This document shows, one piece after another, positions 1 to 64,000 of a DNA stretch of 64,000 bases. The notes beneath the pieces were generated by a model that had not been told where the DNA came from, made no database searches, and saw nothing but the letters and a program-made list of their open reading frames with translations. The stretch is from a virus: positions 29,657 to 93,656 of the IMG/VR virus record IMGVR_UViG_3300020045_017904. One strand, given 5' to 3'. How positions within the stretch are numbered: the stretch's first letter is position 1; every line of letters begins with the position of its first letter. Both the position numbers and the translations under genes were made by a program.

Positions 1-734
1 TCATCCCCTAAATCAAATAGAGATATTAAAGCTGCCCTCCTTATACCACCAGATAATACTGCATCTGCTTCATGACATATTATATCATGACATTCTAAAG
101 AAGTTAATTTTTCTCCGTTTTGTTTTCTATCTAATATTTTTTGGATATGAAATAAACATTCTTTTAATGGTTCTGGACCTGGGGCTAAACCTCCTGCTGT
201 TTTTAATGGGGTTCCCTTTGGTCTTATATCTCTATAATCAAAATTTGGCCTTGCCCCACCAACTAAGTAAGATTTTATTAAAAATTTAATAGCATCTGCC
301 CATCCTTCAATATTATCACTAATTAAATATCGTTTTGTTTTTGTAGGCAGTTTAATTTCTGGAAGTTTATCAATATTATGATATTGAACACTATATCCAA
401 CCCCACAACCACTTAATAACAAAAACATTATTTCAGAAAAACATCTATAATTATCAATTGGACAGAAACAACAATTATAAAGCCTTGCATTATTTATCCC
501 AACAGGTTTTCCAGCAAATTGTAAACTACGCATTGATGGTAATATTTTTTTATCATATACCATTTTATAATTTTCCTCAATTTCATCTTTCAATAGAGGA
601 AATTTTTCAATATGCATTATTTTATTTCTTGTTACTATTTCATTCCATGTTTCTCTGCGTTGTTGTTCGGGTAGGTATTTAGAGTATTTCTGATGTATTA
701 TTATGTCTGATAGAATTTGTTGGGATATATTCAT
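1..734 (-). CDS. nrdJ: Class II (adenosylcobalamin-dependent) ribonucleotide reductase, N-terminal part; runs off the window
   Basis: Not in the ORF track; translated by hand from ATG at 734: MNISQQILSD...RRETW...ILPSMRSLQFAG...LYNCCF...MFLLLSGCGVGYSVQ...IEGWADA...FDYRDIRPKG...GGLAPGPEPL...VLSGGIRRAALISLF. These are hallmark motifs of monomeric NrdJ/RTPR. Confidence 0.9.
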   Translation of the reverse strand, partial: MNISQQILSDIIIHQKYSKYLPEQQRRETWNEIVTRNKIMHIEKFPLLKDEIEENYKMVYDKKILPSMRSLQFAGKPVGINNARLYNCCFCPIDNYRCFSEIMFLLLSGCGVGYSVQYHNIDKLPEIKLPTKTKRYLISDNIEGWADAIKFLIKSYLVGGARPNFDYRDIRPKGTPLKTAGGLAPGPEPLKECLFHIQKILDRKQNGEKLTSLECHDIICHEADAVLSGGIRRAALISLFDLGD

Positions 735-759
735 TTTGTTTTTGTTGTAATTATAAATA

Positions 760-2148
760 TTATTGTATGTTTTTTTCTAATTCAAAAAATTTATTTTTTA
801 AGTAATCTTTTTCATTCTTATTTATTCCCCCATAATTTTTATCTTTGGGTTTATCATAATCATCATCTAAATCATATTCATTTTCATCAATTTCAATATG
901 ACCTGTTCTTGTATCAATTTTTGGGGCAAAATAAGTAACTCCATCAATTCCATATCTATTCCCCATAAAATGAAATCTCCCTGTTCCATTTAATCTATCT
1001 TTTCTTCCTCTGGCTAAAGAAATAACTATATCCCCTATCATTAATTTATCATAAGATCCTCCTATATGAACACTTTCTAATATTTCTTTTTCAGCACCTG
1101 TTCTATTAGCTTGAGAAGGAGAACAAACAGGAATATTTTTTTCTCTTGCTAATCCTTTAGCATCAGTAAAAACATCATCAGTATCATCTTTTCTTTCTTT
1201 TCTTGATTTTTTATTCCTCAATAAGTCTAAATAATCAATATATAAACCCCCAATTTCAATCCCTTCTTGATCTTGTACTTGTTCAAAATGATGTTCAATT
1301 GTAGATAATGATGCTCTTTTAGGAGAATACCCTTTTATAATTATCTTTCCAGGGATAGTTGACATTACTTCTTCAACTTTATCTCTATGGTTTATTATTT
1401 CATCAACAGGTATTCCTGTAAAATATGAATCAAATCTTAATCCAACATATGATTCACTTAATTCTAATGAATAATATATAACATTTTTTCCCATTCTTGC
1501 GGCTTCTGCAGCCATTGCAACTAATGCCCAAGATTTACCACCTTTTGGATTCCCAAATATTAATACTAAATCTCCGTTACCATATCCCCCTTGAGTTATT
1601 TTATTAAATGTTGGCCATGGAAATGGGATTGGGCTCCTACTATCTTCTCTATATCTGGTTTCAATATCTTTTTCATATAAATGACCTATATCTTCATTTT
1701 TACCTGCTTTTGAAGCATTATTTATTAATTCTCTTATTGAATCATACTCACCAGCATTTAATAAATCAACAGAACTTAATAATGCTTTTTTTAGTTGTTG
1801 GTTTTTACAAAAATTACTAAATTCATTTTCAACATATTCTAAATCATCTGAATCTGATGATTTATATGCTTCCTTTATTTGTTCTTTAATAGATAATTGT
1901 AAAGCATCATTATCTATTTTTTTAACCTCTGTTTTTAGAGCATCAATAGAAATTGTAGTATGATATTTTTCATAAAATTCTAAAATTTGATTAATAATCC
2001 ATTTTTGCCCAGAATTTCCAAAATATTCATCACTTAAAACATCATGAATACTAATAAGAAATTTCTTATTTGTTAAAAGCCCTGATATAACTTTTGTTTG
2101 AAAACTTAAACCATAAGCTTCTATACTATTTAATGTTCCTATAACCAT
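760..2148 (-). CDS. Replicative DNA helicase (DnaB / T4 gp41-like)
   Basis: Walker A GNPKGGKS, YSLELSE, Walker B LYIDYLDLL and SQANR motif; sits in the replication cluster. Confidence 0.9.
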   Translation of the reverse strand: MVIGTLNSIEAYGLSFQTKVISGLLTNKKFLISIHDVLSDEYFGNSGQKWIINQILEFYEKYHTTISIDALKTEVKKIDNDALQLSIKEQIKEAYKSSDSDDLEYVENEFSNFCKNQQLKKALLSSVDLLNAGEYDSIRELINNASKAGKNEDIGHLYEKDIETRYREDSRSPIPFPWPTFNKITQGGYGNGDLVLIFGNPKGGKSWALVAMAAEAARMGKNVIYYSLELSESYVGLRFDSYFTGIPVDEIINHRDKVEEVMSTIPGKIIIKGYSPKRASLSTIEHHFEQVQDQEGIEIGGLYIDYLDLLRNKKSRKERKDDTDDVFTDAKGLAREKNIPVCSPSQANRTGAEKEILESVHIGGSYDKLMIGDIVISLARGRKDRLNGTGRFHFMGNRYGIDGVTYFAPKIDTRTGHIEIDENEYDLDDDYDKPKDKNYGGINKNEKDYLKNKFFELEKNIQ

Positions 2149-2151
2149 TTT

Positions 2152-3189
2152 TTAATTTATATTTTCTAATTCTAAAAATATTTCATTTATCCAATTATCT
2201 ACATTTCTAATTGAATTATTTAATCCATCATCTTTATATAATTTCATAAAATCTTTTTTATTTAATTTAGGAATATTTGTTTCTGCAAATTGTTCCAATC
2301 CATTTTTTTCCTCATCATCAATAATTGGATTTTTTAAATCCATTATTTTATAATTTCTTTTAATGTTTTCTTTTTCAAATAATATTCTTGCATAAATTAA
2401 ATGTTCTTTATACCTCTTTTCACAAATATTAAATATATCTTCTAAAGAAACATACTTTAAATTTAATTCTGGGAAGTATTTTTTTAATTTTTTCTCTCCT
2501 AATCCTTTAATTCCTGATATTTTGTCTGAATTATCACCTAATAATGTTTTATAAATAATAAAATTTTCAGATAATAATTTAAATTTATTTCTTACTGAAC
2601 TACTATCATAAAATTCCTTTTCTGATGGTCTATAAACTATAACATTATCATTTACCAGTTGTATAAAATCGTTATCATTTGAAACTATAACAACAGTTGA
2701 ATTGTGTTTTTCTTTAAAAAAAGAACTATAATGAGCTATAACATCATCTGCTTCTACTTTGTCAATACTTAATGTTTTAACAGGTAAACATTTAAGATAA
2801 TGAATTAATCTTATTACTTGGGAAATCTTTGCATCTTGTTCTTCCTCAATATTTTCAAATGCATCCCAATTCGTAACTCTATTAACATTTCTTCCAGATT
2901 TATATTCAGGAAGTAAATTTTTTCGATTTTGTGATGAACCTAATCCATCAAAAACAACATAAACAGAAGTGGGTTGGATGATTCTAATTAAAGCTCCTAA
3001 AGATCTTAAAGATCCACTCAACCCACCAATATGATTACCTGATTCATTTATGAAATTTACCATAGCAAAATTTCTCATAAATAAATTCAATCCATCTATT
3101 AATAAAACTTTTTCATGTTTATTCCTTTTAGGATTATTATTTTCAATAGTAACATTATTTAATACTTTTAATAAATCAGATTTATTCAT
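2152..3189 (-). CDS. 5'-3' exonuclease / RNase H (FEN family, T4 rnh-like)
   Basis: LLIDGLN, VVFDG, YKSGR, EADDVIA, SNDNDFIQL and LGDNSDKISGIKGLG motifs. Confidence 0.92.
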   Translation of the reverse strand: MNKSDLLKVLNNVTIENNNPKRNKHEKVLLIDGLNLFMRNFAMVNFINESGNHIGGLSGSLRSLGALIRIIQPTSVYVVFDGLGSSQNRKNLLPEYKSGRNVNRVTNWDAFENIEEEQDAKISQVIRLIHYLKCLPVKTLSIDKVEADDVIAHYSSFFKEKHNSTVVIVSNDNDFIQLVNDNVIVYRPSEKEFYDSSSVRNKFKLLSENFIIYKTLLGDNSDKISGIKGLGEKKLKKYFPELNLKYVSLEDIFNICEKRYKEHLIYARILFEKENIKRNYKIMDLKNPIIDDEEKNGLEQFAETNIPKLNKKDFMKLYKDDGLNNSIRNVDNWINEIFLELENIN

Positions 3190-3794
3190 TATTTATCTCC
3201 TTTATCTCTATTTCCTATTTCATTCATATATCCTAAATTTTGTGCTATTTCTGTTGTTTTAAATAATGGTTGTAAATTTGTGTAGTGGAAACATTTTTCT
3301 TGTTCCTCTAATTTTGTTAAATTAAATTTCACACAGGGTAATATATGATCTATTTCCCAAATTTCACCATGGTTTAACCATGTCATTTCGGGTTTAAATT
3401 GAGATTCGAGATAAATTTTAAGTTGTTCAACAGAACAACCTATTAAATTTAAAACTGATGTTTTCTTATTTTCATTTTTAATAGATTTCCAAAACCTCCC
3501 TCTTAATATTTTTCTTAATTTATGCTGTATATCATTTTTCCATTTATTTTTATTATATATATTTTGTTTTTCTCTATTTTCTGATTTGTATTTTTTATCG
3601 TATTTTTTAAATTCTTCTATTTCATTAATTCTTTTTTCTTTATGATATTTTAATTGCTTATCCCTATTTTTTTGGTCATATTCTCTTTTACATTCTTTAC
3701 AATGAGAATTCCTGCCCAATTTCCCTTTTTTATCTAAACTAAAGTCATTTAATATTTTTTTATTATTACACTTCCTACAAAATTTGGTTTCCAT
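3189..3794 (-). CDS. HNH / endonuclease VII-like free-standing endonuclease, copy 1
   Basis: N-terminal CxxC...CxxC, Lys-rich linker, WEIDHILP...CFHYTNLQPL. Confidence 0.75.
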   Translation of the reverse strand: METKFCRKCNNKKILNDFSLDKKGKLGRNSHCKECKREYDQKNRDKQLKYHKEKRINEIEEFKKYDKKYKSENREKQNIYNKNKWKNDIQHKLRKILRGRFWKSIKNENKKTSVLNLIGCSVEQLKIYLESQFKPEMTWLNHGEIWEIDHILPCVKFNLTKLEEQEKCFHYTNLQPLFKTTEIAQNLGYMNEIGNRDKGDK

Positions 3795-3827
3795 AATATT
3801 TTATTATAAATATGTGGAAAGCCTCTT

Positions 3828-4946
3828 TTATTCAAAATCAACTAGATTTGTAATATCTTCTTTTTCATTCCATTCAGAAGAATCTTCTGTTATTTTGTAT
3901 TCCCCTTCTCCTAAAATATTTACCCATTCTTGGGAATGTAATTTTTTATATTTTGTTAATGAATTAGGCGTATCATCTATAAAACCATGTATTGTACTAA
4001 CAACTGTTCCTTTGGTAGTAATACCAGTAACATGATTCTTGTCACAAGATATTTTTGTTCTTAAAGCATATTCTACCTCTTTTCCATTTTTTACAGCTTT
4101 TATTTTTGAAGTACCACTATTTGTTACATTTCCAAAAGTTAAAACTAAAGAAGAATCATAAAAAAATGTATTACCTCCTTTATTTGTCATTCTTGGTCTT
4201 GACATTGGTCCTTCAGCTGGAGAAACTCCTGTTTTATTAACAATTAAAAATGTATTCGTGTATTTTTTATCTTCTTTTCTTGATAATATTATTTTTTGAT
4301 TTATAAAATTACCAAAATTAGTTGCAATACTTCCTGCGACCCACATTGGATTGTTTTTGTTTTGTTCAATACTCATTTGACATGTTATAGAACCAACACT
4401 ATCCCAAGCTATTAATAAATCATAAGGTAAATTTCCTTTATTTTGTTCATCTAATAAATCTAAAATAAAATTAGCTATATCTTCTGTTGTATTAAGAGTA
4501 CTTCTATCTTTATAAATAAAGAAACCTTCATGATTAATAACAACTCCTTTCTCATCTAAAACATCTTCCATTGCAAACCCCATTGTTTTAAAGTGATTAA
4601 AATCATGTTTCATTTCAGTTATTATTAATACAGGAAGAACCCCCATCTTCTGAGCATTAACAACAGTTTCTATAAATGTTGTAGATTTTCCTGTATTAGA
4701 ACCTCCCCTAATCATTGAAATATGACCCATAGGGATACCTGGTATTCCTAAGGCATCTTGTAATGCTTGGGAAAAGGGAATCCATTTCTGTTCTTTAAAT
4801 TTAATATTTCCATTTAATAATTTTTTTTCTTTAAATTTTTCTAAACTAAAATCTTTTTTTAACTCGGAAGAAATAGCCTCAGTTAATGAGGCTTTCTTCT
4901 CTTGTCCTTTTTCCTTCAGCAAAGCTGTTAAATCTTTTTTTGCCAT
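3828..4946 (-). CDS. uvsX: RecA/UvsX-like recombinase
   Basis: PGIPMGHISMIRGGSNTGKST Walker A, WDSVGS Walker B, KGG motif; adjacent to gp32. Confidence 0.85.
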   Translation of the reverse strand: MAKKDLTALLKEKGQEKKASLTEAISSELKKDFSLEKFKEKKLLNGNIKFKEQKWIPFSQALQDALGIPGIPMGHISMIRGGSNTGKSTTFIETVVNAQKMGVLPVLIITEMKHDFNHFKTMGFAMEDVLDEKGVVINHEGFFIYKDRSTLNTTEDIANFILDLLDEQNKGNLPYDLLIAWDSVGSITCQMSIEQNKNNPMWVAGSIATNFGNFINQKIILSRKEDKKYTNTFLIVNKTGVSPAEGPMSRPRMTNKGGNTFFYDSSLVLTFGNVTNSGTSKIKAVKNGKEVEYALRTKISCDKNHVTGITTKGTVVSTIHGFIDDTPNSLTKYKKLHSQEWVNILGEGEYKITEDSSEWNEKEDITNLVDFE

Positions 4947-4955
4947 AAGTTTTAG

Positions 4956-5750
4956 TTATTTTTCGTCTTCTTCAAACAATTTTTCAAATTTATTTGATTT
5001 AGAATTTGATTTTTTAGTTGGTTCATCAACAACACTGCTTGGTGGAGTTACAACTTCTTCTTTATCTTCTGATTCTGGATCTGGGGATAACCAATTTTGA
5101 AGTATTTCTTTCAATGTATCAAAATCATATTTCTTTTGAACTTCTAAAATATTAGGTTGATTTTCAAGCCATGTTTTTATTTGTTCAGCATCTTCACTTA
5201 ATTTTGTAGTTTTAGGTTTTATTCTTAAAGAACATTTAATTCCTTGACGACCACCCACTTCTCCTACAACTGCATCTATTGTGAAATCTCTTCCTTCATT
5301 TACATCGGTATAATCTCCATAATCTTCATCATCAGCTATTCCTAATAATTGATTATAAATCTCTTTTCCAAATTCCCAAAGTCTTACTCCTTTTTCTTCT
5401 TCTCCCCTTACTATAACAGGAGCAAAAATTCTGGTTTTTGGGTATATCTTACCAGCCATTGTCCAATCTTCTTTATCATTGGATTTTTTTAGTTGTTTTA
5501 CAAATTCTACAATTGGATCTTTTTCACCCCAATTAGAAAGAGCAAATATAGGGAATTTTGCAAATCCATAATGCACTAATACTTCTTTAAAAGGCATTTT
5601 TTCGTCCCACTTAGAATTTAAAATTCTTATTTGGTATTTACCTGCTGCTTTTGGTTTCCAATAAATTGTACTGTAGTCAATTTTTTCTTTTTTTTCACCC
5701 TTAGGTGCGTTCATTTCTGTTAATCGGTTTTTGATTGCTTTTAAATCCAT
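4956..5750 (-). CDS. Single-stranded DNA-binding protein (T4 gp32-like)
   Basis: YWKP..G.YQIRIL, DPIVE, VRLWEFGKEIY, TDVNEGRDFTI and an acidic C-terminal tail. Confidence 0.85.
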   Translation of the reverse strand: MDLKAIKNRLTEMNAPKGEKKEKIDYSTIYWKPKAAGKYQIRILNSKWDEKMPFKEVLVHYGFAKFPIFALSNWGEKDPIVEFVKQLKKSNDKEDWTMAGKIYPKTRIFAPVIVRGEEEKGVRLWEFGKEIYNQLLGIADDEDYGDYTDVNEGRDFTIDAVVGEVGGRQGIKCSLRIKPKTTKLSEDAEQIKTWLENQPNILEVQKKYDFDTLKEILQNWLSPDPESEDKEEVVTPPSSVVDEPTKKSNSKSNKFEKLFEEDEK

Positions 5751-5830
5751 TTTCGTTTTTTATTTAAGTTGTTATTTATTTAATTCGTTTGTCTTAGACA
5801 ATATATGTTTTTCCTTTTAAGGAAACTAAT

Positions 5831-6637
5831 TTAAATTTTATTTTTCATTTCCCACTTATACCCAAATGCTGTCTTTTGTCTTTTTTTAATACAAGCTGTA
5901 ATTCCAGAAGCATTTTTTGTTTTATTAAAATATAAATAAGCATCTTTTATGGAATCCCATTCTTTTATTAAATTTCCATCTAAATCATATTGTAATACTG
6001 ATTTTGTATTCCATGGTCTTGGGATACTCATATTTATTTTAGCTTGCTCAGATCTGGGTTTTCTTAATTTTATTTTTCTTTCTTCTGATAATGGTTTTCT
6101 TAATAAATCTTTAGTTTGTTCAGAACAAATAAATCCAGGTTTTCTTCCAAAAGTTTTCCCTTCTTGTAGTATTCTTTTATACCCACTATTTTTATCTTTT
6201 CTTATTTTTCTATTAATTCTCTTTTTACCCAAATTATATTTATGACCTTTATTAAAATTACTTATATAATCTTTTTCTTTTTGAGATTTTGTATGTTTTC
6301 CTTTATTAGATCTACTTATTTTATCTTTAGTTTCCTGAGATTTATATCCACCTTTATAATCTTTTAATTGACAAAATAAAGCATTTTCCCAACCAAACTT
6401 ATCAATAAATTCTTTTTTATATTGATATTCTTTTTCATCTAATTCTTCTAAAGAACATTCTTCAATAATTTCGAAAATATGTTTTTCAAAACCATGTTTT
6501 TTGAGAGATCTATATATTTTTGGTTGAGACAAACATTGTAAATTTTTATATTTACTTTCCCTTAATTTAATATTTAAAGATTGACCAATATAGGATTTAT
6601 TATTGGGATTAGTTATTTTATATATTCCTATTATCAA
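5831..6637 (-). CDS. GIY-YIG homing endonuclease with NUMOD-type C-terminal DNA-binding domains
   Basis: GIYKITNPNNKSYIGQS; C-terminal VLQYDLDGNLIKEWDSIKDA...KTAFGYKW (NUMOD1-like). Confidence 0.88.
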   Translation of the reverse strand: MIIGIYKITNPNNKSYIGQSLNIKLRESKYKNLQCLSQPKIYRSLKKHGFEKHIFEIIEECSLEELDEKEYQYKKEFIDKFGWENALFCQLKDYKGGYKSQETKDKISRSNKGKHTKSQKEKDYISNFNKGHKYNLGKKRINRKIRKDKNSGYKRILQEGKTFGRKPGFICSEQTKDLLRKPLSEERKIKLRKPRSEQAKINMSIPRPWNTKSVLQYDLDGNLIKEWDSIKDAYLYFNKTKNASGITACIKKRQKTAFGYKWEMKNKI

Positions 6638-6638
6638 A

Positions 6639-7082
6639 TTATATATTAATAATATTAAAAATATTAGTTTTTAACTGTTTGAAATTACCATTTTGAGTAA
6701 CTAAAATACTATTTTTATATTTACTCCAATCTATAATAAAATTTTTATCTATTCTCCCCCCATTTAATTCTTTAACTAATGAATTTAATGAATTTAATGA
6801 ATATAATACATTATATTCTTTATTTCTATGAACTGAAATTGTATTAGATGGAATATTATTTATATTTCCAATTTCAATATTATAAGTTATTGCAAATTCT
6901 TCACTATCTTTTATTTGAAGAACAAATATCTTATTATATAAGATTGTATAAACAGATTTTGTATATTCTACAATATTATCTATATCTTCTTTCGTTGTAA
7001 ATGTTAAAAACAATTTATTATTCAACCCTGTTTGTTTATTATACATATTAAAAATATTATTAAAAATTATAATTTTCCCCAA
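6639..7082 (-). CDS. Hypothetical protein (true start probably near MYNKQ)
   Basis: Co-oriented ORF between the polymerase-like gene and the endonuclease; no family recognised. Confidence 0.6.
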   Translation of the reverse strand: MGKIIIFNNIFNMYNKQTGLNNKLFLTFTTKEDIDNIVEYTKSVYTILYNKIFVLQIKDSEEFAITYNIEIGNINNIPSNTISVHRNKEYNVLYSLNSLNSLVKELNGGRIDKNFIIDWSKYKNSILVTQNGNFKQLKTNIFNIINI

Positions 7083-8328
7083 TTTTTATTTTAAAATTTA
7101 AATTATTTTCACGCAAATATTCGTATATTTTTTCCATTGTTTCTTGTTCATTTTTATCAAAATCAAATAACATAGAATCATAACAATATAAAACTATTTT
7201 AGTATTTTTTCCTCTTAAAATTTTAATTATATCCCACATTATTAAAACATTATTAGTTGTTTCTTTTAATTGTAAAACATAATTAAATAATTTATTTGGG
7301 TTCATATTTTCTAATTTTTCTTTATCAAAAATATGACCACTTATTTCATCTTTTATAAAACCTTCTGAATTAAATTTGTTCCATAATTCATTAATATAAA
7401 TTTGAGTTTTTTTAAAAAATTCCCAATCTTTATATTTTTTATTTATATTTCCATATAAATTTCTAAATACTTCTTTTTTTGATTCTTCTAAACTTAAACC
7501 TGAATATTTGGAAAATGTTTCATAAATTGGTTTTTCAAAATTATAATTTACTAATTGGGAAACCAGAAAGGGGTGGTAAGCAGAAAAATCTATTTCGATA
7601 AATTTATTATTTGATGGGATAAAACATTTCCTTACCCCATCTTCTTTATTTAAAGCAGCAAAATTTATTCCATTAAAAGAATTAGATGGTCTTCTTGTTA
7701 GAGTATGCAAATTATATTGTGTATAACACGTCTTGAAACGTATATTAAACATTTGGTTTATATTACCATAGTATTCCGTGAATAATGGTTGTTCTATGTT
7801 AAATCCGTTATTTTCTATATAAAAAAATACTATATCTGCTTTATCATTAAATTTATTTCTTTCAGATGGGAAATATGGTTTGATGTTTTTATAAATTAAT
7901 TCAAATTTTTCATAATGTTTTGTTATAGGAATTATTTTATTTATTTCCAAATTATTAGGATATAAATTGTAAAAATGTTGATAAACGTTATTTGTTATTT
8001 GCTCTAAATTAGGACAATTATATAAAATATCAATACTACTATTTAATTGGAAATAATGTAAAAATTGTTTTTTGTTTCTTACATATAAATTTTCATAAGT
8101 TTTTAAAAAATTCTCAACATCACTAAAATTCAATGACAAAGATTCACTATGATCTAAACATAAAATATATGCTTTTTTAGATTCAATAGGTTTTAAATAT
8201 ATTAAAGATATGTTATTTAAAGAAGGATGTAATAAATCATTATAAGGAATAATTTCAATAAAAGCAGACCTATATTCTTTTAATTGTAATTTTTCCAGTT
8301 GTTCATAACATTCAATTACCCAAAACAT
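7060..8328 (-). CDS. Compact family-A DNA polymerase-like protein
   Basis: Y...TLTRRPSN..N; motif A EIDFSAYHP; motif B SKKEVFRNLYG; NYVLQ..ET; motif C LYCYDSMLFD. Confidence 0.75.
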   Translation of the reverse strand: MFWVIECYEQLEKLQLKEYRSAFIEIIPYNDLLHPSLNNISLIYLKPIESKKAYILCLDHSESLSLNFSDVENFLKTYENLYVRNKKQFLHYFQLNSSIDILYNCPNLEQITNNVYQHFYNLYPNNLEINKIIPITKHYEKFELIYKNIKPYFPSERNKFNDKADIVFFYIENNGFNIEQPLFTEYYGNINQMFNIRFKTCYTQYNLHTLTRRPSNSFNGINFAALNKEDGVRKCFIPSNNKFIEIDFSAYHPFLVSQLVNYNFEKPIYETFSKYSGLSLEESKKEVFRNLYGNINKKYKDWEFFKKTQIYINELWNKFNSEGFIKDEISGHIFDKEKLENMNPNKLFNYVLQLKETTNNVLIMWDIIKILRGKNTKIVLYCYDSMLFDFDKNEQETMEKIYEYLRENNLNFKIKIGENYNF

Positions 8329-8376
8329 ATAACCTTTTTAATATATTAATAAAATAATATAAAATATTAAATTATC

Positions 8377-8952
8377 CTAGTCTTTAAAATATTTAGTATA
8401 ATCTTCTTTTAAAAATGTGGAAAAAGATACTAATTTTAATTTTAATGAATAATATTCAACTATACTTTTATTAGTTTTATAAACTTTTTGTTTATTACCT
8501 TTTATTTTCCAAGGTATTGAAAAAGGAATATATAATTCCCAATTAATAGTGTCTTCTTGATTATTTAATTGATCAAAAGTAATATTATCAATTTCAATAT
8601 AAATTAATTCATTAGATTTTTTACAAAAAAACCTTGTAAAAGTTTCATTATCATAATCTACTGATGTTGGTGAGGGTTGAATAAATAAAGGATTTGTTTT
8701 AGGTAAATTTTTTGATTTTGTAATTATCAAATAATCATAATTATTTCTTTTACTTAAAATTTCTGTATTATATTTTTCCCCTGAGGTAGAAATTAATTCT
8801 TGAGTATTTATATCATCTGGGGTTAATCCACTAAATAATTGACCAGAAGATATTTTATAATAAGGACCATTATAAATTGTCCCATTAGATTTATATACTA
8901 AATCTCCATTACTAAATAATCCTGTTGTTATTTGAGATTGAGGATAGTACAT
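8377..8952 (-). CDS. Hypothetical protein, probably baseplate-associated
   Basis: Immediately downstream of the baseplate hub gene; no firm family call. Confidence 0.5.
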   Translation of the reverse strand: MYYPQSQITTGLFSNGDLVYKSNGTIYNGPYYKISSGQLFSGLTPDDINTQELISTSGEKYNTEILSKRNNYDYLIITKSKNLPKTNPLFIQPSPTSVDYDNETFTRFFCKKSNELIYIEIDNITFDQLNNQEDTINWELYIPFSIPWKIKGNKQKVYKTNKSIVEYYSLKLKLVSFSTFLKEDYTKYFKD

Positions 8953-8955
8953 TTT

Positions 8956-11751
8956 TTATTTCACGTTTATTTTTTTATATTCTAATTGATTCCAAGTTGA
9001 TTCATTAGTAATATCAAAACTAGGATATTGAGCTTTAATACTTGCTAAAGTAGAATTTATATCTAAATCAACACTAAAATGAACAGGATCATATTTTGAA
9101 AATTCACCCCCCCATTTCAATGGATATTGTTGTGCAATATCTATAAACCCAGTGGATATCCAGTCTGATTTTGAACTATTTAATACATAACTAATACCTG
9201 TTTGTCTGTTTTTTAAATTTAAATCAACAGCATATCCATAATTATGTGCAGAATGGCCTGGTTTAACTGGAGGGTATTGGGATTGGTTTTTAAAACTTCT
9301 ATAAACACTTGTAATTATTATATCATATCCTTTAAAATTAGCTAAAACATAATTAAAAAAACTAGTAAATATTGGTATAACATTAGGATGTAATTGGTTT
9401 GTTAATTGTTGAAGAGTAATCTTTTGAGAAGTTTTATTATCAATTAAAATACTTGGTTTATTATCTGTTTTTGGGTTGGCAAGTGTTGGAGATGGGTTTG
9501 GTTTTATTTTTTTATTTTTAACCTTATCTCCATCTGTTATTTTTGGGGTTGAAAATGATTCTAAAACTGTAACCCATTCATTATTTTGAATATTATTTGT
9601 AATTGATTTTATATAAAATTCTAATGAATCACTATAATTAGAAGGTAAAAATCTAGAATCTATATTAAATTTATGATATACTTTCATTCCTGATAATCCA
9701 TCCATTGTTAATGAAAGATTAAATGGAATAAAACCTGTTGTAGCTGATACTAAAGAATCTTGTGGAGTTGGTGGATTATTATTTAAATTTTGGTTTCTTG
9801 ATTCTTCTGATCTTAAGGATTGTTGATATTCCATCATACTTGATAATATTTCTGGAAATTTTTCATATTTGTCTTCATCCCAAATAGGAGATTGGGAATT
9901 ATTTATAGATCCTATGTTTTCTAAAAACTCAGTATATTTTTTATTTATATTTGGGTATTTATCTTCTAATGATTGAGATGTATTTGATTGAATAGGATTA
10001 ATAATTGTGGGTTTTGTTCTATCAACTAATCCTCTATTTAATTTTGATAAAGCTGAAGAATCTTCCCCTATTATATTTCCTGTTGCAGCTGCTGAGTATG
10101 CAATTAAGGTTGAAAATTGGGGAGATAATTCTGTTTTTATTGAAAATTTTCTTACAAAAGTAGATTTTACTTGCCCTTTATTAAAACCATAAACTTCAAA
10201 TTCTGCTGTTTTTTGTTGTGAATTTGGTTTTATTTGTTTTAAAACCCAATCTTTATCTGGTATTAAAGTTTCATCTCTAATAATAGCTGTATTTGTTGTT
10301 TCATCCATTATTATATGTAATGAATTTGATCCTCCTGTAGCTTTACAAATTGCCCCTAATAAATTTTCAAAAAATTGTATTATAGTAGTTTTATTTGATT
10401 CAATATTAATATTATTTATTAACTCAATAATATAATCTGTATTAATATAGAAATTCATTAACTTAGCATAAGTATTATTATTATGTTCTACCCAAATAAA
10501 ATCTTCACATGCGTCTGCTAAATAATTAACAACTCTTGGAGTTCCTGAGGCTATTTGTTTTTTAAAAATACAAATATTAGGATTTGAACTTATAAAAAGA
10601 TGTGGAATAAAAATTATATTAGTATCAGTATTATAATCAAAATTTATTATTGGGGTTAAACTTGATCCATTCTTTACTATATTTATTTGATTTTTTGAAA
10701 CCCATTCAATAAAAGATCCTAATCTTACATAATAAGTAGGAGCATGACCTTGCCATTGTTGATTTACAAAATCTATTTTATTATCAGAAATAATATTTCT
10801 TAAGGAACTCATCCTATTCCCTGTATTATTATGTATTATTGTTTTTTTAACTGAGTTGAATAAGTTTTCTATATCATTTCTTGATATAAGGGGGGAAGGG
10901 TTTAAAGCTGTTGATAAACTTGGGGTAAGGTTAAATGGTTTTCTTAAAACCCCAGAACCAACAGGAGGGATTTCATTTGTATCCATTAATAATTTATTCA
11001 TTTTTAGAGATTCAATTACATCCCCGAGACTTATTATGGATATTATTATATTATATGTTCCATCTTCTTCAAAGCTCCAATCAAAATTTTTAACTGTTCC
11101 ATATAATGCATCATAATTCCCTTCAGAAGATAATCGTTTATTTTGAATTTTTTCTAAAATATTTTCATAACTTAATATGTTGTCTAAAAATTCAGTTTCT
11201 AAACTGGAGTTGTTTTCTTTTAAATCTTCATTTTTATTAAAATAAAAAGAATGACCCCATTCTAATAACACACTAAATCCTAATCTTAAATATAATAAAT
11301 CAATAATTTCAAATTGAGTTCTATTATAAGCCCTTATATTTACTGTTGCTGATTTTATGCTTCCTCTTGTAAGAGTTTTTATCTCAGCTGATATTATACC
11401 TGGCATTGGTCTTAAACCAAACTCTAATCCACCCACTCCATAAACATTATTATTATCTTGACTTTCTGCTACACCTGATCTTTGGCTTCCTTTATTTGGT
11501 CTTGTTCCATTAAACAAAACATATTGTTTTGCTAATTGGTTTCCCATATTATTTGGGATTGTTTTTAATGTAGGGCTATTAATAATATCTCTATTACTAA
11601 TATCTACTGATGAAACCAATTTTACCCAAGAACTATTCCCATGTAAGTATTTATTTATATCATCATTCTTAATTTGAGAACCATGTTTTTTTTGTCTTAC
11701 ATCTATTTGTTCAATTATTTCATTTGGAAAACTTTCTCCAAGTACATTCAT
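8956..11751 (-). CDS. Baseplate hub-like protein with C-terminal M15 (D-Ala-D-Ala/L-Ala-D-Glu type) peptidase
   Basis: Position after the LysM/tube-initiator genes; C-terminal TSVYRS...SAHNYGYAVD...WGGEF..DPVHF is the M15 zinc-peptidase signature. Confidence 0.7.
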   Translation of the reverse strand: MNVLGESFPNEIIEQIDVRQKKHGSQIKNDDINKYLHGNSSWVKLVSSVDISNRDIINSPTLKTIPNNMGNQLAKQYVLFNGTRPNKGSQRSGVAESQDNNNVYGVGGLEFGLRPMPGIISAEIKTLTRGSIKSATVNIRAYNRTQFEIIDLLYLRLGFSVLLEWGHSFYFNKNEDLKENNSSLETEFLDNILSYENILEKIQNKRLSSEGNYDALYGTVKNFDWSFEEDGTYNIIISIISLGDVIESLKMNKLLMDTNEIPPVGSGVLRKPFNLTPSLSTALNPSPLISRNDIENLFNSVKKTIIHNNTGNRMSSLRNIISDNKIDFVNQQWQGHAPTYYVRLGSFIEWVSKNQINIVKNGSSLTPIINFDYNTDTNIIFIPHLFISSNPNICIFKKQIASGTPRVVNYLADACEDFIWVEHNNNTYAKLMNFYINTDYIIELINNINIESNKTTIIQFFENLLGAICKATGGSNSLHIIMDETTNTAIIRDETLIPDKDWVLKQIKPNSQQKTAEFEVYGFNKGQVKSTFVRKFSIKTELSPQFSTLIAYSAAATGNIIGEDSSALSKLNRGLVDRTKPTIINPIQSNTSQSLEDKYPNINKKYTEFLENIGSINNSQSPIWDEDKYEKFPEILSSMMEYQQSLRSEESRNQNLNNNPPTPQDSLVSATTGFIPFNLSLTMDGLSGMKVYHKFNIDSRFLPSNYSDSLEFYIKSITNNIQNNEWVTVLESFSTPKITDGDKVKNKKIKPNPSPTLANPKTDNKPSILIDNKTSQKITLQQLTNQLHPNVIPIFTSFFNYVLANFKGYDIIITSVYRSFKNQSQYPPVKPGHSAHNYGYAVDLNLKNRQTGISYVLNSSKSDWISTGFIDIAQQYPLKWGGEFSKYDPVHFSVDLDINSTLASIKAQYPSFDITNESTWNQLEYKKINVK

Positions 11752-12047
11752 GAATTTATTAGTCTAAACTGTTGAAGAATTTTTGTAGGGTTAGTAGGAA
11801 TTCTTATCTGAACTCCTTCAGGAACCATTAATGTTCCTTGTTCATATTTTGGATTAGCCATTGATATAATTTTCCACAAAGAAGAATCATTATAATAATC
11901 ATCAGCTAAAGTATCATATCTATCACCTATTGTTGTATAAACATATATATCATCTTCAGATAATGGAATTTCAGGATATCTCACTGTTTGGTAAGTAGGA
12001 ACACCATTAATTTTAATTTTATTTATATCTTGATATATATTCATCAC
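11748..12047 (-). CDS. LysM-like baseplate protein (P2 gpX / T4 gp53-like)
   Basis: GDRYDTLADDYYNDSSLWKIISMAN...GVQIRIP. Confidence 0.8.
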   Translation of the reverse strand: MMNIYQDINKIKINGVPTYQTVRYPEIPLSEDDIYVYTTIGDRYDTLADDYYNDSSLWKIISMANPKYEQGTLMVPEGVQIRIPTNPTKILQQFRLINS

Positions 12048-13753
12048 TCATCATTCATTATAAATTTTTCTCTTTTATATTCATTTACAAACCCATCTTT
12101 ATCAACAGTAATATTTTGTTTTGAAGGGATAAAATTATGAATAGGAGTAAAATTAAAATTATTAACTCTAATAATATGTGGTAATTCACGAATAGTAGGA
12201 TCTTTATCTCCATTATCATCTATTGCTATTTCCCAAGTAGCATCATCTTGTATATCAACCGTCATACTATTAATAAAACCAGGAACTGCAGATATATAAT
12301 CCCCTACAGTTAATTTAATTAATGGTCCTCTCATATACCCCTGTTCACTGTAATCTGGAGCTAAATTTGAGACCAAATAATTAAGTTTTCTATATAAAGG
12401 TAATAATTCTTCTCTTGATTGTGCTGCTATCACCCAAGATAATGAAATAGATCTATTAAACCCGTTATAGTTATACATGTTTTCACCTCTTCCAATATAT
12501 TTTCTATTTGCCCAATCTGCATTGTATGAATCAGATATTGGATTTAAAAATGCTCTAAAATGTATAAATGTAGGGTTTTGACCATCATAATTTATTGTTT
12601 GAATTCTAAATTTAATAGCATCACTAGTATCTTTCTCTTTTACTTGACTTGATTGATATAAAGATAAAGCATTAATTAAATCAACAGGGCCATCCCCTGT
12701 TCCTGCAGTATAAGATTTTAGATTTTTTAATTTTTTTCTTCCAAATTTAATTCCAGGGTTTCCTAAACCTAATCTATTTTCAATATTTTGTGATCTATAA
12801 TCAGGATTTATAGTTGTTTTAATTCTTAATTTAGTTCTAAAATCTTGAATTTTTGGACTGAAAGATTTAGTGTTTCTTCCAATATTTAATTCAGCTGAAT
12901 TATTTATTTCTTCTTGAGTTAAAACATTTGTGTTATTTTGTTCAGTTTTTATTATGTTTGTTTTTCCTATTTTTTGCATAGGATCATAAACACTAATATT
13001 CCAACTCTTCCCTCCTTCTTGATTATATTTTTGGTTTATTTGAAATAAATCTGAACCTTTAATTTGATTTTGATAAGTAAAACTTGCACCTTTTACATTT
13101 AGTATATTAAAATCAATAATATTGGATTTATCTGTACTTGAATTTTTAATTCCAGATTGATAAGTACCATCAATTATTTTTTTACCAAATTTATTATTTT
13201 TACCTGTTCTTTGTGAAGAAAATTTTATGTTTGTTTTTCCTAGACCTAACACAGATCCAGGCCCACCACTATATGACAATATATTAACTTCATTTCCTAA
13301 TTTACCTTCTGATAATTGAACTAATCTGTTATCTTTAGTAGTTTGATCTTGTTTAACAACATCAATATAAGTACTTTGTCTTGTTTGTTTATTAAAATGA
13401 AGACCTAACCCAACCCCACCAACTTGAACTAATGTTGATAAAGGATTATATAAACCATCATTAAATATTTTACCGCTTGCTTGAGTTTTTGGGGCAATAC
13501 GAGATAATAATTCTTGTTTAGCAACAAATAAAAAACCATTTGGGGATTTTGTATCTATAAAGAATTTAGTCATTCTTTCAAAATCTTCTTTAGATCTTTT
13601 TAAAGATCCTCCCCTTAAAATAAAGTCTGGGTTTGAATTTATTATTCCTGTTGGGATTTCAGTTTGGATGTATGGTTGATTAGAATTTCCCCCTCCGTGT
13701 CTGTCTTTCCCAAACTTAATAGATTTTAAATTTGTAACTAAATTTATTAGCAT
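12044..13753 (-). CDS. Tail tube initiator / baseplate protein (gp48/gp54-like C-terminal domain)
   Basis: C-terminal FRAFL..ISDSYNADW...YIGRGE...Y.GFNRSISL...GPLIKLTVGD...GFI is typical of tube-fold initiator proteins; also synteny. Confidence 0.6.
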   Translation of the reverse strand: MLINLVTNLKSIKFGKDRHGGGNSNQPYIQTEIPTGIINSNPDFILRGGSLKRSKEDFERMTKFFIDTKSPNGFLFVAKQELLSRIAPKTQASGKIFNDGLYNPLSTLVQVGGVGLGLHFNKQTRQSTYIDVVKQDQTTKDNRLVQLSEGKLGNEVNILSYSGGPGSVLGLGKTNIKFSSQRTGKNNKFGKKIIDGTYQSGIKNSSTDKSNIIDFNILNVKGASFTYQNQIKGSDLFQINQKYNQEGGKSWNISVYDPMQKIGKTNIIKTEQNNTNVLTQEEINNSAELNIGRNTKSFSPKIQDFRTKLRIKTTINPDYRSQNIENRLGLGNPGIKFGRKKLKNLKSYTAGTGDGPVDLINALSLYQSSQVKEKDTSDAIKFRIQTINYDGQNPTFIHFRAFLNPISDSYNADWANRKYIGRGENMYNYNGFNRSISLSWVIAAQSREELLPLYRKLNYLVSNLAPDYSEQGYMRGPLIKLTVGDYISAVPGFINSMTVDIQDDATWEIAIDDNGDKDPTIRELPHIIRVNNFNFTPIHNFIPSKQNITVDKDGFVNEYKREKFIMNDE

Positions 13754-13768
13754 TATATATTTATAAGC

Positions 13769-14011
13769 TTATCGAGGTTTATTATCCAAATATTTTTTAG
13801 GTGTTTTACCATCCAAATCAAATTTAGAATATAATAATGAATTTGGGTTTAATTTGGTAATACCATTATATTTAGAAGGAGTTATACCATCTAGATCTAA
13901 TCCTGAAAATATGAAGGATTTTGGATTTAGTTTTGTTTTTTTATCATATTTAACAATACTATCATTGTCTAATATAGTTCCACTTTTTGTAAATTTTTCT
14001 AATAGTCCCAT
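13769..14011 (-). CDS. Small hypothetical protein with an internal repeat
   Basis: Two copies of TKLNP.S...S..DLDG.TP.KY. Confidence 0.55.
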   Translation of the reverse strand: MGLLEKFTKSGTILDNDSIVKYDKKTKLNPKSFIFSGLDLDGITPSKYNGITKLNPNSLLYSKFDLDGKTPKKYLDNKPR

Positions 14012-14032
14012 AATTTTTATTATAAATATGAA

Positions 14033-16837
14033 TTAGGTAGTAATTTTATATGTACTCATATTAATACCTGTTCCTAATTTTTGTGAATCTAAATATATAT
14101 TTCCTTCTTTATTTAATATTTTTGCTAAAATCATTTTCATGTCTTTAAATTCTTGAATTAATAAAGAATTATCATTTTCAAAAACATTATTTGATGATGA
14201 AAATAATTTAGAATTAGTATTGTTTTTAATATTATTTTGGTTGTGGGTTTGGATAAATTTATTATTATTTTGAACAATTTTTTCTATAGATTTATAATCT
14301 TGATTATTAATGTCTTGATTATGGATTTGGTTATTAACCTGATTATTGTTATTAGTATCTTGGTTTTTAAATATGGGGTGATTTTGGATTGATTTTTCTA
14401 TAGATTTATAATTATTTGAAGTTTCTAAATTATTTATTTTGTTTTCATCATTATCTAATTTAGTTCCTCCTAATATTATATCATCTTTTCTAAATTTTTG
14501 GATTGGTTGGCCTGGTCTTGAAATGAAATCTTGTGCTGTATTAGTACTATTATGAATATTTTCAAGTTTTTGTTCATTTACTTTTCTAATAGCTTCACTT
14601 AGGGTTTCTTCTAAACCAGTTGCACTTAAATTATATAATGTTTTTGAAAAAAATCCTAATGGTTTGGATTTTTCTACAGTTCTTTCATAATCATCTTTTT
14701 GTTCTTGAGATAAATTTTCGTATTTTTCAGATTTTTTAAAATCTTGTGATTGATTTTCAATTTGTTGAGATTTTGCACCACCAAACAAAGAACTATTAGT
14801 TATATCTGTTAACCAAATAGCAAATCTTTCTAATGTCCCCCCATCAACAAAATTTGAAAATATTTGTTTTGCTGCATCTAATGACTCATTAAATTTTTGT
14901 TGAGCATCAGTTGATCTTAAACTTTCTAAAGCTTGTTTACTAAATAATTCCGTTAATTCTGTGTTTTGAGTTTTGGCAATTTTATAATAATCTTCAATAT
15001 TTGCTGTTCCTGATTTGAATCTGATGAATTCTTTTTCGTTTATTTTACCATTTTCTTTTAATTGGTTCAATAAAATATCATTAATAAATGTTGCTTTTCC
15101 TTTAGCAATATTTAATTCTTTTTGTTTCATAACCATTTCTGCCATTTCTTCTCTTGACATACCCAATGTACTTGCAATAGCTGCTTGAGTAATTCTATTA
15201 GAGTTTGAAAAAGAATTTATTAATTCTTGGTTATTTCCAATTTCCCTTGTTAATCCTTCAATGTCATTTGTTAAAGCAAAAAATCTTTCTTGTTCAAAAT
15301 TTAAATCTCTATTAGTTAATAATTCAGCTTCTAATTCTGATGAAATTGAGGATTCAAAATTTAAAAAGGAATCCGCTATTTTGTCTATTTGGTTTAAAGT
15401 TAAACCAAGTTCTTTGGCTTGAGAAGTAGCTAATGTTAATTCTTTAATACCTCCTTTTATTGATAAAGCTATGGAGCTATGTGTTTCTAAAACATCTTGT
15501 AGATTTTTTCTTTCATCTAATATTATACCAGATTCTAATTTTCTTAATCTTGTAGTTCCTAAAATGACTTTTTGGGTTCCTTCAATTGATTTATTAAATA
15601 AATTACTTAATCTTAATAATCCATGTTGTTCTTCTTTAGATAATTTTAAATATTTTAAAGCATAAGCAAATTGAGCAACAATCTCAGCTCCTCCTTCAGA
15701 TATATTTTTTGTTAAATCAATAGATGTACCTAATAAATCATTAATTTGAATACTAGATTCTATTAAATCATTTCTTGTTAATAAATTTCCTTTCTCTATA
15801 TTTTGATAAAGACTAATGGACTTTATTATTTTATTCCATGATTTTTGGGTTTCTTGAGATGATTCTTTTGATATATTTAAATTTTTAGCTAGATTTGTAG
15901 TTCTTTTATCTGCTTCAAACATCAAACCTACCAAAGATTGAAAGGCTTTTACAGCAACTGTTATAGCTAATAAAGGACCCATTGCTGCTGCTATTGAAGG
16001 ACCTAAAGCTTTTGCACCTGCAGACATTGTTTCAAATATACTAGCACCATTTTTTGCTACTACCCTCATTGCTTGATCTGCATCTTCGATATCTAAAATA
16101 TCTCCTAATACAGGTATTTTTTTAAATCCTTCTAATATTTTTCCACCAATTCCTATTTTTTTTTCTATTTCTTTTGTGGATTTTAATTGAGATTCTAATT
16201 CATCAGATATTGATTTTTGGCTTAATTTTTGTAATGATAATTCTTTTTCAATTTCTCTTAAAATTAATTGCCTCTCAGTTAATTGATCTTGTTGTTCCCA
16301 CCCTAATCCCTCTTTTTCAGATTCAAGTACTTGAATAGATTCATTAACATCTTTAATTCTCAAATCAAGTGCTAATTCATTAGCTTTTAATTTATTTAAA
16401 TCCTTAGCAATATCTCTTGAACTAATATTTCCTGTTAATAATTGTTGTTGGTTTTCAACAAGTTTTTCATTAAGCTTATTAAGGGTTCTATAAATAGATG
16501 GTAATTGTAATTGTAGATCTTTGGTTTGTTTTACTAAATCTCTATTTTTATTAATTACATTGTTTTGTTCTATAAAAATACTATTTGATTCTTTTAATTT
16601 TGAAATGGTACTAACTATTGCTGCCCCAAAAGTATCAATTTTACTTTTTATAGTACTATATAAATCAGATTGTATTTCAAGAGAAAGTTCAATATCAGCT
16701 AATCTATTAATATATTCTCTTGTAGATTCAATTAATTCTCTAAAAGAAATATTACTAATATCATTTTTGATTTTTCCAGTTTGGACTAAAACTTTTTTTA
16801 AAAGCTCTTCTGATTGGGTTAATTCGATATTATCCAT
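14033..16837 (-). CDS. Tape measure protein
   Basis: 934 aa, helical, with a hydrophobic segment and ESSISSELEAELL; lies directly downstream of the chaperone pair and upstream of the baseplate genes. Confidence 0.75.
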   Translation of the reverse strand: MDNIELTQSEELLKKVLVQTGKIKNDISNISFRELIESTREYINRLADIELSLEIQSDLYSTIKSKIDTFGAAIVSTISKLKESNSIFIEQNNVINKNRDLVKQTKDLQLQLPSIYRTLNKLNEKLVENQQQLLTGNISSRDIAKDLNKLKANELALDLRIKDVNESIQVLESEKEGLGWEQQDQLTERQLILREIEKELSLQKLSQKSISDELESQLKSTKEIEKKIGIGGKILEGFKKIPVLGDILDIEDADQAMRVVAKNGASIFETMSAGAKALGPSIAAAMGPLLAITVAVKAFQSLVGLMFEADKRTTNLAKNLNISKESSQETQKSWNKIIKSISLYQNIEKGNLLTRNDLIESSIQINDLLGTSIDLTKNISEGGAEIVAQFAYALKYLKLSKEEQHGLLRLSNLFNKSIEGTQKVILGTTRLRKLESGIILDERKNLQDVLETHSSIALSIKGGIKELTLATSQAKELGLTLNQIDKIADSFLNFESSISSELEAELLTNRDLNFEQERFFALTNDIEGLTREIGNNQELINSFSNSNRITQAAIASTLGMSREEMAEMVMKQKELNIAKGKATFINDILLNQLKENGKINEKEFIRFKSGTANIEDYYKIAKTQNTELTELFSKQALESLRSTDAQQKFNESLDAAKQIFSNFVDGGTLERFAIWLTDITNSSLFGGAKSQQIENQSQDFKKSEKYENLSQEQKDDYERTVEKSKPLGFFSKTLYNLSATGLEETLSEAIRKVNEQKLENIHNSTNTAQDFISRPGQPIQKFRKDDIILGGTKLDNDENKINNLETSNNYKSIEKSIQNHPIFKNQDTNNNNQVNNQIHNQDINNQDYKSIEKIVQNNNKFIQTHNQNNIKNNTNSKLFSSSNNVFENDNSLLIQEFKDMKMILAKILNKEGNIYLDSQKLGTGINMSTYKITT

Positions 16838-16856
16838 TTATAATGATAAATATGAA

Positions 16857-17123
16857 TTATTTAGATTTTTTTCTAATTGTAGTTTTATAATCTGCATTAA
16901 TAGATCCTGCTTCTTTCATATTCTTAATAGAAGAAGCAACAACATCATCCATATTTGTGGAATTTTTTGCTTGGATATGTTTTAATATTTTATCATGAGT
17001 GAATTTTCTTAACCATTTAGGCATTTTATAGACTTCTTCCCAACTATATCCTCCATTCCCATAAAAAACTATTTCGTGAATTTCAGTAAAAAGACTGTTT
17101 CTAAAATATTGTATTGTCTCCAA
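16857..17123 (-). CDS. Tail assembly chaperone, downstream ('T'-like) frame, probably reached by frameshift
   Basis: Overlaps the upstream ORF and has only a TTG start; GYSWEEVYKMPKWLR; sits before the tape measure gene. Confidence 0.65.
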   Translation of the reverse strand: METIQYFRNSLFTEIHEIVFYGNGGYSWEEVYKMPKWLRKFTHDKILKHIQAKNSTNMDDVVASSIKNMKEAGSINADYKTTIRKKSK

Positions 17124-17853
17124 GGTCAGGCCAAAAAAAGGTAAGATTTATTGGTATCTTGACTTCCTCCTCATCGCCATTATCAAGTTTAAGTTTATAA
17201 ACTAAATCAATATCTGGGGTAATTTCTTTTATGTAATTTCTTAATGCTCTTGAATCTTGGGCTAGAATTTGATTATCAACAAAATTTTTAATTATGTTTT
17301 TATCTGTTTCTCCTCCTACTTTAACTAAGGTATGTTTTAATCTTGTAGTAACATTAGTAGAAGCTTCTGGATTTAATTTTTTAAAACCTTTAATTTCTTC
17401 CTGGATTTTATCTTCGTCTATTTCATTTAAAAATTTAAATTCAACTTCTGTTGAAGATTGAGGTAAAACAAATTTAACTGTTCTATCTTTTGTTATTAAT
17501 GAAGTATCAAAAGGTTTTTCATTAATTTGGGTTAAATCAATCTTATAATTTTTTCCCTTATATGGAATTTTATAATCTTTTCCATACCCTAAAATACGAG
17601 CAGCAATTATTATTGCATTTTTATCTCCACTATAAAGTTCTTTTAAATTTATTTTACCAAGAGTTAAGGATTCTAATACTTTATCTAAAACAGTTCCATT
17701 TTGAACATAATTTTCATTTGATAAAATATCTTCTTCTTTTGCCCCCATGTATTTCATTTCAACTTTTCCTGTTGAAAGTGGGGAATCGGGTGAATATAAT
17801 AAACCTTTAGAAGGAAGTTCTACTATTTCAGTAGGCATTATGAATTGTTCCAT
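17101..17853 (-). CDS. Tail/baseplate assembly chaperone (T4 gp26-like, 'G'-like)
   Basis: VELPSKG..Y...VEMKYM.AKEEDIL...L..GD..AI.IAARI.GYG..Y...FFWPD; lies between tube and tape measure. Confidence 0.7.
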   Translation of the reverse strand: MEQFIMPTEIVELPSKGLLYSPDSPLSTGKVEMKYMGAKEEDILSNENYVQNGTVLDKVLESLTLGKINLKELYSGDKNAIIIAARILGYGKDYKIPYKGKNYKIDLTQINEKPFDTSLITKDRTVKFVLPQSSTEVEFKFLNEIDEDKIQEEIKGFKKLNPEASTNVTTRLKHTLVKVGGETDKNIIKNFVDNQILAQDSRALRNYIKEITPDIDLVYKLKLDNGDEEEVKIPINLTFFWPDLGDNTIF

Positions 17854-18069
17854 ATACTTAATTATGATGTGTTATCACAATATAAATATTAGATTTTAAA
17901 ATTCCTAATAAATTTTAGAGTTATTCTCTTACCCCTTTATTTATTCTCCAACCTGCTTATCTTATTATTTAAACTCCTTGAAACCATGTTTAGTGGGAGT
18001 TATTTGATTTTATCCATGGAATAATTAATACGAGTTTTCCAAGGGTACAGGTTTAAAAATTTATTAGTA

Positions 18070-18300
18070 TTATTTTATTACTTTGGATTGTAAATGAATT
18101 TTTTCAGGTTCATTTAAATCAAGAGACATTTCATTAATTAAATAAAATTCTTCAGGTTCAATTCCAAATTTCATACAAAAAACTAAACAAAAATCCAAAT
18201 CCAAACCTGCATATTTTTCATTATAATTTTCAACAAAATCTTTTCTCCAATGTTCAACAATTTTAGATAATACTTTTTCTGCTTCTGTAAATGTTTTCAT
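18070..18300 (-). CDS. Hypothetical protein (early-type island)
   Basis: Tightly packed, co-oriented small ORF. Confidence 0.55.
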   Translation of the reverse strand: MKTFTEAEKVLSKIVEHWRKDFVENYNEKYAGLDLDFCLVFCMKFGIEPEEFYLINEMSLDLNEPEKIHLQSKVIK

Positions 18301-18306
18301 TTTTTT

Positions 18307-18630
18307 TTATTTATTATTTCTTATTAAGAATTCTTTATCTGCTTCAATATGCCAATCTTGAAGAACCTTTTCATTAATCAATTTGATATATTCATTCATT
18401 TTTTCTTCATCTTGTTTTACACCTATATCACAATTATTGTAAGATAAACAATAATGTTCAGATTGATGGTACATTATTGAATTCATCCCTTTTTGAATTT
18501 TATGTTTTGGAATCAAATAAACAGTTCCTTCACCTTCTTCAAAATTTAAATCATATTGTGGAAATTCTTTTTCAACAAATTCATAGAATTTCTTATTAAA
18601 ACGTTTTTTATATTCTGTTTTTGTGAACAT
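18307..18630 (-). CDS. Hypothetical protein (early-type island)
   Basis: Tightly packed, co-oriented small ORF. Confidence 0.6.
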   Translation of the reverse strand: MFTKTEYKKRFNKKFYEFVEKEFPQYDLNFEEGEGTVYLIPKHKIQKGMNSIMYHQSEHYCLSYNNCDIGVKQDEEKMNEYIKLINEKVLQDWHIEADKEFLIRNNK

Positions 18631-18634
18631 GATT

Positions 18635-18829
18635 TTATTTATTAAAATTTAGAATTAATATTTGTAATTTTTGAAGTTGGAAATTTATTTCATTTACTTT
18701 ATCAACCAAATCTTTATATTCCATTTTTACACCTTTTGGGTCTGTTCCAAAATATTCTAATTCGTTTTTTTCAACAGTTAAATTAAAAAATTGATTTAAT
18801 AATTGGTTTCTTGTTATTTTCTTTTCCAT
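18635..18829 (-). CDS. Hypothetical protein (early-type island)
   Basis: Tightly packed, co-oriented small ORF. Confidence 0.55.
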   Translation of the reverse strand: MEKKITRNQLLNQFFNLTVEKNELEYFGTDPKGVKMEYKDLVDKVNEINFQLQKLQILILNFNK

Positions 18830-18834
18830 AACTT

Positions 18835-19170
18835 TTATTTTGCTAAAATTAAATTATTAATTTGTTCAACATTTGAAATTTGGTCAATTTGACGACAATA
18901 TTTATGGATTTTTTTAAAAACAATATTCATTTGTTTTGGAGATAAAAATCTTTTTTCCATATAAAATTTGGCTAATTTACTCAAAATAAAAGCATCACAA
19001 GGAGCAAAACCAACACTGTTTAGGTTTGAAGTATTATCTGAATTTTGTTCATCTTTGGTTTGGGCTTCAAAAATTTTAATTAATGCTTTTGTTGCCCAAG
19101 TATCTGATGTTTTTAGTTTTTCACGAATAAATTCTTGTCTTTGTCTTTGTGTAACCTTTATCATCTTCAT
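18835..19170 (-). CDS. Phage hypothetical protein (QT.DEQ...N.VGF...DA..LS...LS.KQ type)
   Basis: Motif pattern resembles a recurrent phage hypothetical family; the ATG lies 4 nt after a promoter -7 box. Confidence 0.65.
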   Translation of the reverse strand: MKMIKVTQRQRQEFIREKLKTSDTWATKALIKIFEAQTKDEQNSDNTSNLNSVGFAPCDAFILSKLAKFYMEKRFLSPKQMNIVFKKIHKYCRQIDQISNVEQINNLILAK

Positions 19171-19174
19171 GGCG

Positions 19175-19206
19175 TAAATATACGACCAGGGATTACAATT
19201 TCCAAA
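19175..19206 (-). promoter_or_regulatory. Bacteroidota-type -33/-7 promoter, probably leaderless
   Basis: Minus strand TTTGG-N19-TATATTTA-CGCC-ATG, versus the host consensus TTTG-N19-21-TAnnTTTG. Confidence 0.7.
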
Positions 19207-19285
19207 TTAGTTGTTGTATTTTACACGTCTTGACGCGTATTTAAATAATACATAATATTAAAACACAGTATACCATGCAGTATGA

Positions 19286-19311
19286 AAGCCTATGCTAAAA
19301 AACACAGGCTT
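19286..19311 (-). terminator. Hairpin downstream of the tail tube gene (terminator-like)
   Basis: Minus strand AAGCCTGTG-loop-CATAGGCTT; the U-tail is weak. Confidence 0.45.
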
Positions 19312-19336
19312 CAATAAAAATTTGATTTTGTTTAAA

Positions 19337-19825
19337 TTAAAAATTCAATACACAACCTGAATGTCCTATTGTTAATTGGATATTTTGTGCTTCTGCATCT
19401 GTATCCCAATTCCAATCTCCCATATTTGCTGATTTGATAAATGCTCCTTTGATTACCCACTCACTCACAATATCACCTACAGGTCCTAATATATCTAATG
19501 TTAAGTCTTTCATATAGAAATCAGAATATCCTGCTCTTCCTGTTACTGTTTCGTGATGTAAACGAACCCATTCCATTACTGCTTGAGCTCCTGAAGGTGT
19601 AATAGGATCAAATAGTGTCATTGTAATATCATTCCATACTAATTTACCTTTTACTTTACGGTAAGTATTTATATGATTTAATTTTATTTCACCTTGATCA
19701 AATCCTATTCCATTCAAAGATTTAATTAAATATGATGGGATTCCATCTACATACATTATAAATTGATTTACTCTTTTAGGCTCAAAGGCGCTATAAAAAA
19801 TTTCATTGGGATCTAATACTGCCAT
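19337..19825 (-). CDS. Tail tube protein (gp19-like)
   Basis: FEPKR.N.F...GKLVWNDITMT.FDP....VMEW...Y.KD.....LGP.G...EW..KGAF. Confidence 0.88.
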   Translation of the reverse strand: MAVLDPNEIFYSAFEPKRVNQFIMYVDGIPSYLIKSLNGIGFDQGEIKLNHINTYRKVKGKLVWNDITMTLFDPITPSGAQAVMEWVRLHHETVTGRAGYSDFYMKDLTLDILGPVGDIVSEWVIKGAFIKSANMGDWNWDTDAEAQNIQLTIGHSGCVLNF

Positions 19826-19864
19826 TATTATTTTTGTTTATACATATATTAAATTCTAAAAATA

Positions 19865-20527
19865 TTATGATTTACTTTTATTTCTGTTTCCTATTTCATT
19901 TTGATAACCAAAAGATTGTGCAATTTCTGTTGTTTTGAATAAGGGTTGAAAATTTGTATAGTGAAAACATTGCTTTTGGTCTTCTTCTTTAGTTAAATCA
20001 AATGAAAAACAAGGAATAATATGGTCTAATTCCCAAACAGGACCCCAATTTTCCCAAGACATCTCAGGTTTGAATTGTAATGAAATATATTTTTTAAAAA
20101 ATTCCAGAGAACATTTTAATAATTTTAAAGTAGGATGATTTTTATTTATATTATGATTTCTTAACAAATCATTTAATCTAATACTTAATACTCTTCTAAG
20201 TTTAAAATTTGGGTTATTGTCCCATTGATTTTTATTCCATTTTTTAAAATATTCTCTATTATTTTTATTCCATTTTTTTGATGCCTTTTTACTAACTTCA
20301 GGATTATTAATTTTATATTCTAACATATGGGTAATATGTTTTCTTTTATTATTTTTATACCATTCTTTAGATTTTAAATTTGAGGATTCTCTATTATTTT
20401 TATATGATTTGTTATTTATTATTTTCATACATAATCTACAAGTACGGGAATAACCATCATCAATAGTTTTATTTTTGTTAAATTCAATATAATCTTTTGG
20501 TATTTTACAATTATTACAATTTTTCAT
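19865..20527 (-). CDS. HNH / endonuclease VII-like free-standing endonuclease, copy 2
   Basis: CNNC...CRLC; WELDHIIP...CFHYTNFQPL; inserted between sheath and tube. Confidence 0.75.
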   Translation of the reverse strand: MKNCNNCKIPKDYIEFNKNKTIDDGYSRTCRLCMKIINNKSYKNNRESSNLKSKEWYKNNKRKHITHMLEYKINNPEVSKKASKKWNKNNREYFKKWNKNQWDNNPNFKLRRVLSIRLNDLLRNHNINKNHPTLKLLKCSLEFFKKYISLQFKPEMSWENWGPVWELDHIIPCFSFDLTKEEDQKQCFHYTNFQPLFKTTEIAQSFGYQNEIGNRNKSKS

Positions 20528-20558
20528 TTAATTATTTCATTTGGGCGTTTTTACATAA

Positions 20559-20582
20559 TAAAAAAGGGGTAAAAACCCCTTA
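20559..20582 (-). terminator. Intrinsic terminator after the sheath gene
   Basis: Minus strand AAGGGGT-TTTT-ACCCCTT followed by a U-run. Confidence 0.7.
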
Positions 20583-20595
20583 AATATCTTATTTT

Positions 20596-22317
20596 TTATC
20601 CAAAAGTTGCTCCTGTTGGAGTTATTGTAAAGTCTAAGTAAATAAATTCACTTGTTTTTGTTGGAGAAATATAAATTTGTCCAACTAATTTATTTTGGTC
20701 AATAACATCACTTGCTCCATTATTTGTATCATCCATTATTACTTTACTTGCATACAATCCATTTCTTTGTTGTACTGATTCAAGATATGGGTTTACTTGG
20801 GATAAGAAGCTATTACGTGTAGCAATTGTGTTTCCTTCAAATACTAATCCTTGTGCTACACCACCTATAAATCTTTTTAAAGTAATTAATAATCTTCTTA
20901 CATTAATTCTATCTAAAGCACTTGCTTGAGTTTGTAATGTTTTTTGTCCATATACTACTATACCAACACCTGGGAAGGTAGCAATAGGATTTATTTTATT
21001 TTGATATAATGTATCTCTATCAGATTGTGGAAGTTTTTGCATTGCACGAATTACTGTATTTAATCCACCTCTATTTATACCTGCTGGAGCAGACCAAGTT
21101 TCAGATACACTATCATTATAAGCATAAACACCTCCTATTACAGTTGAAGATGGAACCCAAACATTTTTACCTGAATCAGGATCTATTACTTGAACCCAAG
21201 GCCAATAACTTGCAGCATAACTTGTATTTCTTGCGTTTGATTGAGCTGTTACTGAACTAATTGTGTTTACATTATATGGTACTAAGTCAAGAACATAAAT
21301 ATTATCCCCTCTTTCTTGAGTATTTGATATTATACTTGTACAAACTGATGAATGAAGTGAGTTAAATAATCCAGGAGTTAACAATACATTAAATTGGAAA
21401 TCATCTTTATTTGATAATAAAGATACCATATTAGAATATGATGAACTTGGAATACCTTGTGATCTATTTCCGTCTGTTATACCATCATAAAATTGTCCTG
21501 TTGTACTAACAGATCCTAAAGCACCACCAAATGATCCACTTGTATTTATTGGAAGTGAAGAAGTATAAGCTGCTTTAAAATTACCTGTATTATCAAGATA
21601 ATCTGGTGTTAATATTCTTACATTTGCAACTCTAATATATTTGGAATTATTTGGGTAAGACCCACTTATTTCCATTTGGTTTGTTGTTGAATTATAATTT
21701 TGAACTTGATCTCCAATTACTTTTGAAATAAAATTAGTAGATTTAGGATCTAATGATAAATTAGTAAATGTTTCTAATATAACTGGGTTGTTTCTATTAT
21801 CATTACCTCTTCTTACTAATAATGAAAATTGTCCTGAAGCTGACTCAACGTTTGATATTTGCCATCTAACATTATCTGCTGAACCACTTATTAAAGAACC
21901 ACTTATATCCTGAGAACCAGTATTATTCATAATAATACCTTCAGAAATAGTTTCTAAAACAAATACTTCTGCACTTGCAGAACTACAAATTATTGGAGTT
22001 CCTGATGATGTTAATGTTGTTGCTGCTGTAAAAGTTCCACTTGCTACCCTTGCTACTAATAAAGAATCACCTCCATTATTAAAGTAATTATAAGCAGCAA
22101 TTGATGTGAAATATGTAAATATATCACTTCCACTTATAAAGGTTGTACCAAATTTATTTTGATATTCAGAATAAGATGTTACAATTTTTGGGTCTTCAAC
22201 TGGACCTTTTACTGTTGGACCTATTATAGCAGCTCCTACGATTGCTGGTTGGGCTGATACTTGAGATTGGTCATTTTCTCTTGTTAATATTCCAGGGCTA
22301 ATTAAAACTTCACTCAT
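20596..22317 (-). CDS. Tail sheath protein (gp18-like)
   Basis: SPGI..RE.D, GPTVKGP, SYAASYWPW, WSAPAGINRG, RDTLYQNKINPI, YGQKTLQ, RINVRRL. Confidence 0.95.
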   Translation of the reverse strand: MSEVLISPGILTRENDQSQVSAQPAIVGAAIIGPTVKGPVEDPKIVTSYSEYQNKFGTTFISGSDIFTYFTSIAAYNYFNNGGDSLLVARVASGTFTAATTLTSSGTPIICSSASAEVFVLETISEGIIMNNTGSQDISGSLISGSADNVRWQISNVESASGQFSLLVRRGNDNRNNPVILETFTNLSLDPKSTNFISKVIGDQVQNYNSTTNQMEISGSYPNNSKYIRVANVRILTPDYLDNTGNFKAAYTSSLPINTSGSFGGALGSVSTTGQFYDGITDGNRSQGIPSSSYSNMVSLLSNKDDFQFNVLLTPGLFNSLHSSVCTSIISNTQERGDNIYVLDLVPYNVNTISSVTAQSNARNTSYAASYWPWVQVIDPDSGKNVWVPSSTVIGGVYAYNDSVSETWSAPAGINRGGLNTVIRAMQKLPQSDRDTLYQNKINPIATFPGVGIVVYGQKTLQTQASALDRINVRRLLITLKRFIGGVAQGLVFEGNTIATRNSFLSQVNPYLESVQQRNGLYASKVIMDDTNNGASDVIDQNKLVGQIYISPTKTSEFIYLDFTITPTGATFG

Positions 22318-22368
22318 TTTAGTTTATATATTTTGATTTATTATAAATATTAAGAAAATTATTAAAAT

Positions 22369-22620
22369 TTAACCTAATATTGTAATTTCTTCTTTATCTA
22401 TATCAATGGACCCATTTCCATATTTTTGTTGTAAGGTTAAACCTAAATTATCTTCTTCTATTTTGAGAAGTTTTATTTCTTCTTTTAATAAATTCTTTTG
22501 GTTTTCTAAATTAATAATTTCAAAATCAATACTTCCCAAATTATTTATAATATTTTGTCTTTTAGAATTAATGTTTATTAATAATTCAATTTCTTCTTTT
22601 AATAATTTTTTTATCTCCAT
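22369..22620 (-). CDS. Small coiled-coil hypothetical protein
   Basis: Heptad-rich; ends L..KYG.GSID. Confidence 0.65.
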   Translation of the reverse strand: MEIKKLLKEEIELLININSKRQNIINNLGSIDFEIINLENQKNLLKEEIKLLKIEEDNLGLTLQQKYGNGSIDIDKEEITILG

Positions 22621-22628
22621 TTTGTTTT

Positions 22629-23333
22629 TTATATTATTAATACTAAATAATGAAAAGGATCATTGGTTACCCCTATTGATTGTGAATATTGGAAATTCTT
22701 TTCTCTAACTTCAAATACACTTGGAGTTACAAAACCACTAGCTACTAAAACACAAGCATCATTTACTGCTATAGGTAAAGTAGAAGCTTTATTTAGACCA
22801 ACAACAAAAAAATCTGTTCCAAAAACCTTTCCTGCTATTATACCTGAAAAATCAACTGAAGCTGAACCTGAGGCTAAATTTTTTACCCCTGATACTAACT
22901 GGTATGATCTTTGTCCAAAAGTTCCTGCACCAGAATCAAAATATCCTATTCCTGTGTTTGATGGAGCATAGGATGCTGATATAGCTTGTGATGCTGTTAC
23001 ATTCAATCTGTTAACTGAAGGTTGGTAGTAAAATTTTGAAGGATCAATAAAAGCTTGATTTGAATATACAGTTCCTTGGATTGATGTTGGAGCTATACTT
23101 CCAAAATATGGATAAAATTGAGTTGCACTCCCTGTTTCAATTGTTGTTCTTAATTTTGATGCTGTATCTGAATTATTTATTGTTCCACTTATACTCCCTG
23201 TAACAGTTAAAGATCCTGATAAGTATATATCATATGCATCTAAACCCATAAATGCATCTAATGATTGGGTTATATGGGTGGCCTCAATGGTATTATTATT
23301 GGATATGCCTGTTTTTGAAAGATTTTTTGCCAT
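22629..23333 (-). CDS. Putative structural protein, Ser/Gly/Thr-rich
   Basis: Lies in the neck-tail operon; many SGS/TGS/SAS motifs. Confidence 0.55.
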   Translation of the reverse strand: MAKNLSKTGISNNNTIEATHITQSLDAFMGLDAYDIYLSGSLTVTGSISGTINNSDTASKLRTTIETGSATQFYPYFGSIAPTSIQGTVYSNQAFIDPSKFYYQPSVNRLNVTASQAISASYAPSNTGIGYFDSGAGTFGQRSYQLVSGVKNLASGSASVDFSGIIAGKVFGTDFFVVGLNKASTLPIAVNDACVLVASGFVTPSVFEVREKNFQYSQSIGVTNDPFHYLVLII

Positions 23334-23343
23334 TATTTATATA

Positions 23344-24375
23344 TTATACGTATGTTTCATAATTATTTTGTAATGCTTCCCAATTATTTAATATTTGATC
23401 CCAATTATTCCCAACACTTCCAGTAGCACAGGATGAAAAATATGATTCCCAATTATTTAACATTAATTCCCAAGGAGTATTAATATTTTCCCAATTATTT
23501 GTAGCACAAGGGTCAATTACTATGATTCTATCTGTTGCTAAAATTTCTGCTGGTTCTGTTATTATTATTATTTTGGCTTTACTAGTAAATTTCTTAATAG
23601 AATTAATATCTTTTTGTAATAATTCAGGTACTATATAAGCACGTAATTTTATATTAAAAGTACAACTAACTAATCTTTCTTTATCATCTAATATTTCTGT
23701 TATTGTATTAAAATTATCTATTTTAGCTTGAAATTGGTATTTTTCCTTATCCCCCCAATATGAATCAGAATTATATTCAATAGCTTCAATTATTTTATTA
23801 ATTTGTTCAACATAATATGTAAAAACAACACAACTATAATCAATTATTAAATAATCAGGAATTACACTTGCATAAAATGTTTTAACTGGAACCCTGTTTG
23901 TTAATAAATTAAATTTATCATAATAATTTTGTTTTGAATATTGTTTTTGTGCAATGTAATAATTGTGAGGATTATTAGCATTCATTTTATTTCCTATAGA
24001 TCTATCTTTTTCAATATTATTTCTTTTAAATAAAATCAAAGGAGACATTATTTTACCATTTTTGTCTCTATAATATCCATCTTTTGTATATGATTTCCAT
24101 TTTTCTTGACTTCCATATTGGACTGGAACTTTTATTCTTTGGTTATTTTGAATAACATATGGTTGGATTATATTTTCAAAATAATATAAAATAGATTCAT
24201 CTATATCTTTAAAACCAATTGAAATAGGTTTTGTATTATCTCCTCTAAATGTAACCTCATTTCCTCTATTTATTGGATTTATATTAGGATTTCCTCTCCC
24301 CAATTTATCATATGGAGATTGTTGAGATAAAATAATATCTCTTTGAGATTTAGGAATTGGTATCTTACCTTTCAT
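23344..24375 (-). CDS. Tail completion/terminator protein (gp15-like)
   Basis: IKVPVQYGSQEKW...P.I...; synteny gp13-gp14-gp15-gp18. Confidence 0.65.
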   Translation of the reverse strand: MKGKIPIPKSQRDIILSQQSPYDKLGRGNPNINPINRGNEVTFRGDNTKPISIGFKDIDESILYYFENIIQPYVIQNNQRIKVPVQYGSQEKWKSYTKDGYYRDKNGKIMSPLILFKRNNIEKDRSIGNKMNANNPHNYYIAQKQYSKQNYYDKFNLLTNRVPVKTFYASVIPDYLIIDYSCVVFTYYVEQINKIIEAIEYNSDSYWGDKEKYQFQAKIDNFNTITEILDDKERLVSCTFNIKLRAYIVPELLQKDINSIKKFTSKAKIIIITEPAEILATDRIIVIDPCATNNWENINTPWELMLNNWESYFSSCATGSVGNNWDQILNNWEALQNNYETYV

Positions 24376-24871
24376 TTGTAATATTTACCTTATCTGAAGG
24401 AATTATATGACATTCACATATAATAGAATTATCCCAACCAAATTTTTCTAATCCTGTATTTAAAGGATTTGGGCTATTAGGATAATCAGGATCTTTTCCC
24501 ATTAAAAATTGGTTTGAAATAATATTATCTGTTTCAAAATATGAGTTATTATACATTATTAAATCACCAATAAGTGGAACTATATTTTTGTCTATGAGAT
24601 CATCTTTTAAGAATGCAAATTTTATTTTCCATTCTAAATCAGATATCATATCCATTACATTAGTTTGTTGATCATTTCTATCTATTAAACAATTAAAAAT
24701 AATTGGGCCATCATAATATTTTCCTTCACTAGATTCTCCATATATATTAGTATTTGTTTTTTCAGGAATAAATTTATAAAAAGAAGCTTGTTGAGTAATA
24801 ATGTTTCCCATTAATTCACGATTAATGTGTCTCATAAATGAAATGTCTCTCTCTTCTCCAAAAAGCGCCAT
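24365..24871 (-). CDS. Neck / head-closure protein (gp14-like)
   Basis: NIYGES...P.IGDLI; synteny. Confidence 0.65.
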   Translation of the reverse strand: MALFGEERDISFMRHINRELMGNIITQQASFYKFIPEKTNTNIYGESSEGKYYDGPIIFNCLIDRNDQQTNVMDMISDLEWKIKFAFLKDDLIDKNIVPLIGDLIMYNNSYFETDNIISNQFLMGKDPDYPNSPNPLNTGLEKFGWDNSIICECHIIPSDKVNITNER

Positions 24872-24873
24872 AA

Positions 24874-26010
24874 TTAACCTATAAATATTGGATTTGGTAC
24901 ATAAGATAACTCAGCATTTCTTGCAATACTTTCATTATTTCTTCTTTCTAATAAGGATTGTCTTGAAGTTGAATCAAAATAATCTTTTAATTTAGTTATT
25001 AATATTTCTTTTTCTGATTTTGCGTCTCCTAATAAATCTGCTTGATTTAAACTTATTCCATCACCTGGTACTGGGATGGTTTGGTATTTTCCTCTAATAT
25101 ACCCTAACATTTCCTTACAAATAGCTAATGTATATTCAAATATCCAAGATCTTCCAATTGAATTTATACCTGTATAGGTTGGGTTTGTGAAAGGTACATT
25201 TCCAATATTATTTATTTGAGATGGGGAAGATACAACAGAACCACTTATTCTATCATTTAATTTAATATAATCAAACCAAAGAGTTTGGACTGTTTCAGTT
25301 GGGATTGGAAATATTCTTAATTTATTATTTATTAATATAAAGGAATATTGAGATCTTCTTATTTGATCATTAAAATCAATTGATTGAAGTACTTGTAAAT
25401 CATAACTTATAGGCATTAATAAAAAGTTAGTTCCTACCCCCATTCCTAATCCTGAATCTGGTAATGAAGGTGCTGAACCTAAACCTGAATAAGGATTAAA
25501 ATATCTATTAATTGAAGGATCAGATTGGTAATATATTTTTTTAATTTCTATACCTCCTGATATACTTTGGGATAAAGCCCATTCAGTTAAATCATAGTCT
25601 TGTATACTTGAAGTTAATGCTATTGAAGCACTATAATATGTTACATTTCCCCCCACTCCCGCTTCACTTGCATATTGTTGAGATAATTTTATTATTGTTG
25701 ATAAATTAGGAGTTATAATGGAATTATTTAGGTTTGATCCTGTTGATAATCCCTCAATTGATAAATAATTATCTCTTAATTTATAAGCATAAAGTTCATT
25801 TCCATAAGTTGTTATAGAATCTTCAAAAGCTGTATAGAAATTAATATCTTGTAATTCAACATTTGATATAGGATAGCCTAATCTTTGAGCACAAAATTTT
25901 GCTACTTTATCTGCATCTGTTTGAAATTGAGTGTCGGTATCGTAAAATCCAAAAGGTGTTGATCCTGTTGTAAATGATGATGAACCACTCCATATAGGTA
26001 TATTATTCAT
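24874..26010 (-). CDS. Neck / head-tail adaptor protein (gp13-like)
   Basis: RLGYP..NVEL; W...YTLA..KE.LG.IRGKY...P......LN; ends P..IFIG. Confidence 0.8.
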   Translation of the reverse strand: MNNIPIWSGSSSFTTGSTPFGFYDTDTQFQTDADKVAKFCAQRLGYPISNVELQDINFYTAFEDSITTYGNELYAYKLRDNYLSIEGLSTGSNLNNSIITPNLSTIIKLSQQYASEAGVGGNVTYYSASIALTSSIQDYDLTEWALSQSISGGIEIKKIYYQSDPSINRYFNPYSGLGSAPSLPDSGLGMGVGTNFLLMPISYDLQVLQSIDFNDQIRRSQYSFILINNKLRIFPIPTETVQTLWFDYIKLNDRISGSVVSSPSQINNIGNVPFTNPTYTGINSIGRSWIFEYTLAICKEMLGYIRGKYQTIPVPGDGISLNQADLLGDAKSEKEILITKLKDYFDSTSRQSLLERRNNESIARNAELSYVPNPIFIG

Positions 26011-26626
26011 TTGTTATCTTAGTTTTAGGTCTTGATTGATTTTCAAATATTGTTAATGGTCTTGTATTTTTATAATTAAATGCTATATAAATATTTTCTT
26101 CTTGGGAAAAATCAAAACTAAATAATTGTTTTATGTGATCAATTTCCCAATAAGAACCATAATTATCCCAATTCATCTCGGGAGTAAAAAGAGATTCAAT
26201 ATAAATTTTATAATCATCTATATTGCAACCTAAATATTTTATTTTATTAATCTTACCTTTTTTTATATTTGAATATATTATGTGTCTTATATTTTCTTTT
26301 AATTTAAAATTTATATCTGTTTTTCTTTTTTCTTTTTTATATTTAAAAAATTTATGTTTATTTTTATCATAAAATTTTTTTTGAACAGGTTTTGAATTAT
26401 AATTCTTAGCGTATTCTTGAATTTTTAACTTATTTTTTTTATTATATTTTATTCGAATATTTTTTATAACTAATGGATTATTTTTTGAATATTCCATACT
26501 TTTTATTTTCCAACAAACTTTACATACATTAAATAATCCTTGTTGACTTTTTTTATAAAAATTATCAATTGTTTGATTTATTAAACATTTCTTACAAATT
26601 TTTAATTTAACTAAATAATCACTCAT
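26003..26626 (-). CDS. HNH / endonuclease VII-like free-standing endonuclease, copy 3
   Basis: CKKC...CKVC; YLGC...F...MNWDNYG..WEIDHIK....FNYKNTRPL...EN. Confidence 0.72.
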   Translation of the reverse strand: MSDYLVKLKICKKCLINQTIDNFYKKSQQGLFNVCKVCWKIKSMEYSKNNPLVIKNIRIKYNKKNKLKIQEYAKNYNSKPVQKKFYDKNKHKFFKYKKEKRKTDINFKLKENIRHIIYSNIKKGKINKIKYLGCNIDDYKIYIESLFTPEMNWDNYGSYWEIDHIKQLFSFDFSQEENIYIAFNYKNTRPLTIFENQSRPKTKITNE

Positions 26627-27216
26627 GTTTTTTTATGTAATGTTAATAATTTTTGAGTATATGTAATTCTAAAAGCACCTAATTGTTGATATGTATAATA
26701 GTTTCCCTCAAAGTATAATTGAGATTTTGAAAAAAATCCTGTTTTTACAATAGAATTTACATCTATTCTTACAAAAAAGGATAACGGATTACTATATCCA
26801 GTATACCAAGGATCTTCTTTATAATATACTTGTCCATTAGGTAAATAATATGCTTTTTCTTCTCTTGGATATTCAGCTTGTAAATTTATGGGGAAAGAAC
26901 CCACACTTACTTTTTTATTTATTTTAAATACAGGACCTGTTTGTATAGAAAAAATATTATTTCTTCTTTTTCCATCTAATGTAATATATAATCCTGTTCT
27001 TCCAATAATAGAATAATTATGATTATCATCAAATAATTCAAAATTAAACACAGGGGCTATAATGGGTGTAAAAAATTTAGTACCCACAATAATATCACTA
27101 CATAAATTTATTTCATAATTTACGGGTACAGGATAATTATCTCCTTCTAAATTTTTAGGTTGAGAAAAAGATAAGAAACACATTAACAATAACAACATTA
27201 AAATCTTGGCTTTCAT
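26623..27216 (-). CDS. Secreted / putative outer-membrane protein
   Basis: Sec signal peptide MKAKILMLLLLMCFLSFS|Q followed by aromatic-rich amphipathic beta-strands. Confidence 0.55.
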   Translation of the reverse strand: MKAKILMLLLLMCFLSFSQPKNLEGDNYPVPVNYEINLCSDIIVGTKFFTPIIAPVFNFELFDDNHNYSIIGRTGLYITLDGKRRNNIFSIQTGPVFKINKKVSVGSFPINLQAEYPREEKAYYLPNGQVYYKEDPWYTGYSNPLSFFVRIDVNSIVKTGFFSKSQLYFEGNYYTYQQLGAFRITYTQKLLTLHKKT

Positions 27217-27240
27217 GAGATTTGATTTTTATTATAAATA

Positions 27241-27933
27241 TTATAAATTTGATGATTTGATATACTCTTGTATTTTTTCTATTACTGGATGACGGTGATT
27301 TTGGAGTAATCTAATATAAGAAATTTCATCTATATTTTTACTAAGTTCTTGTAATAATATCATCCCTGAATCTAATTTGTTTTTTAAATCACATTGTTTT
27401 TTATCCCCACAAAATATAAGTTTACTTGTTTTTCCCAAACGACCTAATATTAATTCTGTTTGTAATTTACTACAATTTTGGGCTTCATCTATTATTATTA
27501 AACTATCATTAAAAGTATGTCCTCTAAGAAAACCAAGTGGAATAACTTTAATACTTTCTTCTTTAATAAGTTTAGATATTTTTTCTTTATCTCCTGTTAA
27601 AGTTTCAGCAATATCATAAATTGGAAAAGTTAAATATTCTAATTTTTGATCAACCCCTCCAGGAAGATAACCAATATCTTCTCCTGCTGTAACAAATGGT
27701 CTTGCTATTACAATTTTATTTATTTCTTTTTTAAATAATAAATCTAAAGCAATATTAACCGCTAAAGTAGTTTTACCTGAACCTGCTTGTCCATCTATAA
27801 TGGATATAGCTGAATTTAGTATTTTGGTTTTGGCTTCACGTTGTTCAGGATTTAGAGGGATTTTGAATGAAATAGGATTTTTGGGAACTTTTTTATTATG
27901 GAAAATTGGGTCATTAACGTTATTTGATGACAT
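27241..27933 (-). CDS. phoH: PhoH-like ATPase
   Basis: GQAGSGKT, IGYLPG, FLRGHTF, IIDEAQN, RLG..SK.I.CGD..Q.D, HRHP. Confidence 0.93.
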   Translation of the reverse strand: MSSNNVNDPIFHNKKVPKNPISFKIPLNPEQREAKTKILNSAISIIDGQAGSGKTTLAVNIALDLLFKKEINKIVIARPFVTAGEDIGYLPGGVDQKLEYLTFPIYDIAETLTGDKEKISKLIKEESIKVIPLGFLRGHTFNDSLIIIDEAQNCSKLQTELILGRLGKTSKLIFCGDKKQCDLKNKLDSGMILLQELSKNIDEISYIRLLQNHRHPVIEKIQEYIKSSNL

Positions 27934-28075
27934 ATATGTTTTGTTTATAATTATTTACAAATATATTATTAATTATATTGTCTTTAACATGTCTTAACAT
28001 GTTTTTAATATATAAACAATTTAAATTAATATAATACCATAACATAAAGAAAAATTATAGTAAAGACACGAATCT

Positions 28076-29584
28076 TTAATATAAAATATATTTTGTTGAA
28101 CCACAATCCCAAATTTTAGTATACCCAAATTCTTCCATTATTTGGGATTCTGTTTTAGTAATATCAGCCCCCATATCTTTTAATTTATATTTATTGAAAT
28201 TATATCTATGAATTCTATTACTAAAATTCTTAGTATAAAAATAATTAGGGTTGGATGTTGAATGTTTTATAAAACCTGATTTTAAATAAATATTATTATT
28301 TGGGTCTGTCCATCTATTATCAGAATATGAATATATATATTTTGGATTATATTGTTTTTGAAAGTATTTTATTAATTTTAAAGAACCACCAACAATATAA
28401 TTAGAAGAAGCATATCTTGATAATTCATAAATATTTGATTGATTATTATTCCCTCCTAATGAAATTCTGGGATGAGAAAATGTCATTACACCTACTAAAT
28501 TTTCTTCATAAAATAATCCTAATTTAATTGTACTTCTATCTTCCCCTTGTATATGGTATTTATTTAAAAAAATATTTTTATCAGTGGGGTTGATTTGTTT
28601 TATTATACATTTTCTGGCATAAATTGGTTTTTGTTTATTAGGATTTATTATTGAATTTAATTTTGATTTAACTATCTCTGTTTTATTAATCCATTCGTCA
28701 GAAAATATTTGAATTAGTCTTATTCCATTATTATTACACTTTTTTAATTTATTTATATGATAATCTCTAAATTTTCCATTTTTTTCTGAATGCCAAAATA
28801 ATTCATTATATTCAATCCCTATATTTAATTCAGGAAGAAAAATATCTATTTCTCCTTTTTTAATTATATTTCTGGAATTACATATTATTTCTCCATTATA
28901 TATTGTTTCTATAAATTTTAATAATTCAATTTCTTCTTTGGATTGTTTACCTATTCCACTAAATACTTCCCAATCCCAATGACCTTTAATATAGTCTCTA
29001 TGATATGTTTCCTTTTTTAAATCACAATTTTTTCCATTTTCTAAAATATTAACTAAACCACCACATCCACACTTACATAAAGGAGATATATTATCTAACA
29101 TATTTTTTATTATATATTCACTTTTGGTGATGTTGGGATGTATTTTTGAAATATGATACATCAAATGTTGATTACTATTTAATTTTATTTTACATTCTTT
29201 GCAATAAATTCCTGATTTGTCTTTTTTTTCTATTTGAAGAGTTTGGGCTGGTCTATATTCTCCATATTTTTTTATATATTCTGGTGTTTTAGTATTATGA
29301 AACCATCTAAGATGCATGGACATAGATCTTATTGTTTCTATTGAATTACAGATTTTACATTTATGGATTTTTTCAGAATTATTATTTAAAGAAATATTAA
29401 TAATTTTTTCTTTATTAAATCTCCATATATACCCTCCAGCTTGTTTATATTTTTTATTACAACATTTTATTATAGAATCATAATTTGAGAATTTAACAGA
29501 TGCTTCCCTTACATTATTAAAACATTGAATATATTTACCATTTAAATCATATTGGTATATTTTTGAATCATATAATTTTTTCAT
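28076..29584 (-). CDS. Hef-like homing endonuclease (NUMOD1 + Zn fingers + Vsr-like nuclease + C-terminal domain)
   Basis: IYQYDLNG; CxxC..H..H fingers; EIDIFLPELNIGIEYN..FWH; IFSDEW; IYARKC; YSYSDNRW; IWDCG. Confidence 0.75.
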   Translation of the reverse strand: MKKLYDSKIYQYDLNGKYIQCFNNVREASVKFSNYDSIIKCCNKKYKQAGGYIWRFNKEKIINISLNNNSEKIHKCKICNSIETIRSMSMHLRWFHNTKTPEYIKKYGEYRPAQTLQIEKKDKSGIYCKECKIKLNSNQHLMYHISKIHPNITKSEYIIKNMLDNISPLCKCGCGGLVNILENGKNCDLKKETYHRDYIKGHWDWEVFSGIGKQSKEEIELLKFIETIYNGEIICNSRNIIKKGEIDIFLPELNIGIEYNELFWHSEKNGKFRDYHINKLKKCNNNGIRLIQIFSDEWINKTEIVKSKLNSIINPNKQKPIYARKCIIKQINPTDKNIFLNKYHIQGEDRSTIKLGLFYEENLVGVMTFSHPRISLGGNNNQSNIYELSRYASSNYIVGGSLKLIKYFQKQYNPKYIYSYSDNRWTDPNNNIYLKSGFIKHSTSNPNYFYTKNFSNRIHRYNFNKYKLKDMGADITKTESQIMEEFGYTKIWDCGSTKYILY

Positions 29585-29639
29585 ATTTTTGAATTAATAA
29601 TTAATTATTATTTATTTAACATATCTAATATAAATACAA

Positions 29640-29665
29640 AAAGTTGGGGTATCAAAGATACCCCT
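29640..29665 (-). terminator. Intrinsic terminator after the major capsid gene
   Basis: GGGGTATC-TTT-GATACCCC followed by AACTTTTT on the minus strand. Confidence 0.7.
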
Positions 29666-29693
29666 CATTTTTTAAAGATTATATTTAATTATA

Positions 29694-31382
29694 TTAGATT
29701 GTATTTAAACCATCTATATATATTTTACCGAAATATTCAGGTCTTAACATCTTTTTAGCATATCTTGTAAGTAAACCTTTTCTTGGGGTAAATGTATCTG
29801 GGTCGTAAACAATTGGAGTTTGAATCAAGGCAACATAAGGTGCAAATACAGCTCCAGCTTCTAGGAATTGATTTCCTCTATATCCCATTAACATCAAGTT
29901 TTCAGTTAAATATGGGTTTTTGTAGATTTGATATCTTCCATTTAAAGATCCTGCTTTTTGTACTCCAAATGCATACTCCATTTGTGAAGCTTCTCCATTA
30001 CTTGTTGAAGCAAATCCTGGGATTGATTCAAGTATAGTTGCTACTGTTGGAGATGTTACTATCCAATTGGCTCCACCTCTTAATGTTAATTGGTGAATTT
30101 TGTTACTTAATTTTTGTACTTTAGTACCTAATGTTTGGAACCATGCACCTTGTGTGTTGTAATAAGCAGATGTTATTGTTCCAAATGCTGTTCCAGCTGC
30201 ATTTAATACTTGGTTGTTATTAGCACTCCAATACTCAGTTCCTGCTGCTGCATCTTCAATCAACATATCTAAGATTTCTAAATCAATTTCCATTGAAATA
30301 TATTCACTCATTATATTTGTTAATTCTTTTTCAGCATCAATATTTTGGTATGCTTCTAAATCTTGTTGAAACTCAGGAGTCCAAACTGCTTTTAATTTTT
30401 TAGTTTTCGCAGTAATACTTTGGCTTTGCATTTTAACATTAATCTCAGGGATTACTATTGTTGTTAAACTTGCTGAGTTAGGTATTGAGAATGAACCTGA
30501 TGTTGAATCTTCAAAATCACCTCTTAAATTATCGGCTGTTTCTTTATTATAGAAAACAACATATGAACCTGAGTTTGAGTTTGCTGTTGAAGCTGTTACA
30601 AAGAAGTTAAGTTCGTTGTTTATAGAATCATAATAGTGGAATTGTTGTAAGTTTTGTGCAGCTGTTATTGAACCTGAAGTTATAACAAATCCTCTTACTG
30701 CATCTCTGTCAAAATAAGGCAATGCTGATGTTGAACCAGTAATTACTAATCTTTTTATTGTTCCTGCAGCTACTGATGCTGAATAATTAGCATCAAATTT
30801 AATATCTGATAATGATGCAGAGTGAATATTTCCTGTATCTGATACTGAAGATGAGATAAATTGTGATGCTGAGAAGTTATTTGTAGAATATGTAAATCTT
30901 CCTGTTCCATATAAACCACCTGATGGAGCTAATGTTTGGAATGGGAATCTACCTGCTGAGTTTCTTTGTCCATAAAGTGATTCACCTGAGTTAAATGGAG
31001 TTTTTGTATTTCCATATTGGAAATCAAGGAAAAACACAAGTCCTGAAGGTAAATTCATTGGTTGAACTGAAACAAATTCTTTAGCAGCTATTTGAGAGAA
31101 TACTTTACGTACTAAAGGCAAAGCTATACCTGCCCAGTTTTCTGATTGTCCTACTGTAAAAGTTCCAGCTCCTGAACCAGCACCAGTTGTATTTACTTCT
31201 GTTACTAATTGTTTTGCTTGATTTTCAAGCATCAAAGCCATGTTATTTTTTTCAGTACCTTTTAAACCGTTTAATAATCCAGTTTTAGACCATTTATCAG
31301 CTAATTTTGCTGATTCTTTTTGGACTGTTTTCCATTCGTTTGCACTTTCTAAAAGTGATTGTATTGATGTTGTTGTGTTCAT
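29694..31382 (-). CDS. Major capsid protein (T4 gp23-like)
   Basis: LENQ, LPLVRKV, VSVQPMNLPSGL.F, AKTKKLKA.WT.E..QDL, EIDLEIL, FAPYV, FTPRKGLLTRY. Confidence 0.95.
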   Translation of the reverse strand: MNTTTSIQSLLESANEWKTVQKESAKLADKWSKTGLLNGLKGTEKNNMALMLENQAKQLVTEVNTTGAGSGAGTFTVGQSENWAGIALPLVRKVFSQIAAKEFVSVQPMNLPSGLVFFLDFQYGNTKTPFNSGESLYGQRNSAGRFPFQTLAPSGGLYGTGRFTYSTNNFSASQFISSSVSDTGNIHSASLSDIKFDANYSASVAAGTIKRLVITGSTSALPYFDRDAVRGFVITSGSITAAQNLQQFHYYDSINNELNFFVTASTANSNSGSYVVFYNKETADNLRGDFEDSTSGSFSIPNSASLTTIVIPEINVKMQSQSITAKTKKLKAVWTPEFQQDLEAYQNIDAEKELTNIMSEYISMEIDLEILDMLIEDAAAGTEYWSANNNQVLNAAGTAFGTITSAYYNTQGAWFQTLGTKVQKLSNKIHQLTLRGGANWIVTSPTVATILESIPGFASTSNGEASQMEYAFGVQKAGSLNGRYQIYKNPYLTENLMLMGYRGNQFLEAGAVFAPYVALIQTPIVYDPDTFTPRKGLLTRYAKKMLRPEYFGKIYIDGLNTI

Positions 31383-31413
31383 TTTTATATTTTTTGTTTT
31401 TTAAGTTTAAATG

Positions 31414-32400
31414 TTATTTTTCTGGAGATAGTCCTGCTATTTCCATCATTCTTGTAAATGCTTTGTTTGTTTCAATTATAGGAGTTTTTGTAGAATTACT
31501 ATTCATATTTTCTACTAATTTTATTGCACTCCCCATAATTTTTTTATTTTCAATTATTGGTTTTTTAGACTTGCTTAATCCTTCATTTAAAGTTTCATAT
31601 ACAAGTTCTACTTCTTTTTTAGTTTTTGTTTTATCAAATGCTCTTAATACTTTAATTTTTTGGTTTTCATTAAGATTTTTTGATTTAAAAATTTTATTTG
31701 AATAAAGTAATTTTGCGTTGAACAAATTAACTTCATTTAAAGTTTCTTTTAATTCATTTATTGTTTTTAATGCTTCTTTGTATTGATTTTTTAATGAAGA
31801 ATCTTCTTGAATTGGTTTTTTAACTTCTTTTGAATTTTTCAATTCATTCAATAATTCATCTATATCAATATCATCTTCATCATCTAAACCAAGAGCATCT
31901 TTAGTAGATAAATGATGTTCATCACCATATTCTTCTACTTCTTCAATTTCTGGTTCTTCTTCTAATGTTTCATTTTCACCTTCACCTGCTTTTAAATCAC
32001 CTGATGAAACCATATCTTGAATAACATCTTCAACAAATGCTTTTAAATCTGTTTCTGTCATGTTTTCTAAATCGATTTCTTCATCTTCTTCATTTTCTTC
32101 TTCCCCGTCTTTAGGTTCTTTAGGTTCTTTAGGTTCATCTTTTTTAGCTTCTAATTGTAAATCGTCGTCTTCTTCTAATCCTGCTAAAAGTTCATCTATG
32201 TCTGAATCTTCTGTTCCCATTTCTTCATTTTCGTCTAACTCATCTTCACTTTCCATTTCAGCTAATTTTGCTGATAATTTTTCTTTTAGGAATGGTGTAA
32301 ATGTTTCGTTTAAAGCTTGTGTTGCATTTTCGATAGCTGCTGCTTTAATTATTTTAGCATCTGCTATTGCTTCTTCAAGTAAATTTCTTTTTGGTGTCAT
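31414..32400 (-). CDS. Prohead scaffold/core protein (gp22-like)
   Basis: Acidic/coiled-coil protein directly upstream of the capsid gene; EAIADAK; LNEVNLFNAKLLY. Confidence 0.75.
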   Translation of the reverse strand: MTPKRNLLEEAIADAKIIKAAAIENATQALNETFTPFLKEKLSAKLAEMESEDELDENEEMGTEDSDIDELLAGLEEDDDLQLEAKKDEPKEPKEPKDGEEENEEDEEIDLENMTETDLKAFVEDVIQDMVSSGDLKAGEGENETLEEEPEIEEVEEYGDEHHLSTKDALGLDDEDDIDIDELLNELKNSKEVKKPIQEDSSLKNQYKEALKTINELKETLNEVNLFNAKLLYSNKIFKSKNLNENQKIKVLRAFDKTKTKKEVELVYETLNEGLSKSKKPIIENKKIMGSAIKLVENMNSNSTKTPIIETNKAFTRMMEIAGLSPEK

Positions 32401-32531
32401 TAAAATTTGGTTTTTTGTGGTTGTGTACGCTTATTAAAAATTAAAACGTAATAAGAAATAAAATATTTAATACAATATAGAACATTGCATATTCCCCTAT
32501 ACGTATATAGAAAAAAATAAAAATATAGAAA

Positions 32532-33203
32532 TTAAGTTAAAGTTTGTAAAAAAGGAATAATTTTAGATTCTAATAAACTATATCCTGAAGCATTTGGGTG
32601 TAATCCATCAGAAGTATATGTTCCAACATTACCTGCATTTATCCCCCCATTATTATATTGATCAAAACAAGGGATATTATTAACACTACAAAAATTAACT
32701 GTTGCAGCTGATAATTGTCCAACATTACCAGGAAAAATTTGACTACTTGTTTGAATAGCATAAGCTGGGGATAAATAAACTATATGTTTATTTGGAAACA
32801 TGGCTCTTAACCCATTATTCATTACTTTTAAAGCCCCATAATATGTTAAGAATGTGGTATCTGAAATATCACCTATTATTGTTGACATATCTGTTTCTGA
32901 ACCAGCAAAAGATGAATCATTAACTCCTCCTGATACAATTACTAAATCAACTCCACTACTTGATAAGGCTTGATAAACTCCTGATGATGCCATTCTAACA
33001 TCAGTACTAAAACCCCCATAACAACATAATCTTCTCCCATTGAAACCAAAATTATATATATTTGAAATGCCTGTAGCATTTTTTATTGCTGTAAAAGGGC
33101 TTCTGAAGTTTACAATAGAATCCCCAAAATAATCAGCTGTTATTCCATTTAAATTAAAATATGCTGCTCTTTCTGTGGTTCTAAAAGAATTTATATAATT
33201 CAT
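32532..33203 (-). CDS. SGNH/GDSL hydrolase (esterase/deacetylase)
   Basis: Blocks FGDSI, G.NG, GGVND and DGLHPN..GY. Confidence 0.85.
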   Translation of the reverse strand: MNYINSFRTTERAAYFNLNGITADYFGDSIVNFRSPFTAIKNATGISNIYNFGFNGRRLCCYGGFSTDVRMASSGVYQALSSSGVDLVIVSGGVNDSSFAGSETDMSTIIGDISDTTFLTYYGALKVMNNGLRAMFPNKHIVYLSPAYAIQTSSQIFPGNVGQLSAATVNFCSVNNIPCFDQYNNGGINAGNVGTYTSDGLHPNASGYSLLESKIIPFLQTLT

Positions 33204-33205
33204 TT

Positions 33206-34048
33206 TTATATATTATTTATACCATTAAATGTTTTTACTTCAGCTATTGGCATATTATTAAATGTTTTTACTTCAGCTATTGGTACTCCAAAAAAACTTT
33301 TTATTGAAGAAGCAACTGCTACTTCAGGTACAGAATATCTTTTTGATGGGATTATAAAATTATAAGTTGGGTTACTTAATATTTTTATTTCTGCTAATGA
33401 TGGTAATCTTTTATAACATCTTACATCACTTATCCACCCTCCAAATTTTTTAGAAAAATCACCAGATTGTGCCCCAATAACTGGGTATTCACCCCCTGCC
33501 ATAGTAATTGTTCCTATAGTACCTGTGCTTGTACCTACTTGTGTTCCATCTACATATAAAGTAACAGTATTACCATCACGAACCATTAATAAATGTTGCC
33601 ATTTTGTTGTACTTTGGGTACCAGCTTGTACTGAAACAATAGGATTACTACCATCCCCAGCAAAACATCTCCAATTACCAAATTGTCCTTGTATTTCAAA
33701 CCAAGTAGCAGTATTTGCTGATCTTCTCCAATTATAAAGAACATCATCCCCACCTATAGGATCAAAAGCCCAAAGAGATACAAAATATTGGGTTGGGGTG
33801 TCAGTCCATAATTGTGGAGTTGTTATATAATCTGTAGATCTATTAAATTTCCAAGACTGAAGATTATTATTTTTATTAAGAGCCCATTGAGGGTTTCCAA
33901 CAAAAGTTCCATGTTTACCATAACCTGATAAATCTGGAAGAGTTCTACCAGAACCTAACCCAATATAATGAGCAGCAAGACCTGTTCTAAGTCTTGGGTC
34001 TGTATTTTTGGGATTAAATACTCTTTGGCCTGAATGTTTATATCTCAT
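33206..34048 (-). CDS. LamG / concanavalin A-like lectin-domain protein
   Basis: DLSGYGKHGT; WQHL..VRDG....LYVDG; FGG.ISDVR.Y.R. Confidence 0.8.
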   Translation of the reverse strand: MRYKHSGQRVFNPKNTDPRLRTGLAAHYIGLGSGRTLPDLSGYGKHGTFVGNPQWALNKNNNLQSWKFNRSTDYITTPQLWTDTPTQYFVSLWAFDPIGGDDVLYNWRRSANTATWFEIQGQFGNWRCFAGDGSNPIVSVQAGTQSTTKWQHLLMVRDGNTVTLYVDGTQVGTSTGTIGTITMAGGEYPVIGAQSGDFSKKFGGWISDVRCYKRLPSLAEIKILSNPTYNFIIPSKRYSVPEVAVASSIKSFFGVPIAEVKTFNNMPIAEVKTFNGINNI

Positions 34049-34554
34049 TAAGTAACAGTTTCAGTAAATCCATACCAATTTATCATATGATTACTACCTG
34101 TAGAATTTAAATTCACACCTGTATTGTGCGTTACAAATATTACAAATTTTTTAGGAAGTAAACCTCCAAACAGAGCAGCAACTGATTTAAAACTAAAGGG
34201 ATAAGATATGTTGGATGTAGTAGAAACTACTGGGATAACATGGGCTAAAACTAATCCTGAATCTCTAACCTCAGCATTTGTTAATGTTTCTGCACTATCA
34301 GTACCATCTAATACATCAGGCCATGTTGGAGTATCATTTATAATAGCAGCAACATAAATTCTTATCTCTTTATTTGTTGTAGGTGTAGTACCAACGGTTA
34401 TTATACCTGATAAACCAACATCAAGAAATAAATTAGATGTATTATCAAATTCAGTTGATTCTCTTCCTGTTAAAAGGTTAGCATCTGTAGCAAGGGAAGC
34501 AAGAGTTATTGGTATTGACCCTGACCCAGCATATTTATTTTTAATTTCTGACAT
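34048..34554 (-). CDS. Hypothetical beta-rich structural protein
   Basis: Part of the fibre/lectin cluster. Confidence 0.55.
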   Translation of the reverse strand: MSEIKNKYAGSGSIPITLASLATDANLLTGRESTEFDNTSNLFLDVGLSGIITVGTTPTTNKEIRIYVAAIINDTPTWPDVLDGTDSAETLTNAEVRDSGLVLAHVIPVVSTTSNISYPFSFKSVAALFGGLLPKKFVIFVTHNTGVNLNSTGSNHMINWYGFTETVT

Positions 34555-34581
34555 AATTTTTTATTTTTGTTTCTTATATTT

Positions 34582-36534
34582 TTAAACATGTGTTATATAA
34601 TCATTACTAACATCTACATCTATTTCGTCTGTTGTATTTGCCCATCCTATTCTTCTTGTTACACTATCTGTTCCATTAGGGTATGTTTGAGTAATTGCTC
34701 CTGAAGATGTTGCAAGCATTACAGGGCCTGATACTGTAAATGTTGGGAACAATGAATCTGCTCTAATTTTCCCTCTAAACATAATTGTAGTTCCATTATT
34801 ATCATTTCCTGCAATAACACATATACCAACTCTTACATCCCCTGATGTACTACTTTGGCTTGCATTTGTTTTTACCCATTTACTACCTGAAGCTCTTAGG
34901 TATATGGCTTCTCCAAATGCTACTGTTTCTCCTAAAGTTCCTGATTCTGCTACAATTGCTGACCAGGTTCCATCTGCACTTAAAGCTGTATCTAATAGTA
35001 TACTTTTATTTTCAGCTAATACTAAATTTGATATTAGTGTACTACCACTAAATAAATTAACATAAGATGATGAAATTATTGCATATGAAGCTGTTAAAGC
35101 AGCATAACTTGTAGATACTGCTGTTAATGAACTTGTTATAGTATTAAAACTTGAAGTTGTTGTAAAGGAACTTGTTACCCAATCATATACTACTTTTGAA
35201 CCATAGTATGTAGTATTACTACTACTACCTGATAGTATATGTGTTACTTTATTTAAAGAATTTTCTGCACTTCCTGATTTTACTCTTATTGATTTAACAT
35301 CCCAACTTGCACTTCCGAAGGAAACTAATTCCCATTCATCATCAACAGAAGCAGAATAATTTACATTACCAGGTAATGTTAAATTTGCTGAATTTATTAA
35401 TACTAATGCTTCTTTAAATGTTAAATATTTTCTTGTACCTACTTGGGCTGTTGAAAATGATGAAATAGAAGCAGAACCAACTATATTAAGAGAATTTCCT
35501 AATGAAGGTCCTATATCTACTATAGTTGAGGCGGATAATGCTGAACCTGTTCTAAAATTTACAGGTCCTATAAAATTTCCCCCACTTAAATAATAACTTG
35601 TACTTGCAGCAAATGAAGCTGTTAATGAAGCATATGATGAAGAAACTGTTACAAATGAAGCTGAAGTTGAACTATATGATGCAGTTAATGAAGCATATGA
35701 TGATGAAAGAGCAGTTATATCACTTGGATTTAAAGCTGCAACTGAAGTTGAAACAGCTATAAATGAAGAGGAAACAACTATAAAAGATGCTGAAACTGTA
35801 TTATGTGATGCTGTTAAAGCAGCATAGCTGGTTGATACTGCGGAAAATGATGCAGTTAATGAAGCATATGAAGTTGAAACAGCGGAAAAAGATGCAGTTA
35901 AAGCAGCTAATGAAGTTGAAATGGCATTTATACTTGCAGTACTTAAAGTTGCTACAGAAGCTGATACTACACTATATGATGCAGTTAAAGAAGCATAAGA
36001 AGTTGAAACAGCATTAAAAGATGCAGTTAAAGAAGCATAAGAAGTTGAAACAGCATTAAAAGATGCAGTTAAAGAAGCGTAAGATCCTGAAACAACATTA
36101 AATGAAGCTGATGTAGTGTTAAAAGATGCAGTTAAAGAAGCATAAGAAGTTGAAACAGCGGAAAAAGAGGAAGTTAATGCAGCATAAGAAGTTGAAACTA
36201 CTGTTAATAATGCTAAATTTCCACTTATTTGAGGTTGTATACTACTTGTTACCCCTTTAACAAAACTTAATTCTGTTAAACTTGGATATGTTCCTGTTGG
36301 TAATGATCTTAATCCTTTATTTATATCTAAATGGGCAATAGTAAGATACTGTTCTGATGATAAGCTAGCTGTTTGTGGAAAATCAACTATATCAGTACTC
36401 ATACTAATAGGTAAATTTGCCCCATTCCCATCACTTAATTGTTTAAGAGATGAAGATACTGGATTATTATCTCCAAATTTTATTATACTATCAAAAGTAG
36501 TAGCTGGGGTTGACCCCGAAAATGATGTTCCCAT
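34582..36534 (-). CDS. Fibre-like structural protein with Ser/Thr/Ala heptad repeats
   Basis: Repeated SYASLTASF.AVST units followed by C-terminal beta-rich domains. Confidence 0.65.
   Translation of the reverse strand: MGTSFSGSTPATTFDSIIKFGDNNPVSSSLKQLSDGNGANLPISMSTDIVDFPQTASLSSEQYLTIAHLDINKGLRSLPTGTYPSLTELSFVKGVTSSIQPQISGNLALLTVVSTSYAALTSSFSAVSTSYASLTASFNTTSASFNVVSGSYASLTASFNAVSTSYASLTASFNAVSTSYASLTASYSVVSASVATLSTASINAISTSLAALTASFSAVSTSYASLTASFSAVSTSYAALTASHNTVSASFIVVSSSFIAVSTSVAALNPSDITALSSSYASLTASYSSTSASFVTVSSSYASLTASFAASTSYYLSGGNFIGPVNFRTGSALSASTIVDIGPSLGNSLNIVGSASISSFSTAQVGTRKYLTFKEALVLINSANLTLPGNVNYSASVDDEWELVSFGSASWDVKSIRVKSGSAENSLNKVTHILSGSSSNTTYYGSKVVYDWVTSSFTTTSSFNTITSSLTAVSTSYAALTASYAIISSSYVNLFSGSTLISNLVLAENKSILLDTALSADGTWSAIVAESGTLGETVAFGEAIYLRASGSKWVKTNASQSSTSGDVRVGICVIAGNDNNGTTIMFRGKIRADSLFPTFTVSGPVMLATSSGAITQTYPNGTDSVTRRIGWANTTDEIDVDVSNDYITHV
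35590..36200 (-). repeat. 42-bp (14-aa) coding tandem repeat array
   Basis: Exact units GATGCAGTTAAAGAAGCATAAGAAGTTGAAACAGCATTAAAA at 35978 and 36020, a partial copy at 36062, and degenerate copies on both sides. Confidence 0.9.
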
Positions 36535-36540
36535 TTTTTA

Positions 36541-36819
36541 TTATAAATCGTTAGTATCTTTTAAAGCACTATATACAAAAGCGGCACCTGAAGATTGACT
36601 AACTGCTGTTATTTGAGCATAGATAGGAATCCCCGCTTCGAAAGTATTTAAAATTGAACTTCCACTTGATATATTACCAGTAAAAATAGTTGCTACAGAT
36701 CTTGTAATAGGCATATACAAGAAAAAATATTGTCCACTTCCTGAAACTGAAGCTGAACCTGTTAAATATGTTCCACCTCCTAATCCATAAGGATGTCTAA
36801 ATTCATCTATTCTACTCAT
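36541..36819 (-). CDS. Small Ser/Gly-rich structural protein (candidate head decoration)
   Basis: LTGSASVSGSG; G.PIY..IT.V..SSG; has its own upstream promoter motif. Confidence 0.5.
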   Translation of the reverse strand: MSRIDEFRHPYGLGGGTYLTGSASVSGSGQYFFLYMPITRSVATIFTGNISSGSSILNTFEAGIPIYAQITAVSQSSGAAFVYSALKDTNDL

Positions 36820-36886
36820 TATTTATTTATAAATATTGAGAAAAAATAGAAAAATATGAAATATAAATTTATTTGTTTTTTAAATC

Positions 36887-37501
36887 CTAAAGAATAGGGC
36901 ATGAACCATTATTACATAAGATTTCAGTAATAATTTGATTAATTCTATTATACTTGTTTAGGTCTATTTTATTATTTTCTTGCCCTTCATTTATCATTTT
37001 TACCCAACTGTTTTTGTTTGAGGGTTGAGAAACAGCATCCCAAGTTATAAGGTCAAAGTCATCTTGAACCTCCATCTTACCCTCAGCTACTTGTTTTAGG
37101 CTTCCCATACCCCTACTAGAAACACCTACAGCAACCCCATTTTCTAATAAAGCTCTAAATATATTTCCACTTGTTGTTGGTAATATTTCTATTTTTCCTA
37201 AAATATTATTTCCATCCCACCAAACTTCTCTTATTATATGAGATACATTTTTTAATGAAACAATGTTTGAATCAGGATGATCTAATTCTCCTGTACTATT
37301 GTTTAATTTGATTTTTTCTTGAAATTTTCCAATTTCTCTTTCCCAAAGTTCACGTGGGTAAACTCTACCATTACCATTTTCTTTTTCAACAGTTGCTAAT
37401 GGTCCTTCAACAATCAAATTACCTGTAGAAGATTTTTGTCCTTCTCTAAGTGAGGTTGTCCAATTGAATATTTGGGTTTCTATAAGTAATTGTTTTGACA
37501 T
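36887..37501 (-). CDS. Prohead protease (T4 gp21-like)
   Basis: NGNGRVYP, GELDHP, VSH, GVSSRGMGS, WDAVSQPS. Confidence 0.93.
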   Translation of the reverse strand: MSKQLLIETQIFNWTTSLREGQKSSTGNLIVEGPLATVEKENGNGRVYPRELWEREIGKFQEKIKLNNSTGELDHPDSNIVSLKNVSHIIREVWWDGNNILGKIEILPTTSGNIFRALLENGVAVGVSSRGMGSLKQVAEGKMEVQDDFDLITWDAVSQPSNKNSWVKMINEGQENNKIDLNKYNRINQIITEILCNNGSCPIL

Positions 37502-37502
37502 T

Positions 37503-37733
37503 TTAAATTTGATCTATATAATTTACTATATAATTTTTGAAATCTGTTTTTTCAAATCCTTCTTGATATAAATCAGTAAATATAATTCTTAATTTATCTT
37601 GAAGTATCTTAAGATCTTGAGTATTAGCTAATCCTTCTATTCTTTCAAATGTTTCTAAATCTTGATTTTCATTAAGATCATCAACCCCAGCAATTTCTTG
37701 CATTCTTTCTATTTCATTTATTAGTTTTTTCAT
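37503..37733 (-). CDS. Putative internal head protein
   Basis: N-terminal ERMQEIAG motif and an LNE site. Confidence 0.55.
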   Translation of the reverse strand: MKKLINEIERMQEIAGVDDLNENQDLETFERIEGLANTQDLKILQDKLRIIFTDLYQEGFEKTDFKNYIVNYIDQI

Positions 37734-37735
37734 TT

Positions 37736-39772
37736 TTATCTTACAGTTAATTGTGTGATTTGATCTCTATATTTTTCGTGTTCAGGGTGTTGTTTTAGAT
37801 AAATATCAACAGCTTGTTTTACTGAACCTGCTTCTCCAGAATCTACTAAATCATCTAATTTATCTTTTATATTTGCAAATATAGTTTCCATTGATTCTTT
37901 CATTGTTTCTTCCATTCCTTCTCCCCCCATATTGTCTCCATCATCTTCATTATCAATTGGAGCCGCAGTTACTATTTTTTTCTTACCTTTAGTTTTTCTT
38001 TCATAAAGTTTTTCTAATTTAGATTTTGCTTTTTCCAATTCAGTGATTTCTTTTTGGATACTTTTAATTTTTACAGGATCTACAAATTCTTGTAAATCAT
38101 CCATTTGCTCAGCCATAGTAATTTTGTCTTTTAAACGTTTTACTTCGTTTACAATGCATTCAATATTGGCCTCCAACGCTAGTTCCTCACTCACGGTTTG
38201 GTATGATTTAAGACGCGATAAAACATCATTCTTTTTAGGTTTTTTTACGACTGAAACTTGTGATTTTTCTTTTTCTTCATTCTCATGAAGAGCTTTTCTT
38301 ACAATTTCTTTTATATTAATTTTCATATTTATATTTTCATTTATATTTTCATTTATATTTTCAGCATATTGAGCAGCAGGATCATCTTCATATCCATAAT
38401 GTTTTCCCCCTGCAGGATCAGTCCATTCTTCATCATCTAATAATTTAACATATTGTTTAATTGTTGAACTACCTAATTCAATATATTTACCATCATCAAA
38501 TTGGAATAAAAAACCTTTACCAACTGAACTACCTGGAGTTATTTTTGGGTTTTTCATACTTAAACCAATATAAGTTATAGGTAAATCTTCCGCACCCATT
38601 GTCCAATTATATTTTTCTCCTTTATCTAAATTTTTATAAACTAGATGATTTAAATCATCTTGAGATTCATCCAATTTATCATCAGATTCTCCATCAATAT
38701 AATGTGGTTCACCTTTTGGGTCTATTGCACAATCATCTTGGTCATTATAAGATTCTTCATCTAAACTATTTACATAACGACTAACATTAGTACTAAGCCA
38801 ATCAGGTAAATCATCAAATTTCTCTATCCCAGCATATTTTTCAGCATCATCTGGATCTTTACAATATTGTGCTAATATATCTTCTCTTTGTTCATATGTT
38901 AATTCTGACCAATAGATATTATCTTTATCTCCAGTCATTTCCTTTATGTTTGCATATCCAGGAACAATTATTAATTCTTTTTTATCTGCATATTTTTTTG
39001 CTTCTTCTGGAGAATCAAACCTCATATCAATTTGAGCCATACCATCAGGTCTTTCTAAAACATAAATTGTAGTTTCTCCTTTACCTGAAGGAGATATCAT
39101 TACTTCTTCTCCTTTAGTACCCATATAACTACTTTCACTTATTAATTTAACTAATGAAAATTTGGATTCATTTAAATCTTTTTTATCAATATCACCATAC
39201 CCACTCCCAGCATACTTACCTTTTGGTTCTTTGGTTTTTTCAGCTTCTTTATAACCTACTCCTTTTATACCAAATTGTCCGTCTTTAACATAATGGTTTA
39301 TGTCTTTTGCTAAATTTTTTCTTACAATTTCTTTTAATTCATCTACTGTTTTATCCTTGTTTTCAGGATCTTTCATTTCAGTATAATAAGCATTTAAAAA
39401 TGTTTGACCATACACATTATCAATGTTTTTATCATTTTTATTATCAAATGCTTTCTTTTGAACGTTTAAAACTTCTTTGTCAGGTTGAGTATCATCTTTT
39501 TTCTTTGCTTCAGTTATAATACCTTTTTGAAGATTTCTCATACTATTTTTGAAGATATCCTGATAGTCAGAAGCTTGTAAATTAGCTCCTTTTTCAATTG
39601 GGTTTGAAATATTTTCAAATAATAAAGATTTCTCTTTTAGTATTTTAACAGCTTCATTATATGAAGTATATTGGTTTGTGTATTGAGGAAATATTCTTCT
39701 AACATTTTTCATGAAGAAGTCTTTGTTACCTTTTCCTTCTTGTATTTGTTGATATTGTTGTTGTATGTTCAT
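37736..39772 (-). CDS. Large acidic putative head/internal (poly)protein
   Basis: Between portal and protease; many [LI]xE sites; V.KNL.KD..Y motif. Confidence 0.6.
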   Translation of the reverse strand: MNIQQQYQQIQEGKGNKDFFMKNVRRIFPQYTNQYTSYNEAVKILKEKSLLFENISNPIEKGANLQASDYQDIFKNSMRNLQKGIITEAKKKDDTQPDKEVLNVQKKAFDNKNDKNIDNVYGQTFLNAYYTEMKDPENKDKTVDELKEIVRKNLAKDINHYVKDGQFGIKGVGYKEAEKTKEPKGKYAGSGYGDIDKKDLNESKFSLVKLISESSYMGTKGEEVMISPSGKGETTIYVLERPDGMAQIDMRFDSPEEAKKYADKKELIIVPGYANIKEMTGDKDNIYWSELTYEQREDILAQYCKDPDDAEKYAGIEKFDDLPDWLSTNVSRYVNSLDEESYNDQDDCAIDPKGEPHYIDGESDDKLDESQDDLNHLVYKNLDKGEKYNWTMGAEDLPITYIGLSMKNPKITPGSSVGKGFLFQFDDGKYIELGSSTIKQYVKLLDDEEWTDPAGGKHYGYEDDPAAQYAENINENINENINMKINIKEIVRKALHENEEKEKSQVSVVKKPKKNDVLSRLKSYQTVSEELALEANIECIVNEVKRLKDKITMAEQMDDLQEFVDPVKIKSIQKEITELEKAKSKLEKLYERKTKGKKKIVTAAPIDNEDDGDNMGGEGMEETMKESMETIFANIKDKLDDLVDSGEAGSVKQAVDIYLKQHPEHEKYRDQITQLTVR

Positions 39773-40227
39773 TATTTTTTTGTTGGTGGGTTATAATTTT
39801 TCTTGAACCAAAGTTTTAATGCAGATGGATTTGTTTGATATATTGAACCAAATTCATTTTCAAAATTTGAGTATATTTCATCCCAACCTGTTTTTATTGG
39901 GGGGTATTTAGATAATTCTAATTCTCCTCCTCTAAATCCAGCACCATTTCCATCTATATCCCCATCATTATCACCTTGAAATCCTTCTTTCATATTTTCA
40001 TAAACATTCAATAAACTCATTGATTCATTTTTCTTAGTTTTCAATGCTAATAATTGTTTACTAATATCTCTTATTTCATCTGTAAAATTAGTTATATCTT
40101 GGTAAACAGCATCTATTGTACCAGGTTCAAATTCTGCTCCTTGAATTAAACTTTGTATTTCTAATTCTAGGTTTTGCATTTTGATTTTTAATGCTTTTAC
40201 TTTAGCTCTTGTTGAGGTCGGGTTCAT
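39772..40227 (-). CDS. Hypothetical head-region protein
   Basis: Translationally coupled ORF in the head block. Confidence 0.55.
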   Translation of the reverse strand: MNPTSTRAKVKALKIKMQNLELEIQSLIQGAEFEPGTIDAVYQDITNFTDEIRDISKQLLALKTKKNESMSLLNVYENMKEGFQGDNDGDIDGNGAGFRGGELELSKYPPIKTGWDEIYSNFENEFGSIYQTNPSALKLWFKKNYNPPTKK

Positions 40228-40463
40228 TATAAATTATGTGATAATTTTTTAATTGTATTAAGAAGAGATTTTGCATCTTCTATAACTAAGTTTATAGAAT
40301 CTTTATTAATATCATCAACACTATTTTTTATTATAGTAGCTAATTCTATTATTTTATCCTTATATTCTTTATTAAAAGAACCATCAAAAAATCCAGTAAC
40401 ATCCCTTGTTCCTTCTTTTTGTATTTGTTCTTTAATAAGTTTTTTTAATTCACTTTTTTTCAT
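40227..40463 (-). CDS. Putative internal head protein
   Basis: Begins MKKSELKKLIKEQI. Confidence 0.55.
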   Translation of the reverse strand: MKKSELKKLIKEQIQKEGTRDVTGFFDGSFNKEYKDKIIELATIIKNSVDDINKDSINLVIEDAKSLLNTIKKLSHNL

Positions 40464-40470
40464 TTATACT

Positions 40471-40851
40471 TTAATTTTCTATTTTATCAAATAAATTATT
40501 TACTATAGCATCAAATTCTTCTTCTGCTGTTTGAATATCTTCTTCATTTGTTATCCACCAATATTCTTCGTCTTCCTCATTATCATAATCCAATTTAATA
40601 CCAGCAGATTGTAATTTTTGAATTATTTCTCTTTTAAGTTCATCTTTTGGTCCTATAAATGCAACTTTTTCACCTAAAAATAATTGATTCTTCAAATTAT
40701 CAGCTTCATTTTTAATAAATTCAGCTTCTTCTTTACTTACAATGATATTTCCATTATTGCTTGAATAATAACCTCCATCAGAGGCTGTTTTCTCTTCTTC
40801 TGTTATTAATCCAGCCAACACTTGCATTCTTTTTATTTCATTTAATATCAT
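40471..40851 (-). CDS. Putative internal head protein
   Basis: Begins MILNEIKRMQVLAGLITE. Confidence 0.55.
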   Translation of the reverse strand: MILNEIKRMQVLAGLITEEEKTASDGGYYSSNNGNIIVSKEEAEFIKNEADNLKNQLFLGEKVAFIGPKDELKREIIQKLQSAGIKLDYDNEEDEEYWWITNEEDIQTAEEEFDAIVNNLFDKIEN

Positions 40852-41180
40852 TATTTAAACATTTTTAATAAATCATTCATATAATCTATAACTAAACCAG
40901 TACTATAAATTATTGGTTCTTTTGATCCTTGTTTGTATTGTTCTATTGTATCTTGTTTTGCTTTTTGCAATAAAGGTAATAGTTCATTCATTTGGTTTTC
41001 AATAGTAGTAAATTGATTAATTCTTTCTACTATTTTTGGATCAGTTATTTCTAATTCTTCTTCTTTAAGTTTTTTTTTACCTTTAAAAGCAAATGGAGTT
41101 GAATAAGAACCAACATCTCCAGAAACAGACATTTCCTTAATTCTTTTTTTTATAATTTCCTTAAGTTCTTGACGTTTCAC
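40851..41180 (-). CDS. Putative prohead core/internal protein
   Basis: Begins MKRQELKEIIKKRIKE; contains YSTPFAF. Confidence 0.55.
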   Translation of the reverse strand: MKRQELKEIIKKRIKEMSVSGDVGSYSTPFAFKGKKKLKEEELEITDPKIVERINQFTTIENQMNELLPLLQKAKQDTIEQYKQGSKEPIIYSTGLVIDYMNDLLKMFK

Positions 41181-42034
41181 TTTAAATCTTTTATTTCTTG
41201 TAAAAGTTCCCCATATTGTAATAAATTAACTAAATGATCATTATTAATTTTCTCATTTTTATCTAATTCAGTTAATAATTTATTAACTTCATTTATTTTA
41301 ATATGGGTTGCTTTATCTTCTACTTTTTTGTTATATTTTTCTAATTCTTGTTTTATTTCATTTAATTTTGAATTATAAAATATTTTTAACTTAACAGGAT
41401 TATCAACAATATTAATAAATTCTTTTAATATGGATTTTTGAATAGAATTTAAATCATTATATTTTTTATTAAAATTTTCAATTAAAATTCTATAAGTTAA
41501 TATACGAGTATCTTTGTCATATGCTTTAAATTCTTCCATTACCCCTTCCTCAATTTTTTTAACATTCGTATAGTTTGATGTTAAATGTTCTAAAATATAG
41601 GATTTATTCGAAATTAATTGATTTGGGTCAATTTTATTACCATTATATATTTCAAGTAAAGTATATAATGAAGCATAAAGTTTATAATTTGGGGACTTTG
41701 TTTTAAAAAATTCCTCTATATTATAATTTTCACTAATTCTTTTAATTAAATTATATTTTTGTCTATTTAAAACTTCTTTATTAAGGTTTTTTGAACTTTC
41801 AACCAAAGAACTAATAATCATTTCTGATTTGCCTTCTGTTAAATTTCTTTTATTTGATATTATTTCATATAATTTATATTCTCTCCCTAGTTCTGTTTTC
41901 ACAAAAAACTCCCTAAGAATAGGTAAAATCTTTGATTCTTTACCAGATAAAGTATCACTTACTATTTGGTGGATACATAATTCAAATATTATTCCTGTAT
42001 TTTTTAATTTGTTGTGTTTAATATTTACAGCCAT
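41177..42034 (-). CDS. Hypothetical protein downstream of portal
   Basis: IKH.K.KNTGI.FEL; helical; head-block synteny. Confidence 0.65.
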   Translation of the reverse strand: MAVNIKHNKLKNTGIIFELCIHQIVSDTLSGKESKILPILREFFVKTELGREYKLYEIISNKRNLTEGKSEMIISSLVESSKNLNKEVLNRQKYNLIKRISENYNIEEFFKTKSPNYKLYASLYTLLEIYNGNKIDPNQLISNKSYILEHLTSNYTNVKKIEEGVMEEFKAYDKDTRILTYRILIENFNKKYNDLNSIQKSILKEFINIVDNPVKLKIFYNSKLNEIKQELEKYNKKVEDKATHIKINEVNKLLTELDKNEKINNDHLVNLLQYGELLQEIKDLK

Positions 42035-42059
42035 TAAGTGATTTATTATAAATATATAT

Positions 42060-43949
42060 CTAAATTTGTTCCTTTAGTTGGGTTTCATCTAATAATTCAC
42101 TCTCATCTTTTTTAGGGTTAAAAGAAATTATTGATTTTTTATTGTCGTCAAAAAGGGATTCTAATAATACTTTATTTTTTAATCTAATAGATTTGGATTC
42201 TAGATTAAAATTTGATCTAAGACTTCCTTCATCATCATTTTTCATACCTTGTGCTCCTATTCTATCTTTTCCAAATGCATTATCTTGGGTATTTTTATCA
42301 GTAGCTTTTTCTTCAGGTCTTCCTAAATCTAAATCTTTATCATATCCTGCAGGTATTTTGCCTGGATCTTTTTGGATTCTACCAACACCATATAATGAAG
42401 CTAAATCATGAGGTGTTCCATAAGATTTACCCGTTTCTTTTGGATCATTTCCTTCTTCTTTTATTTGATTAATTCTAAAATCACGTTTAGCGTCTTCAAT
42501 TAATAAAGCTCTATAATCATCAAATTGTTCTTCTGATAAATGAAATATATTATGGTAAATATAATCTGTTGGTAACAATTTATTTTCCATAATAGTAGTA
42601 GCTAATTCTACTTTTTCTTTCATTAAAGCTATTCTCTCTTGATCATAAATTATTGAAGGGGTAGTTAAAGAAAGTTCAAAATTAGTTAATTCATCTTTAT
42701 CATATCCTTGGGTATATAAATGAACTAAAGCTATCTTATATAATTCAGATAAAATTATACGTTGAATTCTATCTATTGTACGTCCAAATCTAATATCCTC
42801 TGCTGCTAAAGTTGCTTTTCCAGATAAATTTTCTTCATAACCTAAAAAAGCACGTGGTACTTTTAAAGCAGCAAATAATTTATCTCTTAAATATTTTACA
42901 TCTTCAATTCCATCCCATTGTAAACCAGGTAAATTATCAATTTTAGTAACTTGATCATTTCCTCTTACAGGAATATAAAAATCTTCTAATTGATTTTGAA
43001 TATTAAATTTAAGATTATATTCTCCTGTTTCACTATCAATATGAGGAGTACGTTTCATAGTATTGATAGTTTTTTGCATAAATTGCTCTACTTCATTTGG
43101 TGGAATAGCACCAACATTTATATAAAAAATACGTTTTTCAGGAGCTCTTACAATTCTATGTATTAACATACTATCTTCCATTAACACATATTGTTTATAT
43201 AATCTACGAGCAGGTTCTAAATAACTTCTTCCATATGGTAAATAATTTACATCAGTTAATAATCTAAAATGAGCTATTTCATAATTTTCAAATACTGGTT
43301 TTCTTCCATCTTTTGTTCTTGGAATATTATAATATCCACTATGACCACTTGCTAATCCTTCAGGACTAAATTTATATTTTACTGAGGAAGGGTTCTGTGG
43401 ATCTGTTCCTTCTTCTCTTTCAATATGGTATGCTGTATAAGGAATAATGTTATAAACTCCTAATTCTTCTGCTATTTCTAATTTCAAGAAAAAATCACCA
43501 TATTTACACATTTGTCTAACCCAACTCCATAAATTAAATTCTATGTTTAAAACTTCATAGAATAAATTATATAATATTTGTTGAATATCTTCATCATTAC
43601 TTCTTATTTGAAGAATTTCTCCTTGTTCATTTTTTAAAGTTGATTCATCAGCTATTATATCTAAAGCAGAAGCTACTATTGCATCACCATCCATTAAATC
43701 ATAATCAGAATATAAGAAAGTTCTCATATATTGATAGTTTGTATTTAATTGATTTCCAAACATAGAAGTAGAATTAGGAGAATAAATTCTACTATATCTA
43801 TCAAGCATTGAATTTGTTTTTATTTCACCAGAGTTTTGGATTTTGTTTACATCTAAAACTCTAAGTTCATCTCCATTTTTACTTCTAATAATTACGTCAG
43901 TAGAAAACAATATTTGAAGTCTACTAAATATATCTCTTTTTAATTCCAT
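42060..43949 (-). CDS. Portal protein (T4 gp20-like)
   Basis: ALDIIADE, EDSMLIHRIVRAPEKRIFYI.VG, EDFYIP, I.NLPG, LFAALKVP, EDIRF. Confidence 0.93.
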   Translation of the reverse strand: MELKRDIFSRLQILFSTDVIIRSKNGDELRVLDVNKIQNSGEIKTNSMLDRYSRIYSPNSTSMFGNQLNTNYQYMRTFLYSDYDLMDGDAIVASALDIIADESTLKNEQGEILQIRSNDEDIQQILYNLFYEVLNIEFNLWSWVRQMCKYGDFFLKLEIAEELGVYNIIPYTAYHIEREEGTDPQNPSSVKYKFSPEGLASGHSGYYNIPRTKDGRKPVFENYEIAHFRLLTDVNYLPYGRSYLEPARRLYKQYVLMEDSMLIHRIVRAPEKRIFYINVGAIPPNEVEQFMQKTINTMKRTPHIDSETGEYNLKFNIQNQLEDFYIPVRGNDQVTKIDNLPGLQWDGIEDVKYLRDKLFAALKVPRAFLGYEENLSGKATLAAEDIRFGRTIDRIQRIILSELYKIALVHLYTQGYDKDELTNFELSLTTPSIIYDQERIALMKEKVELATTIMENKLLPTDYIYHNIFHLSEEQFDDYRALLIEDAKRDFRINQIKEEGNDPKETGKSYGTPHDLASLYGVGRIQKDPGKIPAGYDKDLDLGRPEEKATDKNTQDNAFGKDRIGAQGMKNDDEGSLRSNFNLESKSIRLKNKVLLESLFDDNKKSIISFNPKKDESELLDETQLKEQI

Positions 43950-43978
43950 TTTATTTTAATTGAATAAATTAATTATTT

Positions 43979-46744
43979 TTATCTTACAAGCCACGAAAAA
44001 TCTTCTCTTTCTCTATTATTAATAGGCATAGAATATGGATTATCTTTTCCTGAACCAAAGTAGTATGCTCCTTGATATGGAGTATCATTTCTTGAAATAT
44101 TATTTAATACAGCTCGAGTCATATCTTTGGTTTGTTGTTGGTATCTTAATGTTGTATCTCTTAAATATTGTCCTATTCCAAAAGGAATAACTAAATCATC
44201 ATTATAACCAGATTGGGCTTCAGGACGACCATTTTTCCAAACAAATACCTTCATTTCATCTAATAATCTTTTTGAATTTATAGTTACACTTTTTTCATTT
44301 ACTGCTTCAATAAATTTACTAATTATTAATGGGCGAGTTCTTAATGAATTTGTAAATCCAGGAGTTTTTACTTCATTATTTTCAAATTTATCAAAATAAG
44401 ATTCTGCTGTAATATTATTACCTTTTGGGGAATAATAAACATTTTTATATCCTATTTCTAAAACAGATTCAACTGTTGACCAACCTATACCAGTATTTTC
44501 TATTATTAATAATCCTTGATTATATTCAGTTGCTAATCCTATTAAAAATCTTGCAAATTCTTTAGGAGCTAATTGACCTTTATATTCAGCAACCTGAATA
44601 TTTGTTTCAATATCTATAACATGAGCAGATGAATAATCTTTTCCATCTCCCCTTGCTACGTCAGCTATTATAGCATAATTTTTTGAATAATCAGGATATT
44701 CCCATATCCATAAATTTTTATCAACTCCTCTTCTTTCTAAAGGATCTTTTACTGTGGTTTGTTCTATAAATTGTAATATTTCACTATAAAATACAGTATC
44801 ACCAGATGTTGAAAATTCTGCATCACAATTATGTACTATTCCAAATTCAGTAACATAAGTATTAGTATTTTCAACTTCAAAATTAAATACATTAATTTCT
44901 TTATTTTCAATTTTTTTAAGTTTTAATTTTGTTAATGGTTTATTTTCATATTTAAACTTAGTTATTTTTTTACCATTTTGATTAAAATCTATATTATTTG
45001 TTCTTTGACTAAAAATTTTATTTTCGGATTGAATTTGAGTACCTATAAAAGTTAAAATATAATTAGGTTGAACATTATAATCTTTACCTATAATATTTTT
45101 TATTCCTCCGTTTGATTTTTTTAAAGTAACATTATGAATACCTAACATATTAGCAATATATAAGGCATCATAAATTAATTTACCATTTGAAAAACATAAA
45201 TTACAATTATATTCTTTTTTTAACATACCATCTCCAGATATCATTCCATCTAAAATCCCCTTTAAGGTTTCTTTATTAGAATTTTCATAAACAAATTTAC
45301 TAATATTTTTATATTGGCAATATTTATTTTCATTTAAACACAATTCAATAAATTTTTTAAATATTTGATTTTTAATATATAAGTTTGCAGCTTTATCTCT
45401 CTTACTTTTATAATGTGAAAATATAGTAATATTAAATTTATCTAAAATTAAATTTTCTAAAAATAAAGGCCATGTTTCCTTTTCTAAATCCCAATTATAA
45501 GTAAAAGAAACAACATTCTTCCAATAACTCCCCTCTGATAAATAACATCCTAATATAAATCCTAATTTATAATCAAATTCAATAAATCTGTTTATGTGGG
45601 ATTTTTTATTTAACCATATATAATTTTCATCATATTTTAATGGAAAATATTTTGGGTTTTCAGCTTTAATATATTCTAATAAATCTATTTTTTTAGTTAA
45701 AGAATCTTCTATTTTATTTGGAAATAATTGAATATATTCTTTTGTATCAATTAAACTATTTATTTCTTCCCATTTATTATTTTTATTTAAAAATGGGTGA
45801 TTACCAGTAACATATTTTTTAATATTATTTAATCCATTTTTAATTTCATATAAATTTTCTGATTTATGAGAAAAGATATTTTTCACTTTATTAAAAGTAC
45901 CATCGTGACTTAAAACCAAATCATCTCTTTTTATTTCACTTATTTCTTTGGGGCCATATTTTGTATAAATTATTGTATCCCCCGAAAAACATTCTTGTGC
46001 TGCTATTCTTGGATCTCCTAATAATTCATCTTGTTTTCTTCTCCATTCCTCATCTCTTTCTGGATGTACATACCAAGGTAATTTTATTGGTAAAAATTGA
46101 TTATCTCTTTCATTTAATTCAGCTTTTACCCAAGTTCTATGGAACCAATTTCCTGTACCATATGGAGTTGACATTGCTATACAACCTCCTCCAGTTGCAA
46201 GAGTTTGCTGTGCTGAAGCCCAAATTTTATCAACACCTTCAATAAAAGCTGCTTCATCAATTAATAATAAAGATACTGCTTCTGATCTACCTGAATCCTC
46301 AGCTGCTGATACTGCTTTTATTTGAGAACCATTATTGAATTTTAGGGTTAATTTATTTTCTTCAGGTGGTCTAATTGGTTCTCTTAACCAGGAAGGTAAA
46401 TTATTATACATAAAGGTAACTTTTGTTACCATGTTTTTTGCAGTATCTTGTTTAGTTGCTATACATAAAACGTTTTTACTTTCATTAAAAAGCATTAACC
46501 ATAATGAAAAACCAGCTGCTAATGTTGAAATACCTAATTGTCTTTATTTACAAACAATAGAATAATCATTTTCTTGCCATAACTTTATAACTTTTTCTTG
46601 GAATTTATAAAGAGTAAAAGGTATTCTTCCTCTTTTTGGATGTTGTATGTAACAATATTTTTTTAGAAAATAGACAGGATCAGAAATAGATTTTATATAT
46701 TCTGATTTTATTATTTCTTTTACACTTAATTGTTCATTACTCAT
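43979..46744 (-). CDS. terL: Large terminase (gp17-like), intein-containing, with one in-frame TAA at 46544-46546
   Basis: ORFs 46544-46744 and 43979-46495 are in the same frame, joined by K*RQLGISTLAAG (Walker A). Also LLIDEAAF, STPYG.GN.F, ADVARGDGKDYS, IENTGIG and NDDLV. Confidence 0.9.
44828..45991 (-). mobile_element. Intein (388 aa) with LAGLIDADG homing endonuclease in terL
   Basis: N-junction AAQE|CFSGDT; block B VTGNHPFL; LAGLIDADG-like LGCYLSEGS and LDGMISGDG; block F VFNFEVE; C-junction IVHN|CDAEF. Confidence 0.93.
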
Positions 46745-47424
46745 GATATTTTATATTTCCATATAAATTTTCCTGCTGTTTTATTTGCTCCACTTAAAGC
46801 AAGATTTATATTTAATATATTGGTAATATTTTTAGCATCTTTAATACTAGGCCATTCTTTTATAAGATTACCTTTTAAATCAAATTGACTAATAGGAATA
46901 TATTTTTTAGAAATTGCTTCTAAAGTATGTTTATATTTATTATCTTTATTAGGAGATTTTCTACCTTTAAAAGGTTGAGTCTTACCCTTCATAGGACATA
47001 TTCTTCCTTTAAGGGATTTACTTATTATATCCCCAAATCCTAAAGGTTTGGGTTTTTTCATTTTTTGAATTATATCATCAGTATAATAAATTGAATGGTT
47101 TTTTAAAGAATTTTTGATTTTTTGTTTGGTTTCTTCATTACAAACCCCCCTACCTTTCCCCAATCTACAATTTAAACCTTTATTTAATGAATCAAAATGT
47201 AATCCCCAAAATATTTCTCTTTCATCTAATTCTTCTATTTTACAATATTCAATTATTTCGAAGATATGAGTTGAAAAATTATATTTATTTAAAGAATTAA
47301 ATAATTTAATTCCTATACTATTTTTAGCATTTCTTGAATATTCTAAAAATCTTCTTTCAATATTAATACTTTGACCAATATATATTCTTCCTTTAGGATT
47401 TGTTATTTTGTAAATTCCTATCAT
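46741..47424 (-). CDS. GIY-YIG homing endonuclease with NUMOD-type domains
   Basis: GIYKITNPKGRIYIGQS; ISQFDLKGNLIKEWPSIKDA...KTAGKFIW. Confidence 0.88.
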   Translation of the reverse strand: MIGIYKITNPKGRIYIGQSINIERRFLEYSRNAKNSIGIKLFNSLNKYNFSTHIFEIIEYCKIEELDEREIFWGLHFDSLNKGLNCRLGKGRGVCNEETKQKIKNSLKNHSIYYTDDIIQKMKKPKPLGFGDIISKSLKGRICPMKGKTQPFKGRKSPNKDNKYKHTLEAISKKYIPISQFDLKGNLIKEWPSIKDAKNITNILNINLALSGANKTAGKFIWKYKIS

Positions 47425-47430
47425 ACACCT

Positions 47431-48024
47431 TTACTTCCCTACTTTCCATAGCATTCTTAAATTAACTACAGGTTTAATATTATTATTTATTCCTACTCCT
47501 AATCCTAATGATTTTTTATTTTTTGTTTTTAACATTAATTCTCCACCTAAATAATTAAAACCTTGTTGAGATCCTCCTAAACCAAACCCATAATATAATT
47601 CTCTTTTTGATTTTGGAGCAGGATATGTGATTGTTCTTGTAATTATTTTAGTTGGGTAATTAATATTGTATTTTACTTGTCTTGAAGTTATTTTATTTTC
47701 AGACAAAGTATCATCTATATAAATTTTAACACTATCATGATCTATAGTATCTTTAACATTATAAAATGAATAATATTTAGTCATTAATTCTTCTAAAGCA
47801 AACGCAGTATCTGTGATTGGAGGTAAATATACAATAATTGGTTCTCCTACTTTCTTAATGTATTTAGGAATATAACGTGGAGTTTCTATTTTTAAAGTAT
47901 CCCATTTTGTTATTGTAGTAGTTGTAATAGTGGGGTTGGTTGGACAAGGTTTATTGCAAACCCCCATAAATAATATTATTACAAGTAAAACACCTATTAT
48001 TATATATTCAAATTTTAATTTCAT
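47431..48024 (-). CDS. Membrane-anchored protein, candidate spanin
   Basis: N-terminal TM helix, DT-rich periplasmic-like segment, C-terminal Gly/aromatic beta-strands. Confidence 0.5.
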   Translation of the reverse strand: MKLKFEYIIIGVLLVIILFMGVCNKPCPTNPTITTTTITKWDTLKIETPRYIPKYIKKVGEPIIVYLPPITDTAFALEELMTKYYSFYNVKDTIDHDSVKIYIDDTLSENKITSRQVKYNINYPTKIITRTITYPAPKSKRELYYGFGLGGSQQGFNYLGGELMLKTKNKKSLGLGVGINNNIKPVVNLRMLWKVGK

Positions 48025-48027
48025 AAT

Positions 48028-50676
48028 TTATGTTCTATTTTTTTCAAACCATGCGTCTAAATCTTCTAAAGTTTTTCCATCTTTAGTTTTTTCAGGATTA
48101 TTAGCAACAATACCCCCTCCCATTTCATCATAAAATCCCATTTCTACTAATGCTTCTTCAGCAGCAATTGCATCTTCATCATCTTCATGTCCTTTTGGAG
48201 GATTAGATTCATCTACTAAATCCTTTAATTCATTAAACGTATAATCTTTTATATTTGAACTATATTTACCTTCCTGATTTCTATGTTTAATAATATTTGA
48301 CATATTATCTTTATGTAAACCAGTTTCTTCTCTTATTTCCGAATCATCAATATTTTCTTCCTCAACTAATTCTTCTAATTTATTAGAATAATGTTCGCAT
48401 TTTTCTCTATCTTTTCTCCATGCTTCAGCCCAATCACTAACTTCTATTTGTTCCCAATATTTTCCAGTTGCTTTTTCCCATCTTAACCACATAGCATTAT
48501 CTTTTTCTTGTAAATCTTCCTCTAAATCATCCATTCTCCCAGCAAAAGTATTTGATTTATCTAAATCACTATTACCTGGTCTATCACCATCTCTTGCAAA
48601 TAGCTCATTTATATTTTCTCCTTTTATAGCATCCATAACTTCAGATTGATGTTCTCTATAAACACTTTTATATTTGTTTATAAAGTATTTCATTATTAAT
48701 TCTAATCCTTTTTCTAAGAATGGAGCATAACGGTCTTGATTATTTCTTTGACTTGCATAAAAATGTTTTCTTCTTTGATCTGAATTTCTTCCTGGTTTAA
48801 AAGAGTATTGTATATCTTGTGAATTATCAGATTTTATGCTTTTCATTCTACTTATTTCTTCTTCAGGCATTCCTAAAGTTTTTAAGAATGGGAATGGAAG
48901 TGAATTAAAATCTCCATCATTATAAAATCTATAATAAGCATGGAATGTTTTATCTTTTAATGCTTGGTCTCCTTTACTCATATAAGGATAAATAACTTGT
49001 AAAGCTTTATCTATATTTTTAAGTTTTCCGTTTGAGGCACGGCCGGGAAATGAGGCTTCTTCTATTTCGTTTTCTTTAATCAAAGTATCAATATAAGGTA
49101 AATTCATAGAATCCTTCCCTATTTCATATTCATATCCTTTTGAATTTAATATAATTAAATCTTGTTCTGCATAATTCATTAATTTTTGTAATTGTGAATC
49201 TGTAGCATCATCTCCTACTCCATTAGGTAATAAATGATCATATGTATAAATCCCATCATCATAATTACCTTTTAGTTTATTATCCTCTTCTTTAACCAAA
49301 GTATCAGAATATAATTCTTGTAATTCTTCTAATTCTTTTTTTAGCTTATTTTTTTCTTTTAATTGTGCAATTAATGGTTGTTTTTCTTCGTCAGTAGTTG
49401 CTTTTTTCCATTTATTAACTAATTCAGTTATATCTGATGTTACTTGTCTTAGGTTTTTAATTACAAAATCTAATTTTGCTGCTTTGGATTGAACTTTTTT
49501 GGCTCCTTTTGTAGCTGTTTTATCTATTGCTTCTTCATCATCTACACCAGAATCATCATTATCTGCTTTGTTCCATGTGTCAGGTTTTTCAGGTTCATCT
49601 TCGTCAGATTTTGCTTCATCTATATTTTCAAAACCATTTTGTTCAACTAATTTTTTTATTATATTAGTACATTTTGAAACTTTATCTTCTATTGTTGGGT
49701 TATTAAAAACAAATAAATTTTCTTCTATATCATTTATTGCTGATGTAATTATTTCAAATTCTGCTGTTTTGAATACTTGTCTTTCATTTAAATTTTCTTG
49801 TGTGTTTTTGATTATATTAAAATGATTTTCTTCTGTTAAATAATAAAATACTTTATCTGCAGCTTGTTTAGCACCTAATGTATCTTCTATTGGAACACAC
49901 ATATCTATAGTATTTGTTATAATATTTAGGATTTCACTTTCGTTTAAATTTTCATTCCATCCTTCATTTAATTGAGGTTTTGCTTCATTTATATTTTCCA
50001 TTTTAGAAATAGATAAAACACCTTTATCATTTAAAATATAAACTATTTTTTCCGCTAATTTTTTAAAATCCTGTGCCTTAATAACTTTAAATGAAGAAGA
50101 ATAATCAGGGTCTCCATCAGATAATATATTAAGTACCATGTTTGTAATATCTTCTGATGCTCCTTCATTTAACTTATTTTGTAAATTTGATTTAAATTTA
50201 GGATCAGTTTTTAATTTTTCTTTTATATAATCAAGTAATTCTGTTTTATTATCAGCACTAATATCCATATCCCAAATAGCATCTACTATTTTATTAACCA
50301 TAATTTTGGCTTTTTGTAGTTTAGGATCTTTTGTTTCACTCAATTTTACATCAAATCCTTTATCAGTATAATTTTTAATATCTGAATCAGAAGTGTTTTT
50401 TTTAAGTTCAATTGAGCCTGGTTGTGTTTCATAAATTTTTGGTAATTTGTTCCATTCTTGTCTTTCCTTCCAATCTAATTCCTTATAATTTTTCCCAAAC
50501 ATCTCTTGAGCAACTTTATTTCTTTTTTGGAGAGTTTGATTATATTCTATATCACTTTGATCTATATCCCTTTGTCTTGCTTCAGGAGAAGCATTTTTCA
50601 TTAATGTTCTCTCTTCTTTAATTATTGATTTACTAATGGTTTCTTGAATGGATTGTTTTAAATCTGATTTTTTCAT
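48028..50676 (-). CDS. Large acidic putative internal head polyprotein
   Basis: Begins MKKSDLKQSIQETI; dissimilar segments separated by LNE/INE/IKE sites. Confidence 0.6.
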   Translation of the reverse strand: MKKSDLKQSIQETISKSIIKEERTLMKNASPEARQRDIDQSDIEYNQTLQKRNKVAQEMFGKNYKELDWKERQEWNKLPKIYETQPGSIELKKNTSDSDIKNYTDKGFDVKLSETKDPKLQKAKIMVNKIVDAIWDMDISADNKTELLDYIKEKLKTDPKFKSNLQNKLNEGASEDITNMVLNILSDGDPDYSSSFKVIKAQDFKKLAEKIVYILNDKGVLSISKMENINEAKPQLNEGWNENLNESEILNIITNTIDMCVPIEDTLGAKQAADKVFYYLTEENHFNIIKNTQENLNERQVFKTAEFEIITSAINDIEENLFVFNNPTIEDKVSKCTNIIKKLVEQNGFENIDEAKSDEDEPEKPDTWNKADNDDSGVDDEEAIDKTATKGAKKVQSKAAKLDFVIKNLRQVTSDITELVNKWKKATTDEEKQPLIAQLKEKNKLKKELEELQELYSDTLVKEEDNKLKGNYDDGIYTYDHLLPNGVGDDATDSQLQKLMNYAEQDLIILNSKGYEYEIGKDSMNLPYIDTLIKENEIEEASFPGRASNGKLKNIDKALQVIYPYMSKGDQALKDKTFHAYYRFYNDGDFNSLPFPFLKTLGMPEEEISRMKSIKSDNSQDIQYSFKPGRNSDQRRKHFYASQRNNQDRYAPFLEKGLELIMKYFINKYKSVYREHQSEVMDAIKGENINELFARDGDRPGNSDLDKSNTFAGRMDDLEEDLQEKDNAMWLRWEKATGKYWEQIEVSDWAEAWRKDREKCEHYSNKLEELVEEENIDDSEIREETGLHKDNMSNIIKHRNQEGKYSSNIKDYTFNELKDLVDESNPPKGHEDDEDAIAAEEALVEMGFYDEMGGGIVANNPEKTKDGKTLEDLDAWFEKNRT

Positions 50677-50701
50677 TTATTAGAAATATTTATTATAAAT
50701 A

Positions 50702-51298
50702 TTACAGATTCATTGCTTCTTTAATTTGCTGAATTCTTTCATCTGTTGAACCCTTTATTCGATAAAAATTTTTAATTTTATATCTATAGTGTCTAATAAC
50801 ATTATTAATAGTAAAATCAATTAAATCTCTATATTCTGCGTTTGTTTCCCTTACTCCATTATTTTCAATTTCTACACCTTCAGGAGAAACATAAAAAATA
50901 TAATCATATTCAGGGAGATACATACTTGCTAAATTACAAAAGGCTTCTTTTTCATAATAATTTATAGAAGGTGCAGCCTTACAATAACTCATTACATCTA
51001 TTAAACTTCTGTCTGATATAAAATTATTTTCCATTAGTTCAACACATCTATGAGCAAGAAAGACAGATTGTCCTTTTAGAGTAGAGTCAGTATTTAAAGG
51101 GATTCCTATATCCCTAATTTCTTTACTTTTTTCAGTAAAAATTTTGTGATTTTGAAATTCAGGAAGTTTTGAGAGTGCTTTTACTAATGTGGTTTTTCCT
51201 GAATTTTGTGTGCCACAAAACCCAATTCGGTTAGTTTTATTTATATTTTGTAAAACATTCTGTTTGCCCTCCAAAGGGGGTATTAGGTTTATATTCAT
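50702..51298 (-). CDS. P-loop nucleotide kinase / NadR-like AAA ATPase
   Basis: IGFCGTQNSGKTTL, ISDRSLID, YDYIFY, ENNGVR. Confidence 0.8.
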   Translation of the reverse strand: MNINLIPPLEGKQNVLQNINKTNRIGFCGTQNSGKTTLVKALSKLPEFQNHKIFTEKSKEIRDIGIPLNTDSTLKGQSVFLAHRCVELMENNFISDRSLIDVMSYCKAAPSINYYEKEAFCNLASMYLPEYDYIFYVSPEGVEIENNGVRETNAEYRDLIDFTINNVIRHYRYKIKNFYRIKGSTDERIQQIKEAMNL

Positions 51299-52316
51299 AT
51301 TTTCTTAGTTTTTTATGTATTTGTTGTTCTTCCTTAAATATATCATATAAATTACCTTCTTTTATTTTTATAATTTCTTTTTTATATGGAAACCCCTTCA
51401 TTCTGGTTTTTATATCTTTGATTGTAATTCCTATTTTATAAAAAGATTCAATATTATTATACAATTTTATAATGTATAATATACATGGAATTTTTATAAA
51501 GTCCAATTTATTATCTTCTACAATTCTATGGCAATAAATACCTTTTCTTCCTTCTAATGAAAAAAAACCTTCAATCATTGCTGTTGGGGTTGTGGTTTTG
51601 ATATCTTGATTATACTCTATTACGATTGGGGTTTTATTTCCTTGAAATTTTGTTTTGAATTTAAAATTTTTTATAAAATATTTTGGCTGTTTGAATTTTA
51701 AATATTTTATAAAAAAAGAGTGGGGATCAACAGCACTTCTGGTATCAAAACCACAACCCCTAATTAATGATGATGGAGACATTTTTACATCCCCAAATCT
51801 AGTACCAAATAACATTTTAATTCTATCTCCTTTATATTCATCTTTAAAGATTAGAGACTCATACATAATTGGGTTTTTTTCTTTTAAAATATTCTTAAAA
51901 AATTCTGTTTTATTTATTGCACTTTGTATATTATATGATTCTCCATTTAATAATGTACGAGGAGTTAATTTTACATCTCCATATTTAGTTCCAAATAAAA
52001 TTTTTATATTTGCTTTTTTATATTCTTCTTTAAATATTAATTCTGAATATATCCCTGGTTGTTTGAATTTTAATTCATCTTTAAATATTTGATTGCTTTT
52101 AGTTCTTGCTTTTCTAACATTGTCCCCCATACACCAAATACATCTTTGACCCCAAACATGATTATTAGGTTGTTGTTCATAAATTCCGTGTTTTGGACAT
52201 ATTATTTTTACTTTGATATTTGCATTAATATAATTAACTAATGAATAATCATAATAATTATTATGTTTTAAATTAGCTTTACTTATAAATTCTTCTTGGG
52301 TTTGTTTTCCAGGCAT
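51237..52316 (-). CDS. Homing endonuclease-like protein (DUF723-type repeats + GIY-YIG/T5orf172-type C-terminal domain)
   Basis: YDYSLV.Y....KV.IICP.HG...Q.P..H..G; LYII.....FYKIGIT...R; FGG.TECF. Confidence 0.75.
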   Translation of the reverse strand: MPGKQTQEEFISKANLKHNNYYDYSLVNYINANIKVKIICPKHGIYEQQPNNHVWGQRCIWCMGDNVRKARTKSNQIFKDELKFKQPGIYSELIFKEEYKKANIKILFGTKYGDVKLTPRTLLNGESYNIQSAINKTEFFKNILKEKNPIMYESLIFKDEYKGDRIKMLFGTRFGDVKMSPSSLIRGCGFDTRSAVDPHSFFIKYLKFKQPKYFIKNFKFKTKFQGNKTPIVIEYNQDIKTTTPTAMIEGFFSLEGRKGIYCHRIVEDNKLDFIKIPCILYIIKLYNNIESFYKIGITIKDIKTRMKGFPYKKEIIKIKEGNLYDIFKEEQQIHKKLRKYEYKPNTPFGGQTECFTKYK

Positions 52317-52415
52317 AATATGGTGTTGTTTTATCCATATTATAAATATATAAATATCAGGTAAAACTATATTATTTCACAATAATATATGCCTAAAGAC
52401 CTATATTTCCTAATT

Positions 52416-54377
52416 TTAATTAGAAATTTGTTGGGTAGAAACAACCCAACCAGAATGATTTAATATTTCTATTAATTTTTCTTGTTTAATTTGTTTTTGT
52501 TTTGATTCACCTTCATCATTTGAAAAAACAACATCATTGTTTAAATTTAGTTTGTTTTTGGAAAGTGTTATTTTATTATAACTTTTATTATATCTTGACC
52601 AATATGAATCTTCATTTCTAAAGTAACTACCTAAACTTATTGTTTTTGGTAAAGTTATAACAGAATTTACAGCTATATAATGTTGTAATTTTATTTTAAA
52701 TTGATCTTTTTCAAACTCTTTTTTTAATGATTTTAATTCACTAATATTAACTTTTTGGTTTTGAATTTCATTTACTTTTGTAAATTCTTCAAAGACATAA
52801 TTATATGTTTTTTCCTTCAAAAATTCTTCTGAAAGTTTACCTGCAAATATTTGTAGTTTTAAATTATTTATTGAGCTTTCTTTATCTCTTACATAATATC
52901 TGTCTTCTTTAGTTATTTTTAAAAAATTACTAAAATTTATACAAACATAATCTCCTTTTTTATTTTGTAATTTAATTATTTTAAAATCTTTACTCCAATC
53001 ATTGGAATATTTTTCTTGATCTACTGTATATTCTGTTTCTTTTAATTTATTTAAAAGAAAATTTCCTAAATCTACCAAAATTTGAATACATTGTTTATCG
53101 TATTCTTCATTTAATTTTTCAGATTTTTCAATACCACCATCCATATTCATAGCATATTCTTCTGGAGTCATTTCAATCAACTCTAAGAATGCCATTTCTG
53201 TTTCATCTTCTGTAAATGAACCATCTGCACGCTTTCCAACTACTTTGTGTTTTTTGCCTGGATTTGAAGGATTTATATTAGGATTTAAACTCCATTCTCT
53301 TGGTGAATTTGGTAATCTATGTTCAAGAGAACAACCAGCATTATCTAATAAAATACAATCAGAACCATCTGCTTTAGGTCTTGCTCCTCTTCCAACCATT
53401 TGTAAATATAAAACTAATGATTTTGTGGGACGAGCTAATTGAATTACTTTGGTTTCAGGTAAATCTACACCTTCTGTTAAGGTTTCAATACAAGTAATTA
53501 TTCGTAATTTATTTTCAGCAAATTGTTTTAATATTTTTGCTCTTTCATTTAAATTTGTATCAGAATCAATATGGTCTATACTTGTATAACCATTTTTTCT
53601 ATAAATTGCTTGAACATCTTTTGCATGTTTTTTATCAACACAAAAAATAATCATTTGACCTTCATTTCCTTCTTTTTTATATGAATCAACCAAAAACTGT
53701 AACATTTCTGGTTTACGCATATAATTACTTAATGATTGGATTTGATATTCATTTCCAGATGATTCAACTTCTTCATCAATTTCAGGAACAGGGGTATAAA
53801 ATACTTTATACTTTGCTAAGAAACCATTATTTTGGAGAGTTTGAATATCATCTCCTAAAACTAATGATTGAAAATATTTATTTAATGGTTTTCTATCTTT
53901 ACGATAAGGAGTTGCAGTTACACCTAATAATTTGTGGTTAGGATTTTTAACACCATATTTATCAAGTACATTTTCATAACTTGAAGTTCTAACATGGTGA
54001 GCTTCATCTATAAAAATTTTATCAAAACCCCTACTTAATATTGTTTCAATTCTTTTATCACGAGTAACAGTTCTAATTGAAGCAATTATAATATTTGAAT
54101 CAATATTTTCTTCAATATTACCAATTATAATTCCAACTTTTAATCCTTGTTTTTCAAGTCTTGATTTTAATTGAAATACTAATTCTCTTTTATGAACAAG
54201 AATTAATAATTTTTCTTTTTGATATTTTAATATTTTACTTTCAAGAATAAGACTTTTTCCTGAACCTGTAGGACTTTGGTACAAAACATTATTAGAGGTT
54301 TCCCAAGCTTCTTCTATTTTTTGATCATCTCTAACTTGGTATGGTCTTAAAATATTTAATATTGATTTTTCTTTCAT
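52416..54377 (-). CDS. Superfamily 2 DEAH helicase (RadD/YejH-like) with C-terminal extension
   Basis: LRPYQ, SPTGSGKS, DEAHH, TATPYR, LTEGVDLP, ARPTKS...LQMVGRGAR. Confidence 0.9.
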   Translation of the reverse strand: MKEKSILNILRPYQVRDDQKIEEAWETSNNVLYQSPTGSGKSLILESKILKYQKEKLLILVHKRELVFQLKSRLEKQGLKVGIIIGNIEENIDSNIIIASIRTVTRDKRIETILSRGFDKIFIDEAHHVRTSSYENVLDKYGVKNPNHKLLGVTATPYRKDRKPLNKYFQSLVLGDDIQTLQNNGFLAKYKVFYTPVPEIDEEVESSGNEYQIQSLSNYMRKPEMLQFLVDSYKKEGNEGQMIIFCVDKKHAKDVQAIYRKNGYTSIDHIDSDTNLNERAKILKQFAENKLRIITCIETLTEGVDLPETKVIQLARPTKSLVLYLQMVGRGARPKADGSDCILLDNAGCSLEHRLPNSPREWSLNPNINPSNPGKKHKVVGKRADGSFTEDETEMAFLELIEMTPEEYAMNMDGGIEKSEKLNEEYDKQCIQILVDLGNFLLNKLKETEYTVDQEKYSNDWSKDFKIIKLQNKKGDYVCINFSNFLKITKEDRYYVRDKESSINNLKLQIFAGKLSEEFLKEKTYNYVFEEFTKVNEIQNQKVNISELKSLKKEFEKDQFKIKLQHYIAVNSVITLPKTISLGSYFRNEDSYWSRYNKSYNKITLSKNKLNLNNDVVFSNDEGESKQKQIKQEKLIEILNHSGWVVSTQQISN

Positions 54378-54387
54378 AACTTTTATT

Positions 54388-54633
54388 TTAACTTAAATCA
54401 TCAACTACCACACCAACATTATTATTTCTTTCAGCTATTGCAATTCCAGTTGATACTGAAAAATTCTCTCTCCAATCTTCATAAACAGCATAATTATTAT
54501 CTTTAGCCCATTTATCAACAGCTTCATTAGATTCTGGATAAGATACTTTTAAATAACCTTGATTATCCCAATAACCAGGATAGATAATATCCAGTAAATC
54601 AGCTTTTGTAATAACCTTTATTTCATTTTTCAT
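54388..54633 (-). CDS. Hypothetical protein (start reassigned to ATG at 54633)
   Basis: The ATG lies 4 nt after a promoter -7 box. Confidence 0.6.
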   Translation of the reverse strand: MKNEIKVITKADLLDIIYPGYWDNQGYLKVSYPESNEAVDKWAKDNNYAVYEDWRENFSVSTGIAIAERNNNVGVVVDDLS

Positions 54634-54637
54634 GTCG

Positions 54638-54669
54638 TAAATATACGACAAGGGGCTCAGGAAACCAAA
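54638..54669 (-). promoter_or_regulatory. Bacteroidota-type -33/-7 promoter, probably leaderless
   Basis: TTTGG-N19-TATATTTA-CGAC-ATG. Confidence 0.7.
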
Positions 54670-55998
54670 TTAGTTGTTTAATATTGATTCAGCTATATAT
54701 AAACCATGGCAAGCACTAATTACAATTCCACGAGCTGATAGGGAATCTCCTGCAAAATGAATATTTGGATAATTAATTAATGAAAGATTTTTGTGATTTG
54801 TAATTACTTCTTCAGATAAATATTTTACTTCAGGGATATAAATTCCATAATCATCATCAAATTGGAAAATTTTATTTAAATCTTCAATATATTTTTCTAT
54901 AATTTCAAAATATCCTTGAAATTCTTTTCTAACATCCATTAATCCTATTTCATCAATTTGTGTTACATTAATCCTATTTCCTTCTGCTGTTATAGATGGA
55001 TTGCGAGTAAAATTGGGGGAGAAATATAAACCATTTTTATGTTGAGAAAATTGTAATTTACTTACCAAATTCCTTGACCATTCAAATGGATTATCAATTC
55101 CTTTTATTTCCATAATAATACCAAAGTTGGTCATATTATTTCTAAACTCTTCTGACTTTTTTGCATGTCCATTATAGCTAATATCTCCATAAGTTTCTTC
55201 AACTGCAACATATGCCTTATCATTATTTACACAAAAACTCCTTAAACTAATTTTATCATTTGGTTTTTGGTAAAGTTTAAAATCATAAGCTAAATCAATT
55301 AATTTTTGAAAATATTTCTGTGGAGCTTCAAATCTAACTCCTATTTGAATTGATTTATTTTCCTTTGGAAGATTATATTCTTCTATTAATTTTTGAGTAA
55401 AATCAATACCTGATTTACCTGTAGCATAAATAAGTTTATCATATTGTCTTTCAAACCATAATTCTTGATCTACATATTTTCCTAATACTCTTTGATTAAT
55501 AAAATCAATACTTGTTATTTCAACATCAAAATTAAATAAAATTCCATTTTCCAATAACCATTCATACCAATTTTTTGCTGTAACATCAAGATAATCTGTT
55601 CCTACATGCCAACAAGGAAATAATCTTAAACTAAAATATGGTTTAATAAAATCAGGTTCTTCTGTTGGTTCTGATTTTATTATTTTATCTGGCTCGGGAT
55701 GGAATCTTTTTAACATTTCTATAGTTTCATCCATTAATTGATATGCTTTTTCTTCCCCACAATATTTTGATAATTGTCCTCCTACATGAGTTGATCTCGT
55801 ATATTTTCCATCACTTTTCATTCCACATCCTGCGAACCCCTTCATTAATTCCGTATCTGGTCTTTCATATGGGTTTTTTCCAGCATCTATTATTGTAATT
55901 AAATTTCCAGGATATCCTCCATCTATTAATTTGGTGGCAGCATGGATACTAACAACTCCTGATCCTACTATTACTATTTTATCTTTATATTCCTTCAT
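54670..55998 (-). CDS. FAD/NAD(P)-dependent oxidoreductase
   Basis: Rossmann IVIVGSG; GFAGCG..SDGK; HVGTD; ATGKSG; IGVRFE; RSFC; PEVKY; FAGD....RGI. Confidence 0.85.
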   Translation of the reverse strand: MKEYKDKIVIVGSGVVSIHAATKLIDGGYPGNLITIIDAGKNPYERPDTELMKGFAGCGMKSDGKYTRSTHVGGQLSKYCGEEKAYQLMDETIEMLKRFHPEPDKIIKSEPTEEPDFIKPYFSLRLFPCWHVGTDYLDVTAKNWYEWLLENGILFNFDVEITSIDFINQRVLGKYVDQELWFERQYDKLIYATGKSGIDFTQKLIEEYNLPKENKSIQIGVRFEAPQKYFQKLIDLAYDFKLYQKPNDKISLRSFCVNNDKAYVAVEETYGDISYNGHAKKSEEFRNNMTNFGIIMEIKGIDNPFEWSRNLVSKLQFSQHKNGLYFSPNFTRNPSITAEGNRINVTQIDEIGLMDVRKEFQGYFEIIEKYIEDLNKIFQFDDDYGIYIPEVKYLSEEVITNHKNLSLINYPNIHFAGDSLSARGIVISACHGLYIAESILNN

Positions 55999-56335
55999 AT
56001 TTAATTATTTTATATGGTTTATTATATTTTTCACAAAGTGAAATACTATGTTTGGTTCCTTTTGAAACTCCATCCCAAAAGGCAATACAATAATCACAAT
56101 TTTTTATTATATCTTCATTACGAATAAAACCTGCTCTTTTTCCAAATTTATCCCAATCAGCTAAAAATATGTTTGTTTTTATTTTGTTTTCTTTTGCCCA
56201 TTTTTCTCCTAAAATATCTGCTCCTCTACATCCACCAGACACAACTTGGGTTATTTTCAATTTATATTTTTCTAAAGTTTCTTTTAAAAGATTGTAATTA
56301 TTAAAATCTCTACTCCCTATTATCGCTAGGTTCAT
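55985..56335 (-). CDS. SLOG superfamily (YspA/DUF2493-like) protein
   Basis: IIGSRDF, VSGGCRGAD, ADWDKFGKRAGFIRN, AFWDG.SKGT. Confidence 0.85.
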   Translation of the reverse strand: MNLAIIGSRDFNNYNLLKETLEKYKLKITQVVSGGCRGADILGEKWAKENKIKTNIFLADWDKFGKRAGFIRNEDIIKNCDYCIAFWDGVSKGTKHSISLCEKYNKPYKIIKYEGI

Positions 56336-56546
56336 ATTTTTCTAATTTATCAAAATATTCTCCAGAACATAATTTTCCAAACAAATATTCATATATTAAT
56401 TCAAAATGAGCTATATCATGAGTTTCACTTATTTCAGTAATTGTTATAAAAGGATTAGGCCCACAATCACTTAATTCATGGTCTTCTAAATAATATTTTG
56501 GAGTTTTAAATTTATCTCCTATTTTAATATTATCTCTATTATACAT
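56310..56546 (-). CDS. Hypothetical protein
   Basis: Coupled small ORF; IKIGDK beta-barrel-like start. Confidence 0.5.
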   Translation of the reverse strand: MYNRDNIKIGDKFKTPKYYLEDHELSDCGPNPFITITEISETHDIAHFELIYEYLFGKLCSGEYFDKLEKYEPSDNRE

Positions 56547-56908
56547 TATTTTTTTGATAATCTTTCATGAATCCTTTGTCTAATAAGTTGTTTTGCATTT
56601 TCTGTAGGTTCATAATCATTCATTAGTTGTTGTGGAACTTTGTCCCAAGCATTACCATAATATTCTACATTAAACCCTCTTTTAATACATTCATTATAAA
56701 TCTTATTATATCTATTTTTTAGATATTGCATTTTATTATAGAAAAAAGATACATGACCTTTTCCCAATGTAAATTCTAGAGGAATATTTTTTAAATTATA
56801 TCTACCCCGAGATATACAATTAGGGACCCTTTTAATCTCCCTATGTTCACTCAATAAATGTCTTGTACTTAATTCCTCAACTGGAAATCCTGTATTTATG
56901 CGTGTCAT
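56546..56908 (-). CDS. denV: Pyrimidine-dimer DNA glycosylase / endonuclease V
   Basis: MTRIN...EL...HL.SE.REI.RV; IP..FTLG.GHV.FFYNK..YL..R; start set at MTRIN as in T4 DenV. Confidence 0.92.
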   Translation of the reverse strand: MTRINTGFPVEELSTRHLLSEHREIKRVPNCISRGRYNLKNIPLEFTLGKGHVSFFYNKMQYLKNRYNKIYNECIKRGFNVEYYGNAWDKVPQQLMNDYEPTENAKQLIRQRIHERLSKK

Positions 56909-56912
56909 ACGC

Positions 56913-56944
56913 GAAATATACAACTTTTATTTGTCAGAATCAAC
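56913..56944 (-). promoter_or_regulatory. Variant -33/-7 promoter for denV, probably leaderless
   Basis: GTTGA-N19-TATATTTC-GCGT-ATG; same spacing as the other copies. Confidence 0.5.
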
Positions 56945-57250
56945 AGTTTCTTGATTTTCTTCTTTAGTTTGGGTTGGGATTAACTTATTTTTTTCTATTT
57001 GTTTGATAATATAACCCGCTACAAAAAATTGAATAGAAGCCCAAATAGCAAAAGCATATATATCCATTGTTGACAATTTAGATATCAAATAAGTTATCAT
57101 ACCCCATTCAGCAACAATAAATCCGAATCCAGATTCTATTCTTTTCTTTGAAAAATATGAAGGTTCAATGGAATATATTTTAATGATTTCTTTTATAAAC
57201 CATTTTATATTTTCCCATCCAAAAAATAATTTTTTATTAAATATTGACAT
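56927..57250 (-). CDS. Two-TM membrane protein, holin-like
   Basis: Adjacent to the endolysin; SKKR followed by two hydrophobic helices and a charged tail. Confidence 0.55.
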   Translation of the reverse strand: MSIFNKKLFFGWENIKWFIKEIIKIYSIEPSYFSKKRIESGFGFIVAEWGMITYLISKLSTMDIYAFAIWASIQFFVAGYIIKQIEKNKLIPTQTKEENQETVDSDK

Positions 57251-57737
57251 AGCTTGTTCCAGGTATAAAATCTTTTTTATTATATTTTGCTAATAATTGT
57301 TGCCAGGTATAACCAAATACTTTTTGGAAATGTGGAAAGTCCCATTTTTTACCATTTGAAATAAATCCATTTGTGTATCCTTGTTTGATAAAGAAATTAG
57401 TTAATTCAGTCCAATCAGCTATTGAATCTTTATCTCCATCACGTTTCATGTCCCAAGAAACTTCTTCGAATTTTCCATCCCCATCTTTATCGTAAAGTAA
57501 AACAATATCAAAAGCTAAACCATAATTATGATAACTTTGGCCTGCTTTTGCTTTAGTCACAACTGGGCGTTTATTGAATAACATCGTTTGTTCTTCAAAA
57601 GAGCGAAATACATAACTAAATCTTAATCTACATCCTTTTCCTAATAAATTATTAGCAGCAATATAATCTGCTTCAAGTTGTTGTCTTAGTTTTGGGTGTG
57701 CTCCTGTTCTTATTCTATCTATTGATATTTGGTCCAT
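57237..57737 (-). CDS. Endolysin, M15 family L-Ala-D-Glu peptidase
   Basis: RSFEEQ..L, VTKAKAGQSYHNYGLAFD, D.PHFQ. Confidence 0.88.
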   Translation of the reverse strand: MDQISIDRIRTGAHPKLRQQLEADYIAANNLLGKGCRLRFSYVFRSFEEQTMLFNKRPVVTKAKAGQSYHNYGLAFDIVLLYDKDGDGKFEEVSWDMKRDGDKDSIADWTELTNFFIKQGYTNGFISNGKKWDFPHFQKVFGYTWQQLLAKYNKKDFIPGTSYVNI

Positions 57738-57789
57738 ATCAATAAATATGTAAGTGTTAGTTTTCTATTTAGAGGATTGGGATTAAAAT

Positions 57790-58386
57790 CTATTTTTTTG
57801 AAAAAGATTTCGTAAAATCATAATATGCAACTCTGTTTTTTGGAGTCTTATCAAGAGTAAATTCCATATCATTTTTTAATCTTGTAATAATAATTTCTTC
57901 ATCATTTACAAAATCTATTTGAATTTCTTCTCCTTGTCTTATTGTTATATATTCTAAGGGTCCTAATTGAATTTTATAATCTTTATTAGCAATTAATATA
58001 TCTCCTTCTTTAACTCCAAAACCAACATCTTCTTTTAAAAATGTTTCTAATATCAACCCTCCACCCTTAACTTTATATTTTCCAAAATCAGTATTTTCAA
58101 ATAATTTTTTATCTTCACCTTTAAGTTCAAGAATTCCTTTATCAAATAATATTCTTGCTTCTCTAATTAATTTTGGATTACCAATACGTTTAATTTCGTT
58201 TATTAACGGTTTTTTAGCGTCTATTAACGCTCTAAATTGTTCAGATATAGGGTACGTATGTTTTAATGATTCATTGAGTAAAGACACAGAATTGCCACAG
58301 TGATTGCATCCGCAAGAGCAAGATTTTTTCTTGGGTTTATAATTTTGTAAGGTTTCTTTAATTATTTTATCTAATTTTGAATTCAT
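57790..58386 (-). CDS. Hypothetical protein (CSCGC..C motif; putative head-associated)
   Basis: LDKIIKETL N-terminus; LLNE and FLKE sites. Confidence 0.55.
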   Translation of the reverse strand: MNSKLDKIIKETLQNYKPKKKSCSCGCNHCGNSVSLLNESLKHTYPISEQFRALIDAKKPLINEIKRIGNPKLIREARILFDKGILELKGEDKKLFENTDFGKYKVKGGGLILETFLKEDVGFGVKEGDILIANKDYKIQLGPLEYITIRQGEEIQIDFVNDEEIIITRLKNDMEFTLDKTPKNRVAYYDFTKSFSKK

Positions 58387-58399
58387 TTGTTATAAATAT

Positions 58400-59536
58400 T
58401 TAACCCATTATGTCCTTATAATCTAGTTCTAAAACATTTGCTTTTCCACCATAACCTTTTGCTAAATTTTCAGGAAATGCCCTAAAATCAACTCCATATG
58501 CTTTACCAGAATGACGAGCAAACAACATTATTGGTAATAAATTTGCTTTTTCTATTTCATCAAAATCTGTATAAATAGAAGTACAAGTTATTGTTAATAA
58601 TCCTTCATTAAATTTGAAATCAGAGTTATTAAATGTTTTACCAACTATTATGGGTCTTGGGTTTTCACTTCCAAATATAATATTTTCAACTTCATCGTGT
58701 GGAAAATCATTAATAATAACTTTTGAATAAGGTTTATTATTATTAGGGTTTAACATTATATATTTACCCTTTAGTTGAGGGTCAGGCTCAAAATTAAGGT
58801 TTTGGATTTCATTTTTTAATGCTTTTTTTATAAAGGCATCAAATACCATTCCATATCTTTTTTTACTTGATTCCCACCTAAATCCTCCATCTTTTTTTAT
58901 TGAAATATTTGCAATAATATCATTTGAAGAATTTAATAATCTTAAATCTGATTTATCATAACCTGTTGCTCCTGATTTTGAAGAATCAACACAAACAGAT
59001 ACATTCTCATATGTAATATTTTTGTTTTTGCCGTGAAAAATTATTTTAATTGAACCTTTATTTTCTATAATAGCTTCATTAATTTTATCAATTATTATTT
59101 GCTCATTTTCTTTACCATGACTTAGTCCACCTTGTATTTCTAAAGGTTTGATATAAATAGTTATTTCATTTTTGTATTTTATTCTACCCAATGAACTACT
59201 ACCTTCTCCTTCATACTCAAAATCAGGTAATTCAATTATATCATTTAATAATTGTTGGCGAGAAAATTTGAAGGATTTTGGAATCAATAATTTAAATGTT
59301 TTTCCAGATTGAAAAACAAAATTATCATCTTCTAGATTATATTTTTCTTTTAAAATATTTATTGCTTCTAAGGCAACAGCATTGTTTGATTCTTTCAAAT
59401 TGATATCTAATTTTTCAAATATTTGTTCTAATATTAATATATCTTCTCGATCAGATAAATCAGGATAACCCTTTGGAAATTTATATGAATATTTGTTTAG
59501 AAACTGATATAATATATTTTCATTAATTAAACTCAT
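58400..59536 (-). CDS. Putative PD-(D/E)xK nuclease with N-terminal leader domain
   Basis: G.ENE...KSD.........ISIKK resembles a restriction-endonuclease fold; the leader ends INLKE. Confidence 0.5.
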   Translation of the reverse strand: MSLINENILYQFLNKYSYKFPKGYPDLSDREDILILEQIFEKLDINLKESNNAVALEAINILKEKYNLEDDNFVFQSGKTFKLLIPKSFKFSRQQLLNDIIELPDFEYEGEGSSSLGRIKYKNEITIYIKPLEIQGGLSHGKENEQIIIDKINEAIIENKGSIKIIFHGKNKNITYENVSVCVDSSKSGATGYDKSDLRLLNSSNDIIANISIKKDGGFRWESSKKRYGMVFDAFIKKALKNEIQNLNFEPDPQLKGKYIMLNPNNNKPYSKVIINDFPHDEVENIIFGSENPRPIIVGKTFNNSDFKFNEGLLTITCTSIYTDFDEIEKANLLPIMLFARHSGKAYGVDFRAFPENLAKGYGGKANVLELDYKDIMG

Positions 59537-59930
59537 CTTTGCCTGTTATTTTTATTCCATTATAATTATTGGAAATATAAGAAATAATTTTTTTATTAAT
59601 ATTAAAATCTTGTTCTAATAATTCATTATTGTTTCTTGATTCAATTTCTTTAACAATACTTTTTAAAAAATTAGTTTCAATACTATCATCTATAATCTTA
59701 GATAAATCATCATCAATATTTAATTTATCTAACCATGTATTTGTTTTCTTTTTATCAGATTTTTGGAATTCTGTTTTTACAAACTCAAATGTTGAAGAAA
59801 ATGTGTTTGCAAATGGAATAAAATCAACAATTATTCCTAATAATAATTTGAATATTCGTTTCTTTTTTCTTTTAAAAGAAACAATTTTAATTAACTTTTT
59901 AAGATCCCCATAGGTTTCTAATTTGTTCAT
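59523..59930 (-). CDS. Hypothetical protein
   Basis: L.TYGDL...; lies downstream of a promoter motif. Confidence 0.6.
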   Translation of the reverse strand: MNKLETYGDLKKLIKIVSFKRKKKRIFKLLLGIIVDFIPFANTFSSTFEFVKTEFQKSDKKKTNTWLDKLNIDDDLSKIIDDSIETNFLKSIVKEIESRNNNELLEQDFNINKKIISYISNNYNGIKITGKDEFN

Positions 59931-59948
59931 AACAGTTGATTTACTTCG

Positions 59949-59980
59949 TAAATATAAGTAAATTAGTTATGTTAACCAAA
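59949..59980 (-). promoter_or_regulatory. Bacteroidota-type -33/-7 promoter
   Basis: TTTGG-N19-TATATTTACG. Confidence 0.65.
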
Positions 59981-59981
59981 T

Positions 59982-60434
59982 TTATTCTTCGGGTTCTTCT
60001 TCTTTTTCTGGTTCTACTTCTGTTTTTTCAACTTCATTTTGACCATAATAAAGTAATCTTGATATTGATTCTATTGCTCTACCTTGTTCTCCTACATTTT
60101 TTAAATAATATTTTTTACCTGAGGATTGTGCTATCCAACTTCTATTTGAAAAAATCAAATAAAAAATTTCATCATTATTAAATACTATTCTAAATGTGGT
60201 TGGTAGTGGAGCAACCCATTGAATATCTTTTATAAATAAATCATATTGATTTGTTAGTAATTCAATTATTACTTGTTTTAATTCAGGAAATTTTGTTAGG
60301 ATTGGAAATTTTTCATAATCAATAGTTATGCTTTGTTCTATTGGTTCATCAAGACTTATTTCAGAAGTAAATATTTTATTATATACTTGTGGTATTATGT
60401 TTTTAATTCTATCCTTAAGTTCTTGAGGTTTCAT
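59982..60434 (-). CDS. Hypothetical, putative head-associated protein
   Basis: Begins MKPQELKDRIKNII; P.PTTFRI motif; acidic tail. Confidence 0.6.
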   Translation of the reverse strand: MKPQELKDRIKNIIPQVYNKIFTSEISLDEPIEQSITIDYEKFPILTKFPELKQVIIELLTNQYDLFIKDIQWVAPLPTTFRIVFNNDEIFYLIFSNRSWIAQSSGKKYYLKNVGEQGRAIESISRLLYYGQNEVEKTEVEPEKEEEPEE

Positions 60435-60437
60435 TAA

Positions 60438-61109
60438 TTATTCAAAATTTTCTAATTTTGTAACATACCTTGGATAATCATAACCTTGTGAGTCGTAAAA
60501 ATAAAATTCCCCATTACATTTTAATATTCCATATTGCTCATCTCCTATATTTATATCTAAAATATTTTCATCATCTCCTAATAATTCATCAACATTTATA
60601 ATATTTAATTTATTTAATGATTTTTTTACTCTACTTTGATATGTTGGTCTTAATCTTTTTAAATCTACTTCAAATGAAACGTCGGCAAAATTTGTAGGCT
60701 TTCTATCCCCTTGTAATGAATTATATATTGATTTATCTGTTTCAGTTTCTTCTTTGTCATAAAAAGGATCATCCTCTTCATTTATCCCAGATAATTTTTC
60801 AGCTCTTTTATTCATTACTAACTCAGCATCTTTACCGTATCTTTTTACAAATTGGTGTTTGGCAGGTTTTAAGTTATTTAAAATATCTTCTTGTTTATCT
60901 TCTTTAATAAGAAATTCTGTTGGACAATATTGGTTATATAATTGTTTCCATTCCTCTTCACCAACTTCTTTTTTTAATAAATTGATTGCTTCTTCTTCCT
61001 TTTGTCCTTTAAGATAACCTCTTCTTGAATCTGTATGATCATCAGACATCATATACCACCAATCGTGGTTTTTTAACAATTTGATTAAGGTTTCTTTAGG
61101 GTTTTGCAT
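60438..61109 (-). CDS. Hypothetical protein (HDW.Y..SDD domain; modular)
   Basis: Segments separated by LIKE and INEE. Confidence 0.6.
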   Translation of the reverse strand: MQNPKETLIKLLKNHDWWYMMSDDHTDSRRGYLKGQKEEEAINLLKKEVGEEEWKQLYNQYCPTEFLIKEDKQEDILNNLKPAKHQFVKRYGKDAELVMNKRAEKLSGINEEDDPFYDKEETETDKSIYNSLQGDRKPTNFADVSFEVDLKRLRPTYQSRVKKSLNKLNIINVDELLGDDENILDINIGDEQYGILKCNGEFYFYDSQGYDYPRYVTKLENFE

Positions 61110-61851
61110 TTTGTATTATATTAAAAATATTATTATGTTTGTCTCTATTACCTATATAATTATGATAACCAAAGGATTTAGCTATTTCTGTTGTTTTAAA
61201 TAATGGTTGAAGATTAGTATAATGGAACAAATAAATTAAATCTTCTTTATTTTTTGCTTTTGAAGTAGGTATTATATGGTCAATTTCCCAAATATCACCC
61301 CAATTATCCCAATTCATTTCTTTTAAAAATTTTTGTTCTAAATAATTCTTAACAAAATCAAAAGATTCTCCTATTAGTTTTTTAGTAGTTTCTTGTTTCT
61401 TATATCCTGTTTTAGTAAATATTTTTGAAACTTGGGATCTTAAATTAACAGTTAATTTAAATAATTTATCATTTTCTTTTCTTTGTTTTCTATATTGATT
61501 TTGTTTAAATCTTATATTATCTCCTTCTATACTATTTAATTTTTGTTTTTGTTCTTTACTAATTTTATCCTTATTTAAAACATACCATTTTTGGTTTTTT
61601 TCTTTAATTATAGCTAAATTATTATTATAATACTCTTTTTGATATTCTAATATTTTTTCTATATTATCTTGTTGGTAGATTTTTTGATTTTGTTTTCTTA
61701 CTTCATGATTATTATAATAATTTTCATTACTTTTTAATTTATGACATTCTTTACAAGAACCCTTAAAGGAATTAATATTTTTATTTTCATAATAAAAATT
61801 ATTAAAATTTAATTCTTTAGGTATTTTACAATTATTACAAACTCGTTGCAT
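61096..61851 (-). CDS. HNH / endonuclease VII-like free-standing endonuclease, copy 4
   Basis: CNNC...CKEC; MNWDNWG..WEIDHIIP...FHYTNLQPL. Confidence 0.75.
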   Translation of the reverse strand: MQRVCNNCKIPKELNFNNFYYENKNINSFKGSCKECHKLKSNENYYNNHEVRKQNQKIYQQDNIEKILEYQKEYYNNNLAIIKEKNQKWYVLNKDKISKEQKQKLNSIEGDNIRFKQNQYRKQRKENDKLFKLTVNLRSQVSKIFTKTGYKKQETTKKLIGESFDFVKNYLEQKFLKEMNWDNWGDIWEIDHIIPTSKAKNKEDLIYLFHYTNLQPLFKTTEIAKSFGYHNYIGNRDKHNNIFNIIQNAKP

Positions 61852-62581
61852 TAGTAGTACTTCTAATAAGATATACTAAAGTGTTCCCTATTTGATTTAT
61901 AAGTTTTTCATCACCTAATGCTTTGGCTTCTTCTTGAGCTTGAGTTAAATGTTTTTGAATTAAACTCATTTCACCCCCTCCACTATTTGATGTATCAATA
62001 CTCATTTCTTCTCCAGATGGTTCTTCGTCTGCTAAATCAGGAATTTCAATATCTTCTTCTTTATCTTTTTTCTTTGGTTTTAAATTTTTTTCAGCTAAAA
62101 TCATTTCTTTGATTTTGGTTTTGAATTCAGATTTTTTCATTTTACCTTTTAATTCTTCATACAATCCTTTTTCTCCATGAGATACAGTTACATCGCCATT
62201 AAGATCTTCTAAATCAGGTTCATCTTCATCAAAAAATACCACAACTCCACTTGGGTCATTATTATAATTAAATAAAGTTGGACCATAACTTGGTATATCA
62301 ATTATTACCAAATCATAATTTTGAGGTCCATCATCTTCATCATTTACTTCCCAATCCTCTAAAAGATCTTTATATTTAGATTTTAAAAGTTCATCATATG
62401 TTCCTTTCCAAATTATTTTTCCTTGTTCATTATTCCATTCTCCACCAGCATTGGGATTTTCAAAAGCCACATCCCCCACTTTTACATCTTGGTAATCTTT
62501 TATAGGTTTACCTTGTGGCTCCTGATTTTCTGTTATCAAACCTGCAATTTCTTGCATTCTTTTTAGTGGATTATTTTTCAT
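61835..62581 (-). CDS. Putative internal head protein
   Basis: N-terminal KRMQEIAGLITE and internal MKKSEFKTKIKEMILAE. Confidence 0.6.
   Translation of the reverse strand: MKNNPLKRMQEIAGLITENQEPQGKPIKDYQDVKVGDVAFENPNAGGEWNNEQGKIIWKGTYDELLKSKYKDLLEDWEVNDEDDGPQNYDLVIIDIPSYGPTLFNYNNDPSGVVVFFDEDEPDLEDLNGDVTVSHGEKGLYEELKGKMKKSEFKTKIKEMILAEKNLKPKKKDKEEDIEIPDLADEEPSGEEMSIDTSNSGGGEMSLIQKHLTQAQEEAKALGDEKLINQIGNTLVYLIRSTTNATSL
62242..62362. repeat. 121-bp exact direct repeat, copy 1
   Basis: Identical to 63880-64000. Confidence 0.95.
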
Positions 62582-62603
62582 TGTTGTGTTTTCGTTATAA
62601 ATA

Positions 62604-62798
62604 TTAAATGTTTTTCTTTAAATCAAAGTAAAAATAAGATTCAGTAGGATATTCATTAGTAAATTTGTCACCTAATTGATTAGAAAGAAATTTATGTATT
62701 TTAAAAGCCAATGTAGGTGTTAATTTAACTTCATCTAATTCTTCTTTTAATGTCTGAATCTCTTCTAAAATTAAATTTTTTATATCTTGTCTTTTCAT
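62604..62798 (-). CDS. Putative internal head protein
   Basis: Begins MKRQDIKNLILEEI..LKE. Confidence 0.55.
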   Translation of the reverse strand: MKRQDIKNLILEEIQTLKEELDEVKLTPTLAFKIHKFLSNQLGDKFTNEYPTESYFYFDLKKNI

Positions 62799-63409
62799 TC
62801 TTTTTTATTAATTAATGAATTGTTTAATATTGTTCCTATTTGGTTTGCTTTCTTTCTTAAAAATGTCCATTCCTCAGCATTCAAAATTCTATTATTTTCA
62901 ATAAATGAAACTTCTAACATTCCTATAAATTGGTTTTTTAAATCTGTTATTGCAAGTAAATATAATGATTTAGCTCCAAATTCTTTATTTAAATAAAGTA
63001 AATCATAAAATTCTGTACTTGAAAAATCTGTTACCATTAGTTCTCCTTGTTTTGAAAGAACAGATAATGCTTTTGGAAATAAGGAAATTGGGATATTTTG
63101 GAAAATATATTGAAGAACAGGGTGACCTGGGGATGTTTTTTCATAAAAAATTGAAAATTTTCTAATTGATTTACCTGTTGGATAAAAATTACCTCCATTA
63201 TGAAATTGAGCCACCCAGGTTCTATCACATTTTATTATTTCTGATATTGATTCTAATTGTACATATACTTCTTCATCAAATTTATTATCTTCTGAAATAG
63301 TAGTTTTTTTAGGGGTATTTTTGTTTTTATACCAAGTTATTACCAAGGGCCCACCAACCGATGTTATAAGAGCTATTATTATTGTAGATATAATTCCAAA
63401 TGTACCCAT
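62795..63409 (-). CDS. Single-TM protein with GAF-like domain (T4 holin T-like architecture)
   Basis: N-terminal TM helix, then DR.W..QFHNGG...KFSI.YE....G......QNIP.S...IG.L.V.F. Confidence 0.55.
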   Translation of the reverse strand: MGTFGIISTIIIALITSVGGPLVITWYKNKNTPKKTTISEDNKFDEEVYVQLESISEIIKCDRTWVAQFHNGGNFYPTGKSIRKFSIFYEKTSPGHPVLQYIFQNIPISLFPKALSVLSKQGELMVTDFSSTEFYDLLYLNKEFGAKSLYLLAITDLKNQFIGMLEVSFIENNRILNAEEWTFLRKKANQIGTILNNSLINKKE

Positions 63410-63412
63410 GTT

Positions 63413-64000
63413 TTATTTTTTTAAGGTTTGTAAAAATCTAATTGTTTCTTCTTTGTTTTGTAATAATTTATTTTTTGCTGTTCCCACCCAATTCTCTACA
63501 TCACCATTTTCAGATATATAAGAATTATTTGTTTCATTTAATAATTCATTAAACCAAACTTCAAAATCTTTTGATATTGAATCAATATCTTGATTTATTA
63601 TGTTTTTTTCATATTCTTCCCATAACCCTAATCTTTTAATTTCAGCCTCAAATTCAAGTTGACAATCAAAACATCTATTAACTTGAATATAAAACAATTT
63701 ATCATTTTTATGATTCATTATTTTTTTACAAGAAGGACAAAACAAAGGCAAAGTTACTAATTGTTTTGCTTTATCGAGTTTAGTTATGTTTTGTTTTATT
63801 CCTTTTTTAATGGTCCATTTTCTTCCATCTTCTTCCCATTCATCACCTTCAACATGGAATTCTTCAGGTTTAGTATAACCAACTCCACTTGGGTCATTAT
63901 TATAATTAAATAAAGTTGGACCATAACTTGGTATATCAATTATTACCAAATCATAATTTTGAGGTCCATCATCTTCATCATTTACTTCCCAATCCTCTAA
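63413..64000 (-). CDS. Zn-finger hypothetical protein; 5' end runs off the window and is chimeric with a duplicated segment
   Basis: EGDEWEEDGRKWTIKKGIK; CPSC...CFDC; the N-terminal part is identical to part of ORF 61835-62581. Confidence 0.6.
   Translation of the reverse strand, partial: LEDWEVNDEDDGPQNYDLVIIDIPSYGPTLFNYNNDPSGVGYTKPEEFHVEGDEWEEDGRKWTIKKGIKQNITKLDKAKQLVTLPLFCPSCKKIMNHKNDKLFYIQVNRCFDCQLEFEAEIKRLGLWEEYEKNIINQDIDSISKDFEVWFNELLNETNNSYISENGDVENWVGTAKNKLLQNKEETIRFLQTLKK
63880..64000. repeat. 121-bp exact direct repeat, copy 2 (continues to the window edge)
   Basis: Identical to 62242-62362. Confidence 0.95.

Follow-up and report, generated by a model that had tools for sequence, protein, structure and literature searches.

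Two short leaders, one matching the scaffold C terminus, shared by unrelated proteins of an uncultured T4-like phage: candidate capsid-loading tags

Why would proteins that are otherwise unrelated begin with the same short helix, and why would one such helix repeat the last residues of the scaffold? This question is raised by an uncultured, T4-like phage, of which we analyzed 64,000 nt (IMGVR_UViG_3300020045_017904, positions 29,657 to 93,656; this whole stretch is referred to here as the window). Motifs were scanned in the proteome of the whole contig (132 ORFs, 30,103 aa). A preliminary description of the window had proposed that two peptides, motifs A and B, load roughly ten diverse proteins into the prohead.

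The window encodes a T4-type head module (gp23 capsid protein, gp22-like scaffold, gp21/S77 protease, and gp20 portal), within which two untagged ORFs also lie.

29694..31382, minus strand: major capsid protein, gp23 family, 562 aa (Pfam Gp23, PF07068, E = 1.7e-72)
31414..32400, minus strand: gp22-like scaffold, 328 aa, adjoining the capsid gene on its upstream side
36887..37501, minus strand: prohead protease, T4 gp21/Peptidase_S77 family, 204 aa (Pfam PF03420, E = 1e-28)
39772..40227, minus strand: untagged 151-aa ORF, no motif, weak PHROG match of unknown function
41177..42034, minus strand: untagged conserved 285-aa protein directly after the portal gene, 41% identical to gp197 of phage immuto and also found in G001 and G002
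42060..43949, minus strand: portal protein, T4 gp20 family (Pfam Portal_T4, E = 4.4e-67)

The scaffold is homologous to those of its clade (28% identity to the immuto scaffold, E = 2e-39) and fits the gp22 type in its position, length, and helical, Glu/Lys-rich composition; it had no Pfam or PHROG match, and similarity to T4 gp22 was not detectable. Five extra genes separate it from the protease, which is 33% identical to T4 gp21 with the His and Ser motifs aligned (GELDHP and GVSSRG). The capsid protein has an N-terminal propeptide with a predicted [LIV]-x-Glu end (..ENQAKQLVTE, at residue 62). The sequence LLENQAKQL[VI]xE is kept clade-wide (about 30 relatives), immediately ahead of the mature capsid domain, and a QLLIE site at the N terminus of the protease is likewise conserved. 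By analogy, and given the conserved capsid protein site, the protease should cut after [LIV]-x-Glu. The interval between portal and protease, which in T4 contains the core genes 67 and 68, here holds four tagged genes. The tagged and related ORFs of the window are as follows (a slash marks the end of a predicted site).

37503..37733, minus strand: 76-aa protein with an A tag (residues 10 to 17), DDLNE, and a 51-aa module matching the C-terminal 50 aa of proteins in relatives
37736..39772, minus strand: conserved head-module protein of 678 aa that begins with a leader of its own, MNIQQQYQQIQE/GKG, and has a variable C-terminal part
40227..40463, minus strand: 78-aa protein with a strict motif B start, MKKSELKKLIKE/, no family match
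40471..40851, minus strand: 126-aa protein with an A tag, MILNEIKRMQVLAGLITE/, no family match
40851..41180, minus strand: 109-aa conserved small head-module protein with a motif B start, M(GTG)KRQELKEIIKKRIKE/MSVSG
48028..50676, minus strand: 882-aa protein with a strict motif B start (MKKSDLKQSIQE/), no Pfam or Atlas lead
57790..58386, minus strand: 198-aa member of the C.CGC..C family with a variable B-like leader (MNSKLDKIIKE/T)
59982..60434, minus strand: 150-aa member of a conserved family (by alignment), with leader helix MKPQELKDRIKNII, flexible linker, alpha/beta domain, and acidic tail
61835..62581, minus strand: 248-aa protein with an A tag (residues 8 to 15) then ITE/, a variable insert, an internal motif B, and a helical hairpin
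62604..62798, minus strand: 64-aa protein with a motif B start, MKRQDIKNLILE/EI

Motif A, RM[QM].[IL]AG[LV], is the C-terminal peptide of the scaffold (residues 317 to 324 of 328, TRMMEIAGLSPEK; DNA 31429 to 31452), with a PIIE site ending 6 residues upstream of it. The other three of its four matches in the contig proteome lie near the N termini of ORFs 37503, 40471 (residues 8 to 15), and 61835, exactly where the preliminary description had placed them, and each is followed by an [LI]xE site (LNE, ITE, and ITE, respectively). No match arose in 2,000 per-protein shuffles of the proteome, in which a looser form had a mean of 0.05. Motif B, MK.[SQ][ED][LIF]K..I, was likewise present at all of the reported places: at residue 1 of ORFs 40227, 40851 (GTG start), 48028, 59982, and 62604, and internally at residue 148 of ORF 61835 (DNA 62099 to 62140). 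These five N-terminal matches compare with a shuffle mean of 0.01 for the looser N-terminal form; four of the five have an [LI]xE site whose Glu is residue 12 or 16, and in ORF 59982 the Glu of the first site is residue 30. Both motifs are genuine and exceed chance expectation by a wide margin, and both were absent from the 29.6 kb of contig upstream of the window (replication and nucleotide genes).

The claim that the sequences are unrelated beyond the tag was borne out by BLASTP, in which similarity between the tagged window proteins was confined to the first 15 to 20 residues. Codon choice varies between the copies (AGT/TCA/TCT for Ser, GCA/GCT for Ala, and GGA/GGG/GGT for Gly), which indicates conservation at the protein level rather than a DNA repeat. 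The weak form of motif B is not specific. It also matches the N terminus of the terminase, for which reason only strict motif B was counted, and it resembles the start of a 5'-3' exonuclease-like ORF (2152-3189).

Such resemblances, the commonness of MKK starts in this genome, and the presence of GroEL and GroES genes on the contig are what might be expected if the motifs had no capsid role and simply reflected a general preference of an AT-rich genome for amphipathic starts rich in Lys and Glu, or if they addressed the proteins elsewhere, for example to a chaperonin or a membrane. We consider this very improbable. The strict motifs never occurred in shuffles, their codons differ between copies, and motif A, which has 8 residues in common with the scaffold tail, is followed by protease-type sites far more often than background. 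Moreover, in the whole proteomes of phages Mel-JY01 and RM378, strict motif B was absent and motif A was found solely at the scaffold C terminus.

Eight window proteins, rather than the roughly ten first counted, are solid cases, each starting with one of the two helices. Weaker versions of motif B had been noted in ORFs 37736 and 57790. ORF 37736 does contain a B-like stretch in its interior (INE-INE-IN followed by MKINIKEIVRKAL, at residue 483), but it starts with a different leader of its own, and about 40 homologues begin MKTLQxQYxLIKEGKG; its C-terminal domain reappears under B-type leaders in L061, L136, L155, and L156. ORF 57790 has a B-like helix only, and its homologues bear differing leaders, with a strict MKKSELK in L133. 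Homologues of ORF 40851 occupy the same place in immuto (gp198), Mel-JY01, G001, and G002, and in all of them the leader ends in [IL]KE/MS. The leader variant of ORF 62604 (..IKQIILEEI) also heads larger proteins in the same four relatives that share the ORF 37736 domain. In predicted structure models, the tags are separate helices before flexible linkers: helices span residues 5 to 18 and 150 to 164 of ORF 61835, and ORF 59982 has a helix at residues 3 to 23, a low-confidence segment at 22 to 36, and a domain at 44 to 130 (pLDDT 80 to 89). In immuto gp191, the same domain makes up the C terminus and follows an internal B-like helix.

Relatives extend this picture. Motif A was found at the C terminus of all 34 distinct clade scaffolds, with an [LIV]xE site no more than 20 aa upstream in 28 and exactly 6 aa before it in 19, whereas scaffolds of canonical T4-like phages end in a different conserved motif, S.Y..A.AR[FW]. 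The earlier suggestion that one label was borrowed from the scaffold fits this distribution: every clade scaffold has the motif, and Mel-JY01 and RM378 have it without any tagged proteins. In uncultured relatives, N-terminal A tags occur on 137 distinct protein starts, lying 5 to 14 residues from the ORF start in 84 of the 95 in the first set of matches. Within 8 aa after the tag, an [LIV]xE site was present in 18 of the 19 A tags that formed a subset not selected for ITE (background, 0.145), in agreement with the sites described in the window. In the ITE set, a following [LIV]xE site ended 7 to 11 residues past ITE in 46% of cases, compared with 9.5% expected, most commonly at +9 (44 of 118). 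Among 22 strict B tags, 19 had the Glu of the site at residue 12 or 16.

After tag removal, 172 tagged proteins fell into 111 families, and only 3 of 91 tagged representatives had a Pfam match. One common tag variant matched at least 818 database clusters; none of the 120 clusters among the matches listed for it carried a Pfam domain. The tagged proteins of relatives form tandem arrays and turn over rapidly. In the three most complete tag-bearing genomes tested (100%, 100%, and 82% complete), the S77 protease was present in all and a motif A scaffold wherever examined. Tags are mostly RMQ.LAG and scaffolds RWQ, RFQ, or RMK.LAG, so that tag and scaffold do not closely track each other; the EIAGL common to tag and scaffold in the window is a single case. 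No family among the 111 had an A tag in one member and a B tag in another, so that free swapping of the two tags was not seen.

Leaders also occur inside proteins, at module borders and often right after [LI]NE (ORF 61835 at residue 148, ORF 37736 at 483, and immuto gp191 at about 672); an ORF of G002 (67235-68569) contains two internal A tags. ORF 48028 carries six [LI]NE sites compared with 1.2 expected (P = 0.0014). One family is split at such a border. In relatives, an A tag, a B motif, P.LNE, and a module of 50 aa are joined in a single 270-aa protein. ORF 61835 of the window ends just short of the P.LNE site, and the module is encoded separately beside the protease by ORF 37503, which has its own A tag joined to DDLNE. 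The split in the window falls exactly at the predicted LNE site.

Internal leaders at module borders, and the built-in IKE and ITE sites, which vary less than any other part of the tags, speak for the view that the helices are cleavage cassettes only, i.e., protease recognition or docking elements or inactivating propeptides that give no capsid address to proteins entering, if at all, by other means. This is unlikely in our judgment. Motif A stands at the very end of the scaffold with no site behind it, which argues for a role of motif A beyond being cut, and a protease confined to the prohead would cut only substrates that get inside. T4, furthermore, uses the same 10 residues for targeting and cutting (PMC9026906).

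A tag identical to the scaffold C-terminal peptide, and the location of four tagged proteins in the head module, could mean that tagged proteins join or compete with the scaffold, in the manner of SaPI1 CpmB and the phage 80alpha scaffold, tune assembly or fill the core, and are then degraded and expelled instead of reaching the host. Many of them are indeed small, acidic, and poorly structured, although some have well-folded conserved domains. We regard a function in assembly as quite unlikely, since carriers that belong to 111 unrelated families, stand in tandem arrays, and turn over rapidly resemble a variable cargo set and not assembly parts.

The tags are thus most probably clip-off capsid-loading leaders of a T4-type prohead (probability of roughly two in three), because the proteins share helices, one of which copies the scaffold tail, and each helix ends at a predicted protease site. 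Motif A would be the peptide by which the C-terminal end of the scaffold grips a prohead partner; our guess at that partner is the capsid protein, at its inner surface, or, failing that, the scaffold core itself. As the head matures, cutting at the [LI]xE site 6 residues upstream would separate this peptide from the body of the scaffold. With motif A and ITE or LNE at its N terminus, a cargo protein could dock on the same partner during assembly, to be released inside the head by the protease. Motif B (MKKSELKxxIKE/) may be a second leader of the same kind, with the conserved ORF 40851 as its model copy. In ORFs 48028, 37736, and 61835, leaders and [LI]NE sites would mark module boundaries, so that such long proteins would be cut into pieces. 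Ejection into the host is suggested by analogy with T4. The prohead-loading labels of the preliminary description are favored by the gp21-family protease, the conserved capsid site, the portability of the tags, and their [LIV]xE ends, and not by the weak, nonspecific motif B. Several points speak against loading: the loose match between tag and scaffold variants and the lack of swapping between A and B tags, both described above; leaders within long proteins, which are not needed for targeting and which a cleavage cassette fits equally well; loose B-like helices at the head of the terminase, a nonpackaged protein; and the position of several tagged genes away from the structural modules, in immuto as well as in the window. 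Somewhat short of probable is the more specific proposal that motif A may be a natural portable loading peptide, about 12 residues that tie the scaffold to the interior or core of a T4-type shell, copied onto more than 100 cargo families in a large group of aquatic Bacteroidota phages, with protease sites that free scaffold body and cargo alike.

The T4 capsid targeting sequence (CTS) has been known since the 1990s and traced mainly among close T4 relatives; to our knowledge, its receptor has not been defined, and what it binds is still unsettled. An uncleavable Asp-10 mutant of the CTS still takes a reporter into proheads. IPII and IPIII (as well as IPI and Alt) carry the CTS, which gp21 clips off (Mullaney & Black 1996; reviewed in PMC9026906 and PMC3012670); 10 residues of IPIII are enough to direct packaging, and gp21 cleaves them away (PMC9026906). 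As in T4, the leaders described here are 10 to 20 residues long, N terminal, attached to unrelated and fast-changing proteins, and end in a predicted [LI]-x-Glu site for a gp21-family protease within a like head gene framework (gp20, gp21, gp23, and a scaffold that resembles gp22). Motif B is even built like the CTS, MKTYQEFIAE/, with an MK start, a helix, and an I-x-E end. The leader sequences differ, however, and both motifs are absent from T4. T4 holds exactly two copies of MKTYQEFIAE, which are identical as DNA, whereas codons differ among the copies here. Unlike in T4, motif A copies the scaffold C-terminal peptide, suggesting a binding partner; there are two or three leader types in one phage, leaders occur inside multimodule proteins, and the set of carriers is far larger and more varied.

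Scaffolds of P22, 80alpha, and herpesviruses have a C-terminal capsid-binding peptide, and the clade scaffolds likewise carry a conserved peptide at their extreme C terminus. The herpesvirus tail binds the major capsid protein, is common to scaffold and protease-scaffold, the latter needing to enter the procapsid, and is cut off just upstream by the capsid protease at the maturation (M) site when the capsid matures, much like the predicted [LI]xE site 6 residues before motif A; it stays C terminal on two nested products, whereas the peptide here is N terminal on many unrelated proteins. SaPI1 CpmB enters the procapsid by copying the capsid-binding C-terminal residues of the 80alpha scaffold, so that there, too, an unrelated protein bears a copy of a scaffold C terminus. 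CpmB differs in that it redirects the size of a satellite capsid, keeps the peptide C terminal, and has neither a protease site nor a cargo family. Encapsulin cargo-loading peptides are short, portable, present on diverse cargo, and bind the inside of an HK97-fold shell, but they are usually C terminal, with no protease removal, scaffold, or DNA. In the giant phages phiKZ and SPN3US, many head proteins are cleaved after Glu by a protease related to gp21, and the set of internal proteins is large (PMC5694885, PMC7411985). The site motif is different there, and no shared scaffold-derived leader is known to have been described. We found no paper describing a scaffold-tail tag, which would be a new form of a device familiar from T4.

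With a leader recognizable as the tail of the scaffold itself, the entry of internal proteins reduces to a question of binding to capsid or scaffold. If motif A is indeed a portable loading peptide, it would identify a scaffold contact yet to be defined in T4-type heads and would explain how CTS-like leaders work. It would also reveal a large pool of unknown proteins delivered together with DNA, which are candidates for host take-over or antidefense functions; the T4 internal proteins injected with DNA include antirestriction factors. Searching with the tag is also a simple way to find hundreds of small phage proteins that belong to no family and may enter the host along with the DNA, and a short natural loading peptide that brings its own release site could be of use in packing proteins into phage heads. 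The only cultured tag-bearing phage is immuto, which is available as a cultured pair together with its host, Flavobacterium sp. LMO8.

The two peptide motifs that the preliminary description reported in the window are real. Motif A, RM[QM].[IL]AG[LV], was present at all four places named, at the C terminus of the scaffold protein and near the starts of ORFs 37503, 40471, and 61835 (window ORFs are named by start coordinate). Strict motif B, MK.[SQ][ED][LIF]K..I, was found at the starts of ORFs 40227, 40851, 48028, 59982, and 62604 and again inside 61835, at residue 148. The proteins that carry these tags were, as had been stated, unrelated beyond their first 15 to 20 residues when window proteins were compared. 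The "weaker versions" of motif B in 37736 and 57790 do not qualify as motif B. A loose motif B pattern also fits the N termini of the terminase and the scaffold protein, and the motif is nonspecific when weakly defined. Shuffled proteomes gave 0 matches for motif A and 0.01 for a looser N-terminal form of motif B, and a scan of the replication half of the contig detected neither motif. An origin of the motifs as DNA repeats or recombination linkers was rejected because codon choice differs between motif copies.

All long ORFs of the window (GC content, 25%), which lies within a 93.6-kb viral contig, are on the minus strand, and the head genes are T4-type:

29694-31382, minus strand, major capsid protein (Pfam Gp23, E value of 1.7e-72)
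36887-37501, minus strand, prohead protease (Peptidase_S77, E value of 1e-28)
42060-43949, minus strand, portal protein (Portal_T4, E value of 4.4e-67)

The protease and T4 gp21 share 33% identity, and their GELDHP and GVSSRG stretches align. The closest cultured phages are Flavobacterium phage immuto (capsid identity, 53%), Microcystis phage Mel-JY01, and Rhodothermus phage RM378; no near-identical phage records were found for the window DNA.

Motif A forms the scaffold tail across the clade and was identified on 34 distinct scaffold C termini, from loci found via the protease and from whole genomes. The scaffold proteins of the cultured relatives end in ..RWQKLAGIIK (immuto), ..RMKKLAGIVK (Mel-JY01), and ..RIKRLAGL (RM378), and that of jumbo phage LR756508 has the variant end ..RMQKLADIS. 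An [LIV]xE sequence, the predicted site of a gp21-type prohead protease, was located just upstream of the scaffold motif in 28 of the 34 and exactly 6 residues ahead of it in 19 (e.g., KKPILE/VNNQVSRWQLLAGIKK and, in the window, PIIE/TNKAFTRMMEIAGL, with the slash marking the predicted cut). Canonical T4-like phages share another scaffold C-terminal motif instead, S.Y..A.AR[FW], detected in T4, cyanophage S-RIM2, pelagiphage HTVC008M, and a Vibrio schizoT4 phage (loci L060, L199, L200, and L201); the scaffold tail is thus lineage specific and kept within each lineage. The C terminus of T4 gp22 was rejected on sequence as the source of motif A. Direct scans of both genomes revealed motif A at the scaffold but no tagged proteins in Mel-JY01 and RM378, which argues that the scaffold motif is older and that the tags were derived from the scaffold (a 17-position A-tag profile was discarded, as it missed even the Mel-JY01 scaffold end). 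Tags are mostly RMQ.LAG regardless of the scaffold variant, and few genomes carry both; the LADIS variant occurred on one tag (locus L094), and a 41.6-kb stretch of LR756508 contained no tags. From these sequences, co-variation of tag and scaffold does not appear to be tight.

N-terminal tags of the A type (e.g., ..KRMQEIAGLITE) were widespread and portable. A back-translated RMQxLAG[LIV]ITE pattern matched at least 119 stretches in IMG/VR; among the matches listed, 84 of 95 had the motif 5 to 14 residues from the start of the ORF, and tandem tagged genes were common. The commonest form, M..E.LRMQMLAGIITE[GS][QE]YKAKLNE, has two protease-type sites. When tags were not selected for ITE, 18 of 19 had an [LIV]xE within 8 residues (background, 0.145); of the tags in the ITE set, 46% had a next [LIV]xE that ended 7 to 11 residues past ITE, versus 9.5%. 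For 19 of 22 strict B leaders of relatives, the last residue of the site was residue 12 or 16. Removal of the tag from 172 tagged proteins left 111 families, 92 of them tagged with A and 19 with B. None was mixed, and no A-for-B swap inside one cargo family was seen. Pfam searches with 91 tagged representatives returned only 3 matches, and PHROGs returned 5, of unknown function. One common tag variant was present in at least 818 protein clusters of 60 to 193 aa; the 120 clusters listed all came from metagenome-dominated sources, and none had a Pfam domain. Across 50,697 phage records, the tag was detected, at tblastn sensitivity, in immuto phages only.

The tags occur alongside T4-type head machinery. 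An S77 protease was encoded in all three tag-bearing genomes examined (two complete and one 82% complete), and two relatives (G001 and G002) have a motif-A scaffold beside the S77 protease. These two encode four and two N-terminally tagged ORFs, respectively, and G002 also encodes one ORF with two internal tags. A whole-genome scan of immuto revealed two A tags along with five leaders of the B type; every carrier is annotated as hypothetical, and gp42, gp187, gp175, gp176, gp190, and gp198 are among the carriers.

Several of the proteins show signs of modularity. In relatives, a protein of ~270 aa opens with an A tag and continues through a spacer (AYEYEKGKEAGEK), motif B, an acidic stretch, DEKLxxQIGNxLTYFTR, and P.LNE to a C-terminal module of 50 aa. 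Window ORF 61835 ends just ahead of that LNE, and the 50-aa module is a separate gene, 37503, beside the protease gene and 24 kb from 61835, with its own A tag fused directly to DDLNE. The borders between modules thus fall at predicted protease sites, and a module gains a tag when it becomes a separate gene. ORF 48028 contains six [LI]NE sites (1.2 expected; P = 0.0014), and searching the ESM Atlas with it yielded no lead. In 37736, a B-like helix at residue 483 comes after INE-INE-IN, and the next domain is found under B-type leaders in other phages; the family leader is MKTLQxQYxLIKE/GKG and the window copy is MNIQQQYQQIQE/GKG. The 59982 domain also makes up the C terminus of immuto gp191, where an internal B-like helix precedes it. 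In the family model of 59982, a low-confidence linker joins the leader helix to a confidently modelled alpha/beta domain, and Foldseek found no match to the model in the PDB at an E value of ≤0.001. The 61835 model was poor (mean pLDDT, 52), with helices on the A tag (residues 5 to 18) and the internal B motif (residues 150 to 164).

The closest known system is the capsid targeting sequence (CTS) of T4, the first 10 residues (MKTYQEFIAE) of internal proteins, which targets IPIII to the core and is removed by gp21 (PMC9026906; PMC3012670); both copies of MKTYQEFIAE in T4 were confirmed. The window phage follows the same logic with a protease of the same family, but its leader sequence differs, and it adds a leader copying the scaffold tail, a matching predicted release site on the scaffold itself, more than one type of leader, and leaders that lie within multimodule proteins. 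Searches of the literature for the motif strings or for tags that mimic a scaffold found no paper with the motifs or the idea. That the tags are clip-off leaders for capsid loading, with packaging, cutting, binding, and ejection, is plausible; the comparative evidence makes this interpretation much better supported, though still unproven.

The N terminus of T4 gp22, MLKEQLIAEA, resembles the CTS (L060 [T4] 4118-4927 and W04:65689-66415), both being helices ending in IAE, and scaffolds of the clade start with ..DLLKEAIA[DE]AK, which is loosely motif-B-like. N-terminal leaders may also have been derived from the scaffold N terminus.

Other features of the window were also observed. The 37736 gene (37736-39772, minus strand), just upstream of the protease gene, has ~40 homologues with a conserved 190-aa N-terminal part and a highly variable C-terminal extension (total, 183 to 678 aa) that swaps domains with B-tagged proteins from other phages. 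The 57790 family (57790-58386, minus strand; homologues in G001, G002, L133, L175, L097, and L108) has a C.CGC[NH]..C cluster right behind a variable amphipathic leader, and the 57790, 59982, and 61835 families form one gene cluster conserved in related phages.

Five genes, one coding for a 650-aa protein, separate the protease and scaffold genes (32532-36819, minus strand) and possibly encode head decoration or fibre proteins. They include the following:

32532-33203, minus strand, GDSL/SGNH hydrolase
33206-34048, minus strand, Laminin_G_3/concanavalin-like protein

The same interval holds only two small ORFs in immuto and no convincing gene in G001 and G002. The large terminase, a single TerL of ~525 aa in relatives, is split in the window (43979-47424, minus strand):

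43979-46495, minus strand, terminase body (838 aa), with a weak intein-splicing-domain match at residues 199 to 556
46544-46744, minus strand, terminase N-terminal ORF (66 aa)
46741-47424, minus strand, free-standing GIY-YIG endonuclease gene, preceding the N-terminal ORF

A candidate phage promoter, ATATTTATAA[TC], was located on the coding strand 11 to 32 nt upstream of 13 window start codons and occurred once on the other strand:

62594-62603, 58389-58398, 50692-50701, 42045-42054, and 22340-22349, coding strand, example sites of the 13

Genes that follow a copy include the tagged genes 61835, 57790, and 48028, head gene 41177, and the sheath gene, but also some nonstructural genes.
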